IMG/VR virus record: IMGVR_UViG_3300049573_000247 | Location: 32,001 to 96,000 of that record | Direction: 5' to 3' (one strand) | Source of the DNA: a virus | Taxonomy: Duplodnaviria; Caudoviricetes | DNA length: 64,000 nucleotides | Shown: piece after piece, positions 1 through 64,000 of the stretch | How the letters are laid out: every line of letters starts with the position of its first letter | Position numbering within the stretch: position 1 is the first letter of the stretch | Program-made: the position numbers and the translations under genes | The notes under the pieces: model-generated | The model's database searches: none | What the model was told of the DNA's origin: nothing | The model's input: only the letters and a program-made list of their open reading frames with translations

Positions 1-112
1 AGCCGAAGACTGCCGGAACGGCGTCTTTGCCGTACTTCTCTACGAGTTTCGCCACGGCGTCGGCTCCGACTTCAGCGGTCAGGGTGTGCTCGCCTCGCGT
101 AGGTCCGTTCAT
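1..112 (-). CDS. hypothetical protein, truncated by window edge
   Basis: ATG at 112 overlapping upstream TGA, SD GAGGA; reads MNGPTRGEHTLTAEVG... Confidence 0.6.
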   Translation of the reverse strand, partial: MNGPTRGEHTLTAEVGADAVAKLVEKYGKDAVPAVFG

Positions 113-303
113 GTGCTTTCCTCTTCTTCGTGGATGTTGAGCTGTTCGGTTTCTTTCTGCTTGCATGGAGCGCACACATTCCAGCGGAGCCCGTCGGTCG
201 GGTCAATAGCCAGGTCTTCTTCGCGGGTCTTCTTGGTGCAGTGCTCGCAGAGGACCCACAGCTGGCCGTCGTCGTCGAACCAAGACTTGAGGCGCGAGTC
301 CAC
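109..303 (-). CDS. small Zn-finger-like protein
   Basis: CEHC...CAPC; coupled to neighbours. Confidence 0.7.
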   Translation of the reverse strand: MDSRLKSWFDDDGQLWVLCEHCTKKTREEDLAIDPTDGLRWNVCAPCKQKETEQLNIHEEEEST

Positions 304-797
304 TACCAGCCCTCCGGGACCTGGAGTTTAGCGATGTTCGTGCGGTACCAGGGGCAGCCGTCCCAGCCGCAGAGGATCTGCGGCCGGTGCTCGGGACACC
401 CCTCGCGCTGGCGTTGCAGCGCCGCCAGCAGGCTCGGGTGCGCGGGTGTTGCCAGTCCGACGCTGCCGGTCTCCCCTTGGCCATTCCACGTGGAGCGGAC
501 CTCGTGACCCCACTGCTCGATCTGGGCCTGGAGCCTGGCGAGCTCGCCGGGCTCCAGGGGGTTGACGAGCGTCTGGTTGCCAAGCGGCCCCGTGTAGCGG
601 GGGTGGAAGACATCGACCACGACGACCGGCGAGCGGTGGAACCCCGAGGGGATGAACCGGTACCGACGCTCGTCCACCACGGGAGCGCTGACCCCGTGGT
701 GGTCTACGATGGATTCGTTGTCGGTCTGCTCGGTGCTGTACAGCCAGTCAAGACCGGCACGGAGCACATCCAATGCGGTTGCAGTCATTTCGATCAT
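303..797 (-). CDS. hypothetical protein
   Basis: SD GAGGAGG before ATG 797; high GC3. Confidence 0.75.
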   Translation of the reverse strand: MIEMTATALDVLRAGLDWLYSTEQTDNESIVDHHGVSAPVVDERRYRFIPSGFHRSPVVVVDVFHPRYTGPLGNQTLVNPLEPGELARLQAQIEQWGHEVRSTWNGQGETGSVGLATPAHPSLLAALQRQREGCPEHRPQILCGWDGCPWYRTNIAKLQVPEGW

Positions 798-847
798 GCT
801 GTGCTTTCCTCCTCGTTGTTCGCGGTTGCCTGCCGGTAGCTCGTGTC

Positions 848-1276
848 TCAGTCGCGGGCGAGGATCGGGGCGTAGGAAATGCCAAGGCTCCCACCGGCTC
901 GGATTGCTTCGGCGTAGGTCATGCCCCACAATTCGATGTCGCCGTATCCTGCATCCGAGGCGGCATCCCAGGCCTCCTCTTCAATCACGCCGCAGTCGAC
1001 CATGTCGGCAACGAACCGCTCGATGGAGACGCCATCCACGCAGGCCGCGACGCGCTCCCGGATTTCTTCTTCAGTGGCGAGTCGATGGCGTTTCCCCGGT
1101 TTTTCCTGCACCGTCATGAGCTGGTTTATGGTGATGAACTGGAGTGCGGCCCCGTGGAGTTCCCTGATGGCGCTGCTGCGGGCCGACCGCGTGAGGTCGG
1201 CGTCGCCTTTGACGGCTTGCAGGCGGTCGCGAAGGTATTCGAGGTATTGGCCGTAAGGTGATTTCAGGGTTGGCAT
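848..1276 (-). CDS. hypothetical protein
   Basis: ORF MPTLKSPYGQ..., protein-like composition. Confidence 0.7.
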   Translation of the reverse strand: MPTLKSPYGQYLEYLRDRLQAVKGDADLTRSARSSAIRELHGAALQFITINQLMTVQEKPGKRHRLATEEEIRERVAACVDGVSIERFVADMVDCGVIEEEAWDAASDAGYGDIELWGMTYAEAIRAGGSLGISYAPILARD

Positions 1277-1397
1277 TCGGGAGTTCCGTTCGATATGGCT
1301 TGCGGGTTCCACCAGGGGTCAGACGGCAGCAGCGCTCGCAAGACGGTAGTGAGGTCCACTCTATTATGGGTTCGTATCCGTGACTGAAGGAGTCGCC

Positions 1398-1670
1398 ATG
1401 CCAATCCCATCCTCCCCCGAGGAGCACCCGAAGCCCTGGTACCGGCGCCCGTGGGTCATTGCGCTCGCCGCCGTTGTCGCCGCCGTCGCCATCGCGTGCG
1501 CCATGGGCGACGACGATGATGATGATGACGATGACGATGACGATGACGGGATCTCGGAGCGGTTCGAGGATGACGAGGCCGATGACGACGAGGGGTTGGG
1601 CAACGACGGCGCCCTGTTCGCGGTCGTTACGATCGTCGACAGCGGGTCTTGGAAGATCACCGCCCCGTAG
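1398..1670 (+). CDS. small membrane protein with poly-Asp tract
   Basis: SD GAAGGAG; KPWYRRPW + hydrophobic helix + 13 consecutive Asp. Confidence 0.75.
   Translation: MPIPSSPEEHPKPWYRRPWVIALAAVVAAVAIACAMGDDDDDDDDDDDDDGISERFEDDEADDDEGLGNDGALFAVVTIVDSGSWKITAP
1509..1547 (+). repeat. GAY trinucleotide repeat x13 (poly-Asp)
   Basis: gacgacgatgatgatgatgacgatgac... read directly. Confidence 0.9.
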
Positions 1671-1724
1671 GGGTGAAGGCTCGTGGTTGCCGGGGGTGGG
1701 CGCATGCCCCCGGCAGCACCTTGT

Positions 1725-2144
1725 TCAGTGGTCGTCGGCGCCAGAATCGGTAAGACGATCCGCCAGCTCATCACGCTCAGCCATTGCCGCTTTTGCGATG
1801 TCGGCCAGGGCGAATGCTGCCGTGAGAGCGTTGTCGTGATGGTTCTCCAGCTCATCGGCCGCCTCGTCGCGCCAGGCGCGGTACTGCTCGCGCTCGGCCG
1901 CGCACCGCTCAGCGAACTTCCGGGTGGCCACCAGCTGTTCTTCGAGCCGGTCGACATGGGCGATGAGTGCACGCCGGTCGGCGTCGGCCATGAGGTGGTC
2001 GTATCCGAGGGCGGTCCGTGAAGGGATGGGCCGGATCGCGTTGGCATCGCGCATGCGGATGGCGTCCATCTGAGTGCGGGTGAGATCGTCGGCGCCAGGG
2101 GCCCAGATCAGGTCCCGGTTGATCAGGTGCTCTTCTTCGTCCAT
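1725..2144 (-). CDS. coiled-coil hypothetical protein
   Basis: SD GAAGGG; DRRALIAHVDRLEEQL heptads. Confidence 0.7.
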   Translation of the reverse strand: MDEEEHLINRDLIWAPGADDLTRTQMDAIRMRDANAIRPIPSRTALGYDHLMADADRRALIAHVDRLEEQLVATRKFAERCAAEREQYRAWRDEAADELENHHDNALTAAFALADIAKAAMAERDELADRLTDSGADDH

Positions 2145-2164
2145 GGATTCGCGCCCTTCTCGTC

Positions 2165-2731
2165 CTATTCGGTGCTCTCGCGCCAGGGGGCGGTATGGCT
2201 GACACCGAAGTTTGGGAGGTCGCCCCGTTTGAGGGTATGCTCCCAAACCTCGACGAACTCGCTGTAGGCCACATCGAATGCCTCGTACCGGTGCTCGGTG
2301 GTGATCTTCATGGCCAGGTACAGCCACCCCTGAGGCGGCTGCTTGCAGCGGATGAGGTTCGGCATCGCCTGCCGCAGCGTCTGCTCCTCGTCTGCCGTGA
2401 GAGGGGCCGTGGGGACCTCGATCTCGACGTACCACTGCTGCAGCGGGTAGCGCTGGCGGAAGCGGTCGACGCGCGCTTGGACGTAGTCGCGCTGCTCGCA
2501 GGCGACGGTGAACGTCCGTTCCGCACCCAGCCGTTCGGGGTCGTAGGGTCGGTCAGCCTCCATGAATCCTTCTTGTTCCATCCGTTCGAGCGACGCCTGC
2601 ACGTTGGCGCGCAGCAGATGCAGCGCCCGCGCGATCGACATCGGTGTGCGCGGGACGTCGCTGGCCAGCAGGAACTCCGCGATCAAGACGCGCTCGCGGC
2701 TCCAGATGAACGAGGGTCGTCGTAGTGCCAT
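2165..2731 (-). CDS. winged-HTH domain protein
   Basis: TPMSIARALHLLRANVQASLERMEQEGF wHTH pattern. Confidence 0.65.
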   Translation of the reverse strand: MALRRPSFIWSRERVLIAEFLLASDVPRTPMSIARALHLLRANVQASLERMEQEGFMEADRPYDPERLGAERTFTVACEQRDYVQARVDRFRQRYPLQQWYVEIEVPTAPLTADEEQTLRQAMPNLIRCKQPPQGWLYLAMKITTEHRYEAFDVAYSEFVEVWEHTLKRGDLPNFGVSHTAPWRESTE

Positions 2732-3186
2732 CAGGGTGCCTTCGGGTGGGTGGGGTCGAGCAGGTCCAGCAGGGCGGTGACGCGGCCCCTGGCCGCCCAG
2801 ATGCGCTCGTCGCACCGGTCGGGAGGGCCGTTGGTGTCGGCTGCGGCGAGGAACTCGCGCTGCTGCAATCCGTCGGGCCCTCTCTCGTACATCAGGCCCT
2901 CGGTGTCGCGAGCGCAGCTCTTGAGATCGGCACGGATGGCCTTGAGTTCGGCGATCACGTACGCGGTGGACGGGGTGGTGTCGGGGGCATCAGCCGGTGT
3001 TTCGGGTTCGGGGTGCTCGACGCTGGTGATGTGTCCGCATCCTCGGCATTGGAATCCGATGTAGGTCGGATCGTCGCCCCGGTCGTAGCCGGGGTTCCAG
3101 TCGTCCTGGCCGCATTGGTCGCATTCGCCGGGTGCGAGGGCGCCTTCGCGGTGCAGGTTGAGGAGGTGCTGGTTAGCTCTGGTCAT
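2731..3186 (-). CDS. Zn-ribbon hypothetical protein
   Basis: CDQC...CRGC. Confidence 0.7.
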   Translation of the reverse strand: MTRANQHLLNLHREGALAPGECDQCGQDDWNPGYDRGDDPTYIGFQCRGCGHITSVEHPEPETPADAPDTTPSTAYVIAELKAIRADLKSCARDTEGLMYERGPDGLQQREFLAAADTNGPPDRCDERIWAARGRVTALLDLLDPTHPKAP

Positions 3187-3475
3187 GTGATCGTTCCTGT
3201 TCGGGGCAGAGACCGAGACCTTCCCGGTGGGCCATTTCGGGAACCAGCTGAGTCAGTTGCTGGAGGGCGCGGCCGATGATGCGGTAGTCGCTCTCGGCGG
3301 TGAGCAGGTCCACGAGCGGCCGGTACAGATCGTAGGGGTGCAGGACGGGCGCCTCGGGGTGCTCGCTTCGGTCCTGCAGGGGCCACAGCAGATGGTGGGT
3401 CTGCATCAAGGTCAACGGCGTCGAGTACGCCAGATCCTTGCCCAGGTCGTCCCACCCGTATTCGTTGCGGTTCAC
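3173..3475 (-). CDS. hypothetical protein
   Basis: GTG overlapping upstream stop. Confidence 0.65.
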   Translation of the reverse strand: MNRNEYGWDDLGKDLAYSTPLTLMQTHHLLWPLQDRSEHPEAPVLHPYDLYRPLVDLLTAESDYRIIGRALQQLTQLVPEMAHREGLGLCPEQERSHDQS

Positions 3476-4251
3476 GACACCTGCGACTCTCGGGCAGCGG
3501 TCGTGTCCAGCGCTCCGAGCAGCTGCTTGACGGCTGCCTCGATGTCGCGGATCTGCCGGTGCAGCAGCTCGTGGTCGGCGTCGCCGATGGTGCCTTCGCG
3601 GATGATGCCCTCCAGCGCCCACTGCACCGGCTGAGCCAGGTCCCGCAGCCGATCCAGCTTGTCGACCGTCTCCCCTTCCTCAGCCTCCCAGATCTGCGCA
3701 AAGCCCTCGGCGACGCGCCCGTCGAAGTGCTCGTTGAGCATGTACGCCGAACCCGTCAGGTCCCCGGTGATCGTCGCCAGTGCGAATCCCTGCTCTTCGG
3801 CCGCCCAGGGGTTGATGAGGTCGGCGCCGATGACGTGGGTGAGGTTGGTGTCGTCCAGGAGGGCGCTGAAGATGCTGAGGCGGGTGGCTTCCTCCCGCAG
3901 CCATGCGTCTTCGCGTTGGCGCTTTTCGGTGATGAGGGTGTAGGTGATGCCGGGTCCGCAGTGGGCTTCGAGGTCTTCGAGGAAGCCTTCTTCGGGCGGC
4001 GGGCAGCCGATGACGTTGATGACGACGTGTGCGCCCGGCTGCGGTGAGAGCACGCTGGCGAGGCCGTAGCCGCCCTCGCAAGTGGGTGTGAGGTCTTGCT
4101 TGTGGACGTGGTGGATGACCTGCTGGCCCGTGTCGGGCGAGTGGAAGCGGGTGGTGGTGCCGTACCGGGATTGGTAGGCGGGTTCGGGGTGGAGCTCGAA
4201 GAAGTCGGGGCGGATGTCGGGCATGGAAGCGGCGTCGGGGGTGATCGGCAT
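3472..4251 (-). CDS. hypothetical protein
   Basis: 259 aa ORF, high GC3. Confidence 0.75.
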   Translation of the reverse strand: MPITPDAASMPDIRPDFFELHPEPAYQSRYGTTTRFHSPDTGQQVIHHVHKQDLTPTCEGGYGLASVLSPQPGAHVVINVIGCPPPEEGFLEDLEAHCGPGITYTLITEKRQREDAWLREEATRLSIFSALLDDTNLTHVIGADLINPWAAEEQGFALATITGDLTGSAYMLNEHFDGRVAEGFAQIWEAEEGETVDKLDRLRDLAQPVQWALEGIIREGTIGDADHELLHRQIRDIEAAVKQLLGALDTTAARESQVS

Positions 4252-4317
4252 GATAGCTCTCTCTCAGTGGTGGATGGAGGTGTCGGTCGGGGGGATGGTG
4301 GAGTTAGGTCGTGACGG

Positions 4318-4587
4318 TCACCGGGGCCCTTCCTGCGGCGCCCGGTAGCGGACGCGGGCCGGATAGCCGTTGCCCCCGGAGACGAGCCAGCCTTCGGCGA
4401 TGAGCGCTTTGATGACACGCCCGACGGTGGCGGTACTGACTCCCAGTTGAGCGCCCAGGGTGCTGGCGGCCGGAATCGCCTCACCAGGGGCGTACATGCC
4501 CTCGCCTTCCTGCAGGCGCTCCAGGAGGGTGTCGTATGCCTTCTGGAACTGCGCAGCGGTGCGAACAGGCTTCAAGTGGCGCGGCAT
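4318..4587 (-). CDS. GntR-family wHTH regulator (DNA-binding domain only)
   Basis: YAPGEAIPAASTLGAQLGVSTATVGRVIKALIAEGWL matches GntR HTH. Confidence 0.85.
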   Translation of the reverse strand: MPRHLKPVRTAAQFQKAYDTLLERLQEGEGMYAPGEAIPAASTLGAQLGVSTATVGRVIKALIAEGWLVSGGNGYPARVRYRAPQEGPR

Positions 4588-4605
4588 GATAGGTCTCCTC
4601 ACATT

Positions 4606-5064
4606 CTATCCTCGGACGGTGCAGCGGCATTGGCCCTCGCACCCGCAATCGGATGCGGGCAGCGACAGGTCATACCGCAGAAAATCCATGTAGTGCGCAG
4701 GAAGGGCACCCCAGCCGGTGAGCGGCGCGATGCCTTCGTTCACCCTGGCAGAGGCCAGGATAGTCGGACTGGCCAGGTCAGCCATTATCGCCAGCAGCTC
4801 CCGCGCCTTCTTCCGCGCGGGAACCAGCCCGTGCACGGTGAACACGAGCCCGACAGTGCGGCCGTGCCAGATGAACCAGCGGCGGCGCAGCCGCACCGTG
4901 CACGGTCGGTGCCGGTCGTGGTCGACCGGGTCCTCGCCGCGTCGGATACGCCGGTGGTCGTCGAACAGCTCCTTCCATGGGCGCCTCCAGTAGGAGACCA
5001 CCACGACATAGTCGGGTATGTCGTCATGCCAGTAGGTGTCGGTGAACCGCCATGGGACGCTCAC
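4606..5064 (-). CDS. hypothetical protein
   Basis: 152 aa ORF with SD GGAG. Confidence 0.6.
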   Translation of the reverse strand: MSVPWRFTDTYWHDDIPDYVVVVSYWRRPWKELFDDHRRIRRGEDPVDHDRHRPCTVRLRRRWFIWHGRTVGLVFTVHGLVPARKKARELLAIMADLASPTILASARVNEGIAPLTGWGALPAHYMDFLRYDLSLPASDCGCEGQCRCTVRG

Positions 5065-5091
5065 GTGCCAGGCTCCGTTTCGATGTTCGCA

Positions 5092-5120
5092 GGGCCGCCC
5101 AGCGCCGCGCTGGGCGGCCC
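5092..5120 (-). terminator. GC-rich hairpin after rtcB
   Basis: gggccgcccagcg-ccg-cgctgggcggccc perfect stem. Confidence 0.6.
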
Positions 5121-5128
5121 GGTGGGGA

Positions 5129-6298
5129 CTACTCCCCCTTGACGTTGACGATCTGGCGCAGTTTGTGCACTACGCTCACGAGGTCGGCCGCGTCTTCCAT
5201 GATCTGGTCGATCGGCTTGTACGCGTCGGGGATCTCGTCCAGGAACGCCGCGCTGTCACGCCATTCGATGCCGATCATGCGCTCACGCAGCTGCTCGTGG
5301 GTGAACGCGGCTTTCGCCTTCGTCCGCGAGTAGTTGCGGCCCGCGCCGTGGGGGCTGGAGTTGAACGCGACCGCGTTCCCCTTGCCTTCCACGACGTAAG
5401 AGGCAGTGCCCATCGAGCCGGGGATGAGTCCCATGCGGCCCGCCTCGGCGTTGATGGCGCCCTTGCGGGTGACCCACAACTGCTTGCCCCAGTGCTGCTC
5501 CTTGGCGGTGTAGTTGTGGTGGCAGTTGATCTCCTGGTCCACCACGATCTCGGAGTCGCTCCACGCCTCGAACGCGGTGATCATGCGGCGCATCATCTCC
5601 ACGCGGTTCTGTTCGGCGAAATCCTGGGCCCACATCATTTCGCGGATGTAGTCCCAGAACTCGGGCGTCCCCTCGGCGAGGTAGGCGAGATCCTTGTCGG
5701 GCAGGTCGATCCACCACTGCTCGCACAGTCGCTGTGCGACCTTGATGTGGTGCTGGGCGATGCGGTTGCCGATGCCTCGGCTGCCCGAATGCAGGAACAA
5801 CCAGACAAACCCTTCCTCGTCTACGCAAAGCTCACAGAAGTGGTTGCCCGATCCTAGGGAACCGAGGTGCATCTGCCAGTTCCCCAGGTAGGAGGAGGGC
5901 GTGAAGCGGGCCGTGACGGCCTTGGCTTCGAGGTACTCGATCGCCTGCTCGGCCGTCTCGGTCAGGTGCGTGTTGATGCCGCCCTTCCCCAACGGGATGG
6001 CCTGCTCGATGGCCTGGCGCACCACCGACAGATCCAGGTGGGCGATCTGGTCGATGTGGTGGCGGGTGCGGACGGCGGCCATGCCGCAGCCGATGTCGAC
6101 GCCGACGGCGGCGGGGATGATCGCGCCGTCGGTGGGGATGACGCTCCCGACGGTGGCGCCCTTGCCGTGGTGGGCGTCGGGCATGACCGCCATGTGCGGC
6201 CACACGAACGGCATCGACGCCGTCCGCTCGACCTGCTCGCGGGCGCCCTCTTCAAGGATCGACGCCCAGCTCTTCGCCTTGTCAGTGAGTTCTTCCAT
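5129..6298 (-). CDS. rtcB: RtcB RNA 2',3'-cyclic phosphate/5'-OH ligase
   Basis: MPDAHHGKG, AVGVDIGCG, GSLGSGNHF, LHSGSRG, HHNY, IPGSMG, SSPHGAGR, DEIPDAYK motifs. Confidence 0.97.
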   Translation of the reverse strand: MEELTDKAKSWASILEEGAREQVERTASMPFVWPHMAVMPDAHHGKGATVGSVIPTDGAIIPAAVGVDIGCGMAAVRTRHHIDQIAHLDLSVVRQAIEQAIPLGKGGINTHLTETAEQAIEYLEAKAVTARFTPSSYLGNWQMHLGSLGSGNHFCELCVDEEGFVWLFLHSGSRGIGNRIAQHHIKVAQRLCEQWWIDLPDKDLAYLAEGTPEFWDYIREMMWAQDFAEQNRVEMMRRMITAFEAWSDSEIVVDQEINCHHNYTAKEQHWGKQLWVTRKGAINAEAGRMGLIPGSMGTASYVVEGKGNAVAFNSSPHGAGRNYSRTKAKAAFTHEQLRERMIGIEWRDSAAFLDEIPDAYKPIDQIMEDAADLVSVVHKLRQIVNVKGE

Positions 6299-6321
6299 TA
6301 GGTTCCTTTCGATCGTGCCGG

Positions 6322-6630
6322 TCAGTCGTTGTCGTCGCCGTCGGTGTAAGCGTCACCGACCTTGAGCTTGTCCCAGTCGGCCTTGGGGACGCAGTCGGAG
6401 TACTCGTAGGTGTCGTCTTCGAAGACGACGAGGTAGCAGTCCTCCTCGACGTCGGCGGTGCAGCTGGGGCCGTCGGAGTCGACGACGCAGTCGGTCTCGA
6501 TCCAGCCGTCGGGGTGGTGCTCCAGGCGGGTGATCTCGCCGGTGGCCTCCTTGGGGCCGCTGATCCCGCATGCCCCGAGGGCGAGCATGGCAGTGCCGTA
6601 GGCGGCGATGGCAGTGGCTTTCGTTTTCAT
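6322..6630 (-). CDS. lipoprotein
   Basis: signal peptide with lipobox LGAC; paralog of 18558-19016. Confidence 0.8.
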   Translation of the reverse strand: MKTKATAIAAYGTAMLALGACGISGPKEATGEITRLEHHPDGWIETDCVVDSDGPSCTADVEEDCYLVVFEDDTYEYSDCVPKADWDKLKVGDAYTDGDDND

Positions 6631-6657
6631 CGGGTTCCGTTCGCTAGTCGTGTTTGG

Positions 6658-7269
6658 TTACTGCAGCTCGTCGCAACGCTTGAGCCACAGGGATTCGAAG
6701 GCGTCGAACTGCTCAGCGGTGATCTGCCCGGCGTCGTGGGCGACGTCGGCGCGGAACATCGCCTGGTCGAGTTCGACGCGCGTCGCGCTGTCGGCGAACT
6801 CCTGCTGGATCTGCGCCAGCGTGGCCCCCGCCGGGATCTGCGCGAGGGCTTCGGCCCACGATCGGCGCTTTTCGACCAGGAAGAACCAGACCCGGAAGTC
6901 GCGGTGGTCGATCCACCAGGACGCCTCCCGGGACTGGGCCAGTATCCCCATCACGGCCGCCTGCTCCAACTCCGGCGTGGACACGTACGCGTCCCTCACC
7001 CGGGCAGTGACAACGTCGACCGCGTCAGCGCGGATCGCGTGCGCCCATGCCACCTGCCGCTTCGATCCCTGCAACGGGGGCCAGCCTTCGGCTGCCGACC
7101 GCTCGGCCGCCAGCCGGTTGCGTTCGTCGTTCGCCTGCCGCAGGCAGTCGGAGCACGGGCGCTCACCGAGCCCGTCGGCCTTGCGTTCGCGCTCGCCGTT
7201 GACGTTGGTGCCGTAGATCTGCTGCTGGCGGGTGTGGCCGCAGGAGTGGTGAATGTCGTACCAGACCAT
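6658..7269 (-). CDS. conserved phage protein, Zn-binding N-terminus
   Basis: HSCGH...PCSDC...LQGSKRQVAWAHAIR. Confidence 0.75.
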   Translation of the reverse strand: MVWYDIHHSCGHTRQQQIYGTNVNGERERKADGLGERPCSDCLRQANDERNRLAAERSAAEGWPPLQGSKRQVAWAHAIRADAVDVVTARVRDAYVSTPELEQAAVMGILAQSREASWWIDHRDFRVWFFLVEKRRSWAEALAQIPAGATLAQIQQEFADSATRVELDQAMFRADVAHDAGQITAEQFDAFESLWLKRCDELQ

Positions 7270-7344
7270 GGTTGCCTCTCGGGAGGTGCGGGGATCAGTT
7301 GAAGGGGCCGACACGATCGGCTTTGCGGCGCTGGAAGGTGGATC

Positions 7345-8496
7345 TCAGGCACTGTCTCCGGGGGTGGCGTCGGGCTCGCGGGCGATGGTGACGGTTTCGA
7401 CCTTGGGCTTGGGCGGTTTGCCTTCGCCTTTGGTGTACTGCTTGATGAAGACGCGCTTAACCACGTTGCCGTCGGCATCGCGGTAGCGGCGCCAGTGGCC
7501 CGGCTGCCACACCAGTTCGCCGTGTTCGTCCGGCGCCCAGTCCCAGGTGTGACCCACCTTGAACTCCCAGTTGATGGTGCGCTCGGTCGGTTCACCAGAA
7601 GCACGCTGAGGCGCCGGGGGGTCTTCGACTTCCAGCTCCAGCGTGCGCACCGGCGGGAAGTACCAGCGCTTCACACCGGCCGATTTGGCCTTGCGCTGGA
7701 CTTCGCGTGGGATCGGTTCGGCCCTGCCTTCGGCCGCCCGCGCGAGCGCGACGCGCAGGAAGTCTCCGAGCGTGCGTCCCTCTTCGTCAAGCGGCGCTTC
7801 CAGCTCGTCGATCAGTGTCGGCGGCCACATCAGGGTCTGCTGGCGCATGTGGGCGATCTGCTTCAACGCGCCTGCCGGGTCGACCGGTTCGTTCTTGGCA
7901 TCGCGCATCTCGAACAGGTATCGGGTGTTGGGGTTGGAGTACAACTGCTCCTGGTCGATGAGGCGCGAGTAAGCGGTGTAGCCGTGGAAGGGCGTGCCGT
8001 CGGTCAGGACGTCCTCGAAGGGCATTCCCTGCGATTCGTACCTGACCACGATGGACACGGGTCGGGAGACGACCTCGCCGGTGGCACGGTTGACGACGTC
8101 GAGGAAACGGGGTCGCTCGAACCCGAAGATCGTGTCTGTCGGCAACGGGGGCAGCTGCTCCAGCTGCTCCTTGCTCATCCTTTCCCACGCATGCTCACTG
8201 CGGTTGAGGAGGTCGTGTTTGAACATCAGCAGGTCGCATGCCTGCATGCGTTCGCGCATGTAGTCCGCCCAGGCGATCATCTGCTCGGGGCTGACGGCGT
8301 CGGCGTCTTCGCCGAAGAGGCTGAACAGGATCGAGCGCAGCAGTCCCGCGTTGATGCCCAAAGCGCTCTTGCACATCAGGGCCCGTTCGCGTGCGAACGC
8401 CGTCGGACCCATGGTCGTGAAGTACTGAAAGTAGTCGGCGCTAGTGGGGTCCACACTGACGTGTGGTACCTCAGGGCGCGCGGGATCGGCGTTCAT
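7345..8496 (-). CDS. hypothetical protein with C-terminal GHWR motif
   Basis: SD AAGGAG; PGHWRRY...FIKQYTKG. Confidence 0.75.
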   Translation of the reverse strand: MNADPARPEVPHVSVDPTSADYFQYFTTMGPTAFARERALMCKSALGINAGLLRSILFSLFGEDADAVSPEQMIAWADYMRERMQACDLLMFKHDLLNRSEHAWERMSKEQLEQLPPLPTDTIFGFERPRFLDVVNRATGEVVSRPVSIVVRYESQGMPFEDVLTDGTPFHGYTAYSRLIDQEQLYSNPNTRYLFEMRDAKNEPVDPAGALKQIAHMRQQTLMWPPTLIDELEAPLDEEGRTLGDFLRVALARAAEGRAEPIPREVQRKAKSAGVKRWYFPPVRTLELEVEDPPAPQRASGEPTERTINWEFKVGHTWDWAPDEHGELVWQPGHWRRYRDADGNVVKRVFIKQYTKGEGKPPKPKVETVTIAREPDATPGDSA

Positions 8497-8623
8497 GGGG
8501 TGCACTCCTTCTTGCGTCGAGGCGACGCGGATCAGCTCTTAGGGTGGTTGTTGCTGTCGCTTATAGGTGGCCACGAGCGTCGAACTCACGGGCTGAGGCC
8601 ATGTCCGTGGCCACACGATGTGG

Positions 8624-9499
8624 TCAGTGTTCGGGCGCGACCGGGATGAAGGACGCCCCTAGGTCGGGGAAGTAATGCTGCACCAGTGGTGCCGCGACGT
8701 CGGGGTCGAGCGCGCGGACCTGCTCGTTGATCTTGTCGCCGTCCCAGATGCTCCATGGGGTCCCTGCGGCGCGCGCTTTGACGGTTTCGCTCATTGAGGT
8801 GGCCACGAGCAGCAGGCAGATGTCTGCGTCAACATGGGCGGTTTCGCGCATCACCCGTTCGAAGCTCGTCGGGTGGAACTTGCGGAGACGTTCGCATTTC
8901 ACGGCGACCCGCTCACCGCCGGGCAATACCAGGCGCACGTCAACAGAGGTACGCTGCCGCTGCTGGCGCGGCTCGTGGTCGATGATCGCTCCGGGATGGC
9001 AGGCGCGCAGCAGACTCGCTGCGAAGTTGACGAAGTCGCTCTGCTCCAATTGCATCAACGGCAAGCGTCTCGGCGGCGGCAACGTTGCAGCCTCATGCGT
9101 CTCCTCGGGTGATGTGGGTGCAGCGACGGAGGTGAACCCCAGTGCTTGCCGCACACGTTCGAGGTCGGCGCCCTGTGCGGTGGTGCGGCCTCGCTCCCAC
9201 CCGCTGACGGCCTGCTGTCCGACGCCGACCACGTCGGCGAGATCCTGCTGGGACCATCCCAGCTGGCGGCGGGCGTCCTGGATCTGGGTGCCGAAAGTGT
9301 CCAGAGAAAGTACGCGGTTCCAGGGATGGCACCCGCAGATGCAGCGGGTACCGCAGAACTTGCATTCGGCTGGCCGCTTGGACCCGGCGTGGCCGGTGTC
9401 GCCTTGGCAGTACTCGTGGCCGGTGCGACCATCCGGAAGCATCATGTCGCCGTGCAGGCAGCCGGTGGACAGGTACTCGTGCTCGATATGGCCTGTCAT
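8624..9499 (-). CDS. Cys/His-rich domain + XRE HTH + degenerate Mrr-like PD-(D/E)XK domain
   Basis: CKFC..CICGCH; IQDARRQLGWSQQDLADVVGVGQQAVSGWERG; VDVR..VAVKCE..IWDGDKI. Confidence 0.8.
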   Translation of the reverse strand: MTGHIEHEYLSTGCLHGDMMLPDGRTGHEYCQGDTGHAGSKRPAECKFCGTRCICGCHPWNRVLSLDTFGTQIQDARRQLGWSQQDLADVVGVGQQAVSGWERGRTTAQGADLERVRQALGFTSVAAPTSPEETHEAATLPPPRRLPLMQLEQSDFVNFAASLLRACHPGAIIDHEPRQQRQRTSVDVRLVLPGGERVAVKCERLRKFHPTSFERVMRETAHVDADICLLLVATSMSETVKARAAGTPWSIWDGDKINEQVRALDPDVAAPLVQHYFPDLGASFIPVAPEH

Positions 9500-9807
9500 C
9501 GGCCGGTGCCCAGTACGAGTCGCACGTCTTCGCGGTGGGCGGCGGCGATGCGGTAGAACCGGCGGCGAGGCTGCCAGCCGCCGCCGTCGCGAGGCTGGAC
9601 TTCTTCCCAGCTGCTGGCTACCCATTGGAGACGTTCGAGCCTCATCAACTCGATGTGTACCTTTCCCGAGGGGATGCGGAACAAGCCCCACCGGCGCGGG
9701 AGGGACTTGGCGATCTTGAGTCCGTACATCTGGCCGTCGTCATGGTCGAACAGCAGGCGCAGAATCGAACGGTTGGTGCGGTTGAGGGCGAACGGCGGCG
9801 CGCTCAC
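9496..9807 (-). CDS. PadR-like wHTH regulator
   Basis: MYGLKIAK...SGKVHIELMRLERLQWVASSWE...PRRRFYRI. Confidence 0.85.
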   Translation of the reverse strand: MSAPPFALNRTNRSILRLLFDHDDGQMYGLKIAKSLPRRWGLFRIPSGKVHIELMRLERLQWVASSWEEVQPRDGGGWQPRRRFYRIAAAHREDVRLVLGTGR

Positions 9808-9894
9808 GGCGGCTCCTTCACAATGGGATACGACAGGATCTCACGTCGATGCAGTAGAAACACTGTAATGGCCCCCACCGACAGGGAGATGCAC

Positions 9895-10146
9895 TCAACG
9901 GACGGGGTCGGCGTACTCGGGCCGGAACGGCTCCAGCGGACAGCCCGCATCGCACGGGTCCTCCTCGCACACCGGGCACTGGGAGTAGCCGTCGTCGCGT
10001 TCGACCGCGTACGCGACCTCTTCCAGCTCGTCCGGGGATAGCGCATCGGGATACCACTGGGCAACTTCGCGCATGGTCGCGGCAATGATGGCGCGCGGGT
10101 CACGCGGGTTGGTTACCGGCGGTGTGCCCTGATGGTTGCTGGTCAT
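9895..10146 (-). CDS. small Cys-rich protein
   Basis: CPVCEEDPCDAGCP. Confidence 0.65.
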   Translation of the reverse strand: MTSNHQGTPPVTNPRDPRAIIAATMREVAQWYPDALSPDELEEVAYAVERDDGYSQCPVCEEDPCDAGCPLEPFRPEYADPVR

Positions 10147-10148
10147 GG

Positions 10149-10289
10149 TTACAGCACCCACTTGAACAGGGCCGCGAGGCCCCACGCGAATCCCAGCACG
10201 AGGGCCAGGATGGCGGCGAGCGCGCCGATGCCGCGTGACAGGCTCGGCTCGCGTGTGGGTTCGGACTTGTCGGATGGTTCGTTTCGCAT
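10149..10289 (-). CDS. 46-aa membrane protein (below ORF-track cutoff)
   Basis: MRNEPSDK...GIGALAAILALVLGFAWGLAALFKWVL; fills the gap between neighbours. Confidence 0.7.
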   Translation of the reverse strand: MRNEPSDKSEPTREPSLSRGIGALAAILALVLGFAWGLAALFKWVL

Positions 10290-10292
10290 GGT

Positions 10293-11372
10293 TCAGTTTC
10301 CCCTGGATGCCCTTGGCAATGTACCTGATTGGACGGTGTCGCGGTCCTCGTCGGACAGCAGTTCGGGGTGGCGGTAGCAGGTGGTGCCCCGGCGCGTGAT
10401 CACGCCGGTCTCGGGGTCGCGGGTAGGGCGGCGTTCCCACAGCGGGAGGGTGTAGCGGCGCGACGGGCGCTCGATGACGCCGTCGCTGCTGGTGTGCTGG
10501 CTTTCCTCGTGCAACAGCTGCTGCGCGCGCGGGCGCAGGCTCATGACCCGGACCTGCTGGTCGGGTCGGGCGCCCAGGCGCGCGGCCCGTTTCCGCAGCC
10601 CTTGCGAGACGGGCTGGTGTTCGTCGCTGCCGAGGGAACGGGCGGTCGCGATCATGAACGCGATGCGCAGCATCCGGGGAACGGCGTACCGGTTGGATCG
10701 GCCCACATGCGGCAGCTCGGCGATGTCGGTGTTGCAGTTGACGATGTGGTCGAGTTCCTCGATGATCTCGGGGTACTCCCCCCTGACCCCTTCGTGCATG
10801 GCGGTGGCGTAGGTGAACAACCGCAGGTGCATCTGCTTGCTGGGGCGCTCGCGGATGACGATGGTCTGGTGCTCCCCCGCTTGGCCGAGGTGCTCGGTGA
10901 ACGGGCCGGAGACGGCGGGGAGGAACCCGCAGTCGTCGATCGGCCCCCACGCGGCGGCGCAGATCGGCGTCCAGTCCCCGCGATCGTTCAACGGCAGCTT
11001 CAGCGCCTGACCGAACACGCAGAAACCGTAGTCGGAGGGGAAGGCGTCGTCGAACCGGCACGGCCCGAACTGCTCCTCGCACGCCCACGCGTGGGCCACG
11101 AGCGGCCCGGACAAGTGGTAGAGGTCGGCGCGGGTGATCATGCGCCGGTGCCACGCGGCCAGGCGCCTCGCGGCGTCGTCCAGCAGCGGGTCGCCGATGT
11201 CCAACGGGGTCGCGCCGACGGCTTCGACGGGGCGCAGCAGCTGCCGTTCGGTGGCCAGCCCGGACAGCTCTTCGATAGGCACCGTCGTGCCCGGCCGCAT
11301 CGGGTGCTCCCCGAGGAGGACGTTGCGCAGGTAGGCGGTGGCGGTGGGACTGTAGCGGGGGTAGGTGGTCAT
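10293..11372 (-). CDS. hypothetical protein
   Basis: 359 aa ORF, SD GAAAGG. Confidence 0.75.
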   Translation of the reverse strand: MTTYPRYSPTATAYLRNVLLGEHPMRPGTTVPIEELSGLATERQLLRPVEAVGATPLDIGDPLLDDAARRLAAWHRRMITRADLYHLSGPLVAHAWACEEQFGPCRFDDAFPSDYGFCVFGQALKLPLNDRGDWTPICAAAWGPIDDCGFLPAVSGPFTEHLGQAGEHQTIVIRERPSKQMHLRLFTYATAMHEGVRGEYPEIIEELDHIVNCNTDIAELPHVGRSNRYAVPRMLRIAFMIATARSLGSDEHQPVSQGLRKRAARLGARPDQQVRVMSLRPRAQQLLHEESQHTSSDGVIERPSRRYTLPLWERRPTRDPETGVITRRGTTCYRHPELLSDEDRDTVQSGTLPRASRGN

Positions 11373-11382
11373 GGCAGGCCTT

Positions 11383-12042
11383 TCACTGCTCTGGGGGGAT
11401 GCGGTCGTAGACGAAGACGAGATCGCGTATGCCCCACCACTGCACCGGCACGTGGTATTCGACCTCAACCCACTCCGTCTCCAAGATCTTGTGGAACGCC
11501 TCATCGCCGGTGCACCCGCCGTCGCCTTCGCCGATGTAGATGATCCGCTGCCCGGCATAGGCACGGACGGCGTCGGCCCCGTCGGCGGTGTTGTAGGGCG
11601 GCCACGACAGCAGGAGCGTCACGCCGGACCCGGCAGCGGCGACGGTGTCGGCCGCTTCACCGGGGAGGACCCGCGTCCAGTGCTCCACACCTCGGTGCCA
11701 GTCGTTGCATTGCGGTGTGGCTGCGTGCCGGTCGTAGGCGAGGGTGAATACGCCGCGCTCGGTGAGCAGCCGCGCCCAGTAGCCGCTTCCGGCCATCGGA
11801 TCGATCACTGTGTCGCCGCAGAACCGAAGGACGAAATCGACCGTCGCCGGATCGGAGACCGTCCAGGCGTAACGCGGGACCAGCTGCTTACGCAGGCTCG
11901 TGGAGGCCGAGATGGACCAGACCATGTCGGGGTCGTCAGGATGGTCAGGATGGGGTGGAAGCACGGCGTGCTGGCGCATGAGGCGGTCCCATCCGATGTG
12001 GTCCTTGACCTCATCCCAGTACGGGTTCCAGTGTGCTTCCAC
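11383..12042 (-). CDS. SAM-dependent methyltransferase-like protein
   Basis: motif I VIDPMAGSGYW; LLLSWPPY (motif IV-like); YIGEG. Confidence 0.8.
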   Translation of the reverse strand: MEAHWNPYWDEVKDHIGWDRLMRQHAVLPPHPDHPDDPDMVWSISASTSLRKQLVPRYAWTVSDPATVDFVLRFCGDTVIDPMAGSGYWARLLTERGVFTLAYDRHAATPQCNDWHRGVEHWTRVLPGEAADTVAAAGSGVTLLLSWPPYNTADGADAVRAYAGQRIIYIGEGDGGCTGDEAFHKILETEWVEVEYHVPVQWWGIRDLVFVYDRIPPEQ

Positions 12043-12052
12043 GATCCGCCTC

Positions 12053-12301
12053 CTACCCCGCGAAGTTGACGCGGGCCTCGTGCGCGAGCTGCTGGCCCCT
12101 GTCGGCGGCCAGCACGTACAGGACGCTGCGGGTGTCCCACACCTCCGCGCCCTCGATGCCGACCTCGACCACGTCGATGTCGCCGATGGCGTATTCCATG
12201 GGCTTCTTCACGCCCATCGTTGCCACGCGCACCGGAGTCTCGTCCCCAGTGGCAGCAGCGAACCCTTCAAGGGTATCGATCAGATCGCGGATAGTGTTCA
12301 T
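12053..12301 (-). CDS. hypothetical protein
   Basis: MNTIRDLIDTLEGF...PVRVA, common small phage protein pattern. Confidence 0.7.
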   Translation of the reverse strand: MNTIRDLIDTLEGFAAATGDETPVRVATMGVKKPMEYAIGDIDVVEVGIEGAEVWDTRSVLYVLAADRGQQLAHEARVNFAG

Positions 12302-12341
12302 CAGAGTGAGAGTGCCTTTCGTGAATCGGTATTCTTACACA

Positions 12342-12764
12342 ATGACAGTGCGAGTTCTGGCAACCGGCGGGCGTGGCTTCCCAGGGCGCGCCGCAGTCGC
12401 CCGAGCGCTGGCCCACGTCGAAGGGCTCTTCCCCCATACAGCACCCGGCGATTTCGTACTCGTCCACGGCGACTGCAAGTACCGCCGCGCCGACGGCACC
12501 ATCGACTACGACCGCAGCGCCGACCAGCTCGCCAAGCAGGAAGCCACCAAACGGGGCTGGCAGACCGAAGACCACCCCGTGGACTGGGACAGCATCCCCC
12601 CAAGCCAGTACAGTGCGGCCGGGCGCGGACGCAACGCACACATGGTCAGCCTCGGGGCCGCGATCTGCATCGCATTCCCCGGCGGCGGCGGCACACGCAA
12701 TTGCCGCAACACCGCCGAGCGAGCGGGCATCCCCGTCATCACCCTGGCCCATGTGCCAGTGTGA
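12342..12764 (+). CDS. SLOG/DUF2493 (YspA-related) protein
   Basis: RVLATGGR, VHGD, AD..A, AGRGRNAHM, AFPGGGGT; -10 TATTCT 6 nt before ATG. Confidence 0.85.
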   Translation: MTVRVLATGGRGFPGRAAVARALAHVEGLFPHTAPGDFVLVHGDCKYRRADGTIDYDRSADQLAKQEATKRGWQTEDHPVDWDSIPPSQYSAAGRGRNAHMVSLGAAICIAFPGGGGTRNCRNTAERAGIPVITLAHVPV

Positions 12765-12899
12765 GGAGACCACGCTTACAGTGACAGGGTTTACACTGAC
12801 TGTTCTGCTGCGGGTGCTGGTACACGCCGGGACGCGCTGACCCTGCTCAACCACGGCTCTTTGAGCCGCTATCAGAACCGACCTTCGTTGGAGAACCAC

Positions 12900-13943
12900 A
12901 TGAAGCGCGCACTTTCCTACGGCGACCTAGGCGTCTACGTCAACAACCGGCGGATCGCCGACAAGCACGACAAGAAGATCGCGGGCGTCTACAACGCCTG
13001 GAACGCCTTTGCCCACCGGGTACCGGGACTGGCGGCGACCACCATCAGCGACGAGGCCACCGATAAAATCCTCCGGCAGTTCGCTGAGAACGCCCAATCC
13101 GAACTCAAAGAATCAACGATCAACACCTATTCGAGTGACTTCCGGCGCGGCCTCGCGTTCATGCTCCAGCACGTCGAACTCACCGGCAGCCTCGACGTCG
13201 AACCCGCCGGTGAGGAGACCGTCCCGGCCGCACCGGAGATCCGCGTCGCGCCCAAGCGCAAGCCGATCTACGACGACTTCGGCGAATACCTCGTCGCCTA
13301 CCAAGAGGACAACCCCGGAGACGAAACGGCGAAGCGCTGGGCCGGTGCCTACAAGGCCGTGATGCTGCGCGTACCCGACGCGGCCGAAGAGCACATCGAC
13401 CCTGAGACAACCGAGCAGATCCTCACCAACTTCGGCAAGATCGCGATCGACGCCAAGGCCACCAAGGCGGCGGCCAAAGCCATCGACTACGACGACGCCG
13501 CCGCTGAGGCCCTCAAACGCGCCCCGATCATCAAGATCAGCACCATGCGGCACTACCAGGGCTGCTTCCGCAAGGCCCTGGAGCACTACTGCGAAGTCCG
13601 CCATTTCCCCTACACGCCGATCGACACCGAAGAGCGACGCCAGCGGTCCCTTGCCTTCACCCGCGAACGCAAAGCACGCCAGGCGCAAGAAGCTGCTGAA
13701 GCTGAGGAGCGCACGGCGGCGAAGATCGAAGCCGCACGAATCGCGGCAGCCGCTGAGGTCGCCCGCGCGCAAACCGAAGCGGCATTGGGCGCTGAGACCG
13801 CAGTCGAGGATGAAGCGGCGCTGGCCGAATACACCTTCCTCCTACGCCCCGGGGTCATCGTCGGCCTCAACCTGCCCGACGACCTCACCCGCGACGAATC
13901 CGACAGGCTCAGCCAGTGGATCGGCGCTTTCGTCATCGAATAG
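12900..13943 (+). CDS. hypothetical protein with two repeated helical domains
   Basis: STINTYSSDFRRGL / STMRHYQGCFRKAL; C-terminal FLLRPG..LPDDLTRDESDRL. Confidence 0.8.
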   Translation: MKRALSYGDLGVYVNNRRIADKHDKKIAGVYNAWNAFAHRVPGLAATTISDEATDKILRQFAENAQSELKESTINTYSSDFRRGLAFMLQHVELTGSLDVEPAGEETVPAAPEIRVAPKRKPIYDDFGEYLVAYQEDNPGDETAKRWAGAYKAVMLRVPDAAEEHIDPETTEQILTNFGKIAIDAKATKAAAKAIDYDDAAAEALKRAPIIKISTMRHYQGCFRKALEHYCEVRHFPYTPIDTEERRQRSLAFTRERKARQAQEAAEAEERTAAKIEAARIAAAAEVARAQTEAALGAETAVEDEAALAEYTFLLRPGVIVGLNLPDDLTRDESDRLSQWIGAFVIE

Positions 13944-14339
13944 TAAGCGCGGTGCGGGGCGGCGGTTACGCTTGATGGTGGCTCGCCGCCTCGCCGCGTA
14001 GGCATTCTTCAGGGGTGCGCACAGCTCACAGCGGCAGTTTTTCTTGCCGGTTGCTCCTTCGCCATGCCCGACCGAGAGCTCTCGCCTGGATTTCTCCTGG
14101 TGATGCTTCCGGCAGAGAAGCTGGCAGAGAGTTAGCTCAGACTCGAATCGAGCCTGGGATACCGACCATAGCCTTGCCAAGTTGATCGTCTTCCTGGACG
14201 GATCGACATGGTCGATCTCCAACTCTTCGGTGGTTCCGCATTCCACGCAGGCCCCTCCAAGCTGGGCCACGGCGTGGCTGCGCCGAGCGTGGTACCGGCG
14301 CAGCATGTACTGCCGCATGTATTCGTTGCTATTGGGCAC
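13842..14339 (-). CDS. HNH endonuclease
   Basis: CVECG..LEIDHVDP...CQLLCRKHH; second CRCELC; -10 TATACT 5 nt before GTG. Confidence 0.9.
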   Translation of the reverse strand: MPNSNEYMRQYMLRRYHARRSHAVAQLGGACVECGTTEELEIDHVDPSRKTINLARLWSVSQARFESELTLCQLLCRKHHQEKSRRELSVGHGEGATGKKNCRCELCAPLKNAYAARRRATIKRNRRPAPRLLFDDESADPLAEPVGFVAGEVVGQVEADDDPGA

Positions 14340-14375
14340 ACCTCAGTATAGCGGTGCCCTCTTAATCGGTTGGTC

Positions 14376-14451
14376 TGGTGCGCCGCCTGGGAATCGAACC
14401 CAGGACCTGCAACTTAAAAGGAAGCGGCTCTGCCAGCTGAGCTAGCGGCGC
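14376..14451 (-). tRNA. tRNA-Lys(UUU), CCA encoded, two U.U mismatches in anticodon stem
   Basis: GCGCCGC TA GCTC AGCTGGCA GAGC C GCTTC CTTTTAA GTTGC AGGTC CTGGG TTCGATT CCCAG GCGGCGC A CCA. Confidence 0.93.
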
Positions 14452-14453
14452 TC

Positions 14454-14486
14454 GACCGGCTCGACACGTGAACGCCGAGCCGGTCG
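14454..14486 (-). other. hairpin in tRNA-Lys leader
   Basis: cgaccggctcg...cgagccggtcg, downstream of putative -10 TATGGT near 14500. Confidence 0.6.
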
Positions 14487-14527
14487 TTCAATTCTGAACC
14501 ATATCGTGGCCTGTGGCCACAGCGCGG

Positions 14528-15012
14528 TCACTCCTCGGTTCCGGCGCTCTCGATGAGCATCTGCCGCAGGTCAGTGACGAGACCCGTACGACCCGCGCAC
14601 GCATCCAGGTATTCCTCCAGTTTCACCGCCAGCTCATGCGCATGGTTCACATCCTTCCCGGCCATGCGCAACCCGTCGATCGCGGCGTGCAGCATCTCGG
14701 CCAGCAACGCCAGCGCAGCCATAGTCTGCTGGTCGGGGTCGGTGCGCACGATGTCGAACCATTCCATGCTCACCCCTTGGGCGAACTCGTGTTGCTCGCG
14801 CTTTCCGGCCGGTCCCGTAAGCTCCAGGCCGTTGAGGGCGACGCGGTAGAGGGTCTCCCCGAAGTAGTGGCCGAGCTCGCGGGTGTCTTCGGCGGCGGGG
14901 CCCCCGGAGTGCGTTCGGTCGTGTAGTGCCCCACGGCGCCACTCCACATGGAGATCAGGCGCCAGGTGGGATCGTCCTGTTCGTCGGTGTCGGTGTCGGG
15001 CATGCAGGTCAT
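14528..15012 (-). pseudogene. hypothetical gene split by a -1 frameshift at a G5C4 run
   Basis: coupled ATG at 15012; high-GC3 frame changes at 14897-14905. Confidence 0.65.
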
Positions 15013-15854
15013 CCTTCTTCCAATGTGCGGATGGCGGTATCGATGGTGCCGGGCCGTTCGAACAGGTACTGCACCAGCGGGTAGCCCACCCCCGCGTGGT
15101 TGTCCATCTTGAACAGGTGGTCACCGAACAGTTTCTGGTGTTCGAGGCCGAGCTTGTCGATACGGTAACCGGCGGCGACCATCAGCTCCAGCAGGTAGTT
15201 CAGGCGTTTCGGTCGTTTGCCCAGGGGGGTGCGGTTCGTCTCGTGGCGGTGCAGGTGCTCGGCGAGGCCGTCGATGAGGTGCTCGACCAGCTCGGGGGTC
15301 ATGTGGCCCAACTCGATGGAGAGGTGCCCATCGACCCACCAGTTGATCTCGCCGAAGACCCGGCGCCCGCGAGCGGCTCGTTCTACCCTGAGGCCGCCGA
15401 GGTTGTTGGCGACCTGCCATTCCCCTCCGAGGCGTTCGGCGACGGCTGCGGCGTGGCCGCGCTGGGCCTCGCGCTGGGCTTTCGCCCAGTCTTGTTCGTG
15501 CTGCATGCGGTCGAGGTGTCGCCGGTACTTGGGCAGCACGTGCTCTTTGAGGTGCGCGGCCATGTGCGAGGGCAGCTGGAAAAGGTTCATTCTGGCGTCG
15601 AGGACGGCTTTGCCGTGGTGGTCGAGCGCGAACAGCGCCACCAGGTGCTGCTCGTTTTTGTAGTCGTAGTGCATGCGCAGGCGACGGCCACTGTTGTCGT
15701 GGAGCACCATGGCCAGCGGCTGGTGTTCGATGCGCACCTCCCAGGAGGGGCCCAGGTGGGCGGCAACGCGATTCGCCACGGTGAACATGCCGTGCGTCGG
15801 GGACATGGCGTCGATGATGGTCAGGGGCTGGTCATCTAGATGGGGTCGGTCCAT
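15009..15854 (-). CDS. hypothetical protein
   Basis: 281 aa ORF, SD AAAGGA. Confidence 0.75.
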   Translation of the reverse strand: MDRPHLDDQPLTIIDAMSPTHGMFTVANRVAAHLGPSWEVRIEHQPLAMVLHDNSGRRLRMHYDYKNEQHLVALFALDHHGKAVLDARMNLFQLPSHMAAHLKEHVLPKYRRHLDRMQHEQDWAKAQREAQRGHAAAVAERLGGEWQVANNLGGLRVERAARGRRVFGEINWWVDGHLSIELGHMTPELVEHLIDGLAEHLHRHETNRTPLGKRPKRLNYLLELMVAAGYRIDKLGLEHQKLFGDHLFKMDNHAGVGYPLVQYLFERPGTIDTAIRTLEEG

Positions 15855-15996
15855 GTGGTGTTCCTTTCAGTCCGGGCGCACCGGTGCCCGGCAGAGTGCG
15901 AGGAAGATTCTCAGCTTACGGTGAAGGGGTGACATGCCAGTGCCCGGCGCGATGATGGATGCGCCGGGCAACAGCGTGTAGGGAGTCGGGTGGAGT

Positions 15997-16212
15997 TCAG
16001 TCGGTGAGGCTGGCTGTCCCCTTGCGGCCGACTTTTGAGCCCGAGAGGGCGATGGCGACTTCGAGGACGGCGGCGGTAAGTGGGATGCCGACGACGACTT
16101 CCCAGCCGAGGTCCCACAGGAGGGCTTCGGCGCCGAAGGCGGCGACGAATGAGGTCGCGGCGTTGCGGATAGCTCTTTCGGAGGTGTCTTTCCAGAACTC
16201 CTTCGTGAACAT
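15997..16212 (-). CDS. holin, r1t family
   Basis: MFTKEFWKDTSERAIR..A + two hydrophobic helices + GTASL end. Confidence 0.85.
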   Translation of the reverse strand: MFTKEFWKDTSERAIRNAATSFVAAFGAEALLWDLGWEVVVGIPLTAAVLEVAIALSGSKVGRKGTASLTD

Positions 16213-16279
16213 GATGACCTGCTTCCCTTGAAGGGCCTACAGGTCAATTGTCCCACTATGTCGGGTTTTCTGGTAGGTG

Positions 16280-16960
16280 TTACTGGTCGCCCTGCGTCGC
16301 TGTGGCGATCTTCGCCTCGACTCGGGCGACCGCCTGCTGCAGCCGTTCGGGGCTGACCCCGCGCTCGCTGCCGGGGTTGAACAGCTGCTCGACGAAACGA
16401 TCGACGGGGGTCGCGTGGGGCTCGTGCTGCGCCAGCAGCGCGCCGGGCGGCTCCTCGGTGGCCACGCCGTTCTTGACGCGCCACTGCCCGCACACCTGGT
16501 CGGCGGTGCCATCGCTGATCAGCTGCGCCGTTAGGTCCAGGTAGGGGAACGCGGCGGCGATCTGGGACCACTCGCTGCCGACCTCCTCTATGGAAGGCCA
16601 CTTGCCGATGTTGTAGTTCGCTGTCCCGATGTGTCCGTCCCAGTCGCACCACCCGCGCGGGCCGCCGATCCAGGAGGAGGAGATCCGGTAGTTGTCCAGG
16701 TACTCCAGGTTGAGGTTGCGCAGCTCTTCGGCGCGCTTGAGCGCTCGCTGGAACGGGAAGTCGTGCTCGGCGGCGCGCTCGTCTCGGAAGACGATGCGCG
16801 CGACGATGTGGTCCCACTCGTGGTCGTTGCAGTGGAGGTAGTAGAGGGCGGCCGTGCGGATGAGGATCTCGTCGGCCTGCGCCTCGGTGACCGGCGCACC
16901 GGCCACGATCAGGCGTGGCCACTTGCCGGGGTCGATGAAGGTGGTCTCGGATGCGGACAT
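16280..16960 (-). CDS. conserved phage protein (paralog of 32906-33751)
   Basis: KWP..V.G..VT..QA.EI..RT; GWCDWDG; IGKWP; IAAAFPYLDL. Confidence 0.8.
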   Translation of the reverse strand: MSASETTFIDPGKWPRLIVAGAPVTEAQADEILIRTAALYYLHCNDHEWDHIVARIVFRDERAAEHDFPFQRALKRAEELRNLNLEYLDNYRISSSWIGGPRGWCDWDGHIGTANYNIGKWPSIEEVGSEWSQIAAAFPYLDLTAQLISDGTADQVCGQWRVKNGVATEEPPGALLAQHEPHATPVDRFVEQLFNPGSERGVSPERLQQAVARVEAKIATATQGDQ

Positions 16961-16979
16961 GTGGTTGCCTCTCAAACGA

Positions 16980-17009
16980 AAGCCCCGGACGCGCATGCGT
17001 CCGGGGCTT
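16980..17009 (-). terminator. palindromic hairpin
   Basis: aagccccggacgc-gcat-gcgtccggggctt followed by TT on minus strand. Confidence 0.6.
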
Positions 17010-17024
17010 CACTGGTCAGGATGT

Positions 17025-17252
17025 TCAGGATGTGGTGTTCTCGGGCATCTTGGGGCCGTACCGCTGCAGGTGCGCCAGGGCGGCGTCGAGGTGGGCCTGC
17101 GTGGTCGCGGTGGGCCAGTTCGGTCCACCCTCCCCGACTTCCCACGAGCTATCTTTCGCGACGGCGAAGGCGGCGCTGTTGCGGTCGTCGAAGTGGATAA
17201 ACCCCCAGGGCGGTTCGGCGTGGGCTCGGTTGTCGACGGAGACGACCTTCAC
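17025..17252 (-). CDS. hypothetical protein (paralog of N-domain of 17249-17737)
   Basis: GTGA overlap; PWGFIHFDD...WP...L..YGP. Confidence 0.7.
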   Translation of the reverse strand: MKVVSVDNRAHAEPPWGFIHFDDRNSAAFAVAKDSSWEVGEGGPNWPTATTQAHLDAALAHLQRYGPKMPENTTS

Positions 17253-17737
17253 GCGGCCACCGCCTGGTCGACCGGCACCGTTTTGCTTGCGGCGGGAAGA
17301 GCACTCCAGTCGGTTTCGACGAGTGCCTGGGTGAGTTCGTCCACGAGCCACCTGATGTAGTCGGGGGTGTTCTCCCGCTGATGCCGGGGCGCCACCGTGA
17401 CGGCGTCGGTCTCTCCCGGGCGCGTGATGTCGAAGTCGGCCACGGTCCCGTCGGAGATCCGGATGACGCCCCACGGCCGCTCGGGGGTGCCCTCGTTGCT
17501 GATGTCGATGGTGCGCTCCAGCTCGACCGGGCCGTGGGTGCGCAGGTAGTGGCTGACGACCTGCAGGCGCAGCGGTGTCGGTTCGGGCCAGTACTTGCCG
17601 CCGCCGAAGGTCTGCCAGCCCTCTCCCAGGCGTCGGTAGCCGACGCGGACGCCGTCGCTGAAGTAGAAGTGGCCGAAGTCGGCCTCACCTCGGGTGTCGA
17701 TTTCGGTGATCACGATGGTGGTCTGCTGCTTGGGCAT
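17249..17737 (-). CDS. hypothetical protein with internal repeat
   Basis: SD AAAGGAG; FGHFYFSDG / WGVIRISDG. Confidence 0.75.
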   Translation of the reverse strand: MPKQQTTIVITEIDTRGEADFGHFYFSDGVRVGYRRLGEGWQTFGGGKYWPEPTPLRLQVVSHYLRTHGPVELERTIDISNEGTPERPWGVIRISDGTVADFDITRPGETDAVTVAPRHQRENTPDYIRWLVDELTQALVETDWSALPAASKTVPVDQAVAA

Positions 17738-17789
17738 AGTGCTCCTTTCGTTTCGGGATATTCTCTCACGTTCAACTGACGTTACGATA

Positions 17790-17817
17790 TGTCCGTTTTG
17801 TGCGGTAAACTTCCCGT
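17790..17817 (+). promoter_or_regulatory. leaderless promoter of endolysin with TGTCCG box
   Basis: TGTCCGTTTT 17790; TAAACT 17806-17811; ATG 17818; no SD. Confidence 0.65.
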
Positions 17818-18561
17818 ATGTCTGGTTGGCGGGTGGCGCGAAGTCTCGAAGTCCTCAGGGCCGAGATCAACCAGGTCGCACCCAGTCGCAGCACCGCCTC
17901 CGACGGCGCTATCGGCGACGCGGCCCATGCCGCATCCGACTCCGACCACAACCCCAACGACCAGGGCGTCGTCTGCGCCCGCGACTTCACACACGACCCC
18001 GACGACGGAGCGGACATGCACCGCATCTCCCGCCGCATCGTCGCCGTCGCCCCACCGGCACTCAAATACGTCATCTGGAACCGCCAAATCTGGTCGCGCG
18101 CCCGCGCCTCCGAAGGCTGGCGCCGCTACTCCGGCTCCAACCCCCACACCAAACACATGCACGTCTCCGTGGGACGCGGACCCGACGGCCACTCCACCGG
18201 CCCCTACGACGACACCAGCCCGTGGGGCATTGCCACCGGCGCACCGACCCCACCGAAACCGTCGGTGCCCAGCCGCCCCCGACTGATCGAGGAGATCATC
18301 ATGGCGCTCCCGACCATCGACAACAACAACGCGCCAACGGCCGACAAAAAACGCGCCCAGTCCCTCCTCGCCGCGAACGGCTTCCCACCAGCGAACTCGT
18401 TCAACTCGCGAGGCGAACCCGACGGGCAGTGGGGGCCGGGATCAGAGGCCGCACTCAAACGCTTCCAGGTGGCGCGCAAGGTCCGTAACAGCATCCTGCC
18501 CAACGGACAGGGCGACGGCATCCTCGGCGACAACTCCTGGGCCGCGCTGCTGGGCGCCTAA
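17818..18561 (+). CDS. endolysin: M15/LAS-like Zn peptidase + peptidoglycan-binding domain
   Basis: SDH...ARD...HTKHMHVS; Pro linker; DGQWGPGSEAALKRFQ...DGILG..SW. Confidence 0.85.
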   Translation: MSGWRVARSLEVLRAEINQVAPSRSTASDGAIGDAAHAASDSDHNPNDQGVVCARDFTHDPDDGADMHRISRRIVAVAPPALKYVIWNRQIWSRARASEGWRRYSGSNPHTKHMHVSVGRGPDGHSTGPYDDTSPWGIATGAPTPPKPSVPSRPRLIEEIIMALPTIDNNNAPTADKKRAQSLLAANGFPPANSFNSRGEPDGQWGPGSEAALKRFQVARKVRNSILPNGQGDGILGDNSWAALLGA

Positions 18562-19016
18562 GCCGCGCTGGCCGATGCCGAGGGCGCGACCGTCGGCGAC
18601 GGGGACGGGCTGCCGGAAGAAGACGGCGAGGTCGACGGAGAGGGCGACGGCGTCAGCCACGGCGTGTGCGTGGCGGCCTCGTCCATCCCCTCGATGTACA
18701 CGTCGCCGACCGCCAGGCCCTCGAAGACCTCCTCGTCGGCGCACTCCTCCAGCTCGTCCCCCTCAGGGGTCACGAAGTCGACCTCGTTGCACTCCGACAC
18801 CCAGCGGTCGCTGCACACCTGCTTGCTCTCGTAGGTGCGCGTACGGGAGTTGTACACCGACTGGGTGTAGCAGTCCTCCTTCCAGTACCCGGGCTCGTAC
18901 TCCAATTCGGTGACGGTGCCCGCACGAGGCTCCGGGGGTTCCCAGTCGGAGGCGCTGCACGCGGCGCCGACAGCGAGTACGGCGGCACCGGCCGCCGCGA
19001 TCAGGACAGGTTTCAT
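18558..19016 (-). CDS. lipoprotein
   Basis: signal peptide ending GAAC; paralog of 6322-6630; Ser/Pro tail. Confidence 0.8.
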   Translation of the reverse strand: MKPVLIAAAGAAVLAVGAACSASDWEPPEPRAGTVTELEYEPGYWKEDCYTQSVYNSRTRTYESKQVCSDRWVSECNEVDFVTPEGDELEECADEEVFEGLAVGDVYIEGMDEAATHTPWLTPSPSPSTSPSSSGSPSPSPTVAPSASASAA

Positions 19017-19032
19017 TCGGTGGGTTCCTCTT

Positions 19033-19284
19033 TCAGGATTCAGTAGGGTCGCCGCGCAGCAGGTAGATGGGGCGCCCGTCGGGGTCGTAGAGAGCGACGC
19101 CGCCGGTGGACCCGATGGCGAGGCGTTCGATCTTGATGCGATGCCGCTCGGGCACGCTCGGGGCGTGGCCGCAGCCCATGGTCAGGCGTATCCAGGCCTC
19201 GCCGCTGCCGTCGACCTCGTCGATTGACAGCAGCGGCGCGATCTGGCGGCATTCCAGGCAGGTGATGGCGAACGGGTAGGCCAT
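19033..19284 (-). CDS. hypothetical protein
   Basis: CLEC...CGH. Confidence 0.65.
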   Translation of the reverse strand: MAYPFAITCLECRQIAPLLSIDEVDGSGEAWIRLTMGCGHAPSVPERHRIKIERLAIGSTGGVALYDPDGRPIYLLRGDPTES

Positions 19285-19297
19285 GCGGTCGTGTCTA

Positions 19298-19807
19298 TCA
19301 GGCGTCCTGCGGGGCGCTCTCGTGCTGGGGGTGACGTTCGAGGCCGACCGCCCACGCGAGCATATCGTCGATGTGGGCGTACGCGGCGATGTCCTTGCCG
19401 CTGAACAGGGCCACGCGGTCGTTGCCCGGCTGGGGCACGGCGGTGAGCGGCCGACCGGCCATGACGTGGTCGAGCCAGCAGAGCTTGTAGTCCTGCAGAT
19501 CAGTGAGCATCTGACCGGCCCAGCGCGCGGTGGTGCTGAGGTCGCTGATCACGTCCTTGCAGACGCAGATCGTGCTGTAGTCCTCGTCGATGCCGTTGCC
19601 GTTCTTGGCGGTGATCGTGTAGTACACGCCGTCGCAGGCGTCGGTGTGGCGATCGCTTTCGTAGACGCCGTAGTGGGTCTTGCGTCGCGGCTCTGCGTAG
19701 GCCTCGACGATCCTCACGGTGCCCTCGGTCCACTCGGGGACCCGGGAGTCAGCGGTGCGGAACAGGACCGGCTCGTTGACCGCGAACCGGTTGGGGTGGT
19801 CAGGCAT
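19298..19807 (-). CDS. hypothetical protein
   Basis: SD GAGGAG. Confidence 0.7.
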   Translation of the reverse strand: MPDHPNRFAVNEPVLFRTADSRVPEWTEGTVRIVEAYAEPRRKTHYGVYESDRHTDACDGVYYTITAKNGNGIDEDYSTICVCKDVISDLSTTARWAGQMLTDLQDYKLCWLDHVMAGRPLTAVPQPGNDRVALFSGKDIAAYAHIDDMLAWAVGLERHPQHESAPQDA

Positions 19808-19931
19808 AGTATCTCCTCGCATATATCGCAAAAGCCCCCAGATGGGGGCGATAGACTTACAATGGGTGGAAGTCGATCAGGGCTGGCATCTCACCGCCAG
19901 CCCAGACCTCCAGGCACCGGACAGCCGGTGC

Positions 19932-20291
19932 CTACCTTCTCGGGTCGCCGCCCCATCGGGAGGAGCGGCGGCCCGACCTCCACCCAGGATGGTGGGTGGT
20001 CTGCGCCGACTTGCACCAGCGCGTCAACGACCGCTTCCACTCGGCGGCACCCTCCTTCGGCGAGTAGCCGGGGTAGCGCCCGGTTTCGACCACTAGGTCG
20101 ATGATGCGGTGGGCCTCGGCGCGGATCTCCTCGCACGTGCCCTCCGCAACCCGCAGCTCGTCCGCCACCCACCCCTCGGCGTCGATGATGTCCGCTCGGT
20201 CCACGCCTTCGTAGAAGCCGACGCGGAACGCGCCGCCGACGACGGTGATGCGAGTGTAGAACGGAGCCTCGGGCTCGTTCGTGTCGGTCAT
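19932..20291 (-). CDS. hypothetical protein
   Basis: ATGA overlap; SD GAAGGA. Confidence 0.6.
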   Translation of the reverse strand: MTDTNEPEAPFYTRITVVGGAFRVGFYEGVDRADIIDAEGWVADELRVAEGTCEEIRAEAHRIIDLVVETGRYPGYSPKEGAAEWKRSLTRWCKSAQTTHHPGWRSGRRSSRWGGDPRR

Positions 20292-20530
20292 AGGCGATCC
20301 TTCACGTGGTCGAACGCGTCCTCCCAGCTCGCCCCTTTTTCGATCAGGGCGGTGACCTCTTCGACGAGGTCGGCGTTGTCGAGGTCCCAGACGTCGTCGG
20401 GGATCTCGCCGGAGTACCACTCCTCCTTGTCGTAGACGCCCAGCGCCCAGCAGGCGAGTTGGATGATCTCCGGTCGGTCGACGAGGTAATCGTTGTCCTC
20501 ACGCAGCCACGACGGCAGCATGGTGTACAT
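20288..20530 (-). CDS. small acidic protein
   Basis: SD AAAGGGG; Asp/Glu-rich. Confidence 0.7.
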   Translation of the reverse strand: MYTMLPSWLREDNDYLVDRPEIIQLACWALGVYDKEEWYSGEIPDDVWDLDNADLVEEVTALIEKGASWEDAFDHVKDRL

Positions 20531-20713
20531 GATGTTCCCCTTTCCGGTATGCGAAAGCCGCCAGCGCACATCCGTGCACCGGCGGCAATAACCGACAATA
20601 AGGTAGTAAAGCCTCACAAGTGGAAGATTGTGTGTTGTTTCAGGTTCGGGTTGCGCCTCGTGGTGCCTGCTCCAGAGCCGTCACCGCAGGAAGCGCCGCC
20701 CTTCCCCCGTCCA

Positions 20714-21133
20714 TCACCCAGAGGACGCCGTCTCCAGCGCCAGGCCCATCGCCGTCCGGGTGATCACGTACGTCTCGCACGCTCGGGGCCGCAGCTGCCA
20801 CACCCGTGCGTTGCCCTCCCCCCGGAACCGCGACTCCAGCACCACCAGCCGCACGTGCTCGACCAGCGGCGGCACTGGACGGTCGAAGCCCAGCTTGACC
20901 AGCCACGACTCTTCCGACCCCCACGGCAGGCGCACCCCCACTCGCACCGGTGCGTTCGTCGCTCCAATGGCCACCTCCTTGGAGGTCATCGGCACTCGCG
21001 CCAGCAGCTGCTGACGCAACGCGTCCACGCTCGGCCAGGTCAGTACCTGCCGCAGCTCGACTTCCCCGTCTCCGGCCGCATCGGCCAGGACCGCGAAGAT
21101 CCGATCCGCTCCATGCCCTTTCGGCTTAACCAC
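20714..21133 (-). CDS. hypothetical protein
   Basis: -10 TATAAC and SD upstream of GTG. Confidence 0.6.
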   Translation of the reverse strand: MVKPKGHGADRIFAVLADAAGDGEVELRQVLTWPSVDALRQQLLARVPMTSKEVAIGATNAPVRVGVRLPWGSEESWLVKLGFDRPVPPLVEHVRLVVLESRFRGEGNARVWQLRPRACETYVITRTAMGLALETASSG

Positions 21134-21202
21134 GAACGCCCTTCCTGTTATACGATGGTCACGAGTTCACTGCTGCGGCCCGGTTCGACGTCACCGGCCG
21201 CG

Positions 21203-21481
21203 CTAGCGCGAGCGGGCCTCAACCCGCTCGCGCTTCTCCTTGTAGAGGGCGATGATCGCCCTGGCCACTGCTTCCTCCTTGTTCTCCTCCAGCGGGAACA
21301 GGTAGGGCGGTCGCTCCTTGCGCCAGTACTTCACCGCGAAGACGGCGAACCACTCGATCGGGTCGTCGACGCCGGTCCACAGCTCCCGGACGAGCCACGG
21401 CTCGACGCCCGTGGCCATCCGGTCGGCGAGACGCTGCAGCCTCGGATCGGCCTTGAGCGTCTTGATTTCTTCGGTGTACAT
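21203..21481 (-). CDS. hypothetical protein
   Basis: SD GAAGGA. Confidence 0.7.
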   Translation of the reverse strand: MYTEEIKTLKADPRLQRLADRMATGVEPWLVRELWTGVDDPIEWFAVFAVKYWRKERPPYLFPLEENKEEAVARAIIALYKEKRERVEARSR

Positions 21482-21538
21482 GAGGTGTTCCTTCCGTAGC
21501 GTTCACAGCCGCCCCGAGCATCACGCTCGGGGCGACGG

Positions 21539-21820
21539 TCAGCGCTCGGCGAGGGCGTTGAGCTTCGCGGTCTCGACGGCAGCCAGACGGGCGCCCTCCT
21601 TGCGGATGAGCGCGGCGTCCATCGCAAGGCCCTGGGCCTGCCGGTGCACTTCGTCCTTGAGCCCTGAGCGCTCACGCTCGCGGCTCAGCCCGGCGAACAC
21701 GCGCCACAGCATCGCCACGAACCCGAGCGCCAGCATGCCTATCAGGACATACAGCACAGCCGGGAACAGAACGGCGATCACGAGGATGACGGCCCCGATC
21801 CAGAACCAGATACGCAACAT
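21539..21820 (-). CDS. membrane protein
   Basis: two N-terminal hydrophobic helices. Confidence 0.75.
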   Translation of the reverse strand: MLRIWFWIGAVILVIAVLFPAVLYVLIGMLALGFVAMLWRVFAGLSRERERSGLKDEVHRQAQGLAMDAALIRKEGARLAAVETAKLNALAER

Positions 21821-21846
21821 GATTTCTTCACCTCCTCTCAACGAAC

Positions 21847-21878
21847 TGCGCCCCCGAGCCGAACGGCTCGGGGGCGCA
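21847..21878. terminator. hairpin
   Basis: tgcgcccccgagcc-gaac-ggctcgggggcgca. Confidence 0.6.
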
Positions 21879-21893
21879 GCAACACTTCACGCG

Positions 21894-22133
21894 CTAGGCG
21901 TCGTTTTGCGCTTGCATGGTTTTGTACAAGGCAATACCCTCCTGCACCGTCACCAGCAGCTGATCGACGTTCTTGTCGAACACCCTGAACTCGATCGGTG
22001 TGGTGTTGCCCTGAGGGTCAAGTGCGTGCATCCTCAACACGAGATCCATGCGCCCGGGGAAGGGGCTGCTGACGCCGCCGACCTCTATGCCCTCCAACGC
22101 GAACTGCTTGGTGCGTTTGACCTTCTTCTTCAC
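21894..22133 (-). CDS. hypothetical protein
   Basis: GTGA overlap. Confidence 0.65.
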   Translation of the reverse strand: MKKKVKRTKQFALEGIEVGGVSSPFPGRMDLVLRMHALDPQGNTTPIEFRVFDKNVDQLLVTVQEGIALYKTMQAQNDA

Positions 22134-22741
22134 TGCGCCTGCCGTTTCGTCTCTACCGCGATCAGGACACTGGCCACATCCTCCGGGTCGACCACGCCCT
22201 CGCCTTCCAAGTAGACGGTGACCGCCTCGAAGAAGTGGTCAGCGCGGCGCCCGAGGACCGACGCCTCGTGCGACTGGGACAGCGTCTGTGATGCGAGGGA
22301 TTCGGCCTCCACTGTCAGCCGCAGCAGCGCCCGCAGCCCCGGGGATACGGAGGGATACTCGACGGCGGCCTCGGCCATGGCGGTCAACGCGACCTGCGCG
22401 ACCGCGCACACGTGACGGCGAGCGAGCTTGTCGAGCGTCCCCAGGGCGTTGACGACCGGCAGGTCGTCCATGTCCCAGGTCTTCAGCTCCTCGCAGATGG
22501 CCAGCACCCGGCTGATCGAAATGATCGGGGCCATCGCCTCCTTCGCGGCGTGGTCGCCCACCCACGCTTCGAGCTGTTCGGCGTCGAAACTGTGCAGCAG
22601 GGCGGTGTTGTTCATGACGATCGCCGCCAGATCCCACAGCCACGCCATCGTCTGCGGGCAGGCGCCGATGGCGTTTGCTTCGCGGCTGGAGACGCACGCG
22701 GCCCAGCCGCGCTGCATCAGCTTGCTACGGTCGGTCACCAA
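22130..22741 (-). CDS. hypothetical protein
   Basis: 203 aa ORF in coupled run. Confidence 0.7.
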   Translation of the reverse strand: MVTDRSKLMQRGWAACVSSREANAIGACPQTMAWLWDLAAIVMNNTALLHSFDAEQLEAWVGDHAAKEAMAPIISISRVLAICEELKTWDMDDLPVVNALGTLDKLARRHVCAVAQVALTAMAEAAVEYPSVSPGLRALLRLTVEAESLASQTLSQSHEASVLGRRADHFFEAVTVYLEGEGVVDPEDVASVLIAVETKRQAQ

Positions 22742-23160
22742 CGGTCTCCCGCGTCCTTGAGCCCATTCGAGGTGAACAGCTGGGCCGCGACCTTAGCCGC
22801 CGCGCAGGTCAGGCGCAGCCGCGCCAGCTCCAGGAGATCACCCTCGGCCACCGGCTCTTCGCCGAGCCCGGGGTACCCGAAGGGCAGCTTGTAGTTCCAG
22901 ATCTCAGCGAGGCCGACAACCACGAACACCTTCGGGGGGTGCAGCCGCTCGACCTCGGAGCGGACCTGCTCCCACTGCCACGCGGCGTAGGTGACCGAGG
23001 GGTCCTCCCACCACGTCCTTTCCTCCTGCTCGTGGCCGTAGCTGACGGCGTCGACGACTTCGCTGAAGAACTGCAGCACGTCCTCGTACTCGCCCCACGT
23101 GCCGCGCCACCGCACGTTCGCGTCGCGCATCGCCCGCTTGAGGGCTGCGGTCTTGATCAT
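22735..23160 (-). CDS. hypothetical protein
   Basis: ATGA overlap. Confidence 0.7.
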   Translation of the reverse strand: MIKTAALKRAMRDANVRWRGTWGEYEDVLQFFSEVVDAVSYGHEQEERTWWEDPSVTYAAWQWEQVRSEVERLHPPKVFVVVGLAEIWNYKLPFGYPGLGEEPVAEGDLLELARLRLTCAAAKVAAQLFTSNGLKDAGDRW

Positions 23161-23792
23161 GTGTCGTGCCTTTCTTCCAGGTTGCGTGGGAGGAGCGTGA
23201 AGGATCGATGCTCGTCGATGTCAGCGACGAACGTGGTCTGCGCCGACCGGTTGCGGACCGCGACCATGTACTTGCCCGCAGGCCAGTCGGTCTGGGATGC
23301 GATGTTCCCGACCGCGTACATGGCCGCCTCGCGTCGCTGCGCGGCGATCTGCTCGGTCTCGCTGTCGCGGCGGGGGATGTCGTCCTCGGCGAGGACGACC
23401 TCGAACTGGACCCCCCGCACCGGGAGGACCCCGATGGTGAACCCCATGGTGCCGGTGACCGGGGCGGCGTGCGAGCGGAGGTCGACGGAGTACCAGTTCT
23501 CCTCGGGGCGCGCCTTCGCCGTCTTCGTGACCCGGTCGGATGCCGTGCTCGTGCGACGGCGCGGCCGGGTGCCCTGCTCGTCTTTGACCTTGACGCCGGT
23601 CGCGGTGCGCACGACGATCCAGCCCTCGTGCTCGTGTCGTTCCCCTTCGGGGGCGTCGGTCATGTCGATGTCGGTGCCGTTGAGGGTGACTATCGTGCTG
23701 GTGGTGGTCGACCATTCAGGGCCGACCGTGAAGGGTCCGTTGGCGACGAAGCCTCGGGAGCCGTCGCCGATCGTGTCGTAGTAACGGGGCAT
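23157..23792 (-). CDS. hypothetical protein
   Basis: SD GGAG; MPRYYDTIG... Confidence 0.7.
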   Translation of the reverse strand: MPRYYDTIGDGSRGFVANGPFTVGPEWSTTTSTIVTLNGTDIDMTDAPEGERHEHEGWIVVRTATGVKVKDEQGTRPRRRTSTASDRVTKTAKARPEENWYSVDLRSHAAPVTGTMGFTIGVLPVRGVQFEVVLAEDDIPRRDSETEQIAAQRREAAMYAVGNIASQTDWPAGKYMVAVRNRSAQTTFVADIDEHRSFTLLPRNLEERHDT

Positions 23793-23794
23793 GT

Positions 23795-24358
23795 CTAGTT
23801 CTCCAGTTTGCTGTCGATCTGAGGGGCGAACACTTCGCGGAGCACGAGGTACCCGGCGTAGCCGAGCAGCTGTTCCGAGAGGTCCAGGAGCGCACGGCGC
23901 GGGCCTCCGGTGTCCGTGTTCCCGAGGTGCGCCTTCGCGTCCTCGGTGCCCTCGTTGACGCCGAGGTCGGCAACGCACACCAGCACGTGGCCCGGGGTCT
24001 CCATCATCGCAACGAGGCGGTCGGCCTCGTCCTGCAGGTGCTCGCGCGCCTGGTCGTAGTCCATCGCCTCAAACCATTCGGTACCGATGTCGTTCCCGGC
24101 GACCCGGTCGCACAGGTCCCGCAGGAACTTCCAGCCCGGCGAGAGATGCCCGGCCGCGAACCCGCGTGGCCCCGCCTCGGGGTAGGTGTTGCCGGAGACG
24201 ACAGAGTACGCCAGCGAGTGGCAGTCGTCGTTCTCCCAGTCCTCGTCCCCGTCCTCGTCGAAGGCAAGATCGACGTTGTAAACGACGGGGACGCGCCCGA
24301 CCGGGTCGAGGTCGTACACCTTGCAGGCGGCGCGGATTTGTTCGTCGGTGATCAGCAT
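23795..24358 (-). CDS. hypothetical protein
   Basis: SD AAGGAG. Confidence 0.7.
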   Translation of the reverse strand: MLITDEQIRAACKVYDLDPVGRVPVVYNVDLAFDEDGDEDWENDDCHSLAYSVVSGNTYPEAGPRGFAAGHLSPGWKFLRDLCDRVAGNDIGTEWFEAMDYDQAREHLQDEADRLVAMMETPGHVLVCVADLGVNEGTEDAKAHLGNTDTGGPRRALLDLSEQLLGYAGYLVLREVFAPQIDSKLEN

Positions 24359-24371
24359 GGTCAGATGCTCC

Positions 24372-24704
24372 TTATCCGTATACGGGGGGTCGCGACTTGT
24401 CGACCGTTACCTTGACGTCGATCCCGTCCCACTTGCAGATGAACGAGTGCCAGCCTTTGTTGCCCTCGACGTGAGCGCGCATCGGTGACGTCGCCGTGCG
24501 GCGCAGCGCCCGGTAGGCGGTCTCGGCCGCGAAGCGGCGCTGCTCGGTGATGAATTCGGTGATGTCGGCGTGCGGGTTGACGCGCGCTTGGAGCGCGTCG
24601 GCGTCGATGTCGACCATGACCGACACCGATCGCAGTCCTACCCCGTCCACGGTCATGACGTCGCCGTCGCGTTTGACGGTGTGGAACGTGACTTCGTATC
24701 CCAT
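24372..24704 (-). CDS. hypothetical protein
   Basis: MGYEVTFHTV..., high GC3. Confidence 0.65.
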   Translation of the reverse strand: MGYEVTFHTVKRDGDVMTVDGVGLRSVSVMVDIDADALQARVNPHADITEFITEQRRFAAETAYRALRRTATSPMRAHVEGNKGWHSFICKWDGIDVKVTVDKSRPPVYG

Positions 24705-24720
24705 CCGGTTTTCTCTCTCG

Positions 24721-25098
24721 CTAGTAGACGACCTGGCCGAGCAGGGCCACCTGCATGACGGTGTCAACGTCGGGCGCGTTGAAGTGGATCTGGTCCAGGT
24801 CCCGCTCGTAGACAATCTGCTGGCACTTCTGGACGACGTCCAGGCGCATCGGCTCGATCTTGTTCGACGCGCAGGCCAGGATCGCGGCCCACAGCAGGGC
24901 CGCGTGCAGCCGCCTGCGCGCGAAACCGTTCTCCCTGTCGCCGATGTCGACGACCACGTACCAGTCGTCAGGGACCGGGTCCTGGCTGTCGTCGTCGTCG
25001 ACCAGCACCCAGTGCGGGTAGAGGTCGAGCACGTCACGGCGGATGAACAACCGGTACAAGTCCTGCGCGGTCGCGCTGCCGTACCTCTTCTTGGGCAT
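24721..25098 (-). CDS. conserved phage protein (D..D..Q.A..G family)
   Basis: LWAAILAC...NAPDVDTVMQVALLGQVVY. Confidence 0.75.
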   Translation of the reverse strand: MPKKRYGSATAQDLYRLFIRRDVLDLYPHWVLVDDDDSQDPVPDDWYVVVDIGDRENGFARRRLHAALLWAAILACASNKIEPMRLDVVQKCQQIVYERDLDQIHFNAPDVDTVMQVALLGQVVY

Positions 25099-25112
25099 GA
25101 TGTCTCCTCTGA

Positions 25113-25532
25113 CTACAGTCCGAATCGGACTCTGCTGTACGCGACGACCTGCAGGATCTGGTCGGCCGTCGCCGAATCGATGCTCCCGGCGGACTTCCAC
25201 ACATCCGGGTTGTTCAGCTGCGTCAACTGCCGGGCCGCGTCGCGGGTGTGGGCGTGCACGCCGGGGACGCAGCCGGTGCCGCATGCCAGCAGCGCGGCCC
25301 ACATCCGGTAGGCGTTGACGACCTGCGTGCCCATCTCAGCTCCCGTCTCCGGGTGGAACAGCCACAGCCGCATCTGCCACGTCGGGTCGACCGCCGCCTG
25401 GGTGACACCGCGCTCACCACCCCACGCGAGCCACGTGCACCAGTCGGCGTCGAAGACACCCGATCCGGCGATCGGGTCGTACAACGCCTGCGGGGGAATC
25501 GCCCCCTCAGGCCAGTCGGTGATGGCTCTCAT
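25113..25532 (-). CDS. paralog of 24721-25098
   Basis: MWAALLAC...DSATADQILQVVAYSRVRFG. Confidence 0.75.
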   Translation of the reverse strand: MRAITDWPEGAIPPQALYDPIAGSGVFDADWCTWLAWGGERGVTQAAVDPTWQMRLWLFHPETGAEMGTQVVNAYRMWAALLACGTGCVPGVHAHTRDAARQLTQLNNPDVWKSAGSIDSATADQILQVVAYSRVRFGL

Positions 25533-25900
25533 GCCAATCCTTTCGGTGGGTTCCAGGTGGTGGAGGGAGGTAGGACTTCGACCACGGCGCCCCGCTGGTC
25601 GGCGAACCGCAGCGGCCACGACCGGTACCGGCCCTGGCCTTGGTGCCAGAAACCGTGGCAGACGGCCGGAGGCGCGTCGTATGCGCTGGCCGGGATGGTC
25701 TGGTGGCAGGGGATGAACGTGTCGTCGGCGATGGCATCGGTCTCCATCTGCTCGCGCCGCCCCTCGTCGAGGGACATGCGGTTTTCCTTGAAGTAGATGC
25801 AGGTCCCGCACCGGCGCTTGTTGACCCGCACACGCCCCTGTTCGTCGAGCAGGTCGAGCAGGTACACGTGGCCGTCGCTGTCCTCAGTGTTGTCGTTCAC
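25529..25900 (-). CDS. Cys/His metal-binding protein
   Basis: CGTC...CH...CHGF. Confidence 0.75.
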   Translation of the reverse strand: MNDNTEDSDGHVYLLDLLDEQGRVRVNKRRCGTCIYFKENRMSLDEGRREQMETDAIADDTFIPCHQTIPASAYDAPPAVCHGFWHQGQGRYRSWPLRFADQRGAVVEVLPPSTTWNPPKGLA

Positions 25901-25912
25901 CGCGTGCGCTCC

Positions 25913-26434
25913 TCAGGGGAGGTGGAGGCTGAGGAACTCGTCGCTGTAGCCCAGTTCGGAGAGGTACGCGTCGAGGGCTTCGCCGGGCGACGGGTCGGGG
26001 TTGTCGGGGCTTCCCCACGCGTCGAAGGGGACCGCGAGGTATCGCTCCTGGAAGGCGGCGAGGTCTTCCGGTCGCATCCGGAAGGCCATCTCCCCGAGCC
26101 AGCCGAGGACGCTCTGGTCGTAGTCGCGCAGGTTCTCCACCCGCAGCCCCTGCATCCACTCGATGGCCTTGGCCACGGCAACCTCGCGACTGAGGGCGGT
26201 GAACTTGTCGATCGACCTGAGCCGGTCGGTGATGTGGTCGAGGACGTACAGGCCCTGAACGATGAGGGCCGGGTCGACAACGGAAGGGGACCGCTCGGCG
26301 CAGGCGAAGAGGACGCGCCCCGCCGGGAGCGTCCAGATGTCGGTGATGAACCGGTCGTCCCGACCGTCGGCAGACCCGAAGAACCGGGGCTGGATACGTC
26401 GTACTGCGTGGTGCAGTTCGCTTTCGGTGAACAC
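25913..26434 (-). CDS. hypothetical protein
   Basis: SD AAGGAG before GTG. Confidence 0.7.
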   Translation of the reverse strand: MFTESELHHAVRRIQPRFFGSADGRDDRFITDIWTLPAGRVLFACAERSPSVVDPALIVQGLYVLDHITDRLRSIDKFTALSREVAVAKAIEWMQGLRVENLRDYDQSVLGWLGEMAFRMRPEDLAAFQERYLAVPFDAWGSPDNPDPSPGEALDAYLSELGYSDEFLSLHLP

Positions 26435-26503
26435 TGGATCTCCTTGTCGTAGCGGATTCGGCGGGCGCACCCCGAGCCGGGACGGGGTGCGCCACCGGGA
26501 CCG

Positions 26504-27025
26504 CTACGTCTGCGGTCCGGGCACGGCGTGAGCTTCACACCAGGCCTGCAGGGCTTCGACCCCCCAGTTGTAGGCGACCCTCCGGGCAGCGCCGGACAGG
26601 TACGCCTCGGCGACGGCGCTGAGCTTGAGCATTTGCGCGCACCGCTGCTTGTGTTCGCGCTCGGCGTCCTTGCCGCGCAGGTTCGGGTGCTCGAACGCGG
26701 AGGTCAGGCGCATGTAGATCTCGTCGTCGAAGGGGTCGTCCATGACCTCATCGAGGTGCGAGGACTCGCACAGGCGCAACACCTTCTTGAAGGACCGCGC
26801 CTGCCCGAGGCCTCGGTGGACCGCGCTGTCGACGATGGCGTTCATGCGGTCCTCCCAGAACTCCTCGGCGTCCCACTTCTCGTAGTTGTTGACCGATGTG
26901 GTCACGTGCCCCAGCAGGTCGATCCACCAGGATCGTTCGCCTGCGGTGTCCTCGCCGTCAGGCCACATCTTGTGGGATTCGATGTGCTCGCGTGCCGTAT
27001 CGGCATCGAATGCGGGTGTGGTCAT
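26504..27025 (-). CDS. acidic hypothetical protein, weak Ocr-like segment
   Basis: EDRMNAIVDSAV; SD GGAG. The ORF is solid, the function speculative. Confidence 0.6.
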   Translation of the reverse strand: MTTPAFDADTAREHIESHKMWPDGEDTAGERSWWIDLLGHVTTSVNNYEKWDAEEFWEDRMNAIVDSAVHRGLGQARSFKKVLRLCESSHLDEVMDDPFDDEIYMRLTSAFEHPNLRGKDAEREHKQRCAQMLKLSAVAEAYLSGAARRVAYNWGVEALQAWCEAHAVPGPQT

Positions 27026-27028
27026 GTG

Positions 27029-27433
27029 TTACTCCGTTTCCTGGTCGTCGGTGCGGGGGTGGGTACCGACCCATTCGACGCCGGAGATGAGACCGGTTTC
27101 GGGCGTGGCCATGAACGAGGGTGCGTACCCCTCGTTGATGAAGTTCAGGTACGTCTCCTTCGACAGGCCCGAACCGTGCCACGTGTAGGCGGGGGAGGCC
27201 ATCCATTCGGCGAGTTCGTCGGGGGTGGCGAAGACCGGGCTGATCGGCGATCCCTCCGTGACGGTCTCCCACAGCTGGTAACCGTCGCCGGGTGGGGGCT
27301 CGGTCTTGCCGTGCTCGTACCACCAGTCGTAGTCCTCTTCGGTGACCAGTCCTGGGGGTGGCAGGTAGCCGGGCCACGCCTTGTCGAGGGGGTGGGAGAA
27401 GTCGAGGTCGACGCGCTTGATCTCACGTCCCAT
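27029..27433 (-). CDS. conserved large-phage protein
   Basis: MGREIKRV...GYQLWETVTEGSPISPVFATPDELAEW. Confidence 0.8.
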   Translation of the reverse strand: MGREIKRVDLDFSHPLDKAWPGYLPPPGLVTEEDYDWWYEHGKTEPPPGDGYQLWETVTEGSPISPVFATPDELAEWMASPAYTWHGSGLSKETYLNFINEGYAPSFMATPETGLISGVEWVGTHPRTDDQETE

Positions 27434-27689
27434 CAGTGGTCTCCTTGCTGCGGTCGGGCGGTAGGTGGTAGGTGAACTGGGCGTCGTCGACCATGACCCG
27501 GGTGCCGACCGGGTTGCCGTTCTCGTCCTTCTGGAGGAAGCTGACGGACCGGTGCATCGCGTAGCCGTCGTTGCGCATCTCCTGGATCGTCAGCTCGCCG
27601 CGCAACGGGAGCTTGTCGGCCAGGTAGGGGTTGGACGTCGCGGTCAAGGTGACCATGAGCGGCCGGTTCCATCCCGTGTAGTGGCTCAC
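27423..27689 (-). CDS. hypothetical protein
   Basis: GTGA overlap, SD GGAGG. Confidence 0.65.
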   Translation of the reverse strand: MSHYTGWNRPLMVTLTATSNPYLADKLPLRGELTIQEMRNDGYAMHRSVSFLQKDENGNPVGTRVMVDDAQFTYHLPPDRSKETTDGT

Positions 27690-28300
27690 GAGAACGTTGC
27701 CTCCTCCTCTGCGTCTTTCAGGTAGTAGCGGCCCAGGTCGTCGGTGTCGACGTGGTCGAAGAAGCGGCGCACCAGGCGCGCGACCGGAGCCATCGGCGTG
27801 TCCATACTCGCGATCAGCGGCACCGGCTTGATGAACAGCTCGGCGATCTCCTTGCCCAGCTCGACCGCGCGCTCGCGCTCGGCCAGCCATGTCGCCTTGT
27901 GGGCGCGGAGCGCCAGCTCCATGACTTGTTCGCGCAGGGCCCGCTCGTTGTCGATCATCTCGCACAGGTCCTGGAGGTAGACACCGCCGATGGTGTCGGG
28001 GGTCCGGTACCAGACGCTGATCCACTCGCCCCGGATCTTGTTGGCTGGGACGCGGTAGTGCCGCTCGCCGGTGTCGAACTCGTCGTCGAGTTCGACGGCG
28101 TGGATCGGCATGACCACGCGCACGCAGCCCTCCCCGTACCCGGCGGCGTAGTAGCCCTGGTCCCGGTTGGAGAAGTAGACCGGGCCGGTGTCCTTGTCGC
28201 CCTCCTTCGACTGGAAGCGCCGCACGCGGCCGATCAGCTCGGCCGTCTCGGCGCTCGTGCGGTGGAACAGCTCGATCCACCCGTCGGGAACATCGCTCAT
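27686..28300 (-). CDS. candidate ADP-ribosyltransferase-fold domain fused to helical domain
   Basis: LFHRTS, VYFS, GYG, LDDEF..GERHY. Confidence 0.55.
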   Translation of the reverse strand: MSDVPDGWIELFHRTSAETAELIGRVRRFQSKEGDKDTGPVYFSNRDQGYYAAGYGEGCVRVVMPIHAVELDDEFDTGERHYRVPANKIRGEWISVWYRTPDTIGGVYLQDLCEMIDNERALREQVMELALRAHKATWLAERERAVELGKEIAELFIKPVPLIASMDTPMAPVARLVRRFFDHVDTDDLGRYYLKDAEEEATFS

Positions 28301-28310
28301 GAAACCTTCC

Positions 28311-28592
28311 TTACTGTCGGTAGCGCTCAGTCAGGGCACGGGCACCCTCGGGGTTCGCCCGGCACCAGGCCAAGATGACCGCGAGATTCGCGGTCGCCTT
28401 GAGCTGCGAACGGCACACCCTCGTGACGCCGGGGATGCCCTCGACCCACGACTGGAAGAACCAGCGGCCCTGTGTCGGGGTCATGTGCTCGGAGTACAGG
28501 AACACGTCCTCCACCCCGATCCCCGCCAACTGCGCGACATCGGCCAGCGCTATAGCGTTAGCCTCCTGGAACGACGGATCAGTACTAGCCAC
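28311..28592 (-). CDS. hypothetical protein
   Basis: SD AAGGA. Confidence 0.65.
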   Translation of the reverse strand: MASTDPSFQEANAIALADVAQLAGIGVEDVFLYSEHMTPTQGRWFFQSWVEGIPGVTRVCRSQLKATANLAVILAWCRANPEGARALTERYRQ

Positions 28593-28600
28593 GAGGGTCC

Positions 28601-28918
28601 TTACTCTTCGAGTTTTTGCAGGTAGTAGTAGCCGAGGTCGCCCCGGTTGACGTGGCGCAGCAGCTGGTCCAGCAGACGCCCGAGCGCGTCGTCGCGCTGG
28701 GCCGGTGAGAGGTAACCCGTGAAGGTGTGCAGCACCTTCTCGCCGACGGCGCGGGCCCGGTCGATCTCGCTGGAGTAGGTGGTCGCCCAGCGCGCTTTCC
28801 GGGCCGTGTCCAGCGCGAAGCGCAGCAGGCGCTGGTCGTTGTTGACCACAATGGTCACGTCCTGCATGCAGGCGGTGTCGATCGCGTCGCTCACCTGCGC
28901 TTCGGTGTAGAACCCCAC
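28601..28918 (-). CDS. stand-alone paralog of C-domain of 27686-28300
   Basis: NDQRL...HVNRGDLGYYYLQKLEE. Confidence 0.7.
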   Translation of the reverse strand: MGFYTEAQVSDAIDTACMQDVTIVVNNDQRLLRFALDTARKARWATTYSSEIDRARAVGEKVLHTFTGYLSPAQRDDALGRLLDQLLRHVNRGDLGYYYLQKLEE

Positions 28919-28944
28919 CGGCGGTGCTCCTCCCTCATGAACGG

Positions 28945-29382
28945 TCACTGGCTGCGCTCCTGCTGCCAGGCATCGGCCAGCATCGCGCCGACCGCGTGGG
29001 CCAGGTGCGCCCCGGCCTCGTCGAGGTGGGCGTACACCACCCGGTGCAGGTCGGTGACGTCCTCGACGTCCACCTCGTAGTGGGCCTGCCACAGCGAGAT
29101 CTCGGTGGCGATGAGGAACCCGTCGCCGGTGAACGGCAGCCAGTTCTCGGCCGGGCCGAGGACGCTTCGCGCCCACTCCCAGTCCTCGGCCCACGTGTCC
29201 GGCTCCCAGGACTCAACCGCCCTGGTGCACACCTGTTCGGCCCAACGCCATCCCTTGGACACCTCGGTGGTGCCGGAGATCCCGGTGTGCTTCTTGACCT
29301 TGAGCCGGGACCGCTCCGACGCAGCGCGCAGCATCTGCGCGCTGACGGGGAAACTGATCCACAGCACTTCCAGATCGTCCAT
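28945..29382 (-). CDS. hypothetical protein
   Basis: SD GGAGGAG. Confidence 0.7.
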   Translation of the reverse strand: MDDLEVLWISFPVSAQMLRAASERSRLKVKKHTGISGTTEVSKGWRWAEQVCTRAVESWEPDTWAEDWEWARSVLGPAENWLPFTGDGFLIATEISLWQAHYEVDVEDVTDLHRVVYAHLDEAGAHLAHAVGAMLADAWQQERSQ

Positions 29383-29856
29383 CTAGTGCTCCTCCTCGTA
29401 CGGGTTGGTCTTCTCAATGAGGGCGCCGGGAGCATACTCGGCGACCCGTTCGTTCTCCTCGCCCTCGTTCAGGCGCACTCGCACCCACTCGCGGCCCTCC
29501 CCGGTGCGACCGGAGTCGAGCACGACACCGTACTCGGCTCCGTGCCACCACGTGTCGCCTTCGCCGCGTGGAATAGCGACCGCGTCGTCCTCACACCACC
29601 AGTCGAACTCGGATTCGGTGAAGGCGCGCCGCATCTTGGGGCCCACCCAGAACCGTGCCTTGCCGAGCGCGACCGCATTTTCCCACGAGGCCTCGCCGTT
29701 GGCGCACATGTCGCAGGTGGGCACCGGTTCACCGGCCCAACCCGGGGCCGGTTCGACCGCACCCATCTCCTCGTCGGCCTGGTCGGCTGGGTGTGCGCCG
29801 CAGAGCGCGCACTGCTGGTCCTGGTGCAGTTGCTTCAGCTTCAGCTGCTGGTTCAC
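29383..29856 (-). CDS. Zn-finger hypothetical protein
   Basis: CALC...CDMC. Confidence 0.65.
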   Translation of the reverse strand: MNQQLKLKQLHQDQQCALCGAHPADQADEEMGAVEPAPGWAGEPVPTCDMCANGEASWENAVALGKARFWVGPKMRRAFTESEFDWWCEDDAVAIPRGEGDTWWHGAEYGVVLDSGRTGEGREWVRVRLNEGEENERVAEYAPGALIEKTNPYEEEH

Positions 29857-29861
29857 GCGTC

Positions 29862-30077
29862 CTACCTTTCGGGGGTCTGGGTGGTCGAGTACTTGCGCCA
29901 GGCGGCGTCGAAGCATTCGGGGTTGACGAACACTTCGCGGCTGTTGCACACGTGCACCTGCACGTACCCGGTCTCGGACCGCTTCTTGTACTTGGGTTTC
30001 AGCGAGCTGATGGTGACCATCGCACCGCCGACGGCGACAAGATTCTCGCCGCAGCCAGCGCACTCGGGATACGCCAT
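29862..30077 (-). CDS. small Cys-rich protein
   Basis: CAGC...HVC...C. Confidence 0.65.
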   Translation of the reverse strand: MAYPECAGCGENLVAVGGAMVTISSLKPKYKKRSETGYVQVHVCNSREVFVNPECFDAAWRKYSTTQTPER

Positions 30078-30194
30078 GATAATGATTCGCCTTTCTGTCG
30101 AAACGATATCGGAGAGGGCCGACATGGACGCCAGGCCAATGGCACGCGTGCCCCGGCCAGCGGCCGGGGCACGATGCGAAAGGACCAGCGAGCG

Positions 30195-30818
30195 CTACTC
30201 GCTCGGTTCGGCGACGGCGACCCACGAGAGTTCGCTCATGTACGAATCGCTCCAGCGCGCCGGGTTGTCCGCCCAGGTGATGCACGTCCGGGGCCCCCAG
30301 TACCGGTCGCTGTAGTCGCGTTTGGTGGACAGGACCGTGCGCGGCGCGTCAGTGAAACTGCGGTTCTCGAAAGCCACGACGACGTCCCCCTCTCGGAGGT
30401 CATCGGCCCGCTTCCACCGGCCGATGTCGCCCAGGCGCGGCACCGCGTGCTTGCCGAACAGCACCCCCGCCAGGACCCGCTCTCGGCGCGGCGCGTAGGT
30501 GTACTCCTCGGGCCGGAAGGTCATAGCTTCCAGGTCTTCGATGAGCAGCCGCTCGACCGTGCTCTCGGTCCCGGTCACCGGCCACTGGGCGGTGCCGGTC
30601 TCCACCCACAGGCGCGAGAAGACGACCGTCTCGACGCCGTCGTGGTCCTCGGGCTTGTCGTGCGAAAACACGAACGCCTCGGCCGGGTGCGCTTCCCAGG
30701 TGTACTCCTCGCCGATCCACCGCTCGGCCATCGGCACCGCGAGCGCGGGCTCCAGTTGGTGCTGCTGCTCCCAGTACATCAGCGACAGCGCTTTCCGCTT
30801 GCCTTCCTCCTTCGTCAT
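30195..30818 (-). CDS. hypothetical protein
   Basis: SD AAAGGAG, ATGA overlap. Confidence 0.7.
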   Translation of the reverse strand: MTKEEGKRKALSLMYWEQQHQLEPALAVPMAERWIGEEYTWEAHPAEAFVFSHDKPEDHDGVETVVFSRLWVETGTAQWPVTGTESTVERLLIEDLEAMTFRPEEYTYAPRRERVLAGVLFGKHAVPRLGDIGRWKRADDLREGDVVVAFENRSFTDAPRTVLSTKRDYSDRYWGPRTCITWADNPARWSDSYMSELSWVAVAEPSE

Positions 30819-31045
30819 GCTGCTCCTTTCAGGGGTGTGTCCTTGTAGGCGACGATGCCGGGGATCGGCTCGATCCCGGTCATGCGCCCCTTGTGGGTCG
30901 CGATGCCGGTGTGCCCCCCGCACACGGCCAGCGCGGCCGTACCCGCGTCGCCGCCGGGGTTGTCGATCTCGTAGTACTCGATCTGCACGGGCACGCGCCC
31001 GCACGAGGCCACGACACAGCGCTGCGGCTGCTTCTGCTCACTCAT
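30815..31045 (-). CDS. small hypothetical protein
   Basis: CVVASC...CGGH. Confidence 0.65.
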   Translation of the reverse strand: MSEQKQPQRCVVASCGRVPVQIEYYEIDNPGGDAGTAALAVCGGHTGIATHKGRMTGIEPIPGIVAYKDTPLKGAA

Positions 31046-31063
31046 CTGTTCTCGTTCCTTGGG

Positions 31064-31321
31064 TTAGACACCCACGACCAGAGCAGTCGGGGTGGTCTTG
31101 CTCGCGCGGGCGGCGAAGCTCGACGCCTTGGCGACGATGAGGCCGTCCTTCTTGGCCCCCCCCGTGATGCGGGCGACGATGAGCAGGCCGATCGGGCTGC
31201 GTCGCGCGCCCACCACTTTCACCTTGGTGCCGCTGCTCTTGTGCAGGGCCAGCTGGCCCGTGCCGAACGCGAACACGCTGCTGCGCTTGCCGTTGGGGTT
31301 GGGGTTGGGGTTGTGGTTCAT
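31064..31321 (-). CDS. small basic protein
   Basis: SD GGAGG; NPNPNP repeat; Lys/Arg-rich. Confidence 0.65.
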   Translation of the reverse strand: MNHNPNPNPNGKRSSVFAFGTGQLALHKSSGTKVKVVGARRSPIGLLIVARITGGAKKDGLIVAKASSFAARASKTTPTALVVGV

Positions 31322-31394
31322 GAGTATCCTCCATCTTGCTGACGTTGATGTGGCCCGCAGGGTGCGGACGTGAGTGGGCTCCCGTTTCGGGCGC

Positions 31395-31460
31395 ACGAAC
31401 AAGCCCACCCGCCAGACGACGGGTGGGCTTGTTCCTGCGCCCGGCGCATCAGCGCCGGGC
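31395..31460 (-). terminator. tandem hairpins
   Basis: gaacaagcccacccg/cgggtgggcttgttc and gcccggcgc/gcgccgggc. Confidence 0.6.
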
Positions 31461-31469
31461 TCGGACTTG

Positions 31470-32039
31470 CTAGTGGTAGCGGGGATCGTCCTCCTCGTAC
31501 CAGCGCTCGCCCGCGTACGCCGGATCGAAGTCGCCCGGCTCGGTGTCGGGGTAGCGCTGGCGGATCTCCTCGTGGCGCTTGCAGGAGGCGGCCCAGTGGC
31601 CGTCGCACCGGTTCGACCCGTTGCCGGTGCCGGACAGGAACGCGTGGTAGTTGACGGTGCCGGAGCAGTCGGGGCCGGGGCCGTCGGAGCAGGTGCGCTC
31701 CTCGCGGCGCACGATCCAGCGCTTGCCGTGGAGGATGATCTCCGCGTCGTGTCCGGCGGCGCCCGAGGCGGTGAAGCGTCGCCACTTCGCGGCCTTCTCG
31801 TCCGCGTCGCGCTCGCCGTAGGGCGGCCTGATGGTGTCGATGCTGTCGCTGAAGGTGAGGTCGCCGTTGTCTTCGCTGATGAGTTGGCCGAGCTTCCAGT
31901 ACAGCGCGCCGACTGCCTCCAGCGGCGTGGCGCACTCAAAGCCCCAGCCGGAGCTGTCGCGGCCGGTGGCGTCGTATTCCATGCGCGCCTCGAACGCGAC
32001 CGTCACGCCCGGCTGCGTGTTCAAGTCAGTCAATGTCAC
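31470..32039 (-). CDS. hypothetical protein, Cys-rich C-terminal domain
   Basis: C..GP..CSG.V...RC..H...DFDPAYAGERW. Confidence 0.7.
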   Translation of the reverse strand: MTLTDLNTQPGVTVAFEARMEYDATGRDSSGWGFECATPLEAVGALYWKLGQLISEDNGDLTFSDSIDTIRPPYGERDADEKAAKWRRFTASGAAGHDAEIILHGKRWIVRREERTCSDGPGPDCSGTVNYHAFLSGTGNGSNRCDGHWAASCKRHEEIRQRYPDTEPGDFDPAYAGERWYEEDDPRYH

Positions 32040-32096
32040 TCCATCCCATGCGTATATCAATATGCATGAATAACTAGCGGTCACTGGTACCGATTC

Positions 32097-32132
32097 ATCG
32101 AACGATTTCTATGCAATTGGGGGTCGGGACAC
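32097..32132 (-). promoter_or_regulatory. conserved intergenic element, copy 1
   Basis: ATCGAACGATTTCTAT-n5-TGGGGGTCGGGACAC. Confidence 0.75.
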
Positions 32133-32840
32133 TCAGCCTTGGAAGTACTCCACGCTGTCGCCGATGGACACGCGCGTCGGCACGGTGCCCTCCTTCGTCA
32201 GCACCTCGGCATCGGCCGTGTCGTAGTGGATGCTCACGCGCAGCTCGCAGTCGGCGAAGTAGGCGTACACCTGGACGCCGCCGACCTCGATGCACGGGAG
32301 CACCCCGTCGCTCCCCATCGGGAGGAACCGCGCCGCCGCGTTCAACTCGGCCGCCCGCTCCTCGTCGAGCAGTGTCTTCCCCGGCTTCACCGGGTCGGCC
32401 TGCCCGCGACCGTAGGTGTCGGTCAGGGTCAGGACCCGCCGCTCCTCACGGCCGTCGGGGTACACCAGGACGAGCACGTCGCCGGTGTCCAGGATCGGGT
32501 GGTCTTTCGCGTACACCTGGCCCGACGCGGCCGTGCCGGTCGAGTCGCCGTGTGCGCTGATCACCGTGGCCTCGGGTTCGAGGAGGACGGTGAACTTCTC
32601 GTTGGTGCCCTTGTTGTACGGGTCGAGGTACTTGCCGTCGCCGCCGATCGGACCCATCGCACCCCACTTGGTCTCACCGGGGTGGGGATTCGGTCGGCGC
32701 AGATTGCTCCACACCTGGAGGCGGGAGGGCCCGGCATCGCGCCTGGTGCGGTAGACGTACATCGAGGTGAACTCGACGCCGTAGTGATCGCGCCGGTACT
32801 CGTCGCCCTCGACCAATTCGATGCGGTGTTCCATGCTCAT
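32133..32840 (-). CDS. two-domain hypothetical protein
   Basis: SD AAAGGA; C-domain PCIEVGGVQVYAY. Confidence 0.75.
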   Translation of the reverse strand: MSMEHRIELVEGDEYRRDHYGVEFTSMYVYRTRRDAGPSRLQVWSNLRRPNPHPGETKWGAMGPIGGDGKYLDPYNKGTNEKFTVLLEPEATVISAHGDSTGTAASGQVYAKDHPILDTGDVLVLVYPDGREERRVLTLTDTYGRGQADPVKPGKTLLDEERAAELNAAARFLPMGSDGVLPCIEVGGVQVYAYFADCELRVSIHYDTADAEVLTKEGTVPTRVSIGDSVEYFQG

Positions 32841-32905
32841 CCTTTCTCTGGGGGGCAGAACCATCACGGCGTGGGGCCCGCCAGGGCGGGCCCCACAGTG
32901 AGCGT

Positions 32906-33751
32906 TCAGTCCTCGAAGTCCGCCTCGCGCGGCGGCGTCAGTTCACCTGACCGCATCTGATCGGCCGCCTCGATCAACCGCGCCGCCGACACATGCCGCT
33001 CATCGAACAGCCGGGGGAAAAACCCGGAGCCCCACGCACGGCGCATGCGACTGCGGGCCCGTCGGCACGCGTAGTACACCGACTGCACGGGACCAAACGG
33101 CTTCGACCACCACAGCCAGTGCCGCAGGCGAGGCAACCACCGTTCCTCTTTCGGCTTGCCGAACATCGGCTTGGGAGGGAATCCCTGGTGGAGGTACATG
33201 CGGGTCACGGTGCCGTGGGTGATTCGCCACTCGGCGATGACCGTGTGCTTCGGTGCGGCACCGGCGCAACCAAACCCACCGGAAAGCGCTTGCGCTGTCA
33301 TCTCCAGGAACGGGAACGCCGTGGCGATCTGCCGCCATTCGGCTTCGATGTCGTCAACCTCGGGGTACTTGACGCCTATGTGCCAGTCGGGCCGGATCGT
33401 GCCATCCCAGCGCAGCCAGCCACCAGGCTCATCCGAGTGCGACATGATCGCGTCGTTGTCCAAGTGGGACAACCCGAGTGATCCGATCGACTCACCGTAC
33501 GCGTCAGCTATCGTGTGTCGTTCGTTGACCCACGCCCACCACTGAACGCACTTGTCGTCGTCGCAGACCTCCTCATGCCGGTCGTACCAGCCAAGAATGC
33601 ACGCCACGATGTGCCGCCACTCCTCGTCGTTGCACGCCGTGAAACGCCAGTCGTTGGTGCGCATCATGACCTCGTTGGTCTGCTCGCGCGTCAGCGGCTC
33701 ACCGACCGTGAGCATCCGCGCCCACCGGCCCAACCCGTCCTCGTACCCCAT
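32906..33751 (-). CDS. paralog of 16280-16960
   Basis: GWLRWDG; EWRQIATAFPFLEM; ERHVS..RL. Confidence 0.75.
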   Translation of the reverse strand: MGYEDGLGRWARMLTVGEPLTREQTNEVMMRTNDWRFTACNDEEWRHIVACILGWYDRHEEVCDDDKCVQWWAWVNERHTIADAYGESIGSLGLSHLDNDAIMSHSDEPGGWLRWDGTIRPDWHIGVKYPEVDDIEAEWRQIATAFPFLEMTAQALSGGFGCAGAAPKHTVIAEWRITHGTVTRMYLHQGFPPKPMFGKPKEERWLPRLRHWLWWSKPFGPVQSVYYACRRARSRMRRAWGSGFFPRLFDERHVSAARLIEAADQMRSGELTPPREADFED

Positions 33752-33778
33752 AGTTCCCTCTTCTCATGCCCGCTGCGG

Positions 33779-34747
33779 TCACAGCGGGCGGCACGGCGTA
33801 CCGCACACCGCGACGTGGAAGACCGCATCAGCGGCCGTCGGTGAGAGCGGGGCCTTGTACCCGTTCCAGTCGCACGTCACCAGGTCGCGGCATTCCAGCG
33901 CCACCGCCGGGTCGACGCGCATCGACCCGGTCGCGCACGCCACCAGCGCCATCCAGATCCGAGCCGCATCGACCTGGACCGCGTCGTTAGTGCCGCACAC
34001 CAGCCAGTACGACCACCACGCCTCCCCCTCGTTCTCGTGGCCGGTGACCGTGAACGCCTCCAGCGTCGCCGGTTCAGCCACCGCCTTCCACAGGTTCAGC
34101 TCGCGCCGCCGGAAGGCCCAGGGCCGTTCCTGCGGAAACGTGACCGACTGCTCCAGCTCGACTTCGGCCAGCGCCCGCTCGGCCTCCTCGACCGCGTACT
34201 CGTAGCCGACCATGCGCGACGACGTGTAGTCGCCGCCCCCTTCCAGCGGCTGCCACTCGGTGCGCTTGAACCCCGTCGCCGCGTGCGACCACTCGACCTC
34301 GTACTCGACCGCATAGCCGTACACGTCGCCCTCGTTGAAGTCCTTCACGAACGTCACGGCCTGCTCCAGCGCGGCCTCGACGCCATCCTCGGAACCGACC
34401 GCCGAAGCAACCCACCTCGGTGTCGACACGGCCCACCAGGTGTCCCCGTCCGAGTCGGTCTGGATGAGTTTGACGCGCACCCCGTAGGCCAGCCACAGGT
34501 AGCGCGCGGTCAGCTCCTCCCGAACGTTCCCGATCGCGTAGTGCGAGGCGGCCCACGCCAGACGCGTGGTGTCGAAACCGTCCTCCCACTGGCCGCCTGC
34601 CTGGACGACCGGCGAGCCGTCACGGTTCGGCTTCGGAACCGACACGACCAGCGGCAGGAAATCGCCCTGATCATCCAGCTCCCCAGGGTCCTCATCGGAG
34701 AACACCCGGACCCGCAGGCCCTCCACCCTGACTGATTCGATCTCCAT
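33779..34747 (-). CDS. two-domain protein (GDVYGY domain + D..AD..A family domain)
   Basis: EGDVYGY; IWMALVAC...TAADAVFHVAVCG. Confidence 0.75.
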   Translation of the reverse strand: MEIESVRVEGLRVRVFSDEDPGELDDQGDFLPLVVSVPKPNRDGSPVVQAGGQWEDGFDTTRLAWAASHYAIGNVREELTARYLWLAYGVRVKLIQTDSDGDTWWAVSTPRWVASAVGSEDGVEAALEQAVTFVKDFNEGDVYGYAVEYEVEWSHAATGFKRTEWQPLEGGGDYTSSRMVGYEYAVEEAERALAEVELEQSVTFPQERPWAFRRRELNLWKAVAEPATLEAFTVTGHENEGEAWWSYWLVCGTNDAVQVDAARIWMALVACATGSMRVDPAVALECRDLVTCDWNGYKAPLSPTAADAVFHVAVCGTPCRPL

Positions 34748-34814
34748 TGCAGCCCTTCCTCTCGCGAATAGGTCTACAGCGGAGGCCGGGCGGTGCCCGG
34801 CCCCCACTGAGGGC

Positions 34815-35351
34815 CTACTCGATGTAGCCCGCTGCGCCGCCCTCGGTGACGTCGAAGACGTACACCCACTGCGGCTTTCCGCCGGTCCGTCCGGGCACCG
34901 ACCGGAACGCGGCGCCCCTGCGGTTCATGGTCTGCTCGGCCCACTCGGTCCAGTCGAACAGGTCCCGGATCGCCGAGTTCGACAACTCGCCCCAGCGGGA
35001 GAACCCGCGCCGCGCCCCGTCCCAGGTAGCGAGGTGATCCAGCAGGGAACCCGCCCCCAGATCCTCAGGGCTGGCGAACTGGTCGCAGCAGAACGCCTCA
35101 TCGGATTCCCACCGGCCCTTGAACGCGCCCGCGTTCGCCCACCGGACCACCGCCGAGTACGGGTGGGCGTCGTCGGCGCGCCGCCACGCGTGCACCGCTT
35201 CGATGCCGTCCCTGCCGTGAATCTGGGCGAGTTCGATCGTGAGCGGGTGTGCCAGGTCGGCCCGACCCCCGGGCGTAATCGCCGGATCGGCCTCCTTCCA
35301 CAGCGCCCACGACAGCTGCCGACCAGGCAGTGCCTCGTAGATCGGTTCCAT
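34815..35351 (-). CDS. hypothetical protein
   Basis: 178 aa ORF. Confidence 0.7.
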   Translation of the reverse strand: MEPIYEALPGRQLSWALWKEADPAITPGGRADLAHPLTIELAQIHGRDGIEAVHAWRRADDAHPYSAVVRWANAGAFKGRWESDEAFCCDQFASPEDLGAGSLLDHLATWDGARRGFSRWGELSNSAIRDLFDWTEWAEQTMNRRGAAFRSVPGRTGGKPQWVYVFDVTEGGAAGYIE

Positions 35352-35354
35352 TCC

Positions 35355-35732
35355 TTACGCCCCTTCCTCGGTGATCTGGTCGCATTCCACGGCGAAGCAC
35401 GGCACCACCCAGACTTCGACGCCGCGCGTCACGTGCGAGAGCGAGCCGCCCCCCATGGGCGACCCCTTCGGTCCGTGCAGGCGCGCTCCCCGCTCCAGAG
35501 CCTCGATGAGCTTGTCGTACCCCGTCCTGAGCAGGCGGCCGTCGTAGAGTTCGCCTGCCTTCCGGAACGCTCGCGCCTCGTCGTTGGTCTGGGCGATGTG
35601 CGCGAAGTGGTAGAAGTGCCCGGCCATGATCATCACCGCCTCGTCGACGGTCACGCCGTGGTCGATGTTGTCGGGATTGGGCGCGTCGCCGACCTCGTTG
35701 TACCCGACGGCCCAGTGCTGGACTTCGTACAT
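35355..35732 (-). CDS. hypothetical protein
   Basis: SD GGAGG. Confidence 0.7.
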   Translation of the reverse strand: MYEVQHWAVGYNEVGDAPNPDNIDHGVTVDEAVMIMAGHFYHFAHIAQTNDEARAFRKAGELYDGRLLRTGYDKLIEALERGARLHGPKGSPMGGGSLSHVTRGVEVWVVPCFAVECDQITEEGA

Positions 35733-36434
35733 CTACCGCTCCTCCCGCGCACCCTCACGGGCCGCCTCTTCACTCGCGTACACGTCACCGTGCGCTTTGA
35801 CGACCCCGCCCATGCCCCGCACGTCCACGGTCACGTTCGCCTCGTCGAAGGAGAACACGGTGCCCTGCATCAGGTCACGCCCGAAGACGCGCACCCACAC
35901 CGCAGCACCGACCCCCACGCGCTGGCCGCCTGCGATCTCCACGGTGTTCTCGTACTCGACCAGGTAGGCCAGGGCGTTTCCTGCTCGGGTCATGGCCTCG
36001 CCGAAGTCGGCGACGCCGTGCCGGTAGTTGTTCATACCGACTGCCCCGGTGCTGACCCACTGCTCTTGGGATCGGCTGGTGACCTCGTGTCGGTGCAAGT
36101 CGAACGAGTACGTGCCGTCCTTGTCGCGGAAGACGCAGACGCGCACGCCGGTGGACTCGGCGGTGATGATCTCGACGAGGCCCCAGCTGCCCCGGTCGTA
36201 CCGGCGAGCGCCGCCGCCGCTGCCGGGCTGGTTTGCCAGCTCGGCTTGCAGGGTCTGGACCTGGTGCTCCAGTTCTTTGATGCGCTCGGTCGCGTGGGTC
36301 TCGCTCGCCAACCGCGTGACCTCCCTCTCGTCCTCTTCGAACGGGCCGAAGTCCTCGCCGGAGGAGAACCACGGGCTGCTCCTCGGCGCTTCGCCGACCG
36401 CCTCCCGGTACGTCATGCGCTCCACAGTGCACAC
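35733..36434 (-). CDS. hypothetical protein
   Basis: 233 aa ORF; start uncertain. Confidence 0.7.
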   Translation of the reverse strand: MCTVERMTYREAVGEAPRSSPWFSSGEDFGPFEEDEREVTRLASETHATERIKELEHQVQTLQAELANQPGSGGGARRYDRGSWGLVEIITAESTGVRVCVFRDKDGTYSFDLHRHEVTSRSQEQWVSTGAVGMNNYRHGVADFGEAMTRAGNALAYLVEYENTVEIAGGQRVGVGAAVWVRVFGRDLMQGTVFSFDEANVTVDVRGMGGVVKAHGDVYASEEAAREGAREER

Positions 36435-36489
36435 CTTTCATCGATCAACTTGAATGCGAAGTGTCGTCGCCGGTAAACGGCAACAATCA

Positions 36490-36544
36490 ATCGAACGATT
36501 TCTATATCAATGGGGGTCGGGACACCACCGTGCCCCGACCCCCA
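36490..36544 (-). promoter_or_regulatory. conserved intergenic element, copy 2 (completed as hairpin)
   Basis: ATCGAACGATTTCTAT-n5-TGGGGGTCGGGACAC-cacc-gtgccccgaccccca. Confidence 0.75.
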
Positions 36545-36549
36545 CACGC

Positions 36550-36765
36550 TCACGTGCGCGGCGACGCCGCCGACTCCTCGCGGCATGCCCGCTGATGGGC
36601 GCGAACCAGCTTGTCGTGCAACGCGGAGTATTTTGCGTGCGCCTCACCTGCTATCGGATCACCCGCGTTGGTGCCCGAACTCGACACGTTGAGCCAGTGG
36701 CTCGCCTTCGCCTTAACCGCGCTCGCCATGAGCAGCAGCTCTTCCCGGCTGTAATCAACCATCAC
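36550..36765 (-). CDS. hypothetical protein
   Basis: GTGA overlap, SD AAGGAG. Confidence 0.6.
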   Translation of the reverse strand: MMVDYSREELLLMASAVKAKASHWLNVSSSGTNAGDPIAGEAHAKYSALHDKLVRAHQRACREESAASPRT

Positions 36766-37082
36766 CGATGGCGCTCCTTCTCGGCGCGCTGTTCGAGACG
36801 GTAGGCAACGCTGGTCAGCGTGTCTCCCGCTTCCCCGAACCGCTCACCCTCCCCGGGATTCCCTTCGACGCGCACCGCCTCGTCCTGCCGCCGGTAAGCG
36901 CACTCACCCATGGCGCGAACCCACCCGGCCGTGATGATCGACGCACCGACCAGCGCTTCCATGACGTCAACGGCCACCGCTTCGCCGTGCTTGTCGCACA
37001 CCTCCCGGTAGACTTCGACACACGCCTCCAGCTGCTCGTCGGTGGACAGCTCCACCAGCCTTGTCAACTCCAGCCGTTCCAT
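36762..37082 (-). CDS. hypothetical protein
   Basis: SD GGAGAGG. Confidence 0.65.
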   Translation of the reverse strand: MERLELTRLVELSTDEQLEACVEVYREVCDKHGEAVAVDVMEALVGASIITAGWVRAMGECAYRRQDEAVRVEGNPGEGERFGEAGDTLTSVAYRLEQRAEKERHR

Positions 37083-37093
37083 GGCACCTCTCC

Positions 37094-37276
37094 CTACCCT
37101 TCCAGGCATTCGGAATCTTCGACGGAGCAGGCGTCGGTTCCCACCGAAACAACCTGCTCCTTGAAGTCGTCGAAGAACTCCTGCGCGGCCAACGTTTCGG
37201 CCTCCTCTCGCGTGGCGGCTTCGACCTGCATGTGGACCGTTCCATTCACGGCGATCCCGACGTCCCACGTGGGCAC
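37094..37276 (-). CDS. small acidic protein (VEAAT.EEA pattern)
   Basis: SD GAGGAGG. Confidence 0.7.
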   Translation of the reverse strand: MPTWDVGIAVNGTVHMQVEAATREEAETLAAQEFFDDFKEQVVSVGTDACSVEDSECLEG

Positions 37277-37352
37277 AGCGCCTCCTCTTTTCGCTCAACC
37301 GATAGGACTTCGGCCGAGACCAGCACCCCCGCACCTGGTCACGACCGGACTC

Positions 37353-37748
37353 CTAACCGTCGGCCTTGATCGCCTTCCCGTCGGCGAGCCCGTCGCGGTA
37401 GGCGTTCGACACGTGCGCGGCGACCTCTTCGATCCCTTCCCACTGCGCGCGCGTCAACCGCACGCCCGCCTCCTGCTCGCCCCGGCGCATCAGCCGCACC
37501 GCCGCGCGCATCGGACCCGGCACCAGGGCCGCGTCCAGGCGCGCGCCCTCGACGACGCCCTCGATGAACGAGATCGCGCACGCCGCACCGCCGGTCCGGT
37601 CGTCGTAGGTGATGTTCCGCTGGTCCGAGAGGTACCGGACCCCGTTGCCGAGGTCCATACCAAACGAGAACCAGTCGGTGCCGGTGGTCTCCTCGACCTT
37701 GCGGATCACGGCCTTGACCTCGTCGGGGTCCCATTCGAAGGCGCTCAT
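37353..37748 (-). CDS. hypothetical protein
   Basis: ATGA overlap. Confidence 0.7.
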   Translation of the reverse strand: MSAFEWDPDEVKAVIRKVEETTGTDWFSFGMDLGNGVRYLSDQRNITYDDRTGGAACAISFIEGVVEGARLDAALVPGPMRAAVRLMRRGEQEAGVRLTRAQWEGIEEVAAHVSNAYRDGLADGKAIKADG

Positions 37749-37978
37749 GCGCTCCCCTTCCGCGAGTCGGCCAGCCACTGGGCCATCTCTTCGATCAGCG
37801 CGGCGCGCTCGTCGCTCTCGGGCAGCCCGGTGTTCGCGGCCCCGATGAGACCCGCGACGCCCACGCTCGTGACCTCCATGCGGAACTCCTCGTCGCCGCC
37901 AGGCCAGTCCTCGTGCGCCGCTTTGATCTTCTCGAACGCCTCGCGCACACTCGCGACCGTCTCCGTCTTCTCCGTCAT
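37745..37978 (-). CDS. hypothetical protein
   Basis: SD AAGGGG. Confidence 0.65.
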   Translation of the reverse strand: MTEKTETVASVREAFEKIKAAHEDWPGGDEEFRMEVTSVGVAGLIGAANTGLPESDERAALIEEMAQWLADSRKGSA

Positions 37979-38001
37979 CGATCCCCTTCCATTGCTGCTG
38001 G

Positions 38002-38265
38002 TTACTGCTGCGCGAGGACGCGCAGCGCGGCCTTCTCGCACCGCTTGCACGGGCGCTGGTCGAACAGCGCCGCCTTGTAGCGGACCTGCGCCAGGGCCTC
38101 GCCGACCGTGGCGAAGACCTGCCCGTCGTGCCCCAGGCGTGTACCGCCGGGCCGATAGGCGATCGCCGCGCACTTCATGACCGGCTCCTCCTCGCAGTCT
38201 TTTGGCACCTCCTGAATGTGGATCACGCGCGGGCTGTACCGGAGCACGTAACTCCGCTCACCCAT
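38002..38265 (-). CDS. small Zn-binding protein
   Basis: H...C...PCKRC. Confidence 0.7.
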   Translation of the reverse strand: MGERSYVLRYSPRVIHIQEVPKDCEEEPVMKCAAIAYRPGGTRLGHDGQVFATVGEALAQVRYKAALFDQRPCKRCEKAALRVLAQQ

Positions 38266-38351
38266 GCCGCTCCCTCCTTTCGGTCTTGTAGTTCGCCGCC
38301 CGGCACAGGCACCCCCGTGCCCTGTGCCGGACGGCCAGCCACAATCTGGGC

Positions 38352-38654
38352 TCAGTAACCCCAGTCGAAGGCGGGTTCACGTTCTTCCCTGATCTCGCGG
38401 GCGATGCCCTCCAAGATCCCGGCCTCCACGCCCACCAGGTACGCGGTCTCGTCGACCGTGAACCCTTCCCGCGCTTCGGTGACCTCGATGCCCCGCACGT
38501 AGGCGGCGACCGCTTCGATCCGGTCGGGGTTGGCGTCGAGCCACACCAGGTGCGCGCTGCCCCGGTCCCCATACGTTCGGTACAGCACCTGCCACGTCTC
38601 GTACAGCTCCTTGCACTGCTGCTCGATGAGCGCCGCCATGACCATCACCCACAT
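38352..38654 (-). CDS. hypothetical protein
   Basis: ORF; start uncertain. Confidence 0.6.
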   Translation of the reverse strand: MWVMVMAALIEQQCKELYETWQVLYRTYGDRGSAHLVWLDANPDRIEAVAAYVRGIEVTEAREGFTVDETAYLVGVEAGILEGIAREIREEREPAFDWGY

Positions 38655-38685
38655 TTCCTATCGACTATCTATGAATGCTGCTGGT

Positions 38686-39051
38686 TTAGAGGCACGCCTC
38701 GACTTTGCCCAGCGCCACACCCATGGCGGTCTCGGCCCCGCTCGTGGAGTAGTACTCGCTGGCGTACCGCTCCAGCTCAGCGGCCGTGATCAGACCGCCC
38801 GCGACATTGCGCGGGAACGCCCCGTTCCCGTAGTGCTGGATCGCCTCGAAAAAGAACGTCGGCCACACCGACGCGTCCCCCGCCTCGTGCTTGCGGATCG
38901 TCTCCTCACTCGCCCACCCGGTCACGTGCACGTGCACGCGGGTGTCCCCGACCCGGTAGACCCGGGTCTCACGCCCGACCTTCCACCCCGGAAAGTCCCG
39001 CAGCTCATCCGAGGACCGCTCGGCGTTCGCTATGGTCAGCTGGTCACCCAC
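38686..39051 (-). CDS. hypothetical protein
   Basis: SD GGAGG. Confidence 0.65.
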   Translation of the reverse strand: MGDQLTIANAERSSDELRDFPGWKVGRETRVYRVGDTRVHVHVTGWASEETIRKHEAGDASVWPTFFFEAIQHYGNGAFPRNVAGGLITAAELERYASEYYSTSGAETAMGVALGKVEACL

Positions 39052-39490
39052 GCAGCACCTCCTCCACGCCCGCGTACTTGACCCAGGTGTAACCCGACTC
39101 GACCCGGTAGGGACGGATCAGGTTCAGCACCTCCTTGAACGTGTCGATTTCCATGTCCCCGTAGTCCACGACGATGCGCATCCGCGCCCACCCGCCGGAG
39201 TCGATGAAAGCGGCCTCGACCCCGACCTCAGCGAATCGCCGCAACGATTCGATCAAGGCGGTCTCACGCCGCGAGGCCGCGCCCTCCCACCCGTTGAACG
39301 TGACGTCGTAGAACGGCCACTGGTGGTTCGACCAGTGCAGGTGCACCGCGCCGCGCCGCTCGGGACTGGACATGGTCCGCGTCGGGAACGCCTTGATCAG
39401 CGCCGCGAACGGCGCATAATCGTTCCCGTCGGTGGACGGCAGCGAATCGAGCAGTTCATTGAACGCTTCCCGCGCACTCTTCTTAGCCAA
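39044..39490 (-). CDS. hypothetical protein
   Basis: TTG start, 148 aa. Confidence 0.7.
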   Translation of the reverse strand: MAKKSAREAFNELLDSLPSTDGNDYAPFAALIKAFPTRTMSSPERRGAVHLHWSNHQWPFYDVTFNGWEGAASRRETALIESLRRFAEVGVEAAFIDSGGWARMRIVVDYGDMEIDTFKEVLNLIRPYRVESGYTWVKYAGVEEVLRG

Positions 39491-39601
39491 ACCGAACCCC
39501 CTAACGTGAGGAATCTACAGCCTGTGTGGTTCGACAGACCCCACGAACCGGCCCGCACCCCCGTGCACGGACCGGCCATGGGCAACCAGCGAACCAGCCG
39601 G

Positions 39602-39964
39602 TTACTCGTCTTCGGTGGTGAAGCGCTCGCCCTGCCGCTCCTTCACGCCCTCGGCGTCCCGCCGTCCCTCGGCCTCGGCCTCACTGTCGAACCGGCCCGA
39701 GACGTGCAGGTATTCGAGCACCGCCCGCGCCTCCGGTGCGGACAGGTCGACGCCGAACACGGCCGCGACCCCACCCAGATACGACAGGGCCGACGCCGCA
39801 CCCGCACCGCCCAACCAGAGGCGCCCGCGAAACCCCCCGTGATTGGGGACGTACCGCACGCCCTTCCCGTCGCCGGGATTGTTGATCTGCAACCAGTCCC
39901 GGTAGCCGGTCGCCTCGCAGACGGGCAACAGCACCCGGTGCACCTTCGCCGATGTCAACCGCAT
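39602..39964 (-). CDS. hypothetical protein
   Basis: SD GAGGTG. Confidence 0.65.
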   Translation of the reverse strand: MRLTSAKVHRVLLPVCEATGYRDWLQINNPGDGKGVRYVPNHGGFRGRLWLGGAGAASALSYLGGVAAVFGVDLSAPEARAVLEYLHVSGRFDSEAEAEGRRDAEGVKERQGERFTTEDE

Positions 39965-39983
39965 CGTTCACCTCACGTTCTCT

Positions 39984-40229
39984 CTACTTGCTGGTGATGC
40001 CGTACTCGGCGATCTCCTCGGGACGCAGGCCCGCGAGCCACGCGTCGCACTCGGCCTCGAACGCGTTCTGCTCGAACGGAATCGTGGCGTGGCCGACGCC
40101 GTCAGTGGAGGTCCAGACGTTGTTGGTGGCGATGGCGTACTCGCCGCCGTTCCACACGTCGATGTACTCGCCGCCCTCCCACGTGAACGTCACGCCCCGA
40201 CACGAGTACGACAGTTCCTCGTCTCCCAT
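39984..40229 (-). CDS. small acidic protein
   Basis: SD GGAGG. Confidence 0.7.
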   Translation of the reverse strand: MGDEELSYSCRGVTFTWEGGEYIDVWNGGEYAIATNNVWTSTDGVGHATIPFEQNAFEAECDAWLAGLRPEEIAEYGITSK

Positions 40230-40240
40230 ATGCGCGCCTC

Positions 40241-40735
40241 CTACTCGTCGTCGTCGTTGTCGTTGTCGGCGCTGGCGAACATTCCGTATGCGATCTCCCC
40301 GATCGCATCGGGAACGCTGGAATGCGCGACCGCCTCACTCAGGCGGCGCACCTGCTCGTCGTCCAGTTCCCGACCTGTCCACGCCTCCAGCTGGCTGCGG
40401 GTGACCGCGAGCGTGACCCGGCCGTCCTCGCAGTAGGACTCCACGGCCGCGAGGATCGCCGCCGCTTCCGCACGGCCCTCCCATGACCCGGTCCCGTCCC
40501 AGATGAAGAAGCTATCCAGCTCCTCGGGCACCGCGTGAGCCGCGATCTCCTGCCTGACCTCCCACCCGTGCAGGACCGCCCGCAACAGAGCGGTCTTCCC
40601 GAACGGCTCGGCGAGCACACCCGACCGGTGCGCCTCGTTGATGATCGACAGGCCCCACCCGTTGGCGAACTGGTGGATCTCGTGAGCGCCTTCGTCATCG
40701 ACCCACGTGTCGACTGGTTTGGACTTCACGCCCAT
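40241..40735 (-). CDS. two-domain hypothetical protein
   Basis: SD AAAGGAG; C-domain TRSQLEAWTGRELDD. Confidence 0.7.
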   Translation of the reverse strand: MGVKSKPVDTWVDDEGAHEIHQFANGWGLSIINEAHRSGVLAEPFGKTALLRAVLHGWEVRQEIAAHAVPEELDSFFIWDGTGSWEGRAEAAAILAAVESYCEDGRVTLAVTRSQLEAWTGRELDDEQVRRLSEAVAHSSVPDAIGEIAYGMFASADNDNDDDE

Positions 40736-40815
40736 GCGTTGTCTCCTTTCGCTATAGGTGGATGCAGCGCGCCACCACACCCGAAGATGTGGTAACCGCT
40801 GGAACGACCTATCGC

Positions 40816-41133
40816 CTACGACCCGGAGCCGCCTTCACCGAGGACCCCCCGGCGGATCGCCGCGCACATCGCGCGCACCCGCTCGCGCTCGACCGGTTCA
40901 CGACTGCCGTTCGCGATCACCCAGCAGTCCAGCTCATGGCAGACCCGACGCCACGTGTCGCGCGTCGCGATCAGTACCGCTTCCCCCTCGCCCAAGTAGT
41001 CGCAGCAGTCGCCGTCCCGGCGAACGGCCACCATCGTGTCCGACCACTGGCCCAGACGCCACAACTCGTTGCCCGACACCGCAACCCGTGCGATGTGCTC
41101 AGGCCACGCCGACTCGTCCTCGATCACTCTCAC
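40816..41133 (-). CDS. hypothetical protein
   Basis: SD GGAGG. Confidence 0.6.
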   Translation of the reverse strand: MRVIEDESAWPEHIARVAVSGNELWRLGQWSDTMVAVRRDGDCCDYLGEGEAVLIATRDTWRRVCHELDCWVIANGSREPVERERVRAMCAAIRRGVLGEGGSGS

Positions 41134-41151
41134 TGCCGCAGCTCCCTCCTG

Positions 41152-41337
41152 CTAGTCGACCGCCGTGTGAGTGACCGGCTTGCCGTCGACCTCGGCCAGC
41201 GCCACGTTGATGGTCGGCCGCTTCTTGCGCCCCTTGTACAGCGCGCGCGCCTTCACGCTCGCCTGGTACAGGTCCTCGGCCTCGATCTCGTGCCGCTGGC
41301 CCTCGACAAACGCGATGTACCCGTTCATGTGCGTCAC
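41152..41337 (-). CDS. conserved small phage protein
   Basis: MNGYIAF...EIEA..LY.A...LAEVDG..VTH. Confidence 0.75.
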   Translation of the reverse strand: MTHMNGYIAFVEGQRHEIEAEDLYQASVKARALYKGRKKRPTINVALAEVDGKPVTHTAVD

Positions 41338-41427
41338 CCTCGCTTCGCATAGAAACCCATCAATAGATGGGATGTATTGATCTCAAAGAATATGTGCAGG
41401 TAGAACCCGGTGTGATTACCGAATCTC

Positions 41428-41442
41428 TGGGGGTCGGGACAC
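41428..41442 (-). promoter_or_regulatory. conserved intergenic element, copy 3
   Basis: TGGGGGTCGGGACAC next to AT-rich 41345-41425. Confidence 0.7.
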
Positions 41443-41475
41443 CACCCCTACCCGCCGGAAGCCCAGCACGCGCGT

Positions 41476-42021
41476 TCAATCCGCAGTGCTGTACCGCTTA
41501 CGCTCCCACCGCTCCAGCTCGCACAGCACGGAACTGATCGCGGCCCGAATGGGTTCGTGTTTGTGGTTGTGCTCGCGTGCTTCGGCGCACGAGGAACGCC
41601 ACGCGGCAAGCGCGTCCATGTAGACCCCGTACGCGAACAGGCCGTGCGTGTCCTCCCGGTAGTCCTCGCGCTTCGGCGACGCTACCGTCCCCCGGTATGC
41701 GAGGTCACGAGCGGAACCCGGATTGAACCGACCGCTCGGCGCGTGCTTGGTGTAGAGGAACTCGTTGCCGTCTCCCGTCGGAACGTCACTCAAGACGTGT
41801 CTCGACAGGTACTCGACTGTGACCGGCTTCCCGGGCCAGTACGACGCCATGATGACCGCTCGCTTGCCGAGCCCGTGATGCTTGACGGTCAGCGTCGCTT
41901 CCCACGTCTTCCGCTCGCGCGGATTCGGGTTGCAGACGTCGCGGTACGACTCATCGAGCGTGGATTCCTCCACCAACCAATCCGCTTGCGACAGTGTGTT
42001 GAAGTAATACGGGACGGTCAT
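41476..42021 (-). CDS. hypothetical protein
   Basis: SD AAGGGAG. Confidence 0.7.
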   Translation of the reverse strand: MTVPYYFNTLSQADWLVEESTLDESYRDVCNPNPRERKTWEATLTVKHHGLGKRAVIMASYWPGKPVTVEYLSRHVLSDVPTGDGNEFLYTKHAPSGRFNPGSARDLAYRGTVASPKREDYREDTHGLFAYGVYMDALAAWRSSCAEAREHNHKHEPIRAAISSVLCELERWERKRYSTAD

Positions 42022-42042
42022 GCCGTCACTCCCTTTCTCCTG

Positions 42043-42522
42043 CTACCGGACGCCCAGCGCGGCCATGAACTCGCCGCGCACCTCGGGCGTGATGCCCTCG
42101 AAGTGCAGGCTGTAGTCGAACCGGGTGCAGCTCTCGAACTCGTAGTTCTCGTGCGCGGACACCCACAGGTTCTCGTCGGCCGCATCCCACGGGACCGAGG
42201 ACGGTTCCCACTCCGAGGTCGGGAACACATCCCAGTCCGCGAGCACGGTCGCGAGCGCGCTTTCGAGCCGATCGCACACGCAGTCGTCGGGCTCGTCCGG
42301 TTCGGACTCGCACTCGCACGGGGCCTCGATCAGTTCCCAGACCACCGCGAGGGTGCCGAGCTTTTCGGGCTCGTCCGCATCCTCCTCGCAGCGCGCGAAC
42401 TCGGTGCGGTACATCCGCACGGCCGTGAAGTCCTCCCCGGCCCTGATCTCGCGGTGTTCCTCGGGCGTGACCTTGTCGAACTCGTCATCGACCCGCCGCT
42501 CTTCCAGCTTCCACATGGGCAA
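42043..42522 (-). CDS. acidic hypothetical protein
   Basis: EPSS...YSLHFEGITP. Confidence 0.7.
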   Translation of the reverse strand: MPMWKLEERRVDDEFDKVTPEEHREIRAGEDFTAVRMYRTEFARCEEDADEPEKLGTLAVVWELIEAPCECESEPDEPDDCVCDRLESALATVLADWDVFPTSEWEPSSVPWDAADENLWVSAHENYEFESCTRFDYSLHFEGITPEVRGEFMAALGVR

Positions 42523-42598
42523 CCTGCTTTCTTTCGCTACTGGGGATTGGCCCGAACCCGCCCCCGAACGGGGGGCGGGCTCGGGTTAACCTCCAGGG

Positions 42599-42940
42599 CT
42601 ACTCCACGCCCGCGACCTCCCGCGCCACGTCCTCGCTCACGCCCAGGTGCACCAGGAGGCGCAGTTTCTGGATGCGGGCGCGCCGGTCCAGGTCCCCGGA
42701 GAACAGACCCGGACGCGAGGGCGAATCGTTGATGGACAGATCCACGACCATTTCCCGCGCGTCCTCGTCCGACATGCGGGCCGTCATCGGCCGGTCCGGT
42801 TCCCGGTCCATGACCAGGTGCACCCACACCTGGCCGTACCGGGGCGGGAACCAGCGCGTGATCCGCGCTTCCCACGTCTTCTTGCGGTGGTTCGTCTTGT
42901 CGGCCGCCGCGCGGCGCGCCAACTCCAACTTGTCGTCCAT
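42599..42940 (-). CDS. hypothetical protein
   Basis: SD AAAGGA. Confidence 0.65.
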   Translation of the reverse strand: MDDKLELARRAAADKTNHRKKTWEARITRWFPPRYGQVWVHLVMDREPDRPMTARMSDEDAREMVVDLSINDSPSRPGLFSGDLDRRARIQKLRLLVHLGVSEDVAREVAGVE

Positions 42941-43150
42941 CGTGACATCCTTTCGCATTGTTCTAGAAGGTTGTGACAACCCGCCCCCACACCCCCGTGG
43001 GGCGGGCTCTCGGAACCCGCTACAACCAGCAGTGACCGGCCTTGCGGAACCACCGCGTGTGACGCCACGGACCCCAGCCCGGCGCACCCCACGCCCGGCG
43101 CCGCACCACCCAGCCGCCGCACACACGGCACCGACGCCGCTCCCAGCGCT

Positions 43151-43456
43151 TCACGACCCCACCACCGGACGCAACTGCACCCGGTACGCGTTCACCTGCA
43201 CCGACGCAGGTAGGTGCACCACCAGGCCCAACGCCCGCTTCTCGCGAGCCGTCGCCTTGCGGAACACGAACACCTCGCCCGTCGCCGGAGCGTCCAGGCG
43301 CTCACGCACCCACGCCACCGCCTCCGGGAACCCGCCCCCAGGGAACCGCGCGTCGTGCTCCCACACAAACGGGGAACCCTCCAGCGCGCGCCCCACGAAC
43401 GCCTCCGCGCCCTCCGGCCTCACCTGGATCTCAAACTCCAAACCCGCCACTGCCAC
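43151..43456 (-). CDS. hypothetical protein
   Basis: SD GAGGAGG. Confidence 0.65.
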   Translation of the reverse strand: MAVAGLEFEIQVRPEGAEAFVGRALEGSPFVWEHDARFPGGGFPEAVAWVRERLDAPATGEVFVFRKATAREKRALGLVVHLPASVQVNAYRVQLRPVVGS

Positions 43457-43597
43457 AGTGACCTCCTCTCACGTCGGGAACCTTGCCGCAACCCAGAGAC
43501 CGCCCCACCCCCGAAGGGACAAGACGGTCTCTGGGCTCCCGTAAAGCGCCCTACTCGCGGACCCGCGCACCTTCGCACGCAGGGTTAACGACCCGCT

Positions 43598-44140
43598 CTA
43601 GAGCCCCTGCCGCGTCGCCTGATCGGTGAAATTCCACTCGTACTCCTCGTGCGTGAGGTCCGACGTGGGGTAGCCCTCGCTACTCAGGCCGTCGCACAGG
43701 GCAGCGGCGTCCTCGTACGCCAACCCGTCCGCCTGCGCCCAGTCGACGCAGTCCATGGTCGCGGTCTCGTCCACGGGCGGCAGGTCGCTCTCTTCGGGCG
43801 ACACGTACTCTGGGACGCTCGCGTCCTCTTCAGAGGTCACCTCCCCTACGGTCACGACGGCGTCCACCGTGGACTCGCCTTCCGCAGCGGGCGCGGTGTC
43901 CACCACACCCGACATGTCCACCATGGTGGGCTCAGGCACGTGCATTGCCTCAGGCACCGGCACGGGCGTCTCGTCCGGCACGGCCGCCACGTAAGGCCGC
44001 TCGCCGCGATCCAGCGCGGGGGCAACCACCGTGTCAGCCACGGCCACCGTGCCGGGAGCGACCTCCGCCGCAGCGCACCCGGCCAAAGCCGCGAACCCCG
44101 CAAACGTGAGACACACCCCCACAAATCGATTACGCATCAT
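43598..44140 (-). CDS. acidic lipoprotein
   Basis: lipobox LAGC; Asp/Glu-rich. Confidence 0.75.
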   Translation of the reverse strand: MMRNRFVGVCLTFAGFAALAGCAAAEVAPGTVAVADTVVAPALDRGERPYVAAVPDETPVPVPEAMHVPEPTMVDMSGVVDTAPAAEGESTVDAVVTVGEVTSEEDASVPEYVSPEESDLPPVDETATMDCVDWAQADGLAYEDAAALCDGLSSEGYPTSDLTHEEYEWNFTDQATRQGL

Positions 44141-44288
44141 GTCCTTTCTTGCTCTCGTTAGCTATAACCAGAGACCACCCGACACCGGGCGACCCCCACT
44201 TGCGACTGCCGCCCTCCTTCCATGCTGGAAACCTGGCGGAAACCCGCCCCCACCCGGGAACGGGCTCCCGTCAAACGTCCAACCCGGC

Positions 44289-44642
44289 TCAGCCCAGCAG
44301 CACCGCGTTATGAGCCGCCCGCGACACCGGCACATGCCGACCCCACCGCAGCCGCACCACGCGACTCCCCCGGTCGTACTCCGCGAGCACCGCCGGAAGC
44401 ACCTCCGGCGGACGCTGACGCGCCAGCCACGACACCGCCCGCGCCGGATCAGCCTCGAACCGGCCCCACGGCACCTCCACCGCACCCGGCAACGGATTCA
44501 CCGCCCCGAACTCCCACGCCTCCAACGACCCGTCCGGAGCCGCAACCCGGTCGCCCTCGCACAACTGGGCATACAGCCAGCCCGCGAAACGCGCATCCGT
44601 CTGCGCCTCCACCACAACCTCAACCCGACCCACACCAGCCAC
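44289..44642 (-). CDS. hypothetical protein
   Basis: SD GAGGGGG before GTG. Confidence 0.55.
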   Translation of the reverse strand: MAGVGRVEVVVEAQTDARFAGWLYAQLCEGDRVAAPDGSLEAWEFGAVNPLPGAVEVPWGRFEADPARAVSWLARQRPPEVLPAVLAEYDRGSRVVRLRWGRHVPVSRAAHNAVLLG

Positions 44643-44656
44643 AGGCCAACCCCCTC

Positions 44657-45079
44657 TTACAGCTTCTCGATACGAACCGGAACCGACCCGAAATCGCGCA
44701 CAAAGTGCTCGCTCCACGCCAGCTCCATCACGCCCTTGAACGAGTCCTCCTCCGGCTGATACGACGACACACCCCACTTCGGGTGCGTCACCTCCAACGA
44801 CCAGCCCTGATACAGCAACTCGCCCTGCGAGGACATCGACGCGTTCACGACGATCTCCACACCCAGCTCCGGCGCCGCCGTCTGCACGAACGCCGCCCGC
44901 TTCCGACCCGAGAACCACGTCTCAGGCTTCACGTTCCCCGCCTTGTCCTTCGGAGTCGTCTCCTCCAGGACATCCGCGACCACCCGCGCCAGCTCCCTAC
45001 GGGACCCGTGCGGCATGACCACCGACCCGATCGCAGCCGCGATCGTCTTCACATGCTCTGTTGCCAACCGGTGCACCAT
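44657..45079 (-). CDS. hypothetical protein
   Basis: SD GGAGG. Confidence 0.7.
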   Translation of the reverse strand: MVHRLATEHVKTIAAAIGSVVMPHGSRRELARVVADVLEETTPKDKAGNVKPETWFSGRKRAAFVQTAAPELGVEIVVNASMSSQGELLYQGWSLEVTHPKWGVSSYQPEEDSFKGVMELAWSEHFVRDFGSVPVRIEKL

Positions 45080-45082
45080 CAG

Positions 45083-45295
45083 CTACACCTCCCCGCAACG
45101 GACGGACGAGTACACCTCGCCAGAACGAGCGATCTCGGCCCACTCCACGAACAACGTCGCGTTGAAACGCGCGTTGTCCGCAATGAACACCTCGATCATC
45201 GCCCCCAGCAGGTCGTAGAACACCTTGTCAGGCATCTCCACACCCGCGACCAGCTCAGCGAACTGCTCATAGGTCGTCTTGCTCATACGCGGCAT
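45083..45295 (-). CDS. conserved small phage protein
   Basis: MSKTTYEQFA...F.ADN.RFN...F. Confidence 0.75.
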   Translation of the reverse strand: MPRMSKTTYEQFAELVAGVEMPDKVFYDLLGAMIEVFIADNARFNATLFVEWAEIARSGEVYSSVRCGEV

Positions 45296-45384
45296 GACAA
45301 CTCCTCTCCTCGTGAAAACACTCAGGCCCCACCCGGAAACCCGGATGAGACCTAAGCAGGTTCACGACCTGCGCCGAACGGCCC

Positions 45385-45561
45385 TTACACCTCCTCGCAG
45401 ACGGCCTCGGACCAACCCGCAGGCGTACCCACCGACGGCCGGAACGGCAGCGTCTCCAACTCCTCAACCTCGCAGTGCAGACAGAACACCCCGAACCGAC
45501 GCTCGCACGCCTGCACCAGCTCCTCACCCAGAATCGTGACCTTGTGCGTCCTACCAGCCAT
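45385..45561 (-). CDS. 58-aa protein (below ORF-track cutoff)
   Basis: SD AAGGAGG; MAGRTHKVTILGEELVQAC...CLHC. Confidence 0.65.
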   Translation of the reverse strand: MAGRTHKVTILGEELVQACERRFGVFCLHCEVEELETLPFRPSVGTPAGWSEAVCEEV

Positions 45562-45616
45562 AACCCCTCCTTACTTGAAACTTCAATGACTTATTTCCCG
45601 GGGAAACACCCCAGCC

Positions 45617-45979
45617 CTACTCCGCTTCCGCGTACACCCGCATAGCGCCCTGATGCGTCCGGAACGTCAACCCCTCCGGAGCAACCGAACCCGGCTCCAC
45701 CAGCGAACCCAGCTCCGTATACACCACCGGGAACGGACCCACCAGACGCAAATCCGGGTGCCCGAACGACTTCAGATCCCGCGCCATACGCGCAGCATCC
45801 GCATACGACGCCGCATCCTGGCACCACGGGTCCGCCTCCGCATTCGGAGTGACCCACACCGACCACTGCTCGTACACCACCGAGCCGTCCCAGTCGCGCC
45901 CGAAATAGCACCCGACCTCAACCGACTCGATACAGCCACCCATGACCTCAAGCTGCGAAAACATTCGAACCTCCTTCAC
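45617..45979 (-). CDS. hypothetical protein
   Basis: SD AAGGAGG before ATG 45964. Confidence 0.65.
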   Translation of the reverse strand: MKEVRMFSQLEVMGGCIESVEVGCYFGRDWDGSVVYEQWSVWVTPNAEADPWCQDAASYADAARMARDLKSFGHPDLRLVGPFPVVYTELGSLVEPGSVAPEGLTFRTHQGAMRVYAEAE

Positions 45980-46149
45980 TAACGGGGCAGGTGGGACAGA
46001 AACAGAGAAAGCCCCTTCATGCCGTTACGCGACTCAACCTCGTTGCACGCGCGCTCCAAGGCGGCGCACAACAGACGCCAATGCACCCGGCCCGACGACA
46101 ACCACCCGGCAACCCGGATGATCTCCTCATCACTCAGCGGCTCTCTCAT
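45979..46149 (-). CDS. small hypothetical protein
   Basis: SD GAGGA. Confidence 0.55.
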   Translation of the reverse strand: MREPLSDEEIIRVAGWLSSGRVHWRLLCAALERACNEVESRNGMKGLSLFLSHLPR

Positions 46150-46538
46150 GACCCGTCCTCTCACATTTCCCGGGCGCACCAAGGGACCCGCCCACCCGAA
46201 GGCAGGCGGGTCCCAACTCACCCGGATTTACCGTATGACCCGCACGTCGACATGATTGCCGCTCACCCACATCCCTCCGGTTCGGTGGCCGGAAGCGCGG
46301 GGCCGCGCTCGCTCTACTCCGCGTGCCAGGTCTGCCCTCTGGGGACAACTCGCGCGCACCGACACCCAACCCGCAAGGGAAGGCACCCGATGCGCATGAA
46401 AAATACTCAGAGATCCGACCTTATGACTCGTAACCCGCTAGACAGTGTCCAGATTGTCCCGAATTTTATATTTCATGTGTGGTCTGTTCATGTTGGGGCC
46501 GCACGGGTTGCGTTGGTTTTGTCCGTTTTGGGGACATG

Positions 46539-46563
46539 AAAAAAGGCCGCCCGTGGGCAGCCT
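46539..46563 (-). terminator. intrinsic terminator
   Basis: aggctgccc-ac-gggcggcc followed by T6 on minus strand. Confidence 0.8.
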
Positions 46564-46584
46564 GATTTCTTTTGCGCGGTTTGT

Positions 46585-47469
46585 TCACTTTTCGACTTTC
46601 ACGAAGGTTGCGAGGTCCTTCAGGAATTGTCCGAATTCTCCGGACTTGTAGCGTTTGGGCAACCCTTGGGTCAAGCTGGTCACTTCGCTAGGCGAGTAAA
46701 GGTCAATATCGACCATTTCGCCCGGTTCGATGCGTGAGGCCAGTTCCCGTAGCGTGTCGCTGCGGTTGTCGCCTGCCAGCTTGCCGCGCTTGGCTTGAAT
46801 GTCGTGCACCCTTGCGAGCATGACGAGCATGTCGCGCGGGATTGCGAGCGTGTACCGGTTCGCGACCGGTTCGCCAGCGCTTGCGGGTTCGGTTGCGTCT
46901 CGCATGACGTTCGCGAGCGCTTCCCTTGCCGTAGGGTCGCTTTTGTACATAAGGTGCTTATTGCGTGCCGTGAGTGGTTTATCCACCCCGGCACCGTGCG
47001 GCATGACGTACTCGATACCGCCCGTAGACACGTGCCGCTTTTGCGAGCGCGCTTTACGTGCGATCGGAGAGAGCTTGTCAAGATACGCGTCCGATGAGAA
47101 CGCGTCGATTGCCGCGTGATAGTAGCCGGTTTTGCGGTAGCGGTCGCGCGCTTCCGTCGAAATACCCGATTCATCCCTATGCGGGAGGTTGGGGCCTTCC
47201 GACAGTTCGCGCACATCCATCACTGCGGGAGCGTGCTTGCGGTACTTACCCGCAAGCGCCGCCGCGTGATTGGGGCCGCTAACGATACCGTCGGCCGGGA
47301 AAGTCGTCTGCGCTGGCGTAAGTTCGCCACGATTGCCCTGATATGAAATTCGGGCGTCGTAGGCGTGTTGCGCCATCGCTTCCGCGTTTTGGTCCGACCG
47401 GATTTGCTTGGCGCGTTCGGGAGTCTCGTAAGCCTCCACATCCGCAGCCGTGATGAATGCTCTATGCAT
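46585..47469 (-). CDS. isolated basic 294-aa protein with atypical (lower GC) codon usage
   Basis: long ORF, SD GAGG, own terminator. Confidence 0.75.
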   Translation of the reverse strand: MHRAFITAADVEAYETPERAKQIRSDQNAEAMAQHAYDARISYQGNRGELTPAQTTFPADGIVSGPNHAAALAGKYRKHAPAVMDVRELSEGPNLPHRDESGISTEARDRYRKTGYYHAAIDAFSSDAYLDKLSPIARKARSQKRHVSTGGIEYVMPHGAGVDKPLTARNKHLMYKSDPTAREALANVMRDATEPASAGEPVANRYTLAIPRDMLVMLARVHDIQAKRGKLAGDNRSDTLRELASRIEPGEMVDIDLYSPSEVTSLTQGLPKRYKSGEFGQFLKDLATFVKVEK

Positions 47470-48064
47470 GGCAAACCTCTCGGTAGCTAGTCCTCGCGCA
47501 ACTATCCCCTTCGCATATAGCTAGCCGTGGCACAGTTCACCCCCAAGGGAGCGCCCAGCGCTGGGCGGGATTCGTCGCGCGTCTGCGCTTCAAACACACT
47601 GTTCGGTTAAGGCGGCCGCAATGAGGGCCGCACGGTGACAACATTCGCCTGCCCGGGTTCTGCGCCCCCTTGCGGGTTCGCGTCGCTCGGAAGCGATGAC
47701 ATAACTATGTCAGACGCCAGCGCGGGCCGTTTTCACGGGCCTTGAGCTGGGGTTTCATTTTGTCCGTTTTGCGTTTCGCCTGGTCATGGGCTTATGGGAG
47801 GAAATGGGGTCGGCCCTTGGGGGGTCATGAGAGCGCTTGCCAGAAAGGTCACGGTTTGGTAAAGACTGCGTATGGGCTGGTCATGGGCTCAAGATTCCTG
47901 AAATTCGCACGGTATCGACATTGTGGACAGTCGAGCGGTAAGCGCTTGCCTTACACAGTGGACAGTCACAGTAGTCACGCTAGGCAACAGACGTCACAAG
48001 CGGCCAGCGCGCGCCCGGATCGCAGGCTGTGACAGAGGGAGGCTAGCGGTGCGAGACGATACGG

Positions 48065-48268
48065 ATGAGGCATTGACGGCGTGAGCTGGGAGGATACAGC
48101 GTTTCGCCTGGTAGATTCGTTGCACTGTCGCAAGTGGAGCCGGGAGCGTCCAGAGTGGACGGCTTGGGGCTGTAGTGGCGTACGCCTGCCAGCGCGACAG
48201 GATTAGTCGAATGAGGCAATGCGGCCGTGAGCTGCGGAGATACGCGTTTCCGCTGGTAGATTGCTTGC
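48065..48268 (+). repeat. two imperfect ~58-bp direct repeats (48065, 48211)
   Basis: ATGAGGCA..G...CGTGAGCTG....GATAC.GCGTTT...CTGGTAGATT..TTGC. Confidence 0.85.
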
Positions 48269-48644
48269 GACCGGTTCGCCTAGGCCGCTAGGGCAGGCGT
48301 AGCGCGCTCCTGTGGCGCGGCCTAGGCCACGGGTAGGGACGCGCCACGGGAGCGGCGTAGGGACGCGTACAGCGGCCTAGGCAGGCAGGCGGGTACGCCT
48401 GCCCTAGCCCTCTCCGCACGGTGCGCATGTGTGCGCGCGAAATAGCACAGTGCCGCGCTGGCGTCAAGTCATGGACAGTGATTGTTATCGAGTCGTGATG
48501 TCGTGCTGGCACGGAATGGAGCGCTCCCAAAAGTGGAGACGCTGGTCAAGCGCACATTGCGTGCATACCGAGTATGAACACATTGTTCACGGAATGCCAC
48601 ACCGCGAGACGCCAGCTACGGAACGCAACCACACAGCTACACAG

Positions 48645-48860
48645 AGACAGTCCACATGAGAGGCAGATAACCGCGCGGCAAGTGCCAGCACGCTAAACCG
48701 CAGATTCCACAAGAGACGCCCACAGATTCCACACAGGACACGTCCACAAGAGACACGCAAGCCTCCACATCGGACGCCCACACAGGACAGACACGAAACC
48801 ACACGTCCACACACGACAGTCCACACAGGACAAGTCCAAAATCGACAGTCCACACAGGAG
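48645..48860 (+). repeat. array of TCCACA / CCACACAGGA boxes
   Basis: TCCACA at 48651, 48706, 48728, 48743, 48764, 48806, 48820, 48849. Confidence 0.85.
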
Positions 48861-48952
48861 GGCCGATCCGTCGACAGTGGACGCCACCCCCTTAAAAGAT
48901 AGGGGGGGTCGTGAAATTTTCCGAGATCATCATGGTAGCACGTGAAGGATGT

Positions 48953-49252
48953 TCACGCCTGGGGGTGGCGTTTTCCGGGGGCGGCTGGTCTGCCGATGGT
49001 GGGGCTTTGGGCTGCGCGTTGGTGGCTGAGGGTGATGCGTTGTTGGTTCCAGGTTTTCCAGTCGTGTTCGCGTTCTTGGAGCCAGAGGGGGGTGGGGGTG
49101 GTTTTGTTGCCGATGAGGTGTGCGTCGGGTGGTGGGCTGGGGAGGTCGGGGTCGTTGTGCCATTTGTTGATGAGGTGGTTGATGTTGCTGGGGGCGTATC
49201 CGAGGGTTCTGGCGATGTGGCTGGTGGTGATGTAGGTGGGTGGGGTGTTCAT
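48953..49252 (-). CDS. small HTH DNA-binding protein
   Basis: YITTSHIARTLGYAPSNINHL...PPPD...PLW. Confidence 0.7.
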   Translation of the reverse strand: MNTPPTYITTSHIARTLGYAPSNINHLINKWHNDPDLPSPPPDAHLIGNKTTPTPLWLQEREHDWKTWNQQRITLSHQRAAQSPTIGRPAAPGKRHPQA

Positions 49253-49378
49253 TGGGTGGTCCTTGGTGGTGGGGTGCCGCGCTGCTCGGGGTATGACTGC
49301 CGTGCAGCGCGGCGGCTTGGGTGTTCATGGATGTTTGTGGTGTTCACGTTAGCAGGTTGTGGTGGTGGGGGTAGGGCG

Positions 49379-49957
49379 ATGTCGGGTGAGGTCGCGTCGT
49401 GTTCGGGTCTAGACTTCCTGGCCATGCAGGTGAGACGTAATCTGCCTTTCGGCCATGTGCCGGAGGAGCATCGGGTGCAGGTGTTCGCGGGTTTGGGCGC
49501 GGAGTACGGCTCTGTGGAGGAGCTTGAGAAGGTCGAGTTGTGGTTGTCAGTGGCGGCGGCTGAGTGCACGTCTTGTTGTCAGCGTCTGGTGTGGCTACTG
49601 GCTAAGGATGTGGGGGCGGTGGCGGCGTTGGGGAAGGTCGTGAAGTGGTTGTTCACGGCTGCGCCGCCGCCGGAGGGGGCGCATGAGGAGTTGATGGAGT
49701 TGTTGCGGTGGAGTTCGGTGGGTGATCGGGCGGATCTGGTGGTGGAGGTTGCGAACGATTTTGTTGCGCGGCGGCGTGCGGTGAGTGGGGATGTTGCGGG
49801 GTCGTTGGGGGGTGGTGAGTTACTGGTGGGGTTGGAGGAGGGGGGTGATGGGCTGGGTTTCGCAGGGGAAGACGGCGGTTTTGGGGTGGTCGGGTGTGGC
49901 GTGGAGGAGGGTTTCGAGGGGGTTGAGTGGGGTGAGGAAGGCGATGACGTGCCATAG
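49379..49957 (+). CDS. CxxC helical protein (paralog 1)
   Basis: CTSCCQRLVWLLAKD; 3' end overlaps convergent gene. Confidence 0.55.
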   Translation: MSGEVASCSGLDFLAMQVRRNLPFGHVPEEHRVQVFAGLGAEYGSVEELEKVELWLSVAAAECTSCCQRLVWLLAKDVGAVAALGKVVKWLFTAAPPPEGAHEELMELLRWSSVGDRADLVVEVANDFVARRRAVSGDVAGSLGGGELLVGLEEGGDGLGFAGEDGGFGVVGCGVEEGFEGVEWGEEGDDVP

Positions 49958-50266
49958 GCCGGTGGTGTCGTGGGGTGGGGGGTTTCCCCAGCCGGGGATG
50001 ACGGTGAGGGTGTTGGTGAGGTGGGGGTAGCGCAGGAGGGCGTTGCGGGTCCATTCGGGGACGGCGAGGAAGTAGGGGCTGTCGCGCCATCGGTAGCGGA
50101 GTTCGAGTTGTACTGATTCGATGAAGACGCCGAGGAGTCGGGTGGTGTCGGTGGGTTCTTCGGTGTCGGAGAGTTTCCAGTAGGGGGTGTCTCCTGCTGC
50201 TTCGATGATGCGTCGCATGGTCATGTTGATGTGGGCGTGTACGGGTCCGGGGATGTCGGTGCGCAT
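49820..50266 (-). CDS. hypothetical protein
   Basis: 148 aa ORF. Confidence 0.6.
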   Translation of the reverse strand: MRTDIPGPVHAHINMTMRRIIEAAGDTPYWKLSDTEEPTDTTRLLGVFIESVQLELRYRWRDSPYFLAVPEWTRNALLRYPHLTNTLTVIPGWGNPPPHDTTGLWHVIAFLTPLNPLETLLHATPDHPKTAVFPCETQPITPLLQPHQ

Positions 50267-50280
50267 GGGGTGACGCTAGC

Positions 50281-50964
50281 TTAGAGGCGTTTCCCGGGCT
50301 GGTATTTCTCTCGTGTTTCGAGGTAGTCGTCGGGTAGCTGTTCGACGGGCCCTGGGGCGGGGAGGCCTTGCACGTGCCTGGCGAAGTACTGGGCGAGTGG
50401 CTGTCCGGCTTGCCAGAGGTGGCGGGTGTAGTTGCGCCACGGGGTGACGACGTCGGGGTCGGTGAATCGGATGTTGCGGTCTTGGACGCCGTGTTCGTCG
50501 TAGGTGTGGAGGTAGAGGACGGTGTCGTCCATGGTGCAGATCTCGGGGAGTTCGGAGCCGTAGGTGTGTTCGTCGCCGGTGGTGACGGTGGTGGGGAGGA
50601 CGCGGATGGTGCCTTCGAAGATCTCGTCGCGTAGGCGCAGCAGGTGGAGTTCCCATTGGAGGTAGGGGCCGATGGGTTCGTCGACGATGCGGATGCGGCG
50701 TGCGGTGATGTCGTGTTCGGTGGTTTCGCCGTAGTGGGCTTTGAGGTCGGCGCGGCGTCCTTCGATGAGCTGGAGGGCGAGGTTCCAGTTCCCGCGTTGG
50801 AATGCCTGCCATGAGGCGTCGTGTGGTTCAGCGAAGTGTGTGGCGCGTTCGAGTTTCCAGAATTCGGTGGCTTGCCAGAAGCGGGTGTTGAAGTCGGCGA
50901 AGAAGGTTTCGTCGGGGAGGTACTCGCCGTCGGTGGGGTCCAGTGGTGGTGGGACGGTCGTCAT
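50281..50964 (-). CDS. DUF6879 family protein
   Basis: FWKLER..F.EP..SW.AF..G.W; RRIRIVDEPIGPYLQWE; LPE. Confidence 0.85.
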   Translation of the reverse strand: MTTVPPPLDPTDGEYLPDETFFADFNTRFWQATEFWKLERATHFAEPHDASWQAFQRGNWNLALQLIEGRRADLKAHYGETTEHDITARRIRIVDEPIGPYLQWELHLLRLRDEIFEGTIRVLPTTVTTGDEHTYGSELPEICTMDDTVLYLHTYDEHGVQDRNIRFTDPDVVTPWRNYTRHLWQAGQPLAQYFARHVQGLPAPGPVEQLPDDYLETREKYQPGKRL

Positions 50965-51145
50965 CGCGGGTGCCTTCCGGTGGGTATGGGACAGCCCGGG
51001 GGACGGAGGTCACCCCGGGCTGTTCGGGTTGGGTGGCCGAGACGGTGGCTGCCCAACCCTATGTGTCGTCATACTTCGCGTGCGCCAGCGTAGCATCCGC
51101 GACCGGCTCGCGTTCGCCCGGTTCACCGCAACACTTCGTGAACAT

Positions 51146-51169
51146 TGTCCGGTTCTGTACGATTTGTGT
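51146..51169 (+). promoter_or_regulatory. leaderless promoter of terS with TGTCCG box
   Basis: TGTCCGGTTC 51146; TACGAT 51158-51163; ATG 51170. Confidence 0.65.
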
Positions 51170-51811
51170 ATGTCGAATTGGGATGAACCGATCGAACTCG
51201 ATGAAGACATCGAGTTGTGGGAGCAGCAGCCGGGCGAGACCGACGAGCAGTACACCTTGTTCAAGATGTACATGAAGCTGTCGCCGCAAGCCGACACGGA
51301 CAGCCGTGAAGTGCTGCCCCGTCGGATCTCCGAACTGTTCGGCAAGACCGACTTCTCCGACCGACACGTCAAGCGCCTCGCACGCCGCTACTGCTGGGAG
51401 GTGCGGGCTCGCGCGAACGACCTCGCGAAGGTCCAGTCCGTGCAAGGCCAGCTCGAACACCACTGGCTCGTCCTGGTCGAGAACCGGTTGAAGCAGCTGT
51501 CGAAGGCCGAAGAGATGATCTTCAAAGCCATGGAAGTGATGCTGCAGGAAGCCGACACATGGAAGCTTCGCGACCTGGTCTTGCTGTGGGAGACATCGGT
51601 GAAGGTCGGCAACGGCATCCTCGGTATGACCCGACTGGGCGGACCCGAGCAGGCTGCCGTCGCGCATGCCATGGCCACCTCCCGCACCGAAGTCACCGTC
51701 GGCGGCGCCGGTGACTCGCTTGACGCCCGCACCATCGAACTTGCCGAGGAACTCCGGCGCAGGGCCGAACTCGCCACCGCTGCCCCGGCACCGGCGATCG
51801 AACAGGACTAG
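51170..51811 (+). CDS. terminase small subunit-like protein
   Basis: WEQQPGET..Y..F..Y...W..RA.A.D pattern plus helical C-terminus. Confidence 0.7.
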   Translation: MSNWDEPIELDEDIELWEQQPGETDEQYTLFKMYMKLSPQADTDSREVLPRRISELFGKTDFSDRHVKRLARRYCWEVRARANDLAKVQSVQGQLEHHWLVLVENRLKQLSKAEEMIFKAMEVMLQEADTWKLRDLVLLWETSVKVGNGILGMTRLGGPEQAAVAHAMATSRTEVTVGGAGDSLDARTIELAEELRRRAELATAAPAPAIEQD

Positions 51812-52170
51812 TCGACGACGCGCTGCTGCTGCTCGATGAGTTCGACCAGCGCGCGCAGATCATCAGCGACCGCGCTGGCCCGCTCGGTCAACGTCATGAT
51901 CAGCAGCGCGTTCGGCCGTTTGATGTCAGGGCCGGGAAGGAGCGCCCCGGGTTCGACCTCCAGCGCTTCGGCTACGAGGACGAGATCGGTGACGCTGATC
52001 GGCTGCGAGCCCACTTCCCAGCGGGCGATGCTGACCTGATGGACGCCGACTTCCTCGCCGAGCCGCTCCTGCGTCCACTCGCGCTCTTTACGGACCTGCG
52101 CGATCCGGCGCCCGACCAGCGGCACGATCTGCGTGGCATACCCGGGACGCTTGAACTTGCGCGAGGACAT
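51808..52170 (-). CDS. XRE-family HTH regulator
   Basis: GRRIAQVRKEREWTQERLGEEVGVHQVSIARWEVG. Confidence 0.9.
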   Translation of the reverse strand: MSSRKFKRPGYATQIVPLVGRRIAQVRKEREWTQERLGEEVGVHQVSIARWEVGSQPISVTDLVLVAEALEVEPGALLPGPDIKRPNALLIMTLTERASAVADDLRALVELIEQQQRVVD

Positions 52171-52286
52171 CCGTATCTCCTTCATGATGGCGGCGTGGCG
52201 TATTGATCATCGCCGACGACGCCCCGCTACCATCAGCGGGTACTTCATGTTCGGTCTGTCACCCTCACCATGGAACAGGAGCGCCT

Positions 52287-52727
52287 GTGAACCCTTCACG
52301 ACATGACGTCGACCTCCACCTGGACGAGCGGTTGTCTCACGAGCAGCGGCAGGTACTGCGGCGGATGCCGGAAGCGCGGCGGCTGGTGTGGACCGCGCAC
52401 GAGATCGGTCTCAGCCAGTGCCTGGCGTGTTCGAGGAACATGGCGAACCGGGTAGCCGCCTCAACCGAGGCGATGATGGAACTGGCGCGCCTCGCGCACG
52501 CGACTGATCTCGCCCTGGAGAAACCCAGCGCCTACCATGACGGGCTGCCGCACCGGCTCGACGAAGCCGCGCTCCGCGACGACCTCTACCAGGCGTCCGC
52601 AATGCAGCGACGCGACATGGCCGTGCAGGCCCTCCACATGCTCGCCCACGACCTCCCCGCCGCCCGACGAAAGGCAACGCAATGGAAAACGGAACTGGAC
52701 ACGGCTACCGATCCCACTACCGGTTGA
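52287..52727 (+). CDS. CxxC helical protein (paralog 2)
   Basis: SD AGGAG; CLACSRNMANRVAAS. Confidence 0.7.
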   Translation: MNPSRHDVDLHLDERLSHEQRQVLRRMPEARRLVWTAHEIGLSQCLACSRNMANRVAASTEAMMELARLAHATDLALEKPSAYHDGLPHRLDEAALRDDLYQASAMQRRDMAVQALHMLAHDLPAARRKATQWKTELDTATDPTTG

Positions 52728-53173
52728 TCGTCGACGGGGACGGCGTCCGCGAAGCCCTCGGCGAAGACCGGCACGTCGCGCTCGCCGAGAACGCGGTCTG
52801 CGCTGAGCTGGACGGGTGCGTGCCCTGCTTCGAAGCGGTCATCGACGACATCGCGGCCGAGCCGACCGCGCTGCTCACCGCGCGCCGGTTCGGCTCGCTC
52901 ATCCTCGGATTCGCCGAAGGCATCACGCCCATCGGGTCAGACGAAGAAGCGCAGGAGCTGCAGATGATCGTGACGCACCTCGCGCAGTCACGTGGCCTCG
53001 CGGCCGAGCTGCTGCAGTTCTGCGCCATGAACATGCTCGCCGCCCACCACGGACACGAAGCACACCCCCACCACGGGCGCAGCGGAGGCGGCGCGAAAAC
53101 GAAGAAGCGGAAAGTCGTGCGCCACCCGAACCCGCGAGTGCGCACGAAAGGCGAACGACGCCAGGACGGCTAA
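52724..53173 (+). CDS. CxxC helical protein (paralog 3), basic tail
   Basis: TTGA overlap; CVPCFEAVIDDIAAE. Confidence 0.7.
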   Translation: MIVDGDGVREALGEDRHVALAENAVCAELDGCVPCFEAVIDDIAAEPTALLTARRFGSLILGFAEGITPIGSDEEAQELQMIVTHLAQSRGLAAELLQFCAMNMLAAHHGHEAHPHHGRSGGGAKTKKRKVVRHPNPRVRTKGERRQDG

Positions 53174-53586
53174 GGCCGTGGCGGCGTCAGCGAACCGAGG
53201 AACCTGATCTGGTAGATCCGGCACCCGCACGGCTGGTTGACCTCCTCCAAAGAGACCTGGCCGTGGTCGTTAATGTGGTACGCGCCGGTATAGCCGATGA
53301 TGGCCTCGTCGCAGGACTTGCAGCGCGGCGGTAGCTCACCGGAGGCGTCGTCGACACGAGCGCTCCCGAGGCGTTCAGCAACGGCTCGCTGCATCGCATG
53401 CGCCTGGCGGAAGATCAGCACGAGCATGCCGGTCTGCGCCATGACGACGACTGAAGCGACCAGGACGATGATCGCCGTGGCCATGAGCATTGACCCGAAC
53501 ACCTTCGGAGTCCCGGAAGCGAAACCGACAGCCGTCGCCAGCCCCGAGAGCGCCGCAACGGCGGCGAGGAAACGCACTGATTTCAT
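53170..53586 (-). CDS. membrane protein with C-terminal Zn motif
   Basis: two TM helices; CKSC...PCGC. Confidence 0.7.
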   Translation of the reverse strand: MKSVRFLAAVAALSGLATAVGFASGTPKVFGSMLMATAIIVLVASVVVMAQTGMLVLIFRQAHAMQRAVAERLGSARVDDASGELPPRCKSCDEAIIGYTGAYHINDHGQVSLEEVNQPCGCRIYQIRFLGSLTPPRP

Positions 53587-53642
53587 GAAGGATCATCCTT
53601 GCTGTTCATAGATTCGTCGCAGGCCCAGCAGCAGATTCGCCG

Positions 53643-54545
53643 CTAGCTGAGGGTGTGGAAGACTTTCTCGGCCTTGCGGCAGGACCGCATGAACTCGTTG
53701 ATGCCCATCGTCGTCATCCTCAGCCTGTGCACCATCACCGAGGGCAGCAGCGTCGCCACCGACAAGTGGACGGTCTCATCCTTCCAGTGGTCTTCCACCG
53801 TGGGATCGGCGAACGCGTCGATAATGTCCTCTAGCGCTTCCACCGGGAACTCGCCGTGGAGCAGCTCCATGTCCTCCGCGAGCCGGTCGCGTTCCCCACG
53901 GTCAGGATTACGGCCTTCGAAGAGCATGTGGAGGGCGCCGCTGGCGGCGTTGTAGACCATGACCGACCGCTGGTGAGGCGTTTTCGTGTCATCTTTGAAG
54001 AGCAGCTTCGCGGCGCCATCGGGGTCGACGCAGACCGTCCTGTAGAACTCGGCGTAGTCCTCACCGAACGCCTCGATCATCGACTGGCGTCCCCGCGCGA
54101 AATGGTCCACGGCGTTGCCCACCCAACGGTCGACGTCGGCGTCGGTGAAGGCGGCGACAGCGTAGATGCCGTGCGGAAGAAGAAACGCCGTGCGGCGCAT
54201 GACCGTGGGGTGGATCGAGTCCAGCCGCCGCTGCGCCGCCACCGAATCAGGCGTGAAGCAGCTCTCGATGATCGTGGCCAGCGCGAACGTGTCGACCGGC
54301 TCGTTGAAGATGCGGCGCATGCGGGAGGCGAGGGTCCGGATCTGTGCAGGCTTCGGCATGTTCGGCATGTTCGGCATGTTCGGCATGTTCGGGAAGCCGG
54401 TCATGATGGCCTGCTGGGCGGCGCAGGAGCGGAGCATCGCTTGTTCGTTCGCAGGCCACTGGTCGAGTTCGGTCTCGGCGGCGGCGGGGTCGGTAAGGAT
54501 GAGGCGGAAGAAGCGGACCACGTTGGGGTCGGGTGGGTTGGTCAT
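53643..54545 (-). CDS. hypothetical protein with internal duplication and PNM repeats
   Basis: RFFRLILTDPAAA / EFYRTVCVDPDGA; ATG abuts tRNA 3' end. Confidence 0.7.
   Translation of the reverse strand: MTNPPDPNVVRFFRLILTDPAAAETELDQWPANEQAMLRSCAAQQAIMTGFPNMPNMPNMPNMPKPAQIRTLASRMRRIFNEPVDTFALATIIESCFTPDSVAAQRRLDSIHPTVMRRTAFLLPHGIYAVAAFTDADVDRWVGNAVDHFARGRQSMIEAFGEDYAEFYRTVCVDPDGAAKLLFKDDTKTPHQRSVMVYNAASGALHMLFEGRNPDRGERDRLAEDMELLHGEFPVEALEDIIDAFADPTVEDHWKDETVHLSVATLLPSVMVHRLRMTTMGINEFMRSCRKAEKVFHTLS
54352..54392 (+). repeat. 9-bp tandem repeat TTCGGCATG x4.5
   Basis: read directly; encodes PNMPNMPNMP. Confidence 0.9.
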
Positions 54546-54546
54546 G

Positions 54547-54628
54547 TGGACCGGGCAGGATTTGAACCTGCGATGCATGACGCAGCTGGTTTACAGCCAG
54601 CCCCTTTTGGCCGCTCGGGCACCGATCC
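54547..54628 (-). tRNA. tRNA-Tyr(GUA), long variable arm, CCA not encoded
   Basis: GGATCGG TG CCCGAGCGGCCAAAAGGG GCTGG CTGTAAA CCAGC TGCGTCATGCATC GCAGG TTCAAAT CCTGC CCGGTCC A. Confidence 0.92.
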
Positions 54629-54738
54629 TTGTCGCCCGGCCTTCCCCCACGGATGACCGGGCGCGCCCGCTTTGCGGGGAGTCCTACAGGGGTCGTCGCC
54701 TTGCGGCGGGTCCCCACCGGCCTTCCCCGACAAGAAGC
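54629..54738 (-). ncRNA. candidate structured RNA in tRNA-Tyr leader
   Basis: closing stem CTTGTCG/CGACAAG enclosing three hairpins; -10 TAGACT at 54745-54750. Confidence 0.5.
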
Positions 54739-54775
54739 GACGTGAGTCTAGCACGCAGTCGGGTGTTTGTGGTGG

Positions 54776-54822
54776 TCGGCGGCGCCGCGCACAGTGTGTG
54801 AAGCAGACTGCGGCGCCGCCGA
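54776..54822 (-). terminator. hairpin
   Basis: tcggcggcgccgc...gcggcgccgccga. Confidence 0.6.
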
Positions 54823-54880
54823 AACCGTGTCAGCAGCGTTGCTCGTAACGTGCCCGCAGTGCGGGTTGCCGACATGGCGG

Positions 54881-55144
54881 TTATTCACCCGGAGGTGAGT
54901 ATACGTCGGCTGCGTCGTGAGCGCACGACATGTCTGGGACGTCGCCGTTGATGGCGAAGGTCTCGACCTGGTCGGCGATGCCGCGAATGAACTGGGCGAG
55001 TTCGACCGTGACGATGACCTGGTGGTCGTCGCCGTAGTGCGGGAGGATGGATGCGGGCAGTTGCCCGGCGGCGATGGGGTATTCATCGCCTTCGGGGCCG
55101 CGCATGATCATCGTCCATTCGCCGAGGTTCATTGTGCTCGCCAT
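54881..55144 (-). CDS. hypothetical protein downstream of terL
   Basis: SD AGGAG. Confidence 0.65.
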   Translation of the reverse strand: MASTMNLGEWTMIMRGPEGDEYPIAAGQLPASILPHYGDDHQVIVTVELAQFIRGIADQVETFAINGDVPDMSCAHDAADVYSPPGE

Positions 55145-55152
55145 TGCTGCTC

Positions 55153-56667
55153 CTAGAACAAGTCGGTAGTCGACCAGTCGACGGGGTCGGCGTGGATGCT
55201 GATGCCGATGGGGGGTTCGATGATCTCGCCTCGCCCGTATCCCGATCCTTTGAGGAGTCCCTGGGCGAGGTAGACGGTGGCGTCGATGCGTCCGGGCGAC
55301 TCTCGCGAGCCGGGTTGCCAGGTGGTCCACTGCTGGATGAGTTTGTCGTGTTCGCCTACGAGGCGGATGTCGCCTTGTACCCAGTATTGGGCAACGGGGT
55401 CCGCGCGAATGCGTTTTCCGTATCGGGCGCGAACTTCATCTATTCGGGGGATGGGGACATCGGGCGGAATGGTGCCGTCCTCCTCCAGATCGGACCATGC
55501 CGACTGGATCTGGAGTTTGCACATCTCGCCGCCGAAGTTCGTCTCCACGAAGATGACGTCGGCAGTCAGCTCGTAGGACATGAGAGCGACCTCGCGGGCC
55601 CACTCGGTGGGTGAGGCCTGTCGGGATTTGTCGTGGGTGATGTAGCAGCGGTGGTCGTCGCCGAGGAATCCGGCGACGATTCCGGCTTCGTCGCCGCCTG
55701 CGGTGCCGGAGGGGTCGACGGCGACGGCGACACGCAGTTTGTCGGGGAGCGGTTCCCCGGGGCGGTGCCGGGAGGCTTCGATCTGTTCGAGGTTGAGGAG
55801 TGCGCCTTCGGCGGGCTGGGGGTCGCATTGGAAGAGCGCGAACCAGTCGCGTTTGGACAGCGAGGATTGGAGGCCGCCCCAGTGGGCGAGGAGCGCGTTC
55901 GTGTCATCGTGGGGGATTTTGGGGTGGCCGAGGGGTTCGCCGAGGGCGCGGCCGAGCGGGTCGTTGGATTCGACGGCGATCGCGGGGAGGCGGATGACGT
56001 CCCATTCGTCGCCTTCGCGTTTGAGGAGGCGACCGGCTATGTCGTCTTCATGCCAGCGGGTGAGCACGAGGACGATGGGGGCGCCGGGTGAGCCTCGGGT
56101 GAGGAAGGTGGAGGTCCACCAGTGGTCGACGGCGTCGCGGAACAGCTTCGATTCCGCTTCTTCACGGTCTTTGTGGGGGTCGTCGCAGATGAGGAGATCG
56201 CCGTCATGGCCTGTCAGACCCGAACCGACACCGACAGTTTTCATGCCGCCGCCGGTAGTGAGCTTCCAGGCTTGGGCGGTGCGTGCTTCGGGAGAGATGG
56301 TGAGGCCGAGCTTGTGGCCGTGCTCGCGGACGGCCTTGCGGACGTCGCGGCCCCAGTTTTTGGCGAGGTCGGAGCCGTAGGCGGCGGCGACGACCTGGTG
56401 ATGGGGGTGGTGGGCGAGCCACCACAGCGGGAATTTCTTGGTGACCAGCTCGCTTTTGCCGGTGCGCGGCGGCGCGAAGATCATGATCTTGCGTTTGCCG
56501 CCGGGTTGGCGCAGCCGTGCGAGGCGCTCGCCGATGAGTCGGTGGTGGGGGCAGATCTGGTAGCGGGGTTCGAGCCACGCGCCGAGGCTGGCGGGATCGT
56601 GGAGCGCCTGGACGCGCGCGGCGTAGGCGTACAGCTCCGCGTCAGACAGCTTCGAAAGATCCGGCAT
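55153..56667 (-). CDS. terL: terminase large subunit
   Basis: Walker A PPRTGKS; LTG..GDLLICDDP.K; TRWHEDD; nuclease VAVDPS, ETNFGG, SPGRIDA. Confidence 0.95.
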   Translation of the reverse strand: MPDLSKLSDAELYAYAARVQALHDPASLGAWLEPRYQICPHHRLIGERLARLRQPGGKRKIMIFAPPRTGKSELVTKKFPLWWLAHHPHHQVVAAAYGSDLAKNWGRDVRKAVREHGHKLGLTISPEARTAQAWKLTTGGGMKTVGVGSGLTGHDGDLLICDDPHKDREEAESKLFRDAVDHWWTSTFLTRGSPGAPIVLVLTRWHEDDIAGRLLKREGDEWDVIRLPAIAVESNDPLGRALGEPLGHPKIPHDDTNALLAHWGGLQSSLSKRDWFALFQCDPQPAEGALLNLEQIEASRHRPGEPLPDKLRVAVAVDPSGTAGGDEAGIVAGFLGDDHRCYITHDKSRQASPTEWAREVALMSYELTADVIFVETNFGGEMCKLQIQSAWSDLEEDGTIPPDVPIPRIDEVRARYGKRIRADPVAQYWVQGDIRLVGEHDKLIQQWTTWQPGSRESPGRIDATVYLAQGLLKGSGYGRGEIIEPPIGISIHADPVDWSTTDLF

Positions 56668-56695
56668 AACCCGAATCTACCTGAATGTCCGTTTC
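56668..56695 (-). promoter_or_regulatory. leaderless promoter of terL with inverted TGTCCG box
   Basis: TAGATT 56679-56674, 6 nt, ATG 56667; TGTCCGTTTC 56686 on + strand. Confidence 0.65.
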
Positions 56696-56709
56696 ATTCA
56701 GCTATGAGA

Positions 56710-57045
56710 GTTCTGCGCCGCGCTGCTATCGCGCTTCGAGCCATGAAGCAGCGCGGCGCAGAACCACACAGGCCCCCCGGGACGACAGACCCCTCCTGTG
56801 CGCTGTAGTGCGGCCGTGTCCGATGCACGCCGCACGCGGCAAGTACCCACCTTGCAGTCTGCGATTGCGCCGGGTCACCCCGTCTGTCCAACGGGGCCTT
56901 CGGAACCTCCGATGCTACCTGGAGGTGTGGCCTCACTGGTACGCGCGTCACTTCGTACCGTACGGAGCGTCTCCGCTAACGTCCGCCTCTCCTGTGGCCC
57001 AGGGGGAGGCGACTGGCGGTGAAGCCACATGTGCCAGCTGCCTGT
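56710..57045. ncRNA. candidate multi-stem structured RNA upstream of terL
   Basis: nine or more stems covering most of a 335-nt intergenic region. Confidence 0.55.
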
Positions 57046-57046
57046 T

Positions 57047-57289
57047 TTATAGCATCCCGTCGGCGCCGTCGCTCAACCACAGCCCGAACCCGATGGTGCC
57101 CTCAGCGTGGCCACTGGAGTGCCTGACCATCCACGCCAGTGCGGCCTCGCGCGTGGGGGCGGTGGCGCAGGCGCTGCACGATGCGCGTCCCTGGCAGCAG
57201 ATGACCACCGGGTAGCAGTAGCCGATGTCGTCCAGCAGCCGGTTGAACGACCACAGCGGCGTGCCCGCGATCAGCGCATCAGGGTTCAT
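57047..57289 (-). CDS. small Cys-rich protein
   Basis: CC...CSAC...H. Confidence 0.6.
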   Translation of the reverse strand: MNPDALIAGTPLWSFNRLLDDIGYCYPVVICCQGRASCSACATAPTREAALAWMVRHSSGHAEGTIGFGLWLSDGADGML

Positions 57290-57638
57290 GGCCTGATGGT
57301 AGTGGGGGCGGCGGGGCCGCGAGGTCGTCTTCGCCGATGAAGTACGCGCGCGGCGCGGTCCACCATGCGATCGGTTGGCCGCTGTCACCGGTGAACGGCG
57401 GATCGCCGTAGAGCACGAACACGCCAGGCACCACCGTGATGTACCCCTGCGGTGCGTCGGAGCCGTAGTCGTCCCTGTCGCGGCGTCCGACGTGGATCTG
57501 GATGCCTGCATCGAGCTTGCCTTCGACATCGGTGGCCCAGTCGGCCAGGCGCAGCATCAGCCGCGACTTCAGATCGGGAGGGCACACCAGCGTGATCGGT
57601 GGCTGGGACAGATAGGAGTCGTCGATCTGCTCGCTCAC
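57279..57638 (-). CDS. hypothetical protein
   Basis: GTGA overlap. Confidence 0.65.
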   Translation of the reverse strand: MSEQIDDSYLSQPPITLVCPPDLKSRLMLRLADWATDVEGKLDAGIQIHVGRRDRDDYGSDAPQGYITVVPGVFVLYGDPPFTGDSGQPIAWWTAPRAYFIGEDDLAAPPPPLPSGHEP

Positions 57639-57982
57639 ACGGTCTCCAGGTCGTCGGGGAAGTCGGCGGCGGTGATCGTGAACGAGGGACCGCGCAGCAG
57701 CTTGTGCCACCAGCGCCACCGGATTGTTCTGCCCCGCGACGTGAACGGCAGCGGCCCGTACTGGTCGAGCATCGGTGCCTCCACGGTCCAGTAGGCCATG
57801 CTGCGGCAGCCGCAGGAGGAGGCGGTGCGCAGGTGCAGGCGCGCATCGGTGCGGCCCTCGGGCGTAGCGCACCACGAGACCAGCGCCTGCGCGAGGCGCT
57901 GCTTCACTGCGTCGTCCTGCGGCAGCAGTTCGATCAGGCGCGGATCGCGGCGCACCGGTGCGGGGAGCGCCGGGTCTCTCAT
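57635..57982 (-). CDS. hypothetical protein
   Basis: ATGA overlap. Confidence 0.65.
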   Translation of the reverse strand: MRDPALPAPVRRDPRLIELLPQDDAVKQRLAQALVSWCATPEGRTDARLHLRTASSCGCRSMAYWTVEAPMLDQYGPLPFTSRGRTIRWRWWHKLLRGPSFTITAADFPDDLETV

Positions 57983-58401
57983 CGCTGCTCCGTGTCGGCA
58001 GGGACGGGTGTCCATGGCAGCGCGATATCGTCGCCGTCGCTTCTGGGAAGGTAATGCAGATGCAGGTGGTCGACGGTCTGGGTCGCTTCGGCGCCGATGT
58101 TGATGATGAGGTTGAACGGCTTGCGCTGGGCCAGGGCGTACTGCCATGCGGCCATCCACATGTACGCGGTCGGCGAGTGGCTGACAGCGACCCCGTGGTC
58201 TCTGGTGACGTGCAGGCGCGGGATGAACAGCACGTGACCCTCAACCCGGGGGTTGAGGGGGACGATCGCGATGGCGTTGGTGAACTTCGCGACGACCTGG
58301 GCCGGTGCTTGACCGGTGATGATGCGGCAGAACGGGCACGGGCCGTCGACGCGGGCGTCCACCTCGTTCTTGCTCGCTGCTTGACTGGACGCCCGCGTCA
58401 T
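57979..58401 (-). CDS. HIT-family nucleotide hydrolase
   Basis: CPFCRII; PLNP..EGHVL.IP; QTVDHLHLHYLPR. Confidence 0.93.
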   Translation of the reverse strand: MTRASSQAASKNEVDARVDGPCPFCRIITGQAPAQVVAKFTNAIAIVPLNPRVEGHVLFIPRLHVTRDHGVAVSHSPTAYMWMAAWQYALAQRKPFNLIINIGAEATQTVDHLHLHYLPRSDGDDIALPWTPVPADTEQR

Positions 58402-58850
58402 GCTCCTGCTTCCACAGTGTATCCGATGGATTCTCGTGTCCACATCGAACACGGGCCGGTGGTGTCGATGAGGTGCTGTTCGCCCGGCGGGACGATGCCG
58501 CCGGTGGCCAGCTGATGGCGCTGGCGCCGCGCGCAGGCGGCGATGCCGACCTCGGGGCGCTCACCGGTGCGACGCTGGCGGGCGAGGTACTGCTTCGCGC
58601 GGCGACGCTCAGCTTTGGTCGTGCGCGCCTGGGGCATGAGCCCGGCAGCACGCAGCTGTGGTTCGAGAACATCGGACAGGCAGGCGGACAACTCGCTGAA
58701 GGAGGCCTGCAGGCCCTCGACGGCGTCAGCGAGGGACTGCCCCACGGTGTGCATGTACGCCTGCAAGGACGTGAACGGAAGATCGGTATCGGTCACCGAC
58801 CTATATTCGCGCACAGCGGCACCGAAATCAGGGATAGAACAGCTTCGCAA
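58398..58850 (-). CDS. hypothetical protein
   Basis: fills operon gap; start uncertain. Confidence 0.5.
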   Translation of the reverse strand: MRSCSIPDFGAAVREYRSVTDTDLPFTSLQAYMHTVGQSLADAVEGLQASFSELSACLSDVLEPQLRAAGLMPQARTTKAERRRAKQYLARQRRTGERPEVGIAACARRQRHQLATGGIVPPGEQHLIDTTGPCSMWTRESIGYTVEAGA

Positions 58851-59391
58851 CGCGCAGCGCTGCCCGCTTGCACTTGCGGGCCGCTCGTATCTGGCCGCTG
58901 TTACTGGTGACGACCGCTTTTATGAACGCGCCGTCGGGGTCGTAGTGCATCTCCATGAGCTTGGCGTGGTCGGTGTCCTCGTCGAACAGCCAGAAGTCAT
59001 GGCCCATCTTGCGGACGTGCTTGATCCACTGCCCCGGTTCGACCCACGCGATGCGGATGTTCTCCCCGGCCGCCTTGGTTTCGGCGTAGACGGCCAGCTC
59101 GAACCGGAGGTAGTCGTTGAGCGCCAGTCTCCCGGTCTCGTCGGTGGTGCGCTCGATGACGTGCACGCGTCCGATGTCGCGGCCGTGCTCCACGGCAGGC
59201 GCGATGACGTTCTCGATCCACGGCTTGACGTGGCTCATGTCCCTATCGCCTGCGAGGAATCGTTCGAAGGCGTCCTGTTCGTAGCCGACGTCGTAAGCCT
59301 GGAGGGTCTCCAGGCGCCACGCCGAGTCGGTAAAGCCGGTGAAGTACGCCTCGAATTCCGGGTCATCGAGGCTCGTGATCGTTGTCGGCAT
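58828..59391 (-). CDS. DUF6879 family protein
   Basis: F..SAWRLET..Y; GRVHV; DYLRFE; AGENIRI; DFWLFD; MHY. Confidence 0.88.
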   Translation of the reverse strand: MPTTITSLDDPEFEAYFTGFTDSAWRLETLQAYDVGYEQDAFERFLAGDRDMSHVKPWIENVIAPAVEHGRDIGRVHVIERTTDETGRLALNDYLRFELAVYAETKAAGENIRIAWVEPGQWIKHVRKMGHDFWLFDEDTDHAKLMEMHYDPDGAFIKAVVTSNSGQIRAARKCKRAALRVAKLFYP

Positions 59392-59406
59392 CGTGGTGCT
59401 TTCTGG

Positions 59407-59736
59407 TTAGGGCCTGCGCCAGCGCTCCCGGATGCGGGCGGCCATGCGCATTCGCCTGCCTGATCCGCCGCATGCATCGCACATGGTGAACGTTTTCTTC
59501 CAGATGTACTTGGCGAAGTGCTTGCCTCGGCCTTTGCAGACTCGGCACGGTTTTTGGTCGCGGATGAAGGCGCCGTGGACGAACCAGACGATAACAAAGG
59601 CAATGGCGGCAATGATGACGGCGGTGCGCAGCTGCGGATAGTCGACCAGGAGTTCCCAGATGATGAGTCCGATGTCGCGCAGGATGCTCCCGATGGCGAG
59701 GGCGAAGGTGCCCAGCGCTGGCCAGAGGTCGCTCAT
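59407..59736 (-). CDS. membrane protein with CxxCxGxG Zn finger
   Basis: TM helices; PCRVCKGRG...CDACGGSGRR. Confidence 0.8.
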   Translation of the reverse strand: MSDLWPALGTFALAIGSILRDIGLIIWELLVDYPQLRTAVIIAAIAFVIVWFVHGAFIRDQKPCRVCKGRGKHFAKYIWKKTFTMCDACGGSGRRMRMAARIRERWRRP

Positions 59737-59737
59737 G

Positions 59738-60232
59738 TCACCGTGTGGTCTGGGCGTTGGTGATCTGCTCAGCTGCTTGTTCGAGCTGGGCGATCACCGC
59801 TTTCGTGCCTTCGACGCCGTCGTCGAGCTGCGGCAGCATGGCCATGATCGAGGCGACGGCGGTGTTCTTGGCCTCTTCGACGGCTCCGGTGAGGGTGGCG
59901 AAGAAGTCGTTCGCGGCACCGGCATTGCTGACCGCGTTCTGGCAGGCCTCCTGTGCGGCCAGCACGAATGGCAGTGTGCCCTGTCCGGCGCTGGTCGTGG
60001 CCGAGACGTGCTCTTCGGCGGGGCCGATGGTGGCATCGACTGAACCCTTGGTCGCGTCGGCCTGCGCTGCAAGCGAGGTGACCAAGCCCTGGAGTTCGCT
60101 GAAGGCGGCGATGACGGCTCCGGCGGTGGCCTCGGCGGTGGTTTTGAGGTGCTGTTCGCTCTGCGTGGCGAGGGCCTGCGCTTCTGCGGTAGCGGCTGTC
60201 ACGGCGGCGGCGTGGTCTTCGGAGGCGCTCAT
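59738..60232 (-). CDS. Ala-rich helical protein
   Basis: SD GAAAGG; Ala/Thr/Gln-rich. Confidence 0.75.
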   Translation of the reverse strand: MSASEDHAAAVTAATAEAQALATQSEQHLKTTAEATAGAVIAAFSELQGLVTSLAAQADATKGSVDATIGPAEEHVSATTSAGQGTLPFVLAAQEACQNAVSNAGAANDFFATLTGAVEEAKNTAVASIMAMLPQLDDGVEGTKAVIAQLEQAAEQITNAQTTR

Positions 60233-60351
60233 GAACATCCTTTCGGTGCTGGGTGATTCGTGAGGATATCCCACGTCCTCATGGGACCGGTTTTCGCCCG
60301 ATACCAGAGACAAGTACGTTTTTGAACTAGTTCGTCGTGCATTTACACTTT

Positions 60352-60372
60352 TGTCCGGTTTATGCTGTTGTG
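60352..60372 (+). promoter_or_regulatory. leaderless promoter of head operon with TGTCCG box
   Basis: TGTCCGGTTT 60352; TATGCT 60361-60366; GTG 60373. Confidence 0.65.
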
Positions 60373-60855
60373 GTGGATGACTGGCTGACGATCGCGCTTG
60401 CCCTGGCCATGACGGCCAGGATCACGAGGCTGATCACGTTCGACACGATCACCCAGCCGATCCGCGATCGGCTGCCCGGACTGCTCGGGGCGCTGGTCCA
60501 GTGCCCTTGGTGCTCCGGGTTCTGGGTCGCCGTCGCAGTCGGCTTCTCCTGGCACTGGTGGGCCGACCAGACCTGGTGGCAGATCAACGCACTGATCTGG
60601 GCGCTCTCCTGGTTCGCTGGAGCCGTTTCCAACGCTGCGATGCCCGGTCAGCATGAGGTCGCCATGGTCGGACCCGTCGCACTGCTCAACGCCGACGAAC
60701 CGGTCCGCGAAACCGTCGAACGGGTCGAGACCACCAACGAGATCCACATCGACACGCGCGAGGAAGCCGACCCCGAGGAAATCGCCCGGATCGTCGTCGA
60801 AGCACTCCAGCGCGCCAAGTGGGGTCCGGCGAACAAGGCGGGCGGGTCTGACTGA
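60373..60855 (+). CDS. DUF1360-like membrane protein
   Basis: ARITRLITFDTITQPIR...LVQCPWCSGFWV. Confidence 0.85.
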   Translation: MDDWLTIALALAMTARITRLITFDTITQPIRDRLPGLLGALVQCPWCSGFWVAVAVGFSWHWWADQTWWQINALIWALSWFAGAVSNAAMPGQHEVAMVGPVALLNADEPVRETVERVETTNEIHIDTREEADPEEIARIVVEALQRAKWGPANKAGGSD

Positions 60856-62594
60856 TGGGATTCGGCTCGCAGCTCAAAAGCCTGACGGCCGCCATGTTTC
60901 GCGGTCGGCCGGTCGGCGTACCCACCGGCCGCATCGGGATGGGCTCCTATGCGCTGCAGGGCGCCACCGCCGAATGGCAGGCTGAAGCCGCTGAGCTGTA
61001 CAACGTCGTCCCCGAGCTGCGCTACGGCATCTACTGGATCGCCTCCTCATCCTCCCGCGCCACGCTCACCGTCGCCAAGAAGCCCACCGGCGAACAGGCG
61101 ACGCCCGAGACCGTCTCCCGCGACAACCCCGCGTGGGAGCCACTCAACGAACTCGCGCCCACCGCCCCCGAGCAGGCGATGCTCATCTACCGCATCGTCA
61201 CGCTCATGAAGCTGCTCGGGCGATGGCGCCTCGTCGGCTTCGACACCGACGACGGCAAGCGCCAGTGGGTCGTCACCTCCGAATACGACTACAACGAATC
61301 GGGCAACGGCGTCAGCGTCCACGACGCCACCACCGGCGTCAACTACACCCTCGGCCGCGACCAGGTGTGGTCCATTCCCATGCTCATGCCCCACCCCATC
61401 CGCTCCTCCGAACCCGACGCCCCCACCAGAGCGCTCATTCCCACCCTCCACGAACTCATCGACCTCTCCGGACACGTCCAGACCGCCGCCAAGTCACGCC
61501 TGGCCGGAGCAGGGCTGCTCCTGATTCCCAACCAGGTCTCCACCGTCGCCCCCGGCCAGTCCAGTGGCGTCAACCCACCCGACGGCGACCCGGCGATGAC
61601 CGCACTCATGCGCACCGCTCAGGCCAGCCTGCGCTCCCCCACCGACGTCTCCCGCCACCTCCCGGTCATCTTCAAAGGCCAGCAGGAAGCGCTCAACGCC
61701 GTCCGCCACCTCAGCCTGCAAACCCCGTTCGACGAACGAGTCGACTCGCTCAGAACATCAGCAGTCCGGCGAATCGCCATCGGATTGGACATTCCACCCG
61801 AAGTGCTCACAGGCATGGGCGACCTGAACCACTGGACAGCATGGGCTGTCGAGGCCTCCGGCCAGCGCGTCAACATCGAGCCCACGTTGAATTTCGTGTG
61901 CCGGGAGTTGACCACGAAGTTCCTGCAGCCCGCGCTGAAAGCTATGGGGTTGCCCGACGCCGACCAGTACATGGTCTCGTTCGACCCGGCCGGGGCGCAG
62001 TCCGAGGCCAACAAGGGCGACCTCGCGCTGGCGGCCTACGAGTTGGGCATCATCTCGGCCGACGCGGCTCGCAGCTCCTTGGGCTATGGCTCGGAGGATG
62101 CGCCGGAGCCGGGATCGGTGCCGCCGGGCCAGGCAGTGGTGCCCGGTGGGCGCGAGGGCGGCCTGGTCCCCAGTGCGATGGACCGCCTTGCCGACCGGCT
62201 GCGCGACCAGACCAACCGCGCCGGTCCCGCGTCGGGGACGCAGTCGCAGGTCGGGCTCGAATCGCTCGCGGCCGACGCCGGATGGGCGGCTTGTGCCGAC
62301 ATCGGGGCGCGCCGCGCGCTGCGCCGGTGCGGGCAGTACCTCCTGGGTTCTTCACGGGCGCTGCGCGGCCGGTATCGCGATACGCCTCTTGAGGCGATGC
62401 ATACCCAGATCCGTGCGGAGCCCGACACGGTTGCCTCCGCGTTGCGGGATGGGTTTGCCGAATTGGCTGAGGCCGCGCCGCAGTTGGTCGACCCCGTAGC
62501 CCGATATGTCCGCTTTAGGATAGAAACAGGTACTAAGCACGATAAGTCAGAAATGTGCAGGTATCTTCTAGAAGAGGCGAACACGAGGGGGTAG
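60855..62594 (+). CDS. portal protein
   Basis: WQ.EA..Y..VPELRY; AKSRLAGAGLL.IP; RRIAIGLDIPPE.L.G...NHW.AW (cluster-B-like actinophage portal). Confidence 0.88.
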   Translation: MGFGSQLKSLTAAMFRGRPVGVPTGRIGMGSYALQGATAEWQAEAAELYNVVPELRYGIYWIASSSSRATLTVAKKPTGEQATPETVSRDNPAWEPLNELAPTAPEQAMLIYRIVTLMKLLGRWRLVGFDTDDGKRQWVVTSEYDYNESGNGVSVHDATTGVNYTLGRDQVWSIPMLMPHPIRSSEPDAPTRALIPTLHELIDLSGHVQTAAKSRLAGAGLLLIPNQVSTVAPGQSSGVNPPDGDPAMTALMRTAQASLRSPTDVSRHLPVIFKGQQEALNAVRHLSLQTPFDERVDSLRTSAVRRIAIGLDIPPEVLTGMGDLNHWTAWAVEASGQRVNIEPTLNFVCRELTTKFLQPALKAMGLPDADQYMVSFDPAGAQSEANKGDLALAAYELGIISADAARSSLGYGSEDAPEPGSVPPGQAVVPGGREGGLVPSAMDRLADRLRDQTNRAGPASGTQSQVGLESLAADAGWAACADIGARRALRRCGQYLLGSSRALRGRYRDTPLEAMHTQIRAEPDTVASALRDGFAELAEAAPQLVDPVARYVRFRIETGTKHDKSEMCRYLLEEANTRG

Positions 62595-62600
62595 GGCGCG

Positions 62601-64000
62601 ATGCCGGTAACCGTGAACACTGACCTGCCGCTGCACCCGGAGCGCGACACCGCCTGGGACGGCGACGCCGCCCGTGCCGCGATGGCCCGCCGCTGCTCCT
62701 CCGAAGACGGCGTCATGGCCGACTGCATGGGAGCCGGGTTCGTGTGGCGTGACGGCGACGCCAACGCCTCCACCATCGGCGCCTATTCGCTTCCAGTCGC
62801 CGACGTCTTCTCCGGCGATCTCCATCTGGTCCTGTCGGGCGTGCAGGCGGCGGCCAACGCCGTCTCCCCGGCTCGTGAGCCCGGTGGCCCCCGCGCCATG
62901 GGCGGCACTGAGGACGAGCTGAACCAGATGCGCTCGGCGATCGAGCGCATCCTCGCTCGCTTCGCCCGCGAATTCGACGACGACACCATCCGCGCCCCCT
63001 GGGAAGCAGAGCCCGAATCCGAACGCGCCTCGGGCGCCGCACCGGTAGCCGTTGCCGGATGCTGCGGCGGCTGCGGGTGCGCAGGCACCAAGACCACTGA
63101 CAACACCGAGGCCCAGCGGCCCGAACCGAAGCAGGAGGGGGAGGCTGCTATGCCCGACATCGCCAGCGCCCAGAACATCGAACTGGGCCGTCCCCGAAGC
63201 CGCGTCATCCGCGCCTCGGCCACCGGCGGGGAATGGCGCCCGCCGGTCGACCACTTCGCCAACCCGCACCTGAATGAGCCGACCAAGCTGACCGTCACCG
63301 CTGACGGCAGGGTCTACGGCCACCTCGCGACCTGGGACCAGCCGCATATCGGCTATGACGGCAAGCTCGTCTACCCGCCGCGCAACCGCGATGGTGCCTA
63401 CGGCTACTTCCGGCAGTCGCAGGTCGTCACCGCCGACGGCTCGGTCGTCCCGGTCGGGATTCTCACCATGAACACCGGTCACGCCGACGAGTCGCTCTCG
63501 GCCGACGCCGCCGCCGCGCACTACGACAACACCGGCACGATGATGGCCGCCGTCAACGTCGGCGAAGACTCGATCGGCATCTGGCTGGCCGGTTCGATGC
63601 TGCCCGATGTGTCTCCAGAACTGCGCAACCGCTTCTCGCTGGCGCGCGTCTCCGGCGACTGGCGCCAGCCCAAGCCCGGCGCGCCGCTCGAACTCATCGC
63701 CGCGCTCAGCGTGCCCAACCCGGGTTTCCCCGTCCGGCAAAGCGCTGAGTTGCTGGCGTCCGACCGCCTGACGCTCGCTGCTTCCGGACTGGTCAAGGCC
63801 GAGGCTGGGGAGATCCGCACCTTCATCTGCGCCGGTGCGACCGTCGTCGATGAAGCCCAGCAGGCCGCGCTCACTGACGCCGTCCGCACCGCGATCGGCC
63901 CCGACTTCATCAACCAGGTAAAAGACGCCGTCATCGAAGCGATCAAGTCGCAGGCTGACCTCGCTCCGAAGGAAGCCGAACCGGTTCCTCCCGTGGCTCC
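62601..64000 (+). CDS. capsid maturation protease (with extra N-terminal domain), truncated; missing from ORF track
   Basis: open frame from ATG 62601; GRVYGHLA.W, GHA, AHYD, GED..GIW.AG, SGDWR, LEL.AAL.V..PGFP. Confidence 0.85.
   Translation, partial: MPVTVNTDLPLHPERDTAWDGDAARAAMARRCSSEDGVMADCMGAGFVWRDGDANASTIGAYSLPVADVFSGDLHLVLSGVQAAANAVSPAREPGGPRAMGGTEDELNQMRSAIERILARFAREFDDDTIRAPWEAEPESERASGAAPVAVAGCCGGCGCAGTKTTDNTEAQRPEPKQEGEAAMPDIASAQNIELGRPRSRVIRASATGGEWRPPVDHFANPHLNEPTKLTVTADGRVYGHLATWDQPHIGYDGKLVYPPRNRDGAYGYFRQSQVVTADGSVVPVGILTMNTGHADESLSADAAAAHYDNTGTMMAAVNVGEDSIGIWLAGSMLPDVSPELRNRFSLARVSGDWRQPKPGAPLELIAALSVPNPGFPVRQSAELLASDRLTLAASGLVKAEAGEIRTFICAGATVVDEAQQAALTDAVRTAIGPDFINQVKDAVIEAIKSQADLAPKEAEPVPPVA

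Follow-up and report, generated by a model that had tools for sequence, protein, structure and literature searches.

What makes a set of the late genes that lie scattered along a phage genome? We addressed this question in a 64,000-nucleotide stretch, hereafter the window, of an uncultured 141-kb actinobacterial phage (positions 32,001 to 96,000 of IMG/VR record IMGVR_UViG_3300049573_000247). In this phage and its relatives, the box found on the late promoters is most likely where a phage regulator docks; such control is genuine but of a common type, in which many promoters carry a site for the same regulator. The box makes late-gene timing readable from sequence in a family of large uncultured actinophages (70-142 kb): membership of the late class, isolated endolysin and terminase genes included, can be predicted from a 13-nt word, which can also serve as bait to find the regulator.

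A one-way box in late transcription units

An earlier note on this DNA had reported six copies of a box, TGTCCGKTT. All six copies are confirmed (17790, 46520, 47761, 51146, 56686, and 60352), against 0.71 expected in the window, and none of 100 shuffles reached six. The whole genome holds seven, two of them TGTCCGGTT and five TGTCCGTTT; all are on the plus strand (a backwards control word gives 1+1), and all are intergenic by our gene calls. The 56686 copy, described as inverted, is so relative to terL only; as to genome strand, it is plus like all others. The word TGTCCGNTT occurs nine times here, beside a few variants, and never on the reverse strand, which carries ~190 genes; in five related genomes, it was found 41 times forward and 5 times in reverse. 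Copies from five genomes give the logo W-TGTCCG-n-TTT-R-T, which is without a dyad.

As the note had proposed, a dispersed late set shares the box: it marks the endolysin gene, terS, terL, and the head operon (portal) and, beyond the window, the major head and major tail genes (both just past its end), the tail fibre gene, and a gene in the chaperone position. It also occurs inside the late operon, in gaps between genes, e.g., at 68240, 8 nt past a stop codon. Of nine sites next to a gene, only that of terL fails to point the same way as the gene downstream. A TANNNT hexamer lies within 8 nt of the box at 7 of 12 sites versus a background of 11.8% (P = 1.5e-4). The same check found no -10 adjoining the copies at 46520, 47761, and 16259, and no canonical -10 was seen near the major-tail site or the chaperone-position site at 79460. 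The distance from the box to the -10 downstream of it is 0, 3, or 7 nt; the capsid-gene copy overlaps a -10, and the terL copy is inverted. This variability fits the note's view of a protein-binding box rather than a sigma element. These patterns indicate that TGTCCGnTT is a clade-specific, one-way DNA site attached to core promoters of late transcription units.

Relatives with portal identity as low as 52% retain the box at orthologous sites, with upstream flanks that diverge, and its spacing to the -10 is kept site by site. None of 23 relatives at greater distance has the box, seven Streptomyces prophage loci among them. A megablast search against known phages gave no match, and a search of the literature for the motif brought up nothing but primers.

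Box and -10 at individual late genes

The endolysin gene (17818..18561, plus; PHROG endolysin hits) is an isolated plus-strand gene among minus-strand genes, has no Shine-Dalgarno (SD) sequence, and is predicted to be leaderless. Its box, TGTCCGTTT (17790..17798, plus), lies in an 80-bp divergent gap and is conserved in G001 and G002; the -10, TAAACT (17806..17811, plus), follows 7 nt past the box and 6 nt before the ATG at 17818, with the same spacing in both relatives. On the minus strand, another TANNNT, TATCGT (17784..17789), abuts the 5' side of the box, which thus sits between two divergent hexamers. TATCGT may be the -10 of gene 17249-17737, which runs divergently behind an AAGGAG leader. 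Nearby, a one-mismatch variant, TGTCGGGTT (16259..16267, plus), lies in the gap between two genes of the minus strand, and in G002 the orthologous position holds TGTCCGGTT without a mismatch.

Upstream of the small terminase gene terS (51170..51811, plus; PHROG terS), also leaderless by its design, the box TGTCCGGTT (51146..51154, plus) precedes by 3 nt the -10 TACGAT (51158..51163, plus), which ends 6 nt before the ATG at 51170. The box-to-start stretch is identical in G001 and G002, and the upstream flank diverges. G003 keeps the box (TGTCTGATT), 3 nt, TACGCT, 6 nt, and the ATG; G000 and G003 share the 3-nt spacing although their terS proteins are only 36% identical. In G004 and G005, only the -10-proximal half, CCGGTT, is left, abutting TAAACT.

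The large terminase gene terL (55153..56667, minus; PHROG terL, 6e-84), likewise predicted to be leaderless, has an N terminus conserved in relatives and a -10, TAGATT (56674..56679, minus), 6 nt before its ATG at 56667. The hexamer is TAGATT in L008, L009, and L014 and TATATT, with 7 nt, in G003. The box copy (56686..56694, plus) lies 6 nt upstream of this -10 on the opposite strand and is conserved in L008, L009, L014, and L015; downstream of it, the plus strand holds a long hairpin region.

At the head operon, the box TGTCCGGTT (60352..60360, plus) directly abuts the -10 TATGCT (60361..60366, plus), 6 nt before GTG 60373. The start had been put at 60370, where relatives have TGG; GTG 60373 replaces it. 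The first gene (60373..60855, plus; phrog_781, function unassigned, by PHROG) is followed by the portal gene (60855-62594). Eleven relatives share the invariant block TTGTCCGkTTTATGCTG, all with 0-nt spacing, behind a variable upstream flank, and their alignment revealed no conserved -35 upstream of the box. Inside the portal gene, at its 3' end, TGTCCGCTT (62507..62515, plus) is followed by TAGGAT; position 7 is a synonymous Arg codon position (C, G, or T among relatives), and the coding function by itself may account for the conservation of this word.

The capsid-gene box overlaps both the discriminator and an extended -10, TGgTAATGT, that is conserved. Hairpins begin 5-15 nt after the box at the capsid, tail, terL-side, and 46520 sites, with five compensatory pairs at the capsid. 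TATCCA after the capsid box is doubtful as a -10: it is TGTCCA in L010 and L011, and the covarying hairpin begins inside the expected transcript start. The fibre gene has 7 nt between box and -10 in G001 and G003; in G000, the upstream box was lost by deletion, and a box variant lies 5 nt downstream of the same TATAGT. TGACCGTTT at 88427 was rejected as a box: it is a gene start (ATGACCGTT, alignable from the first residue in G003).

Two copies lie in the control region. The first (46520..46528, plus) is in non-coding DNA. A terminator hairpin, called on the minus strand and flanked by an A-run and a T-rich run, comes 15 nt after it; this is the predicted intrinsic terminator (46544..46563, minus) of gene 46585-47439. 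The ATG just past this box is ACG in G001, which leaves no leaderless gene there. The second (47761..47769, plus) is at the left end of 1.5 kb of DNA that has no convincing ORF, and it points to a GTCCACA repeat array. Small ORFs after both boxes were discarded, as their ATG is not kept in G001 and they appear non-coding. A neighboring gene (45617-45964) encodes a highly conserved 115-aa protein; an ESM Atlas search with it returned nothing informative.

Leaderless promoters with and without the box

The earlier note ascribed to the endolysin gene, terS, terL, and the head operon a TANNNT exactly 6 nt before the start and no SD. Both points hold: the geometry is exact at all four, and their anti-SD duplexes (-2.9 to -3.9 kcal/mol) are weaker than the -5.5 kcal/mol that we set as the SD threshold. 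The four start codons are backed by N-terminal conservation in relatives. These promoters should place the transcription start on the start codon and so yield leaderless mRNAs. With the start codon taken as the transcription start site (TSS), the box would span about -21 to -13 at the head operon, -24 to -16 at terS, -28 to -20 at the endolysin gene, and, inverted, -27 to -19 at terL.

Contrary to the note, the design is not special to late genes. TANNNT-N6-start occurs at 13 genes genome-wide versus 0.34 expected, nine of these lack the box, and most late structural genes have an SD. The related claim that early genes nearly all use SD leaders is roughly right, with about 76% of minus-strand genes passing the threshold, but there is no early/late contrast, as 74% of late plus-strand genes pass it too. 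By our reading, leaderless promoters without the box have no stronger -10, and the -35 and TGn extension are absent there as well; the late ones should therefore fire unless gated.

Actinobacterial principal-sigma promoters that consist of a -10 only give leaderless mRNAs (PMC4633059). The 13 genes here resemble them, with TANNNT ending 6 nt before ATG or GTG, no SD, and no conserved -35; they differ from them in that 4 of the 13 carry an extra clade-specific box by the -10.

A proposed phage regulator at the box

We infer that a protein binds the box, that the phage encodes it, and that its control is negative. That the box is a DNA-level regulator site for late genes is probable. In the mechanism that we propose, the promoters would be of host type, -10-only (TANNNT), and read by host RNA polymerase with the principal sigma. 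One phage-encoded, sequence-specific DNA-binding protein would bind the box and switch the scattered late units together; the bound box would gate, that is, block, the late promoters, and the block would be lifted late in infection or on induction. A gate is favored because the place of the box varies from site to site, within the polymerase footprint or on its margin, and the turnover of the box at the G000 fibre TATAGT promoter also counts for it. We consider the case for a phage-encoded regulator that blocks late promoters in the manner of operators and stoperators to be evenly balanced; negative control as such falls a little short of that. Two points weigh against blocking: the sites are about 8:1 co-directional with the downstream gene, an orientation that steric blocking by itself would not call for, and repressors specific to late genes are less common among phages than activators of late genes.

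The closest likeness is to the operators and stoperators of Cluster A phages (L5 gp71 and the TipsytheTRex repressor; PMC9283540): the site is asymmetric and about 13 bp long, its many copies are dispersed, the host is actinobacterial, and sites occur at promoters and in short intra-operon gaps with an orientation that correlates with transcription. Cluster A has >20 sites spread over both genome arms (PMC9283540), against only about 9-13 copies here; these are found in late units and the control region and nowhere on the long minus-strand arrays; the sequence is unrelated; and no gp71-like repressor is annotated among the about 75 of 227 proteins scanned. Since about 190 minus-strand genes have no box, the site is not that of a genome-wide immunity repressor like L5 gp71. 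A more specific version, in which the gating regulator is monomeric and orientation-dependent and is limited to late promoters in a large, plasmid-prophage-like actinophage, is improbable; it would either carry the stoperator principle over to late genes or be the actinobacterial equivalent of sigma appropriation, and the factor would act at -10-only leaderless promoters from changing positions. If an oriented gate on -10-only leaderless promoters is true, the stoperator idea would extend past Cluster A mycobacteriophages, and compact, portable promoter-operator parts for actinobacterial genetics could follow.

Candidate regulators, from domain hits only, are an XRE HTH protein (51808-52185), an HTH-like 99-aa protein (48953-49252), and Xis-like HTH, HTH-TPR, DUF742, and HU-like proteins. 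None of the about 75 of 227 proteins scanned with Pfam or PHROGs is annotated as an immunity repressor, and W92661 is RNA-ligase-like rather than a repressor. ParA-like, XRE, and HTH-TPR proteins, together with prophage relatives in Streptomyces genomes, are signs of a temperate, regulator-rich lifestyle.

Alternative readings of the box

The main alternative, possible but on balance unlikely, is a positive late element: a phage activator or polymerase-remodelling factor beside the -10 would replace the -35 contact, much as T4 MotA/AsiA does, and late promoters would fire only once the activator is made. Late activators are the usual phage solution, and this reading accounts for the strong orientation bias along late genes, the lack of a conserved -35 upstream of the box, and the abutment of box and -10 at several loci, including G004 and G005 terS, where just CCGGTT persists beside TAAACT. 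At T4 middle promoters, an asymmetric 9-bp MotA box ahead of a -10 of host type takes the place of the -35 and sets the temporal class, and the same would hold here. The MotA box, however, keeps a constant 11-13 bp to the -10. The spacing in this phage ranges over 0-7 bp, values of 0, 3, or 7 nt would put the factor on different helix faces, and one copy, that of terL, is inverted. The capsid box overlaps the extended -10 and discriminator, G000 retains its fibre TATAGT promoter after loss of the upstream box, and neither the -10 nor the -35 is better in the boxless leaderless promoters. In the scanned part of the proteome, nothing like MotA/AsiA or a sigma factor was met.

Two further readings are very unlikely, and about equally so. 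In one, the box acts in RNA as a boxA-like word that, with a hairpin, serves processing, stability, or antitermination of late transcripts. The strict strand specificity and the hairpins at four sites, covarying at the capsid, would suit it, but the inferred TSS of each of the four leaderless genes is downstream of the box, which would leave the box out of the mRNA, the terL copy has the wrong strand and lies on the non-coding side, and the association with TANNNT is a DNA-level feature. In the other, the box is the core promoter of an alternative sigma or a phage polymerase, with the TSS at a fixed distance downstream. One-way, intergenic sites upstream of late genes, often followed by 5' hairpins, do recall phage-polymerase promoters. 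The distance from box to start, though, is 12, 15, or 19 nt at genes without an SD, whereas TANNNT-N6-start is exact in four of four, and the logo has no second conserved element at fixed spacing, which also speaks against a bipartite or ECF-type promoter. Neither sigma region 2 (Sigma70_r2) nor WhiB was found in the part of the proteome scanned, the sole sigma-type trace being a sub-threshold r4 hit within a DUF742 protein. By our gene calls, no protein exceeds 760 aa except the tape measure, from which we conclude that the phage has no RNA polymerase of its own. Promoters of an alternative sigma, bipartite promoters, and phage-polymerase promoters were rejected on these grounds.

The least credible reading ties late genes to host development through AdpA. 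The earlier note set the box one position from the AdpA consensus TGGCSNGWWY; this is so for TGTCCGGTTT and the two TGTCCGGTT copies, but the five TGTCCGTTT copies, of the seven, differ at two positions, and none fits. For its capsid protein, the phage has its nearest prophage relatives in Streptomyces genomes, which favors the link, but the Streptomyces prophage loci are among the distant relatives without the box. The consensus is not enriched (11 matches in the window versus 9.9 expected) and does not fall at boxes. Position 3 is T, fixed by the search pattern, in 46 of 46 copies where AdpA has G. At 65.6%, the G+C content of the phage is lower than that of the seven Streptomyces loci (about 71-73%). 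We therefore rejected the box as an AdpA site.

Other readings were set aside more briefly. A SigF/SigB-type GTTT-N-GGGTAT promoter is inconsistent in spacing, with sites read by eye; a replication-polar or Chi/KOPS-like word disagrees with an orientation that is constant across the putative origin and with copies that are all intergenic; and pac or terS recognition repeats disagree with copies spread over 90 kb. The Streptomyces DnaA box, consensus TTGTCCACA, has TTGTCC in common with the box, but its CACA half is absent here; true GTCCACA repeats cluster at 48650-48854, apart from the box.

Distribution of the box

The word TGTCCGKTT (TGTCCGnTT in its looser form; here, the box) occurs six times in the window against 0.71 expected, and 0 of 100 shuffles reached six. 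These copies, at 17790, 46520, 47761, 51146, 56686, and 60352, are those listed in an earlier note by a model reading the sequence alone. The whole genome has seven copies, on the plus strand only, whereas the backwards control occurs once forward and once in reverse. The seventh lies right of the window (window-equivalent 64928), 5′ of the major head protein gene. The 56686 copy had been called inverted; this holds relative to terL, but the copy is on the plus strand like all the others. All seven exact copies fall in intergenic DNA, which makes up about 12 to 16% of the genome. One-mismatch boxes, likewise plus strand and intergenic, precede the genes for the major tail protein (68240), the tail fibre (75114), a protein without a family hit in the usual tail assembly chaperone position (79460), and a weakly RepO-like protein (107187). 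With boxes upstream of endolysin, terminase, head, and tail genes, the box thus marks lysis, packaging, head, and tail units. It was not found at the other plus-strand units among the minus-strand arrays (starts 1380 and 12342; genomic 1485-3089, left of the window). A copy at 62507 lies in the 3′-terminal part of the portal gene; the position that varies in it coincides with a synonymous base of an Arg codon, and its conservation may be due to coding alone. TGACCGTTT at 88427, tried as a box, was rejected, being simply where a gene starts.

Conservation among relatives

Relatives recovered by a portal search have portal identities from 96% down to 51%, and in them the box recurs at the same four sites around the portal gene. 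Forward/reverse counts in the whole genomes of five relatives, in record orientation, were strongly one-sided (9/1, 1/8, 0/5, 0/2, and 2/1); TGTCCGNTT occurs 41 times forward and 5 times in reverse in five genomes oriented alike (the one under study and four relatives). An 11-sequence alignment of the head operon has an invariant block, TTGTCCGkTTTATGCTG, preceded by 50 variable nucleotides, so there is no conserved −35 element. In relative G003, terS keeps the box, 3 nt, TACGCT, 6 nt, and ATG, with a TerS protein only 36% identical. The site logo reads W-TGTCCG-n-TTT-R-T, with neither dyad symmetry nor a second conserved block. No box was found near the capsid genes of 23 more distant capsid relatives, seven of them Streptomyces prophage loci. 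The box is conserved and clade specific.

Promoter geometry and predicted leaderless genes

The box and −10 hexamers are associated: TANNNT lies within 8 nt of 7 of the 12 sites in this genome versus 11.8% of random intergenic positions (P = 1.5e-4). Spacing is kept per site and varies among sites, being 0 nt at the head operon and 107187, 3 nt at terS, and 7 nt at the endolysin gene and at the fibre gene of two relatives (G001 and G003). The terL box is separated by 6 nt from a −10 on the opposite strand, and the endolysin box is flanked by two divergent TANNNT hexamers. The fibre promoter of this genome has lost its upstream box by a short deletion; TATAGT is kept and now has a box variant 5 nt on its downstream side. 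Just upstream of this promoter, inside the late operon, is a minus-strand tRNA-Met (segment L094:10892-10966; window-equivalent 74892-74966).

At the capsid gene, the first three box bases complete a conserved extended −10, TGgTAATGT, present even in 52% relatives. A hairpin whose pairing is kept via five compensatory changes begins 5 nt after the box, implying that transcripts either begin no later than this point or read through. Comparison of eight relatives shows five compensatory pairs and a conserved loop, GGCGTGGGTGA, in this leader hairpin (L007:1514-1545; window-equivalent 64941-64972); a second hairpin, CTGGC-N6-GCCGG, comes next and is invariant. A long perfect hairpin (56705-56767), with more stems on to 57045, takes up the 380 bp of intergenic sequence 5′ of terL. 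Rfam returned only chance microRNA-like matches for this stretch, and the plus-strand box at 56686 would be in a position to drive it.

PHROGs bore out the gene names proposed earlier: endolysin (17818-18561, plus), terS (51170-51811, plus), terL (55153-56667, minus), and portal (60855-62594, plus). TAAACT (endolysin), TACGAT (terS), TAGATT (terL, minus strand), and TATGCT (head operon) do lie exactly 6 nt before the start codons, and all four genes lack a Shine-Dalgarno (SD) sequence (anti-SD duplex −2.9 to −3.9 kcal/mol). The head operon start is taken as GTG at 60373 because relatives carry TGG at the 60370 position. The leaderless layout does not, as the note had it, set late genes apart. 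TANNNT-N6-start is a general habit of this genome, found at 13 of 227 genes against 0.34 expected, 9 of them without a box, and it is ordinary in actinobacteria (PMC4633059). Nor are early genes distinctively SD led: the SD threshold, passed at ∼28% of random positions, is passed by ∼76% of genes on the minus strand and ∼74% of the late genes on the plus strand. By our reading, unboxed leaderless promoters have −10, −35, and TGn elements no better than those of boxed ones.

What may act at the box

The box is probably a DNA-level regulator site, at which a single sequence-specific protein would bind, laid over host-type late promoters. Whether control is negative is close to an even call. With the start codons taken as transcription starts, boxes lie at −28 to −20, −24 to −16, and −21 to −13, across the −10, and inverted, which is easier to reconcile with blocking of polymerase than with a fixed activating contact. 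A sigma region 2 or WhiB gene was not found in the part of the proteome scanned, and in our gene calls no protein except the tape measure exceeds 760 amino acids, which suggests that host polymerase is used throughout.

We consider positive control, in which a factor at the box would replace the absent −35 in the manner of MotA, rather unlikely. Late activators are the usual phage habit, and the strong orientation bias of the box keeps this model alive, but the variable and, at terL, inverted position fits a fixed activating contact poorly. The proposed tie to the Streptomyces regulator AdpA finds no support: its consensus, TGGCSNGWWY, occurs 11 times against 9.9 expected, no match is a box, five of the seven boxes differ from it at two positions, position 3 is T in every copy (as set by the search pattern) where the consensus has G, and relatives in Streptomyces genomes lack the box.

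Among described designs, the operator/stoperator system of Cluster A mycobacteriophages comes closest. Its repressor acts as a monomer on an asymmetric 13-mer that occurs at promoters and within short gaps between genes, and the orientation of these sites correlates with that of transcription (PMC9283540). The two systems are not the same. Here there are only 9 to 13 sites, with none on minus-strand gene arrays, and a gp71-like gene was not found among the about 75 of 227 proteins scanned. A literature search returned no report of the motif. The motif itself is new, and its kind, one regulator site put by a phage on many promoters, is familiar.

Candidate binders are named from domain hits only, and none can be tied to the box. 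They comprise an XRE helix-turn-helix (HTH) protein (51808-52185), an Xis-like HTH protein (L095:9739-10098), a DUF742 protein (L097:17346-17720), an HU-like protein (L098:6404-6724), and a 99-aa protein (48953-49252) that has an HTH-like motif by eye, adjoins a repeat array, and is conserved in G003. The sixth, a 401-aa minus-strand regulator left of the window (L097:64-1269, genomic), combines an XRE-type HTH at its N terminus with TPR repeats at its C terminus (phrog_10886) and has a 29% homologue in G004. AimR and other peptide-sensing regulators share this domain plan. Two DUF6879 paralogues are on the minus strand (50281-50964 and 58828-59391); in G003, the homologue of the former directly follows the XRE HTH gene, both divergent from terS.

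Control region and probable origin

The boxes at 46520, 47761, and 16259 have no −10 beside them; the first two bracket the gene at 46585-47439, in a non-coding control region. On the minus strand at 46463-46490, 30 bp from the 46520 box, is TGAACA-16-TAAAAT, one of only two consensus-type −35/−10 promoters in 44.5-64 kb. It is directed left into minus-strand genes and may be the main leftward early promoter. A 115-aa minus-strand protein (45617-45964) borders the control region in both this genome and G003, where it is 90% identical (most shared proteins are at 40-75%); it had no match in Pfam, PHROGs, or Atlas.

The 1.5-kb stretch at 47440-48952, without a convincing open reading frame, is probably the replication origin. 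It has repeats at 48629-48860, with five plus-strand GTCCACA words in 205 bp (48650-48854) and five CCACACAG words; the Streptomyces DnaA box, TTGTCCACA, has GTCCACA as its core. The cumulative GC skew minimum is at about 46-48 kb.

Source genome

The window covers bases 32001-96000 of a 141,154-bp IMG/VR virus record, which is 99% complete (CheckV), has a G+C content of 65.6%, and had no DNA-level match in the phage reference collection. The best large terminase identity is 42%, to Saccharomonospora and Gordonia phages. Among bacterial genomes, the nearest capsid relatives come from prophage loci; those with the best scores (41-49% identity) are mostly in Streptomyces. A codon-usage log-odds model trained on the same genome called 227 genes. 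To the left of window position 60,000, almost every gene is on the minus strand, and the structural genes occupy the plus strand between 60373 and about 86800. The two record ends share 126 bp repeated exactly in direct orientation (genomic 22-147 and 141029-141154), either as a short terminal repeat or as an overlap left by assembly of a circularly permuted genome. A minus-strand ParA/MinD-like ATPase (L095:3563-4279; window-equivalent 87563-88279), also in G004 and G005, hints at a plasmid-like prophage state. Left of the window (L097:16733-18129, genomic), a Roadblock/LC7 gene (PF03259) adjoins a DUF742 gene (PF05331); together with a 191-aa gene they resemble a phage-borne cassette of the conservon type, cvnB-cvnC-(cvnD). 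The DUF742 and 191-aa genes are kept in G003.

Follow-up and report, generated by a model that had tools for sequence, protein, structure and literature searches.

The 380-base gap in front of terL in the genome of a large actinophage contains conserved, structured and non-coding RNA, and the upstream regions of 15 terL relatives place this composite on the minus strand of the window, in sense with terL. The gap can be resolved into separable parts, namely two RNA modules, a hairpin resembling a terminator and the promoter of terL itself (Table 1). Combining the comparative data with the arrangement of promoters and terminators, we suggest, with a probability of roughly 0.4, that one of the two modules, here called the core, is a cis-acting, promoter-proximal leader or attenuator before terL that acts by antitermination or in a riboswitch-like manner.

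Table 1. Features in and around the gap upstream of terL (positions in the window)
Feature	Position	Strand	Description
Upstream small gene	57047..57292	-	81 aa; its stop codon forms the 5' edge of the non-coding stretch
RNA-1 -10-like hexamer	57046..57051	-	6 nt before RNA-1; lacks the final T; overlaps the upstream stop codon
RNA-1	56921..57039	-	Four-way junction; 10-bp closing helix and three hairpins; junctions and loops invariant
Small hairpin	56905..56926	-	Loop holds the -10 hexamer of the core (56912-56917); stem verified
Core RNA	56799..56904	-	~105 nt; three hairpins and two tertiary helices
Core 5' strand	56900-56904	-	5 nt, UCCRR
Core hairpin P1	56878-56896	-	
Core junction J1/2	56858-56874	-	17 nt, nearly invariant
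Core hairpin A	56839-56855	-	
Core hairpin B	56808-56835	-	7+3 bp with a one-base bulge
PK1	56900-56904 with 56819-56823		5' strand with loop of hairpin B
PK2	56871-56874 with 56846-56849		J1/2 with loop of hairpin A
Variable spacer	56765..56798	-	Not conserved; holds one arm of a kissing pair proposed earlier
18-bp hairpin	56710..56764	-	Perfect, GC-rich; terminator-like, no U tract
terL promoter box	56668..56695	-	10-nt motif (56685-56694), -10 hexamer (56674-56679), 6-nt spacer, then ATG
terL	55153..56667	-	504 aa; Pfam Terminase_6N (E 1e-9) and 6C
Promoter-like hexamer with multi-hairpin element	54620-54770	-	Folding z only -0.94
tRNA-Tyr	54546-54628	-	

The source is a single IMG/VR virus record of 141,154 bp with 66% GC; the window, by which we mean the whole stretch of 64,000 bases that was analysed, comprises bases 32001-96000 of that record. 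The last 127 bases of the record recur near its start (G000:C1:1-147), and this overlap, typical of k=127, indicates a circular assembly; IMG/VR lists the record as linear. TerL is a T4-type large terminase with a nuclease domain (Terminase_6N and 6C). Its nearest cultured relatives are actinophage terminases at ~40% identity (Saccharomonospora, Gordonia), and prophage relatives at 45-49% identity are found in Streptomyces, Micromonospora and Nonomuraea; because its relatives are thus terminases of actinophages and actinobacterial prophages, an actinobacterial host is probable. A candidate for terS (phrog_6299) is located at 51170-51811, 3.3 kb from terL, and the portal gene is found on the opposite strand at a distance of 4 kb. 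The minus-strand genes upstream of terL encode a DUF6879 protein, a HIT-family protein and three small ORFs; the 81-aa gene at the edge of the gap has no Pfam or PHROG match, and family searches with the neighbouring small ORFs gave nothing informative.

Several observations concern the wider neighbourhood. Downstream of terL and a 112-aa ORF, a promoter-like hexamer is followed by a multi-hairpin element of ~105 nt and then by tRNA-Tyr; the terL relatives also have one to three tRNA genes downstream of terL. Three of the related terminases (P0019, P0025 and P0029) are 664-865 aa long and contain an intein splicing domain (PF14890). In one relative, a protein of the Acb2/Tad1-hairpin family, a family of anti-CBASS/anti-Thoeris sponges, is encoded ~1.7 kb downstream of terL (L029:5203-5442, minus strand). 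Within the window, positions 49001-51000 have GC skews of +0.52 and +0.36 and AT skews of -0.44 and -0.31, far beyond the rest.

The gap itself does not behave as coding sequence. In a GC3 frame plot the codon-position GC signal is absent from 56668 to 57046, while GC3 is ~0.9 in both flanking genes, and the flat GC3 together with indels that are not multiples of three rules out coding potential. A search of the gap for tRNA and tmRNA genes found none, and a comparison of the region with 50,697 phage records revealed no DNA similarity.

Relatives of terL were collected from IMG/VR, from JGI and ENA metagenomes, and from Logan/JGI/ENA assemblies by protein search and contig look-ups; those in IMG/VR and Logan range from 47 to 96% identity. 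In the three closest relatives terL is 87-96% identical, yet the gap aligns throughout at only 77-81% nucleotide identity, and the differences are largely paired changes in stems. More distant relatives retain just parts of the gap, which therefore is modular. The two RNA modules in particular can be separated: in L026 an ORF on the opposite strand stands between RNA-1 and the core, which are 430 nt apart, and the core is present alone in 10 loci. For this reason the gap is not the one large RNA that had been proposed from the sequence alone.

The evidence for the core rests on 16 copies in 15 loci, which score 57-98 bits with its model (R1). In the model-based alignment, which was fitted to hairpins A and B and not to the pseudoknots, 92.3% of the pair cells hold standard pairs compared to 30-43% when the partners are slid by one to three columns. 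Both partners have changed in 16 of the 24 pairs, and covariation as strong as that observed did not occur in any of 500 shuffles. The sequence of P1 is almost wholly different between lineages; the hairpin still forms in 12 of the 13 copies that were folded. PK1 is paired in every copy (100%), with two covarying positions that yield three versions, UCCAG/CUGGA, UCCGA/UCGGA and UCCGG/CCGGA. PK2 joins CCC(G) in J1/2 to (U)GGG in the loop of hairpin A, and one of its positions is occupied by CG in 14 copies, AU in one and UA in one, i.e. by two independent compensatory variants; because these fall at just one position, the support for PK2 is suggestive. The stems of the core vary freely and J1/2 is nearly invariant, suggesting that J1/2 makes a specific contact, either tertiary or with a ligand or protein. 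The compensatory changes upstream of terL relatives are clear.

The strand, which had previously been left undecided, follows from the mispairs. In the minus-strand reading, G.U pairs outnumber A.C pairs by 23:1 in the core and by 23:7 in RNA-1, and the RNA is therefore read from the minus strand, in sense with terL.

All nine stems that the sequence-only reading had listed are present where it placed them, and seven are perfect. Of the other two, the stem 56926-36/57019-29 is interrupted by a single mismatch, read as G.U on the minus strand, and the arms of the stem 56984-94/57000-11 differ in length. The same reading had proposed a kissing contact between 56784-90 and 56882-88. The 7-nt complementarity is present in the sequence, but one of its arms lies in the variable spacer, most of which is missing from L002 and which differs in L001 and L003, and L001 has no counterpart of the pair; the contact is therefore not conserved. 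Given that two other tertiary pairings covary, the idea of loop pairing was right in kind and wrong in place.

Folding energy was a poor guide to these structures. The whole region folds better than dinucleotide shuffles (z of -3.9 for the minus and -5.3 for the plus strand), but this does not hold for the core alone, for which z is -0.26; RNA-1 reaches -2.2. Since the signal comes mostly from the 18-bp hairpin, folding energy is a poor test in DNA of 66% GC, and it is covariation that counts. More generally, z-scores of folding energy overlook such RNAs in GC-rich DNA, in which covariation detects them.

The claim that the region next to terL holds an undescribed structured RNA was borne out: no Rfam family was found in a scan of the whole window at gathering thresholds, in a scan of the region at E<=10 or in a scan of 11 relatives at E<=0.5, the sole matches being weak miRNA-like ones on the 18-bp hairpin and tRNAs elsewhere. 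A T-box resemblance of the loop of hairpin A was considered and dropped, as the Rfam T-box model gave no match. The core family is small, consisting of 16 copies in one phage lineage. A single copy was detected by the core model in each of four related phage records, and none in a small sample of 151 genomes drawn from the class of a Rhodococcus genome together with one Mycobacterium MAG. Pattern searches added no members: a hairpin-B pattern gave five matches in genome contigs, all by chance and 21-25 nt long; a J1/2 pattern gave 38 matches in IMG/VR, of which those outside the family all lie in coding regions of unrelated phages; and a pattern for the terL box recovered only the family and one chance match, L035. 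A 2023 survey gives 8,495 as the number of candidate RNAs that it predicted in IMG/VR 3 (PMC10690425). Promoter-proximal structured phage RNAs are a known kind; the fold of the core is new as judged against Rfam 15, and the RNA is rare and cleanly delimited.

A promoter for the core can be predicted. All 15 non-tandem copies have a TANNNT hexamer that precedes the 5' strand by 6-8 nt; its sequence takes at least 10 different forms, and in each case it is the only TANNNT within 25 nt upstream of the core, the background of this motif in the phage genome being 0.0015 per position. Varied TANNNT sequences at a fixed distance are the signature of the actinobacterial -10 element in leaderless and sigma-A promoters. 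Judged from this hexamer, the transcript would start at or just before the PK1 strand. In L029, L033 and L079 the gene directly before the core promoter codes for a protein with a UTRA domain, which in GntR/HutC regulators is the effector-binding domain; in the window small unrelated ORFs occupy this place.

The promoter of terL is separate from that of the core. All terL relatives down to ~69% amino acid identity, including L005 and L076, both of which lack the core, have kept a sequence of roughly 25 nt that ends 6-7 nt before the ATG. In L005 it directly follows the terminator of the upstream gene and, therefore, the box must carry terL's promoter. Its hexamer varies only within TANNNT, and the spacer is 6-7 nt long and variable in sequence. 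As at leaderless actinobacterial promoters, the TANNNT stands 6-7 nt before the start and a Shine-Dalgarno sequence is absent, and terL is probably translated from a leaderless mRNA. Leaderless mRNAs appear to be widely used by this phage: a TANNNT exactly 6 nt before the ATG or GTG of an ORF with high GC3 occurs 14 times genome-wide compared to 0-7 times at other spacings, from which it follows that leaderless starts are common. The 10-nt motif of the box recurs three times exactly and six times with one mismatch, always on the minus strand; base composition would, as a rough estimate, give ~0.1 exact copies, which points to a regulator site. Besides the box, eight sites in the genome have the motif, among them positions 17798 and 62515 of the window and 96936 of the genome, and at 17798 it adjoins another hexamer-N6-ATG start but is inverted relative to that gene.

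What lies between the core and the next gene differs from locus to locus. The 18-bp stem of the window is the longest perfect hairpin in the 141-kb genome. As an intrinsic terminator it has the stem and lacks the U tract, and a scan for consensus terminators found none there. The genome contains 24 perfect hairpins with stems of at least 12 bp, compared to 0-1 in shuffles, and most of these have no U tract, so that GC-rich hairpins of this type are probably the usual end-of-operon signals of the phage. GC-rich hairpins without a U tract follow the core in the window, L001-3 and L018, and that in L018 shows compensatory changes. In L006, L016 and L031 a canonical U-tract terminator takes the place of the 18-bp hairpin, directly before the terL box. 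These three loci share a further conserved extension of ~60 nt after hairpin B and before the terminators, which may represent an additional RNA domain in a long subtype. In 9 of the 15 loci the core is followed, at distances from 7 to ~230 nt, by a terminator or terminator-like hairpin, three of these being canonical with a U tract.

The remaining six loci have no terminator after the core. In four of them (L025, L026, L033 and L079) hairpin B lies 10-15 nt from the terL box. In L030 a Shine-Dalgarno sequence is found ~10 nt after the core, followed by a 76-aa ORF. In L004 two tandem cores (L004:2162-2371) share one promoter, the second copy having none of its own, and are followed by ORFs of 76 aa (weak matches to ribbon-helix-helix and DUF6290) and 108 aa (no family) at L004:2412-2965 and then by the terL box; this pair of ORFs may be toxin-antitoxin-like. 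Given that these six loci have no terminator, the transcript must enter the next gene, and the core must be a 5' leader there.

Upstream of the core, RNA-1 forms a separate structured module, found only in the window and in five relatives (L001-3 and L026/27); among five sequences 7 of its 37 predicted pairs show compensatory changes. The hexamer in front of it is kept in the window and in L001-3; in L026 a different TANNNT stands 7 nt before the same RNA start. This hexamer could be the promoter of RNA-1, although the assignment is weak because in the window the final T is missing and the hexamer overlaps the upstream stop codon. A closing helix between the 5' end of RNA-1 and the sequence after the 18-bp hairpin was considered and dropped, as it is absent in L003 and impossible in L026.

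In the model that we favor for the core, the host-type -10 promoter would initiate an RNA of ~105 nt, the first five nucleotides of which would pair with the loop of the third hairpin (PK1), while J1/2 would pair with the loop of the second (PK2), and together the two pairings would generate a compact double-pseudoknot fold. The growing transcript would then meet the 18-bp hairpin, a putative conditional terminator just before terL's leaderless promoter, and the core would decide whether polymerase coming from the upstream promoter stops at the hairpin or continues into terL. It might do so alone, in the manner of HK022 put or EAR, or when bound by a protein or small ligand, in the manner of nut or a riboswitch. 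We favor a cis-acting leader because of (i) the six loci without a terminator, (ii) the order and orientation that are kept despite insertions and divergence, (iii) the promoter shared by the tandem copies, and (iv) the variable distance of the terminators, as processive antitermination elements would lead one to expect. Each of the 16 copies is located upstream of terL or of an ORF that precedes it, in the same sense, a count that is biased by the fact that all were reached through terL relatives; the core is retained with terL even where neighbouring proteins share only 40-58% identity. Several observations speak against a cis-acting leader. The terL box works without the core in L005 and L076, so that terL expression does not depend on read-through; no clear Shine-Dalgarno sequence would precede terL in a leadered mRNA; no conserved antiterminator pairing between the core and a terminator arm was found; and the hairpin in the window has no U tract. 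Pairings of the PK1 strands with the terL box or the terL start, examined by eye, show no covariation and were rejected.

Nearly as likely as the cis-acting leader is that the core belongs to a stand-alone gene for a trans-acting small RNA, i.e. a discrete RNA of ~100-200 nt with a 5' end protected by PK1 and a hairpin at its 3' end, which would act on a host or phage target or bind a protein, and which would owe its place by terL to descent and not to function. The terminators or terminator-like hairpins between core and next gene in nine loci, three of them canonical, are what such a gene would show, and the independence of the terL promoter points the same way. U-tract-less GC-rich hairpins are usual in this phage, so that hairpin B could end short forms of the RNA, and the genome has other units of a promoter and a structured RNA, e.g. 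that upstream of tRNA-Tyr. A small RNA gene is harder to reconcile with the six loci in which no terminator precedes the next ORF or terL, with the Shine-Dalgarno sequence within ~10 nt of the core in L030, and with the second tandem copy in L004 that lacks its own promoter. Moreover, the core has retained its order and orientation with respect to terL although sequences have been inserted on either side, and a search of the phage genome for a target complementary to J1/2 revealed none.

Among known cis-acting RNAs, the closest parallels to the leader that we favor are put of HK022 and the Bacillus EAR element (epsC), which are processive antitermination RNAs. As in these systems, a compact RNA is located promoter-proximally in the nascent transcript, terminators follow at variable distance and no dedicated adjacent protein gene is needed; EAR also contains a pseudoknot. 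Both the early folded RNA and the variably spaced terminators are found here, a likeness in anatomy alone. The differences are that there is no match in sequence or model, with epsC included in Rfam, and that the downstream gene has its own promoter. The PR'-6S RNA-tR' arrangement of lambda similarly combines a constitutive-looking promoter, a short leader and a terminator before packaging and late genes; in lambda, however, control is exerted by the Q protein at a DNA site and the leader is not a conserved fold, whereas here the RNA fold is under selection. The leader of T4 gene 32 also has a pseudoknot at the 5' end of a phage mRNA, and in the short forms of the core an A-rich unstructured stretch extends up to the start codon as it does in that leader. 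The gene 32 leader, however, is a translational operator for its own protein; TerL is not known to bind RNA, and terminators intervene in most loci.

With pseudoknotted riboswitch aptamers (e.g. preQ1-III, SAM-II, ZTP) the core shares a size of ~100 nt, variable stems, invariant junctions and a covarying tertiary pairing, as well as a location in sense on the 5' side of a gene, one genome with a tandem pair, and a family in which some members have terminators and others abut the start region. Two general features of riboswitches, a covarying aptamer-like fold with an invariant junction and a location as a same-strand 5' leader, are found here, the latter on the basis of the start predicted from the -10 hexamer. 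As for an expression platform, terminator-like hairpins lie 7 to ~230 nt off in nine loci, without a conserved alternative pairing. The core differs from riboswitches in that it matches no known class, has no mutually exclusive antiterminator consistent across loci and lies in a gene context that suggests no ligand. A new class of riboswitch or RNA-only antiterminator that gates terL expression is an unlikely though tangible prospect.

Alternatively, the core might stabilize the 5' end of a transcript. The double pseudoknot would bury this end and protect it from 5'-end-dependent decay (by RNase J or E in actinobacteria), by analogy with exonuclease-resistant viral RNAs. PK1 invariably engages the first nucleotides of the predicted transcript, and this function would fit the six loci in which the core leads straight into an ORF. 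An RNA of ~105 nt with an invariant junction far exceeds what a 5' hairpin needs, however, and terminators follow the core in most loci; we therefore regard a stabilizer as quite improbable.

Two further possibilities concern packaging. The region could be a DNA-level site (cos, pac or a replication origin) in which the stems are incidental or are protein-binding inverted repeats, as might be suggested by its single occurrence in the genome and by related actinophage records in which terL is located within ~600-2,000 bp of the left end; changes that preserve pairing, a G.U excess on one strand and promoter-like hexamers at fixed distance instead point to selection on a transcript, and the record, with its 127-bp overlap a circular assembly, gives no physical ends, so that we consider such a site very unlikely. 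Least probable of all is the packaging association that was suggested at the outset, for which PK1 and PK2 would have to be intermolecular and to form an RNA ring that works with the TerL motor as in phi29: although phi29 pRNA (RF00044) is likewise a phage-encoded structured RNA with covarying loop pairings near the gene for the packaging ATPase, although covariation cannot separate pairing in cis from pairing in trans, and although the core stays with terL across diverged genomes, the pRNA model matched neither the region (gathering threshold and E<=10) nor any of 11 relatives (E<=0.5), the proposed kissing contact lacks conservation, no link of the RNA to proheads emerged, close terL relatives (L005 and L076, 69-73% identity) wholly lack the core, and in place of an ATPase of the phi29 type without nuclease domain and without terS the phage has its T4-type TerL with nuclease domain and a separate terS candidate.

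Large soil actinophages have scarcely been explored for structured RNAs. The core provides a well-supported double-pseudoknot fold with a predicted promoter and a fixed place before the gene for the packaging ATPase. Control of read-through would make it an RNA switch that times DNA packaging in a high-GC host with leaderless mRNAs; action in trans would make it a new phage small RNA; and in the improbable case that it is a packaging RNA, it would be the first outside the phi29 group. Either way, the core is a compact target of ~105 nt for structure probing and phage genetics.
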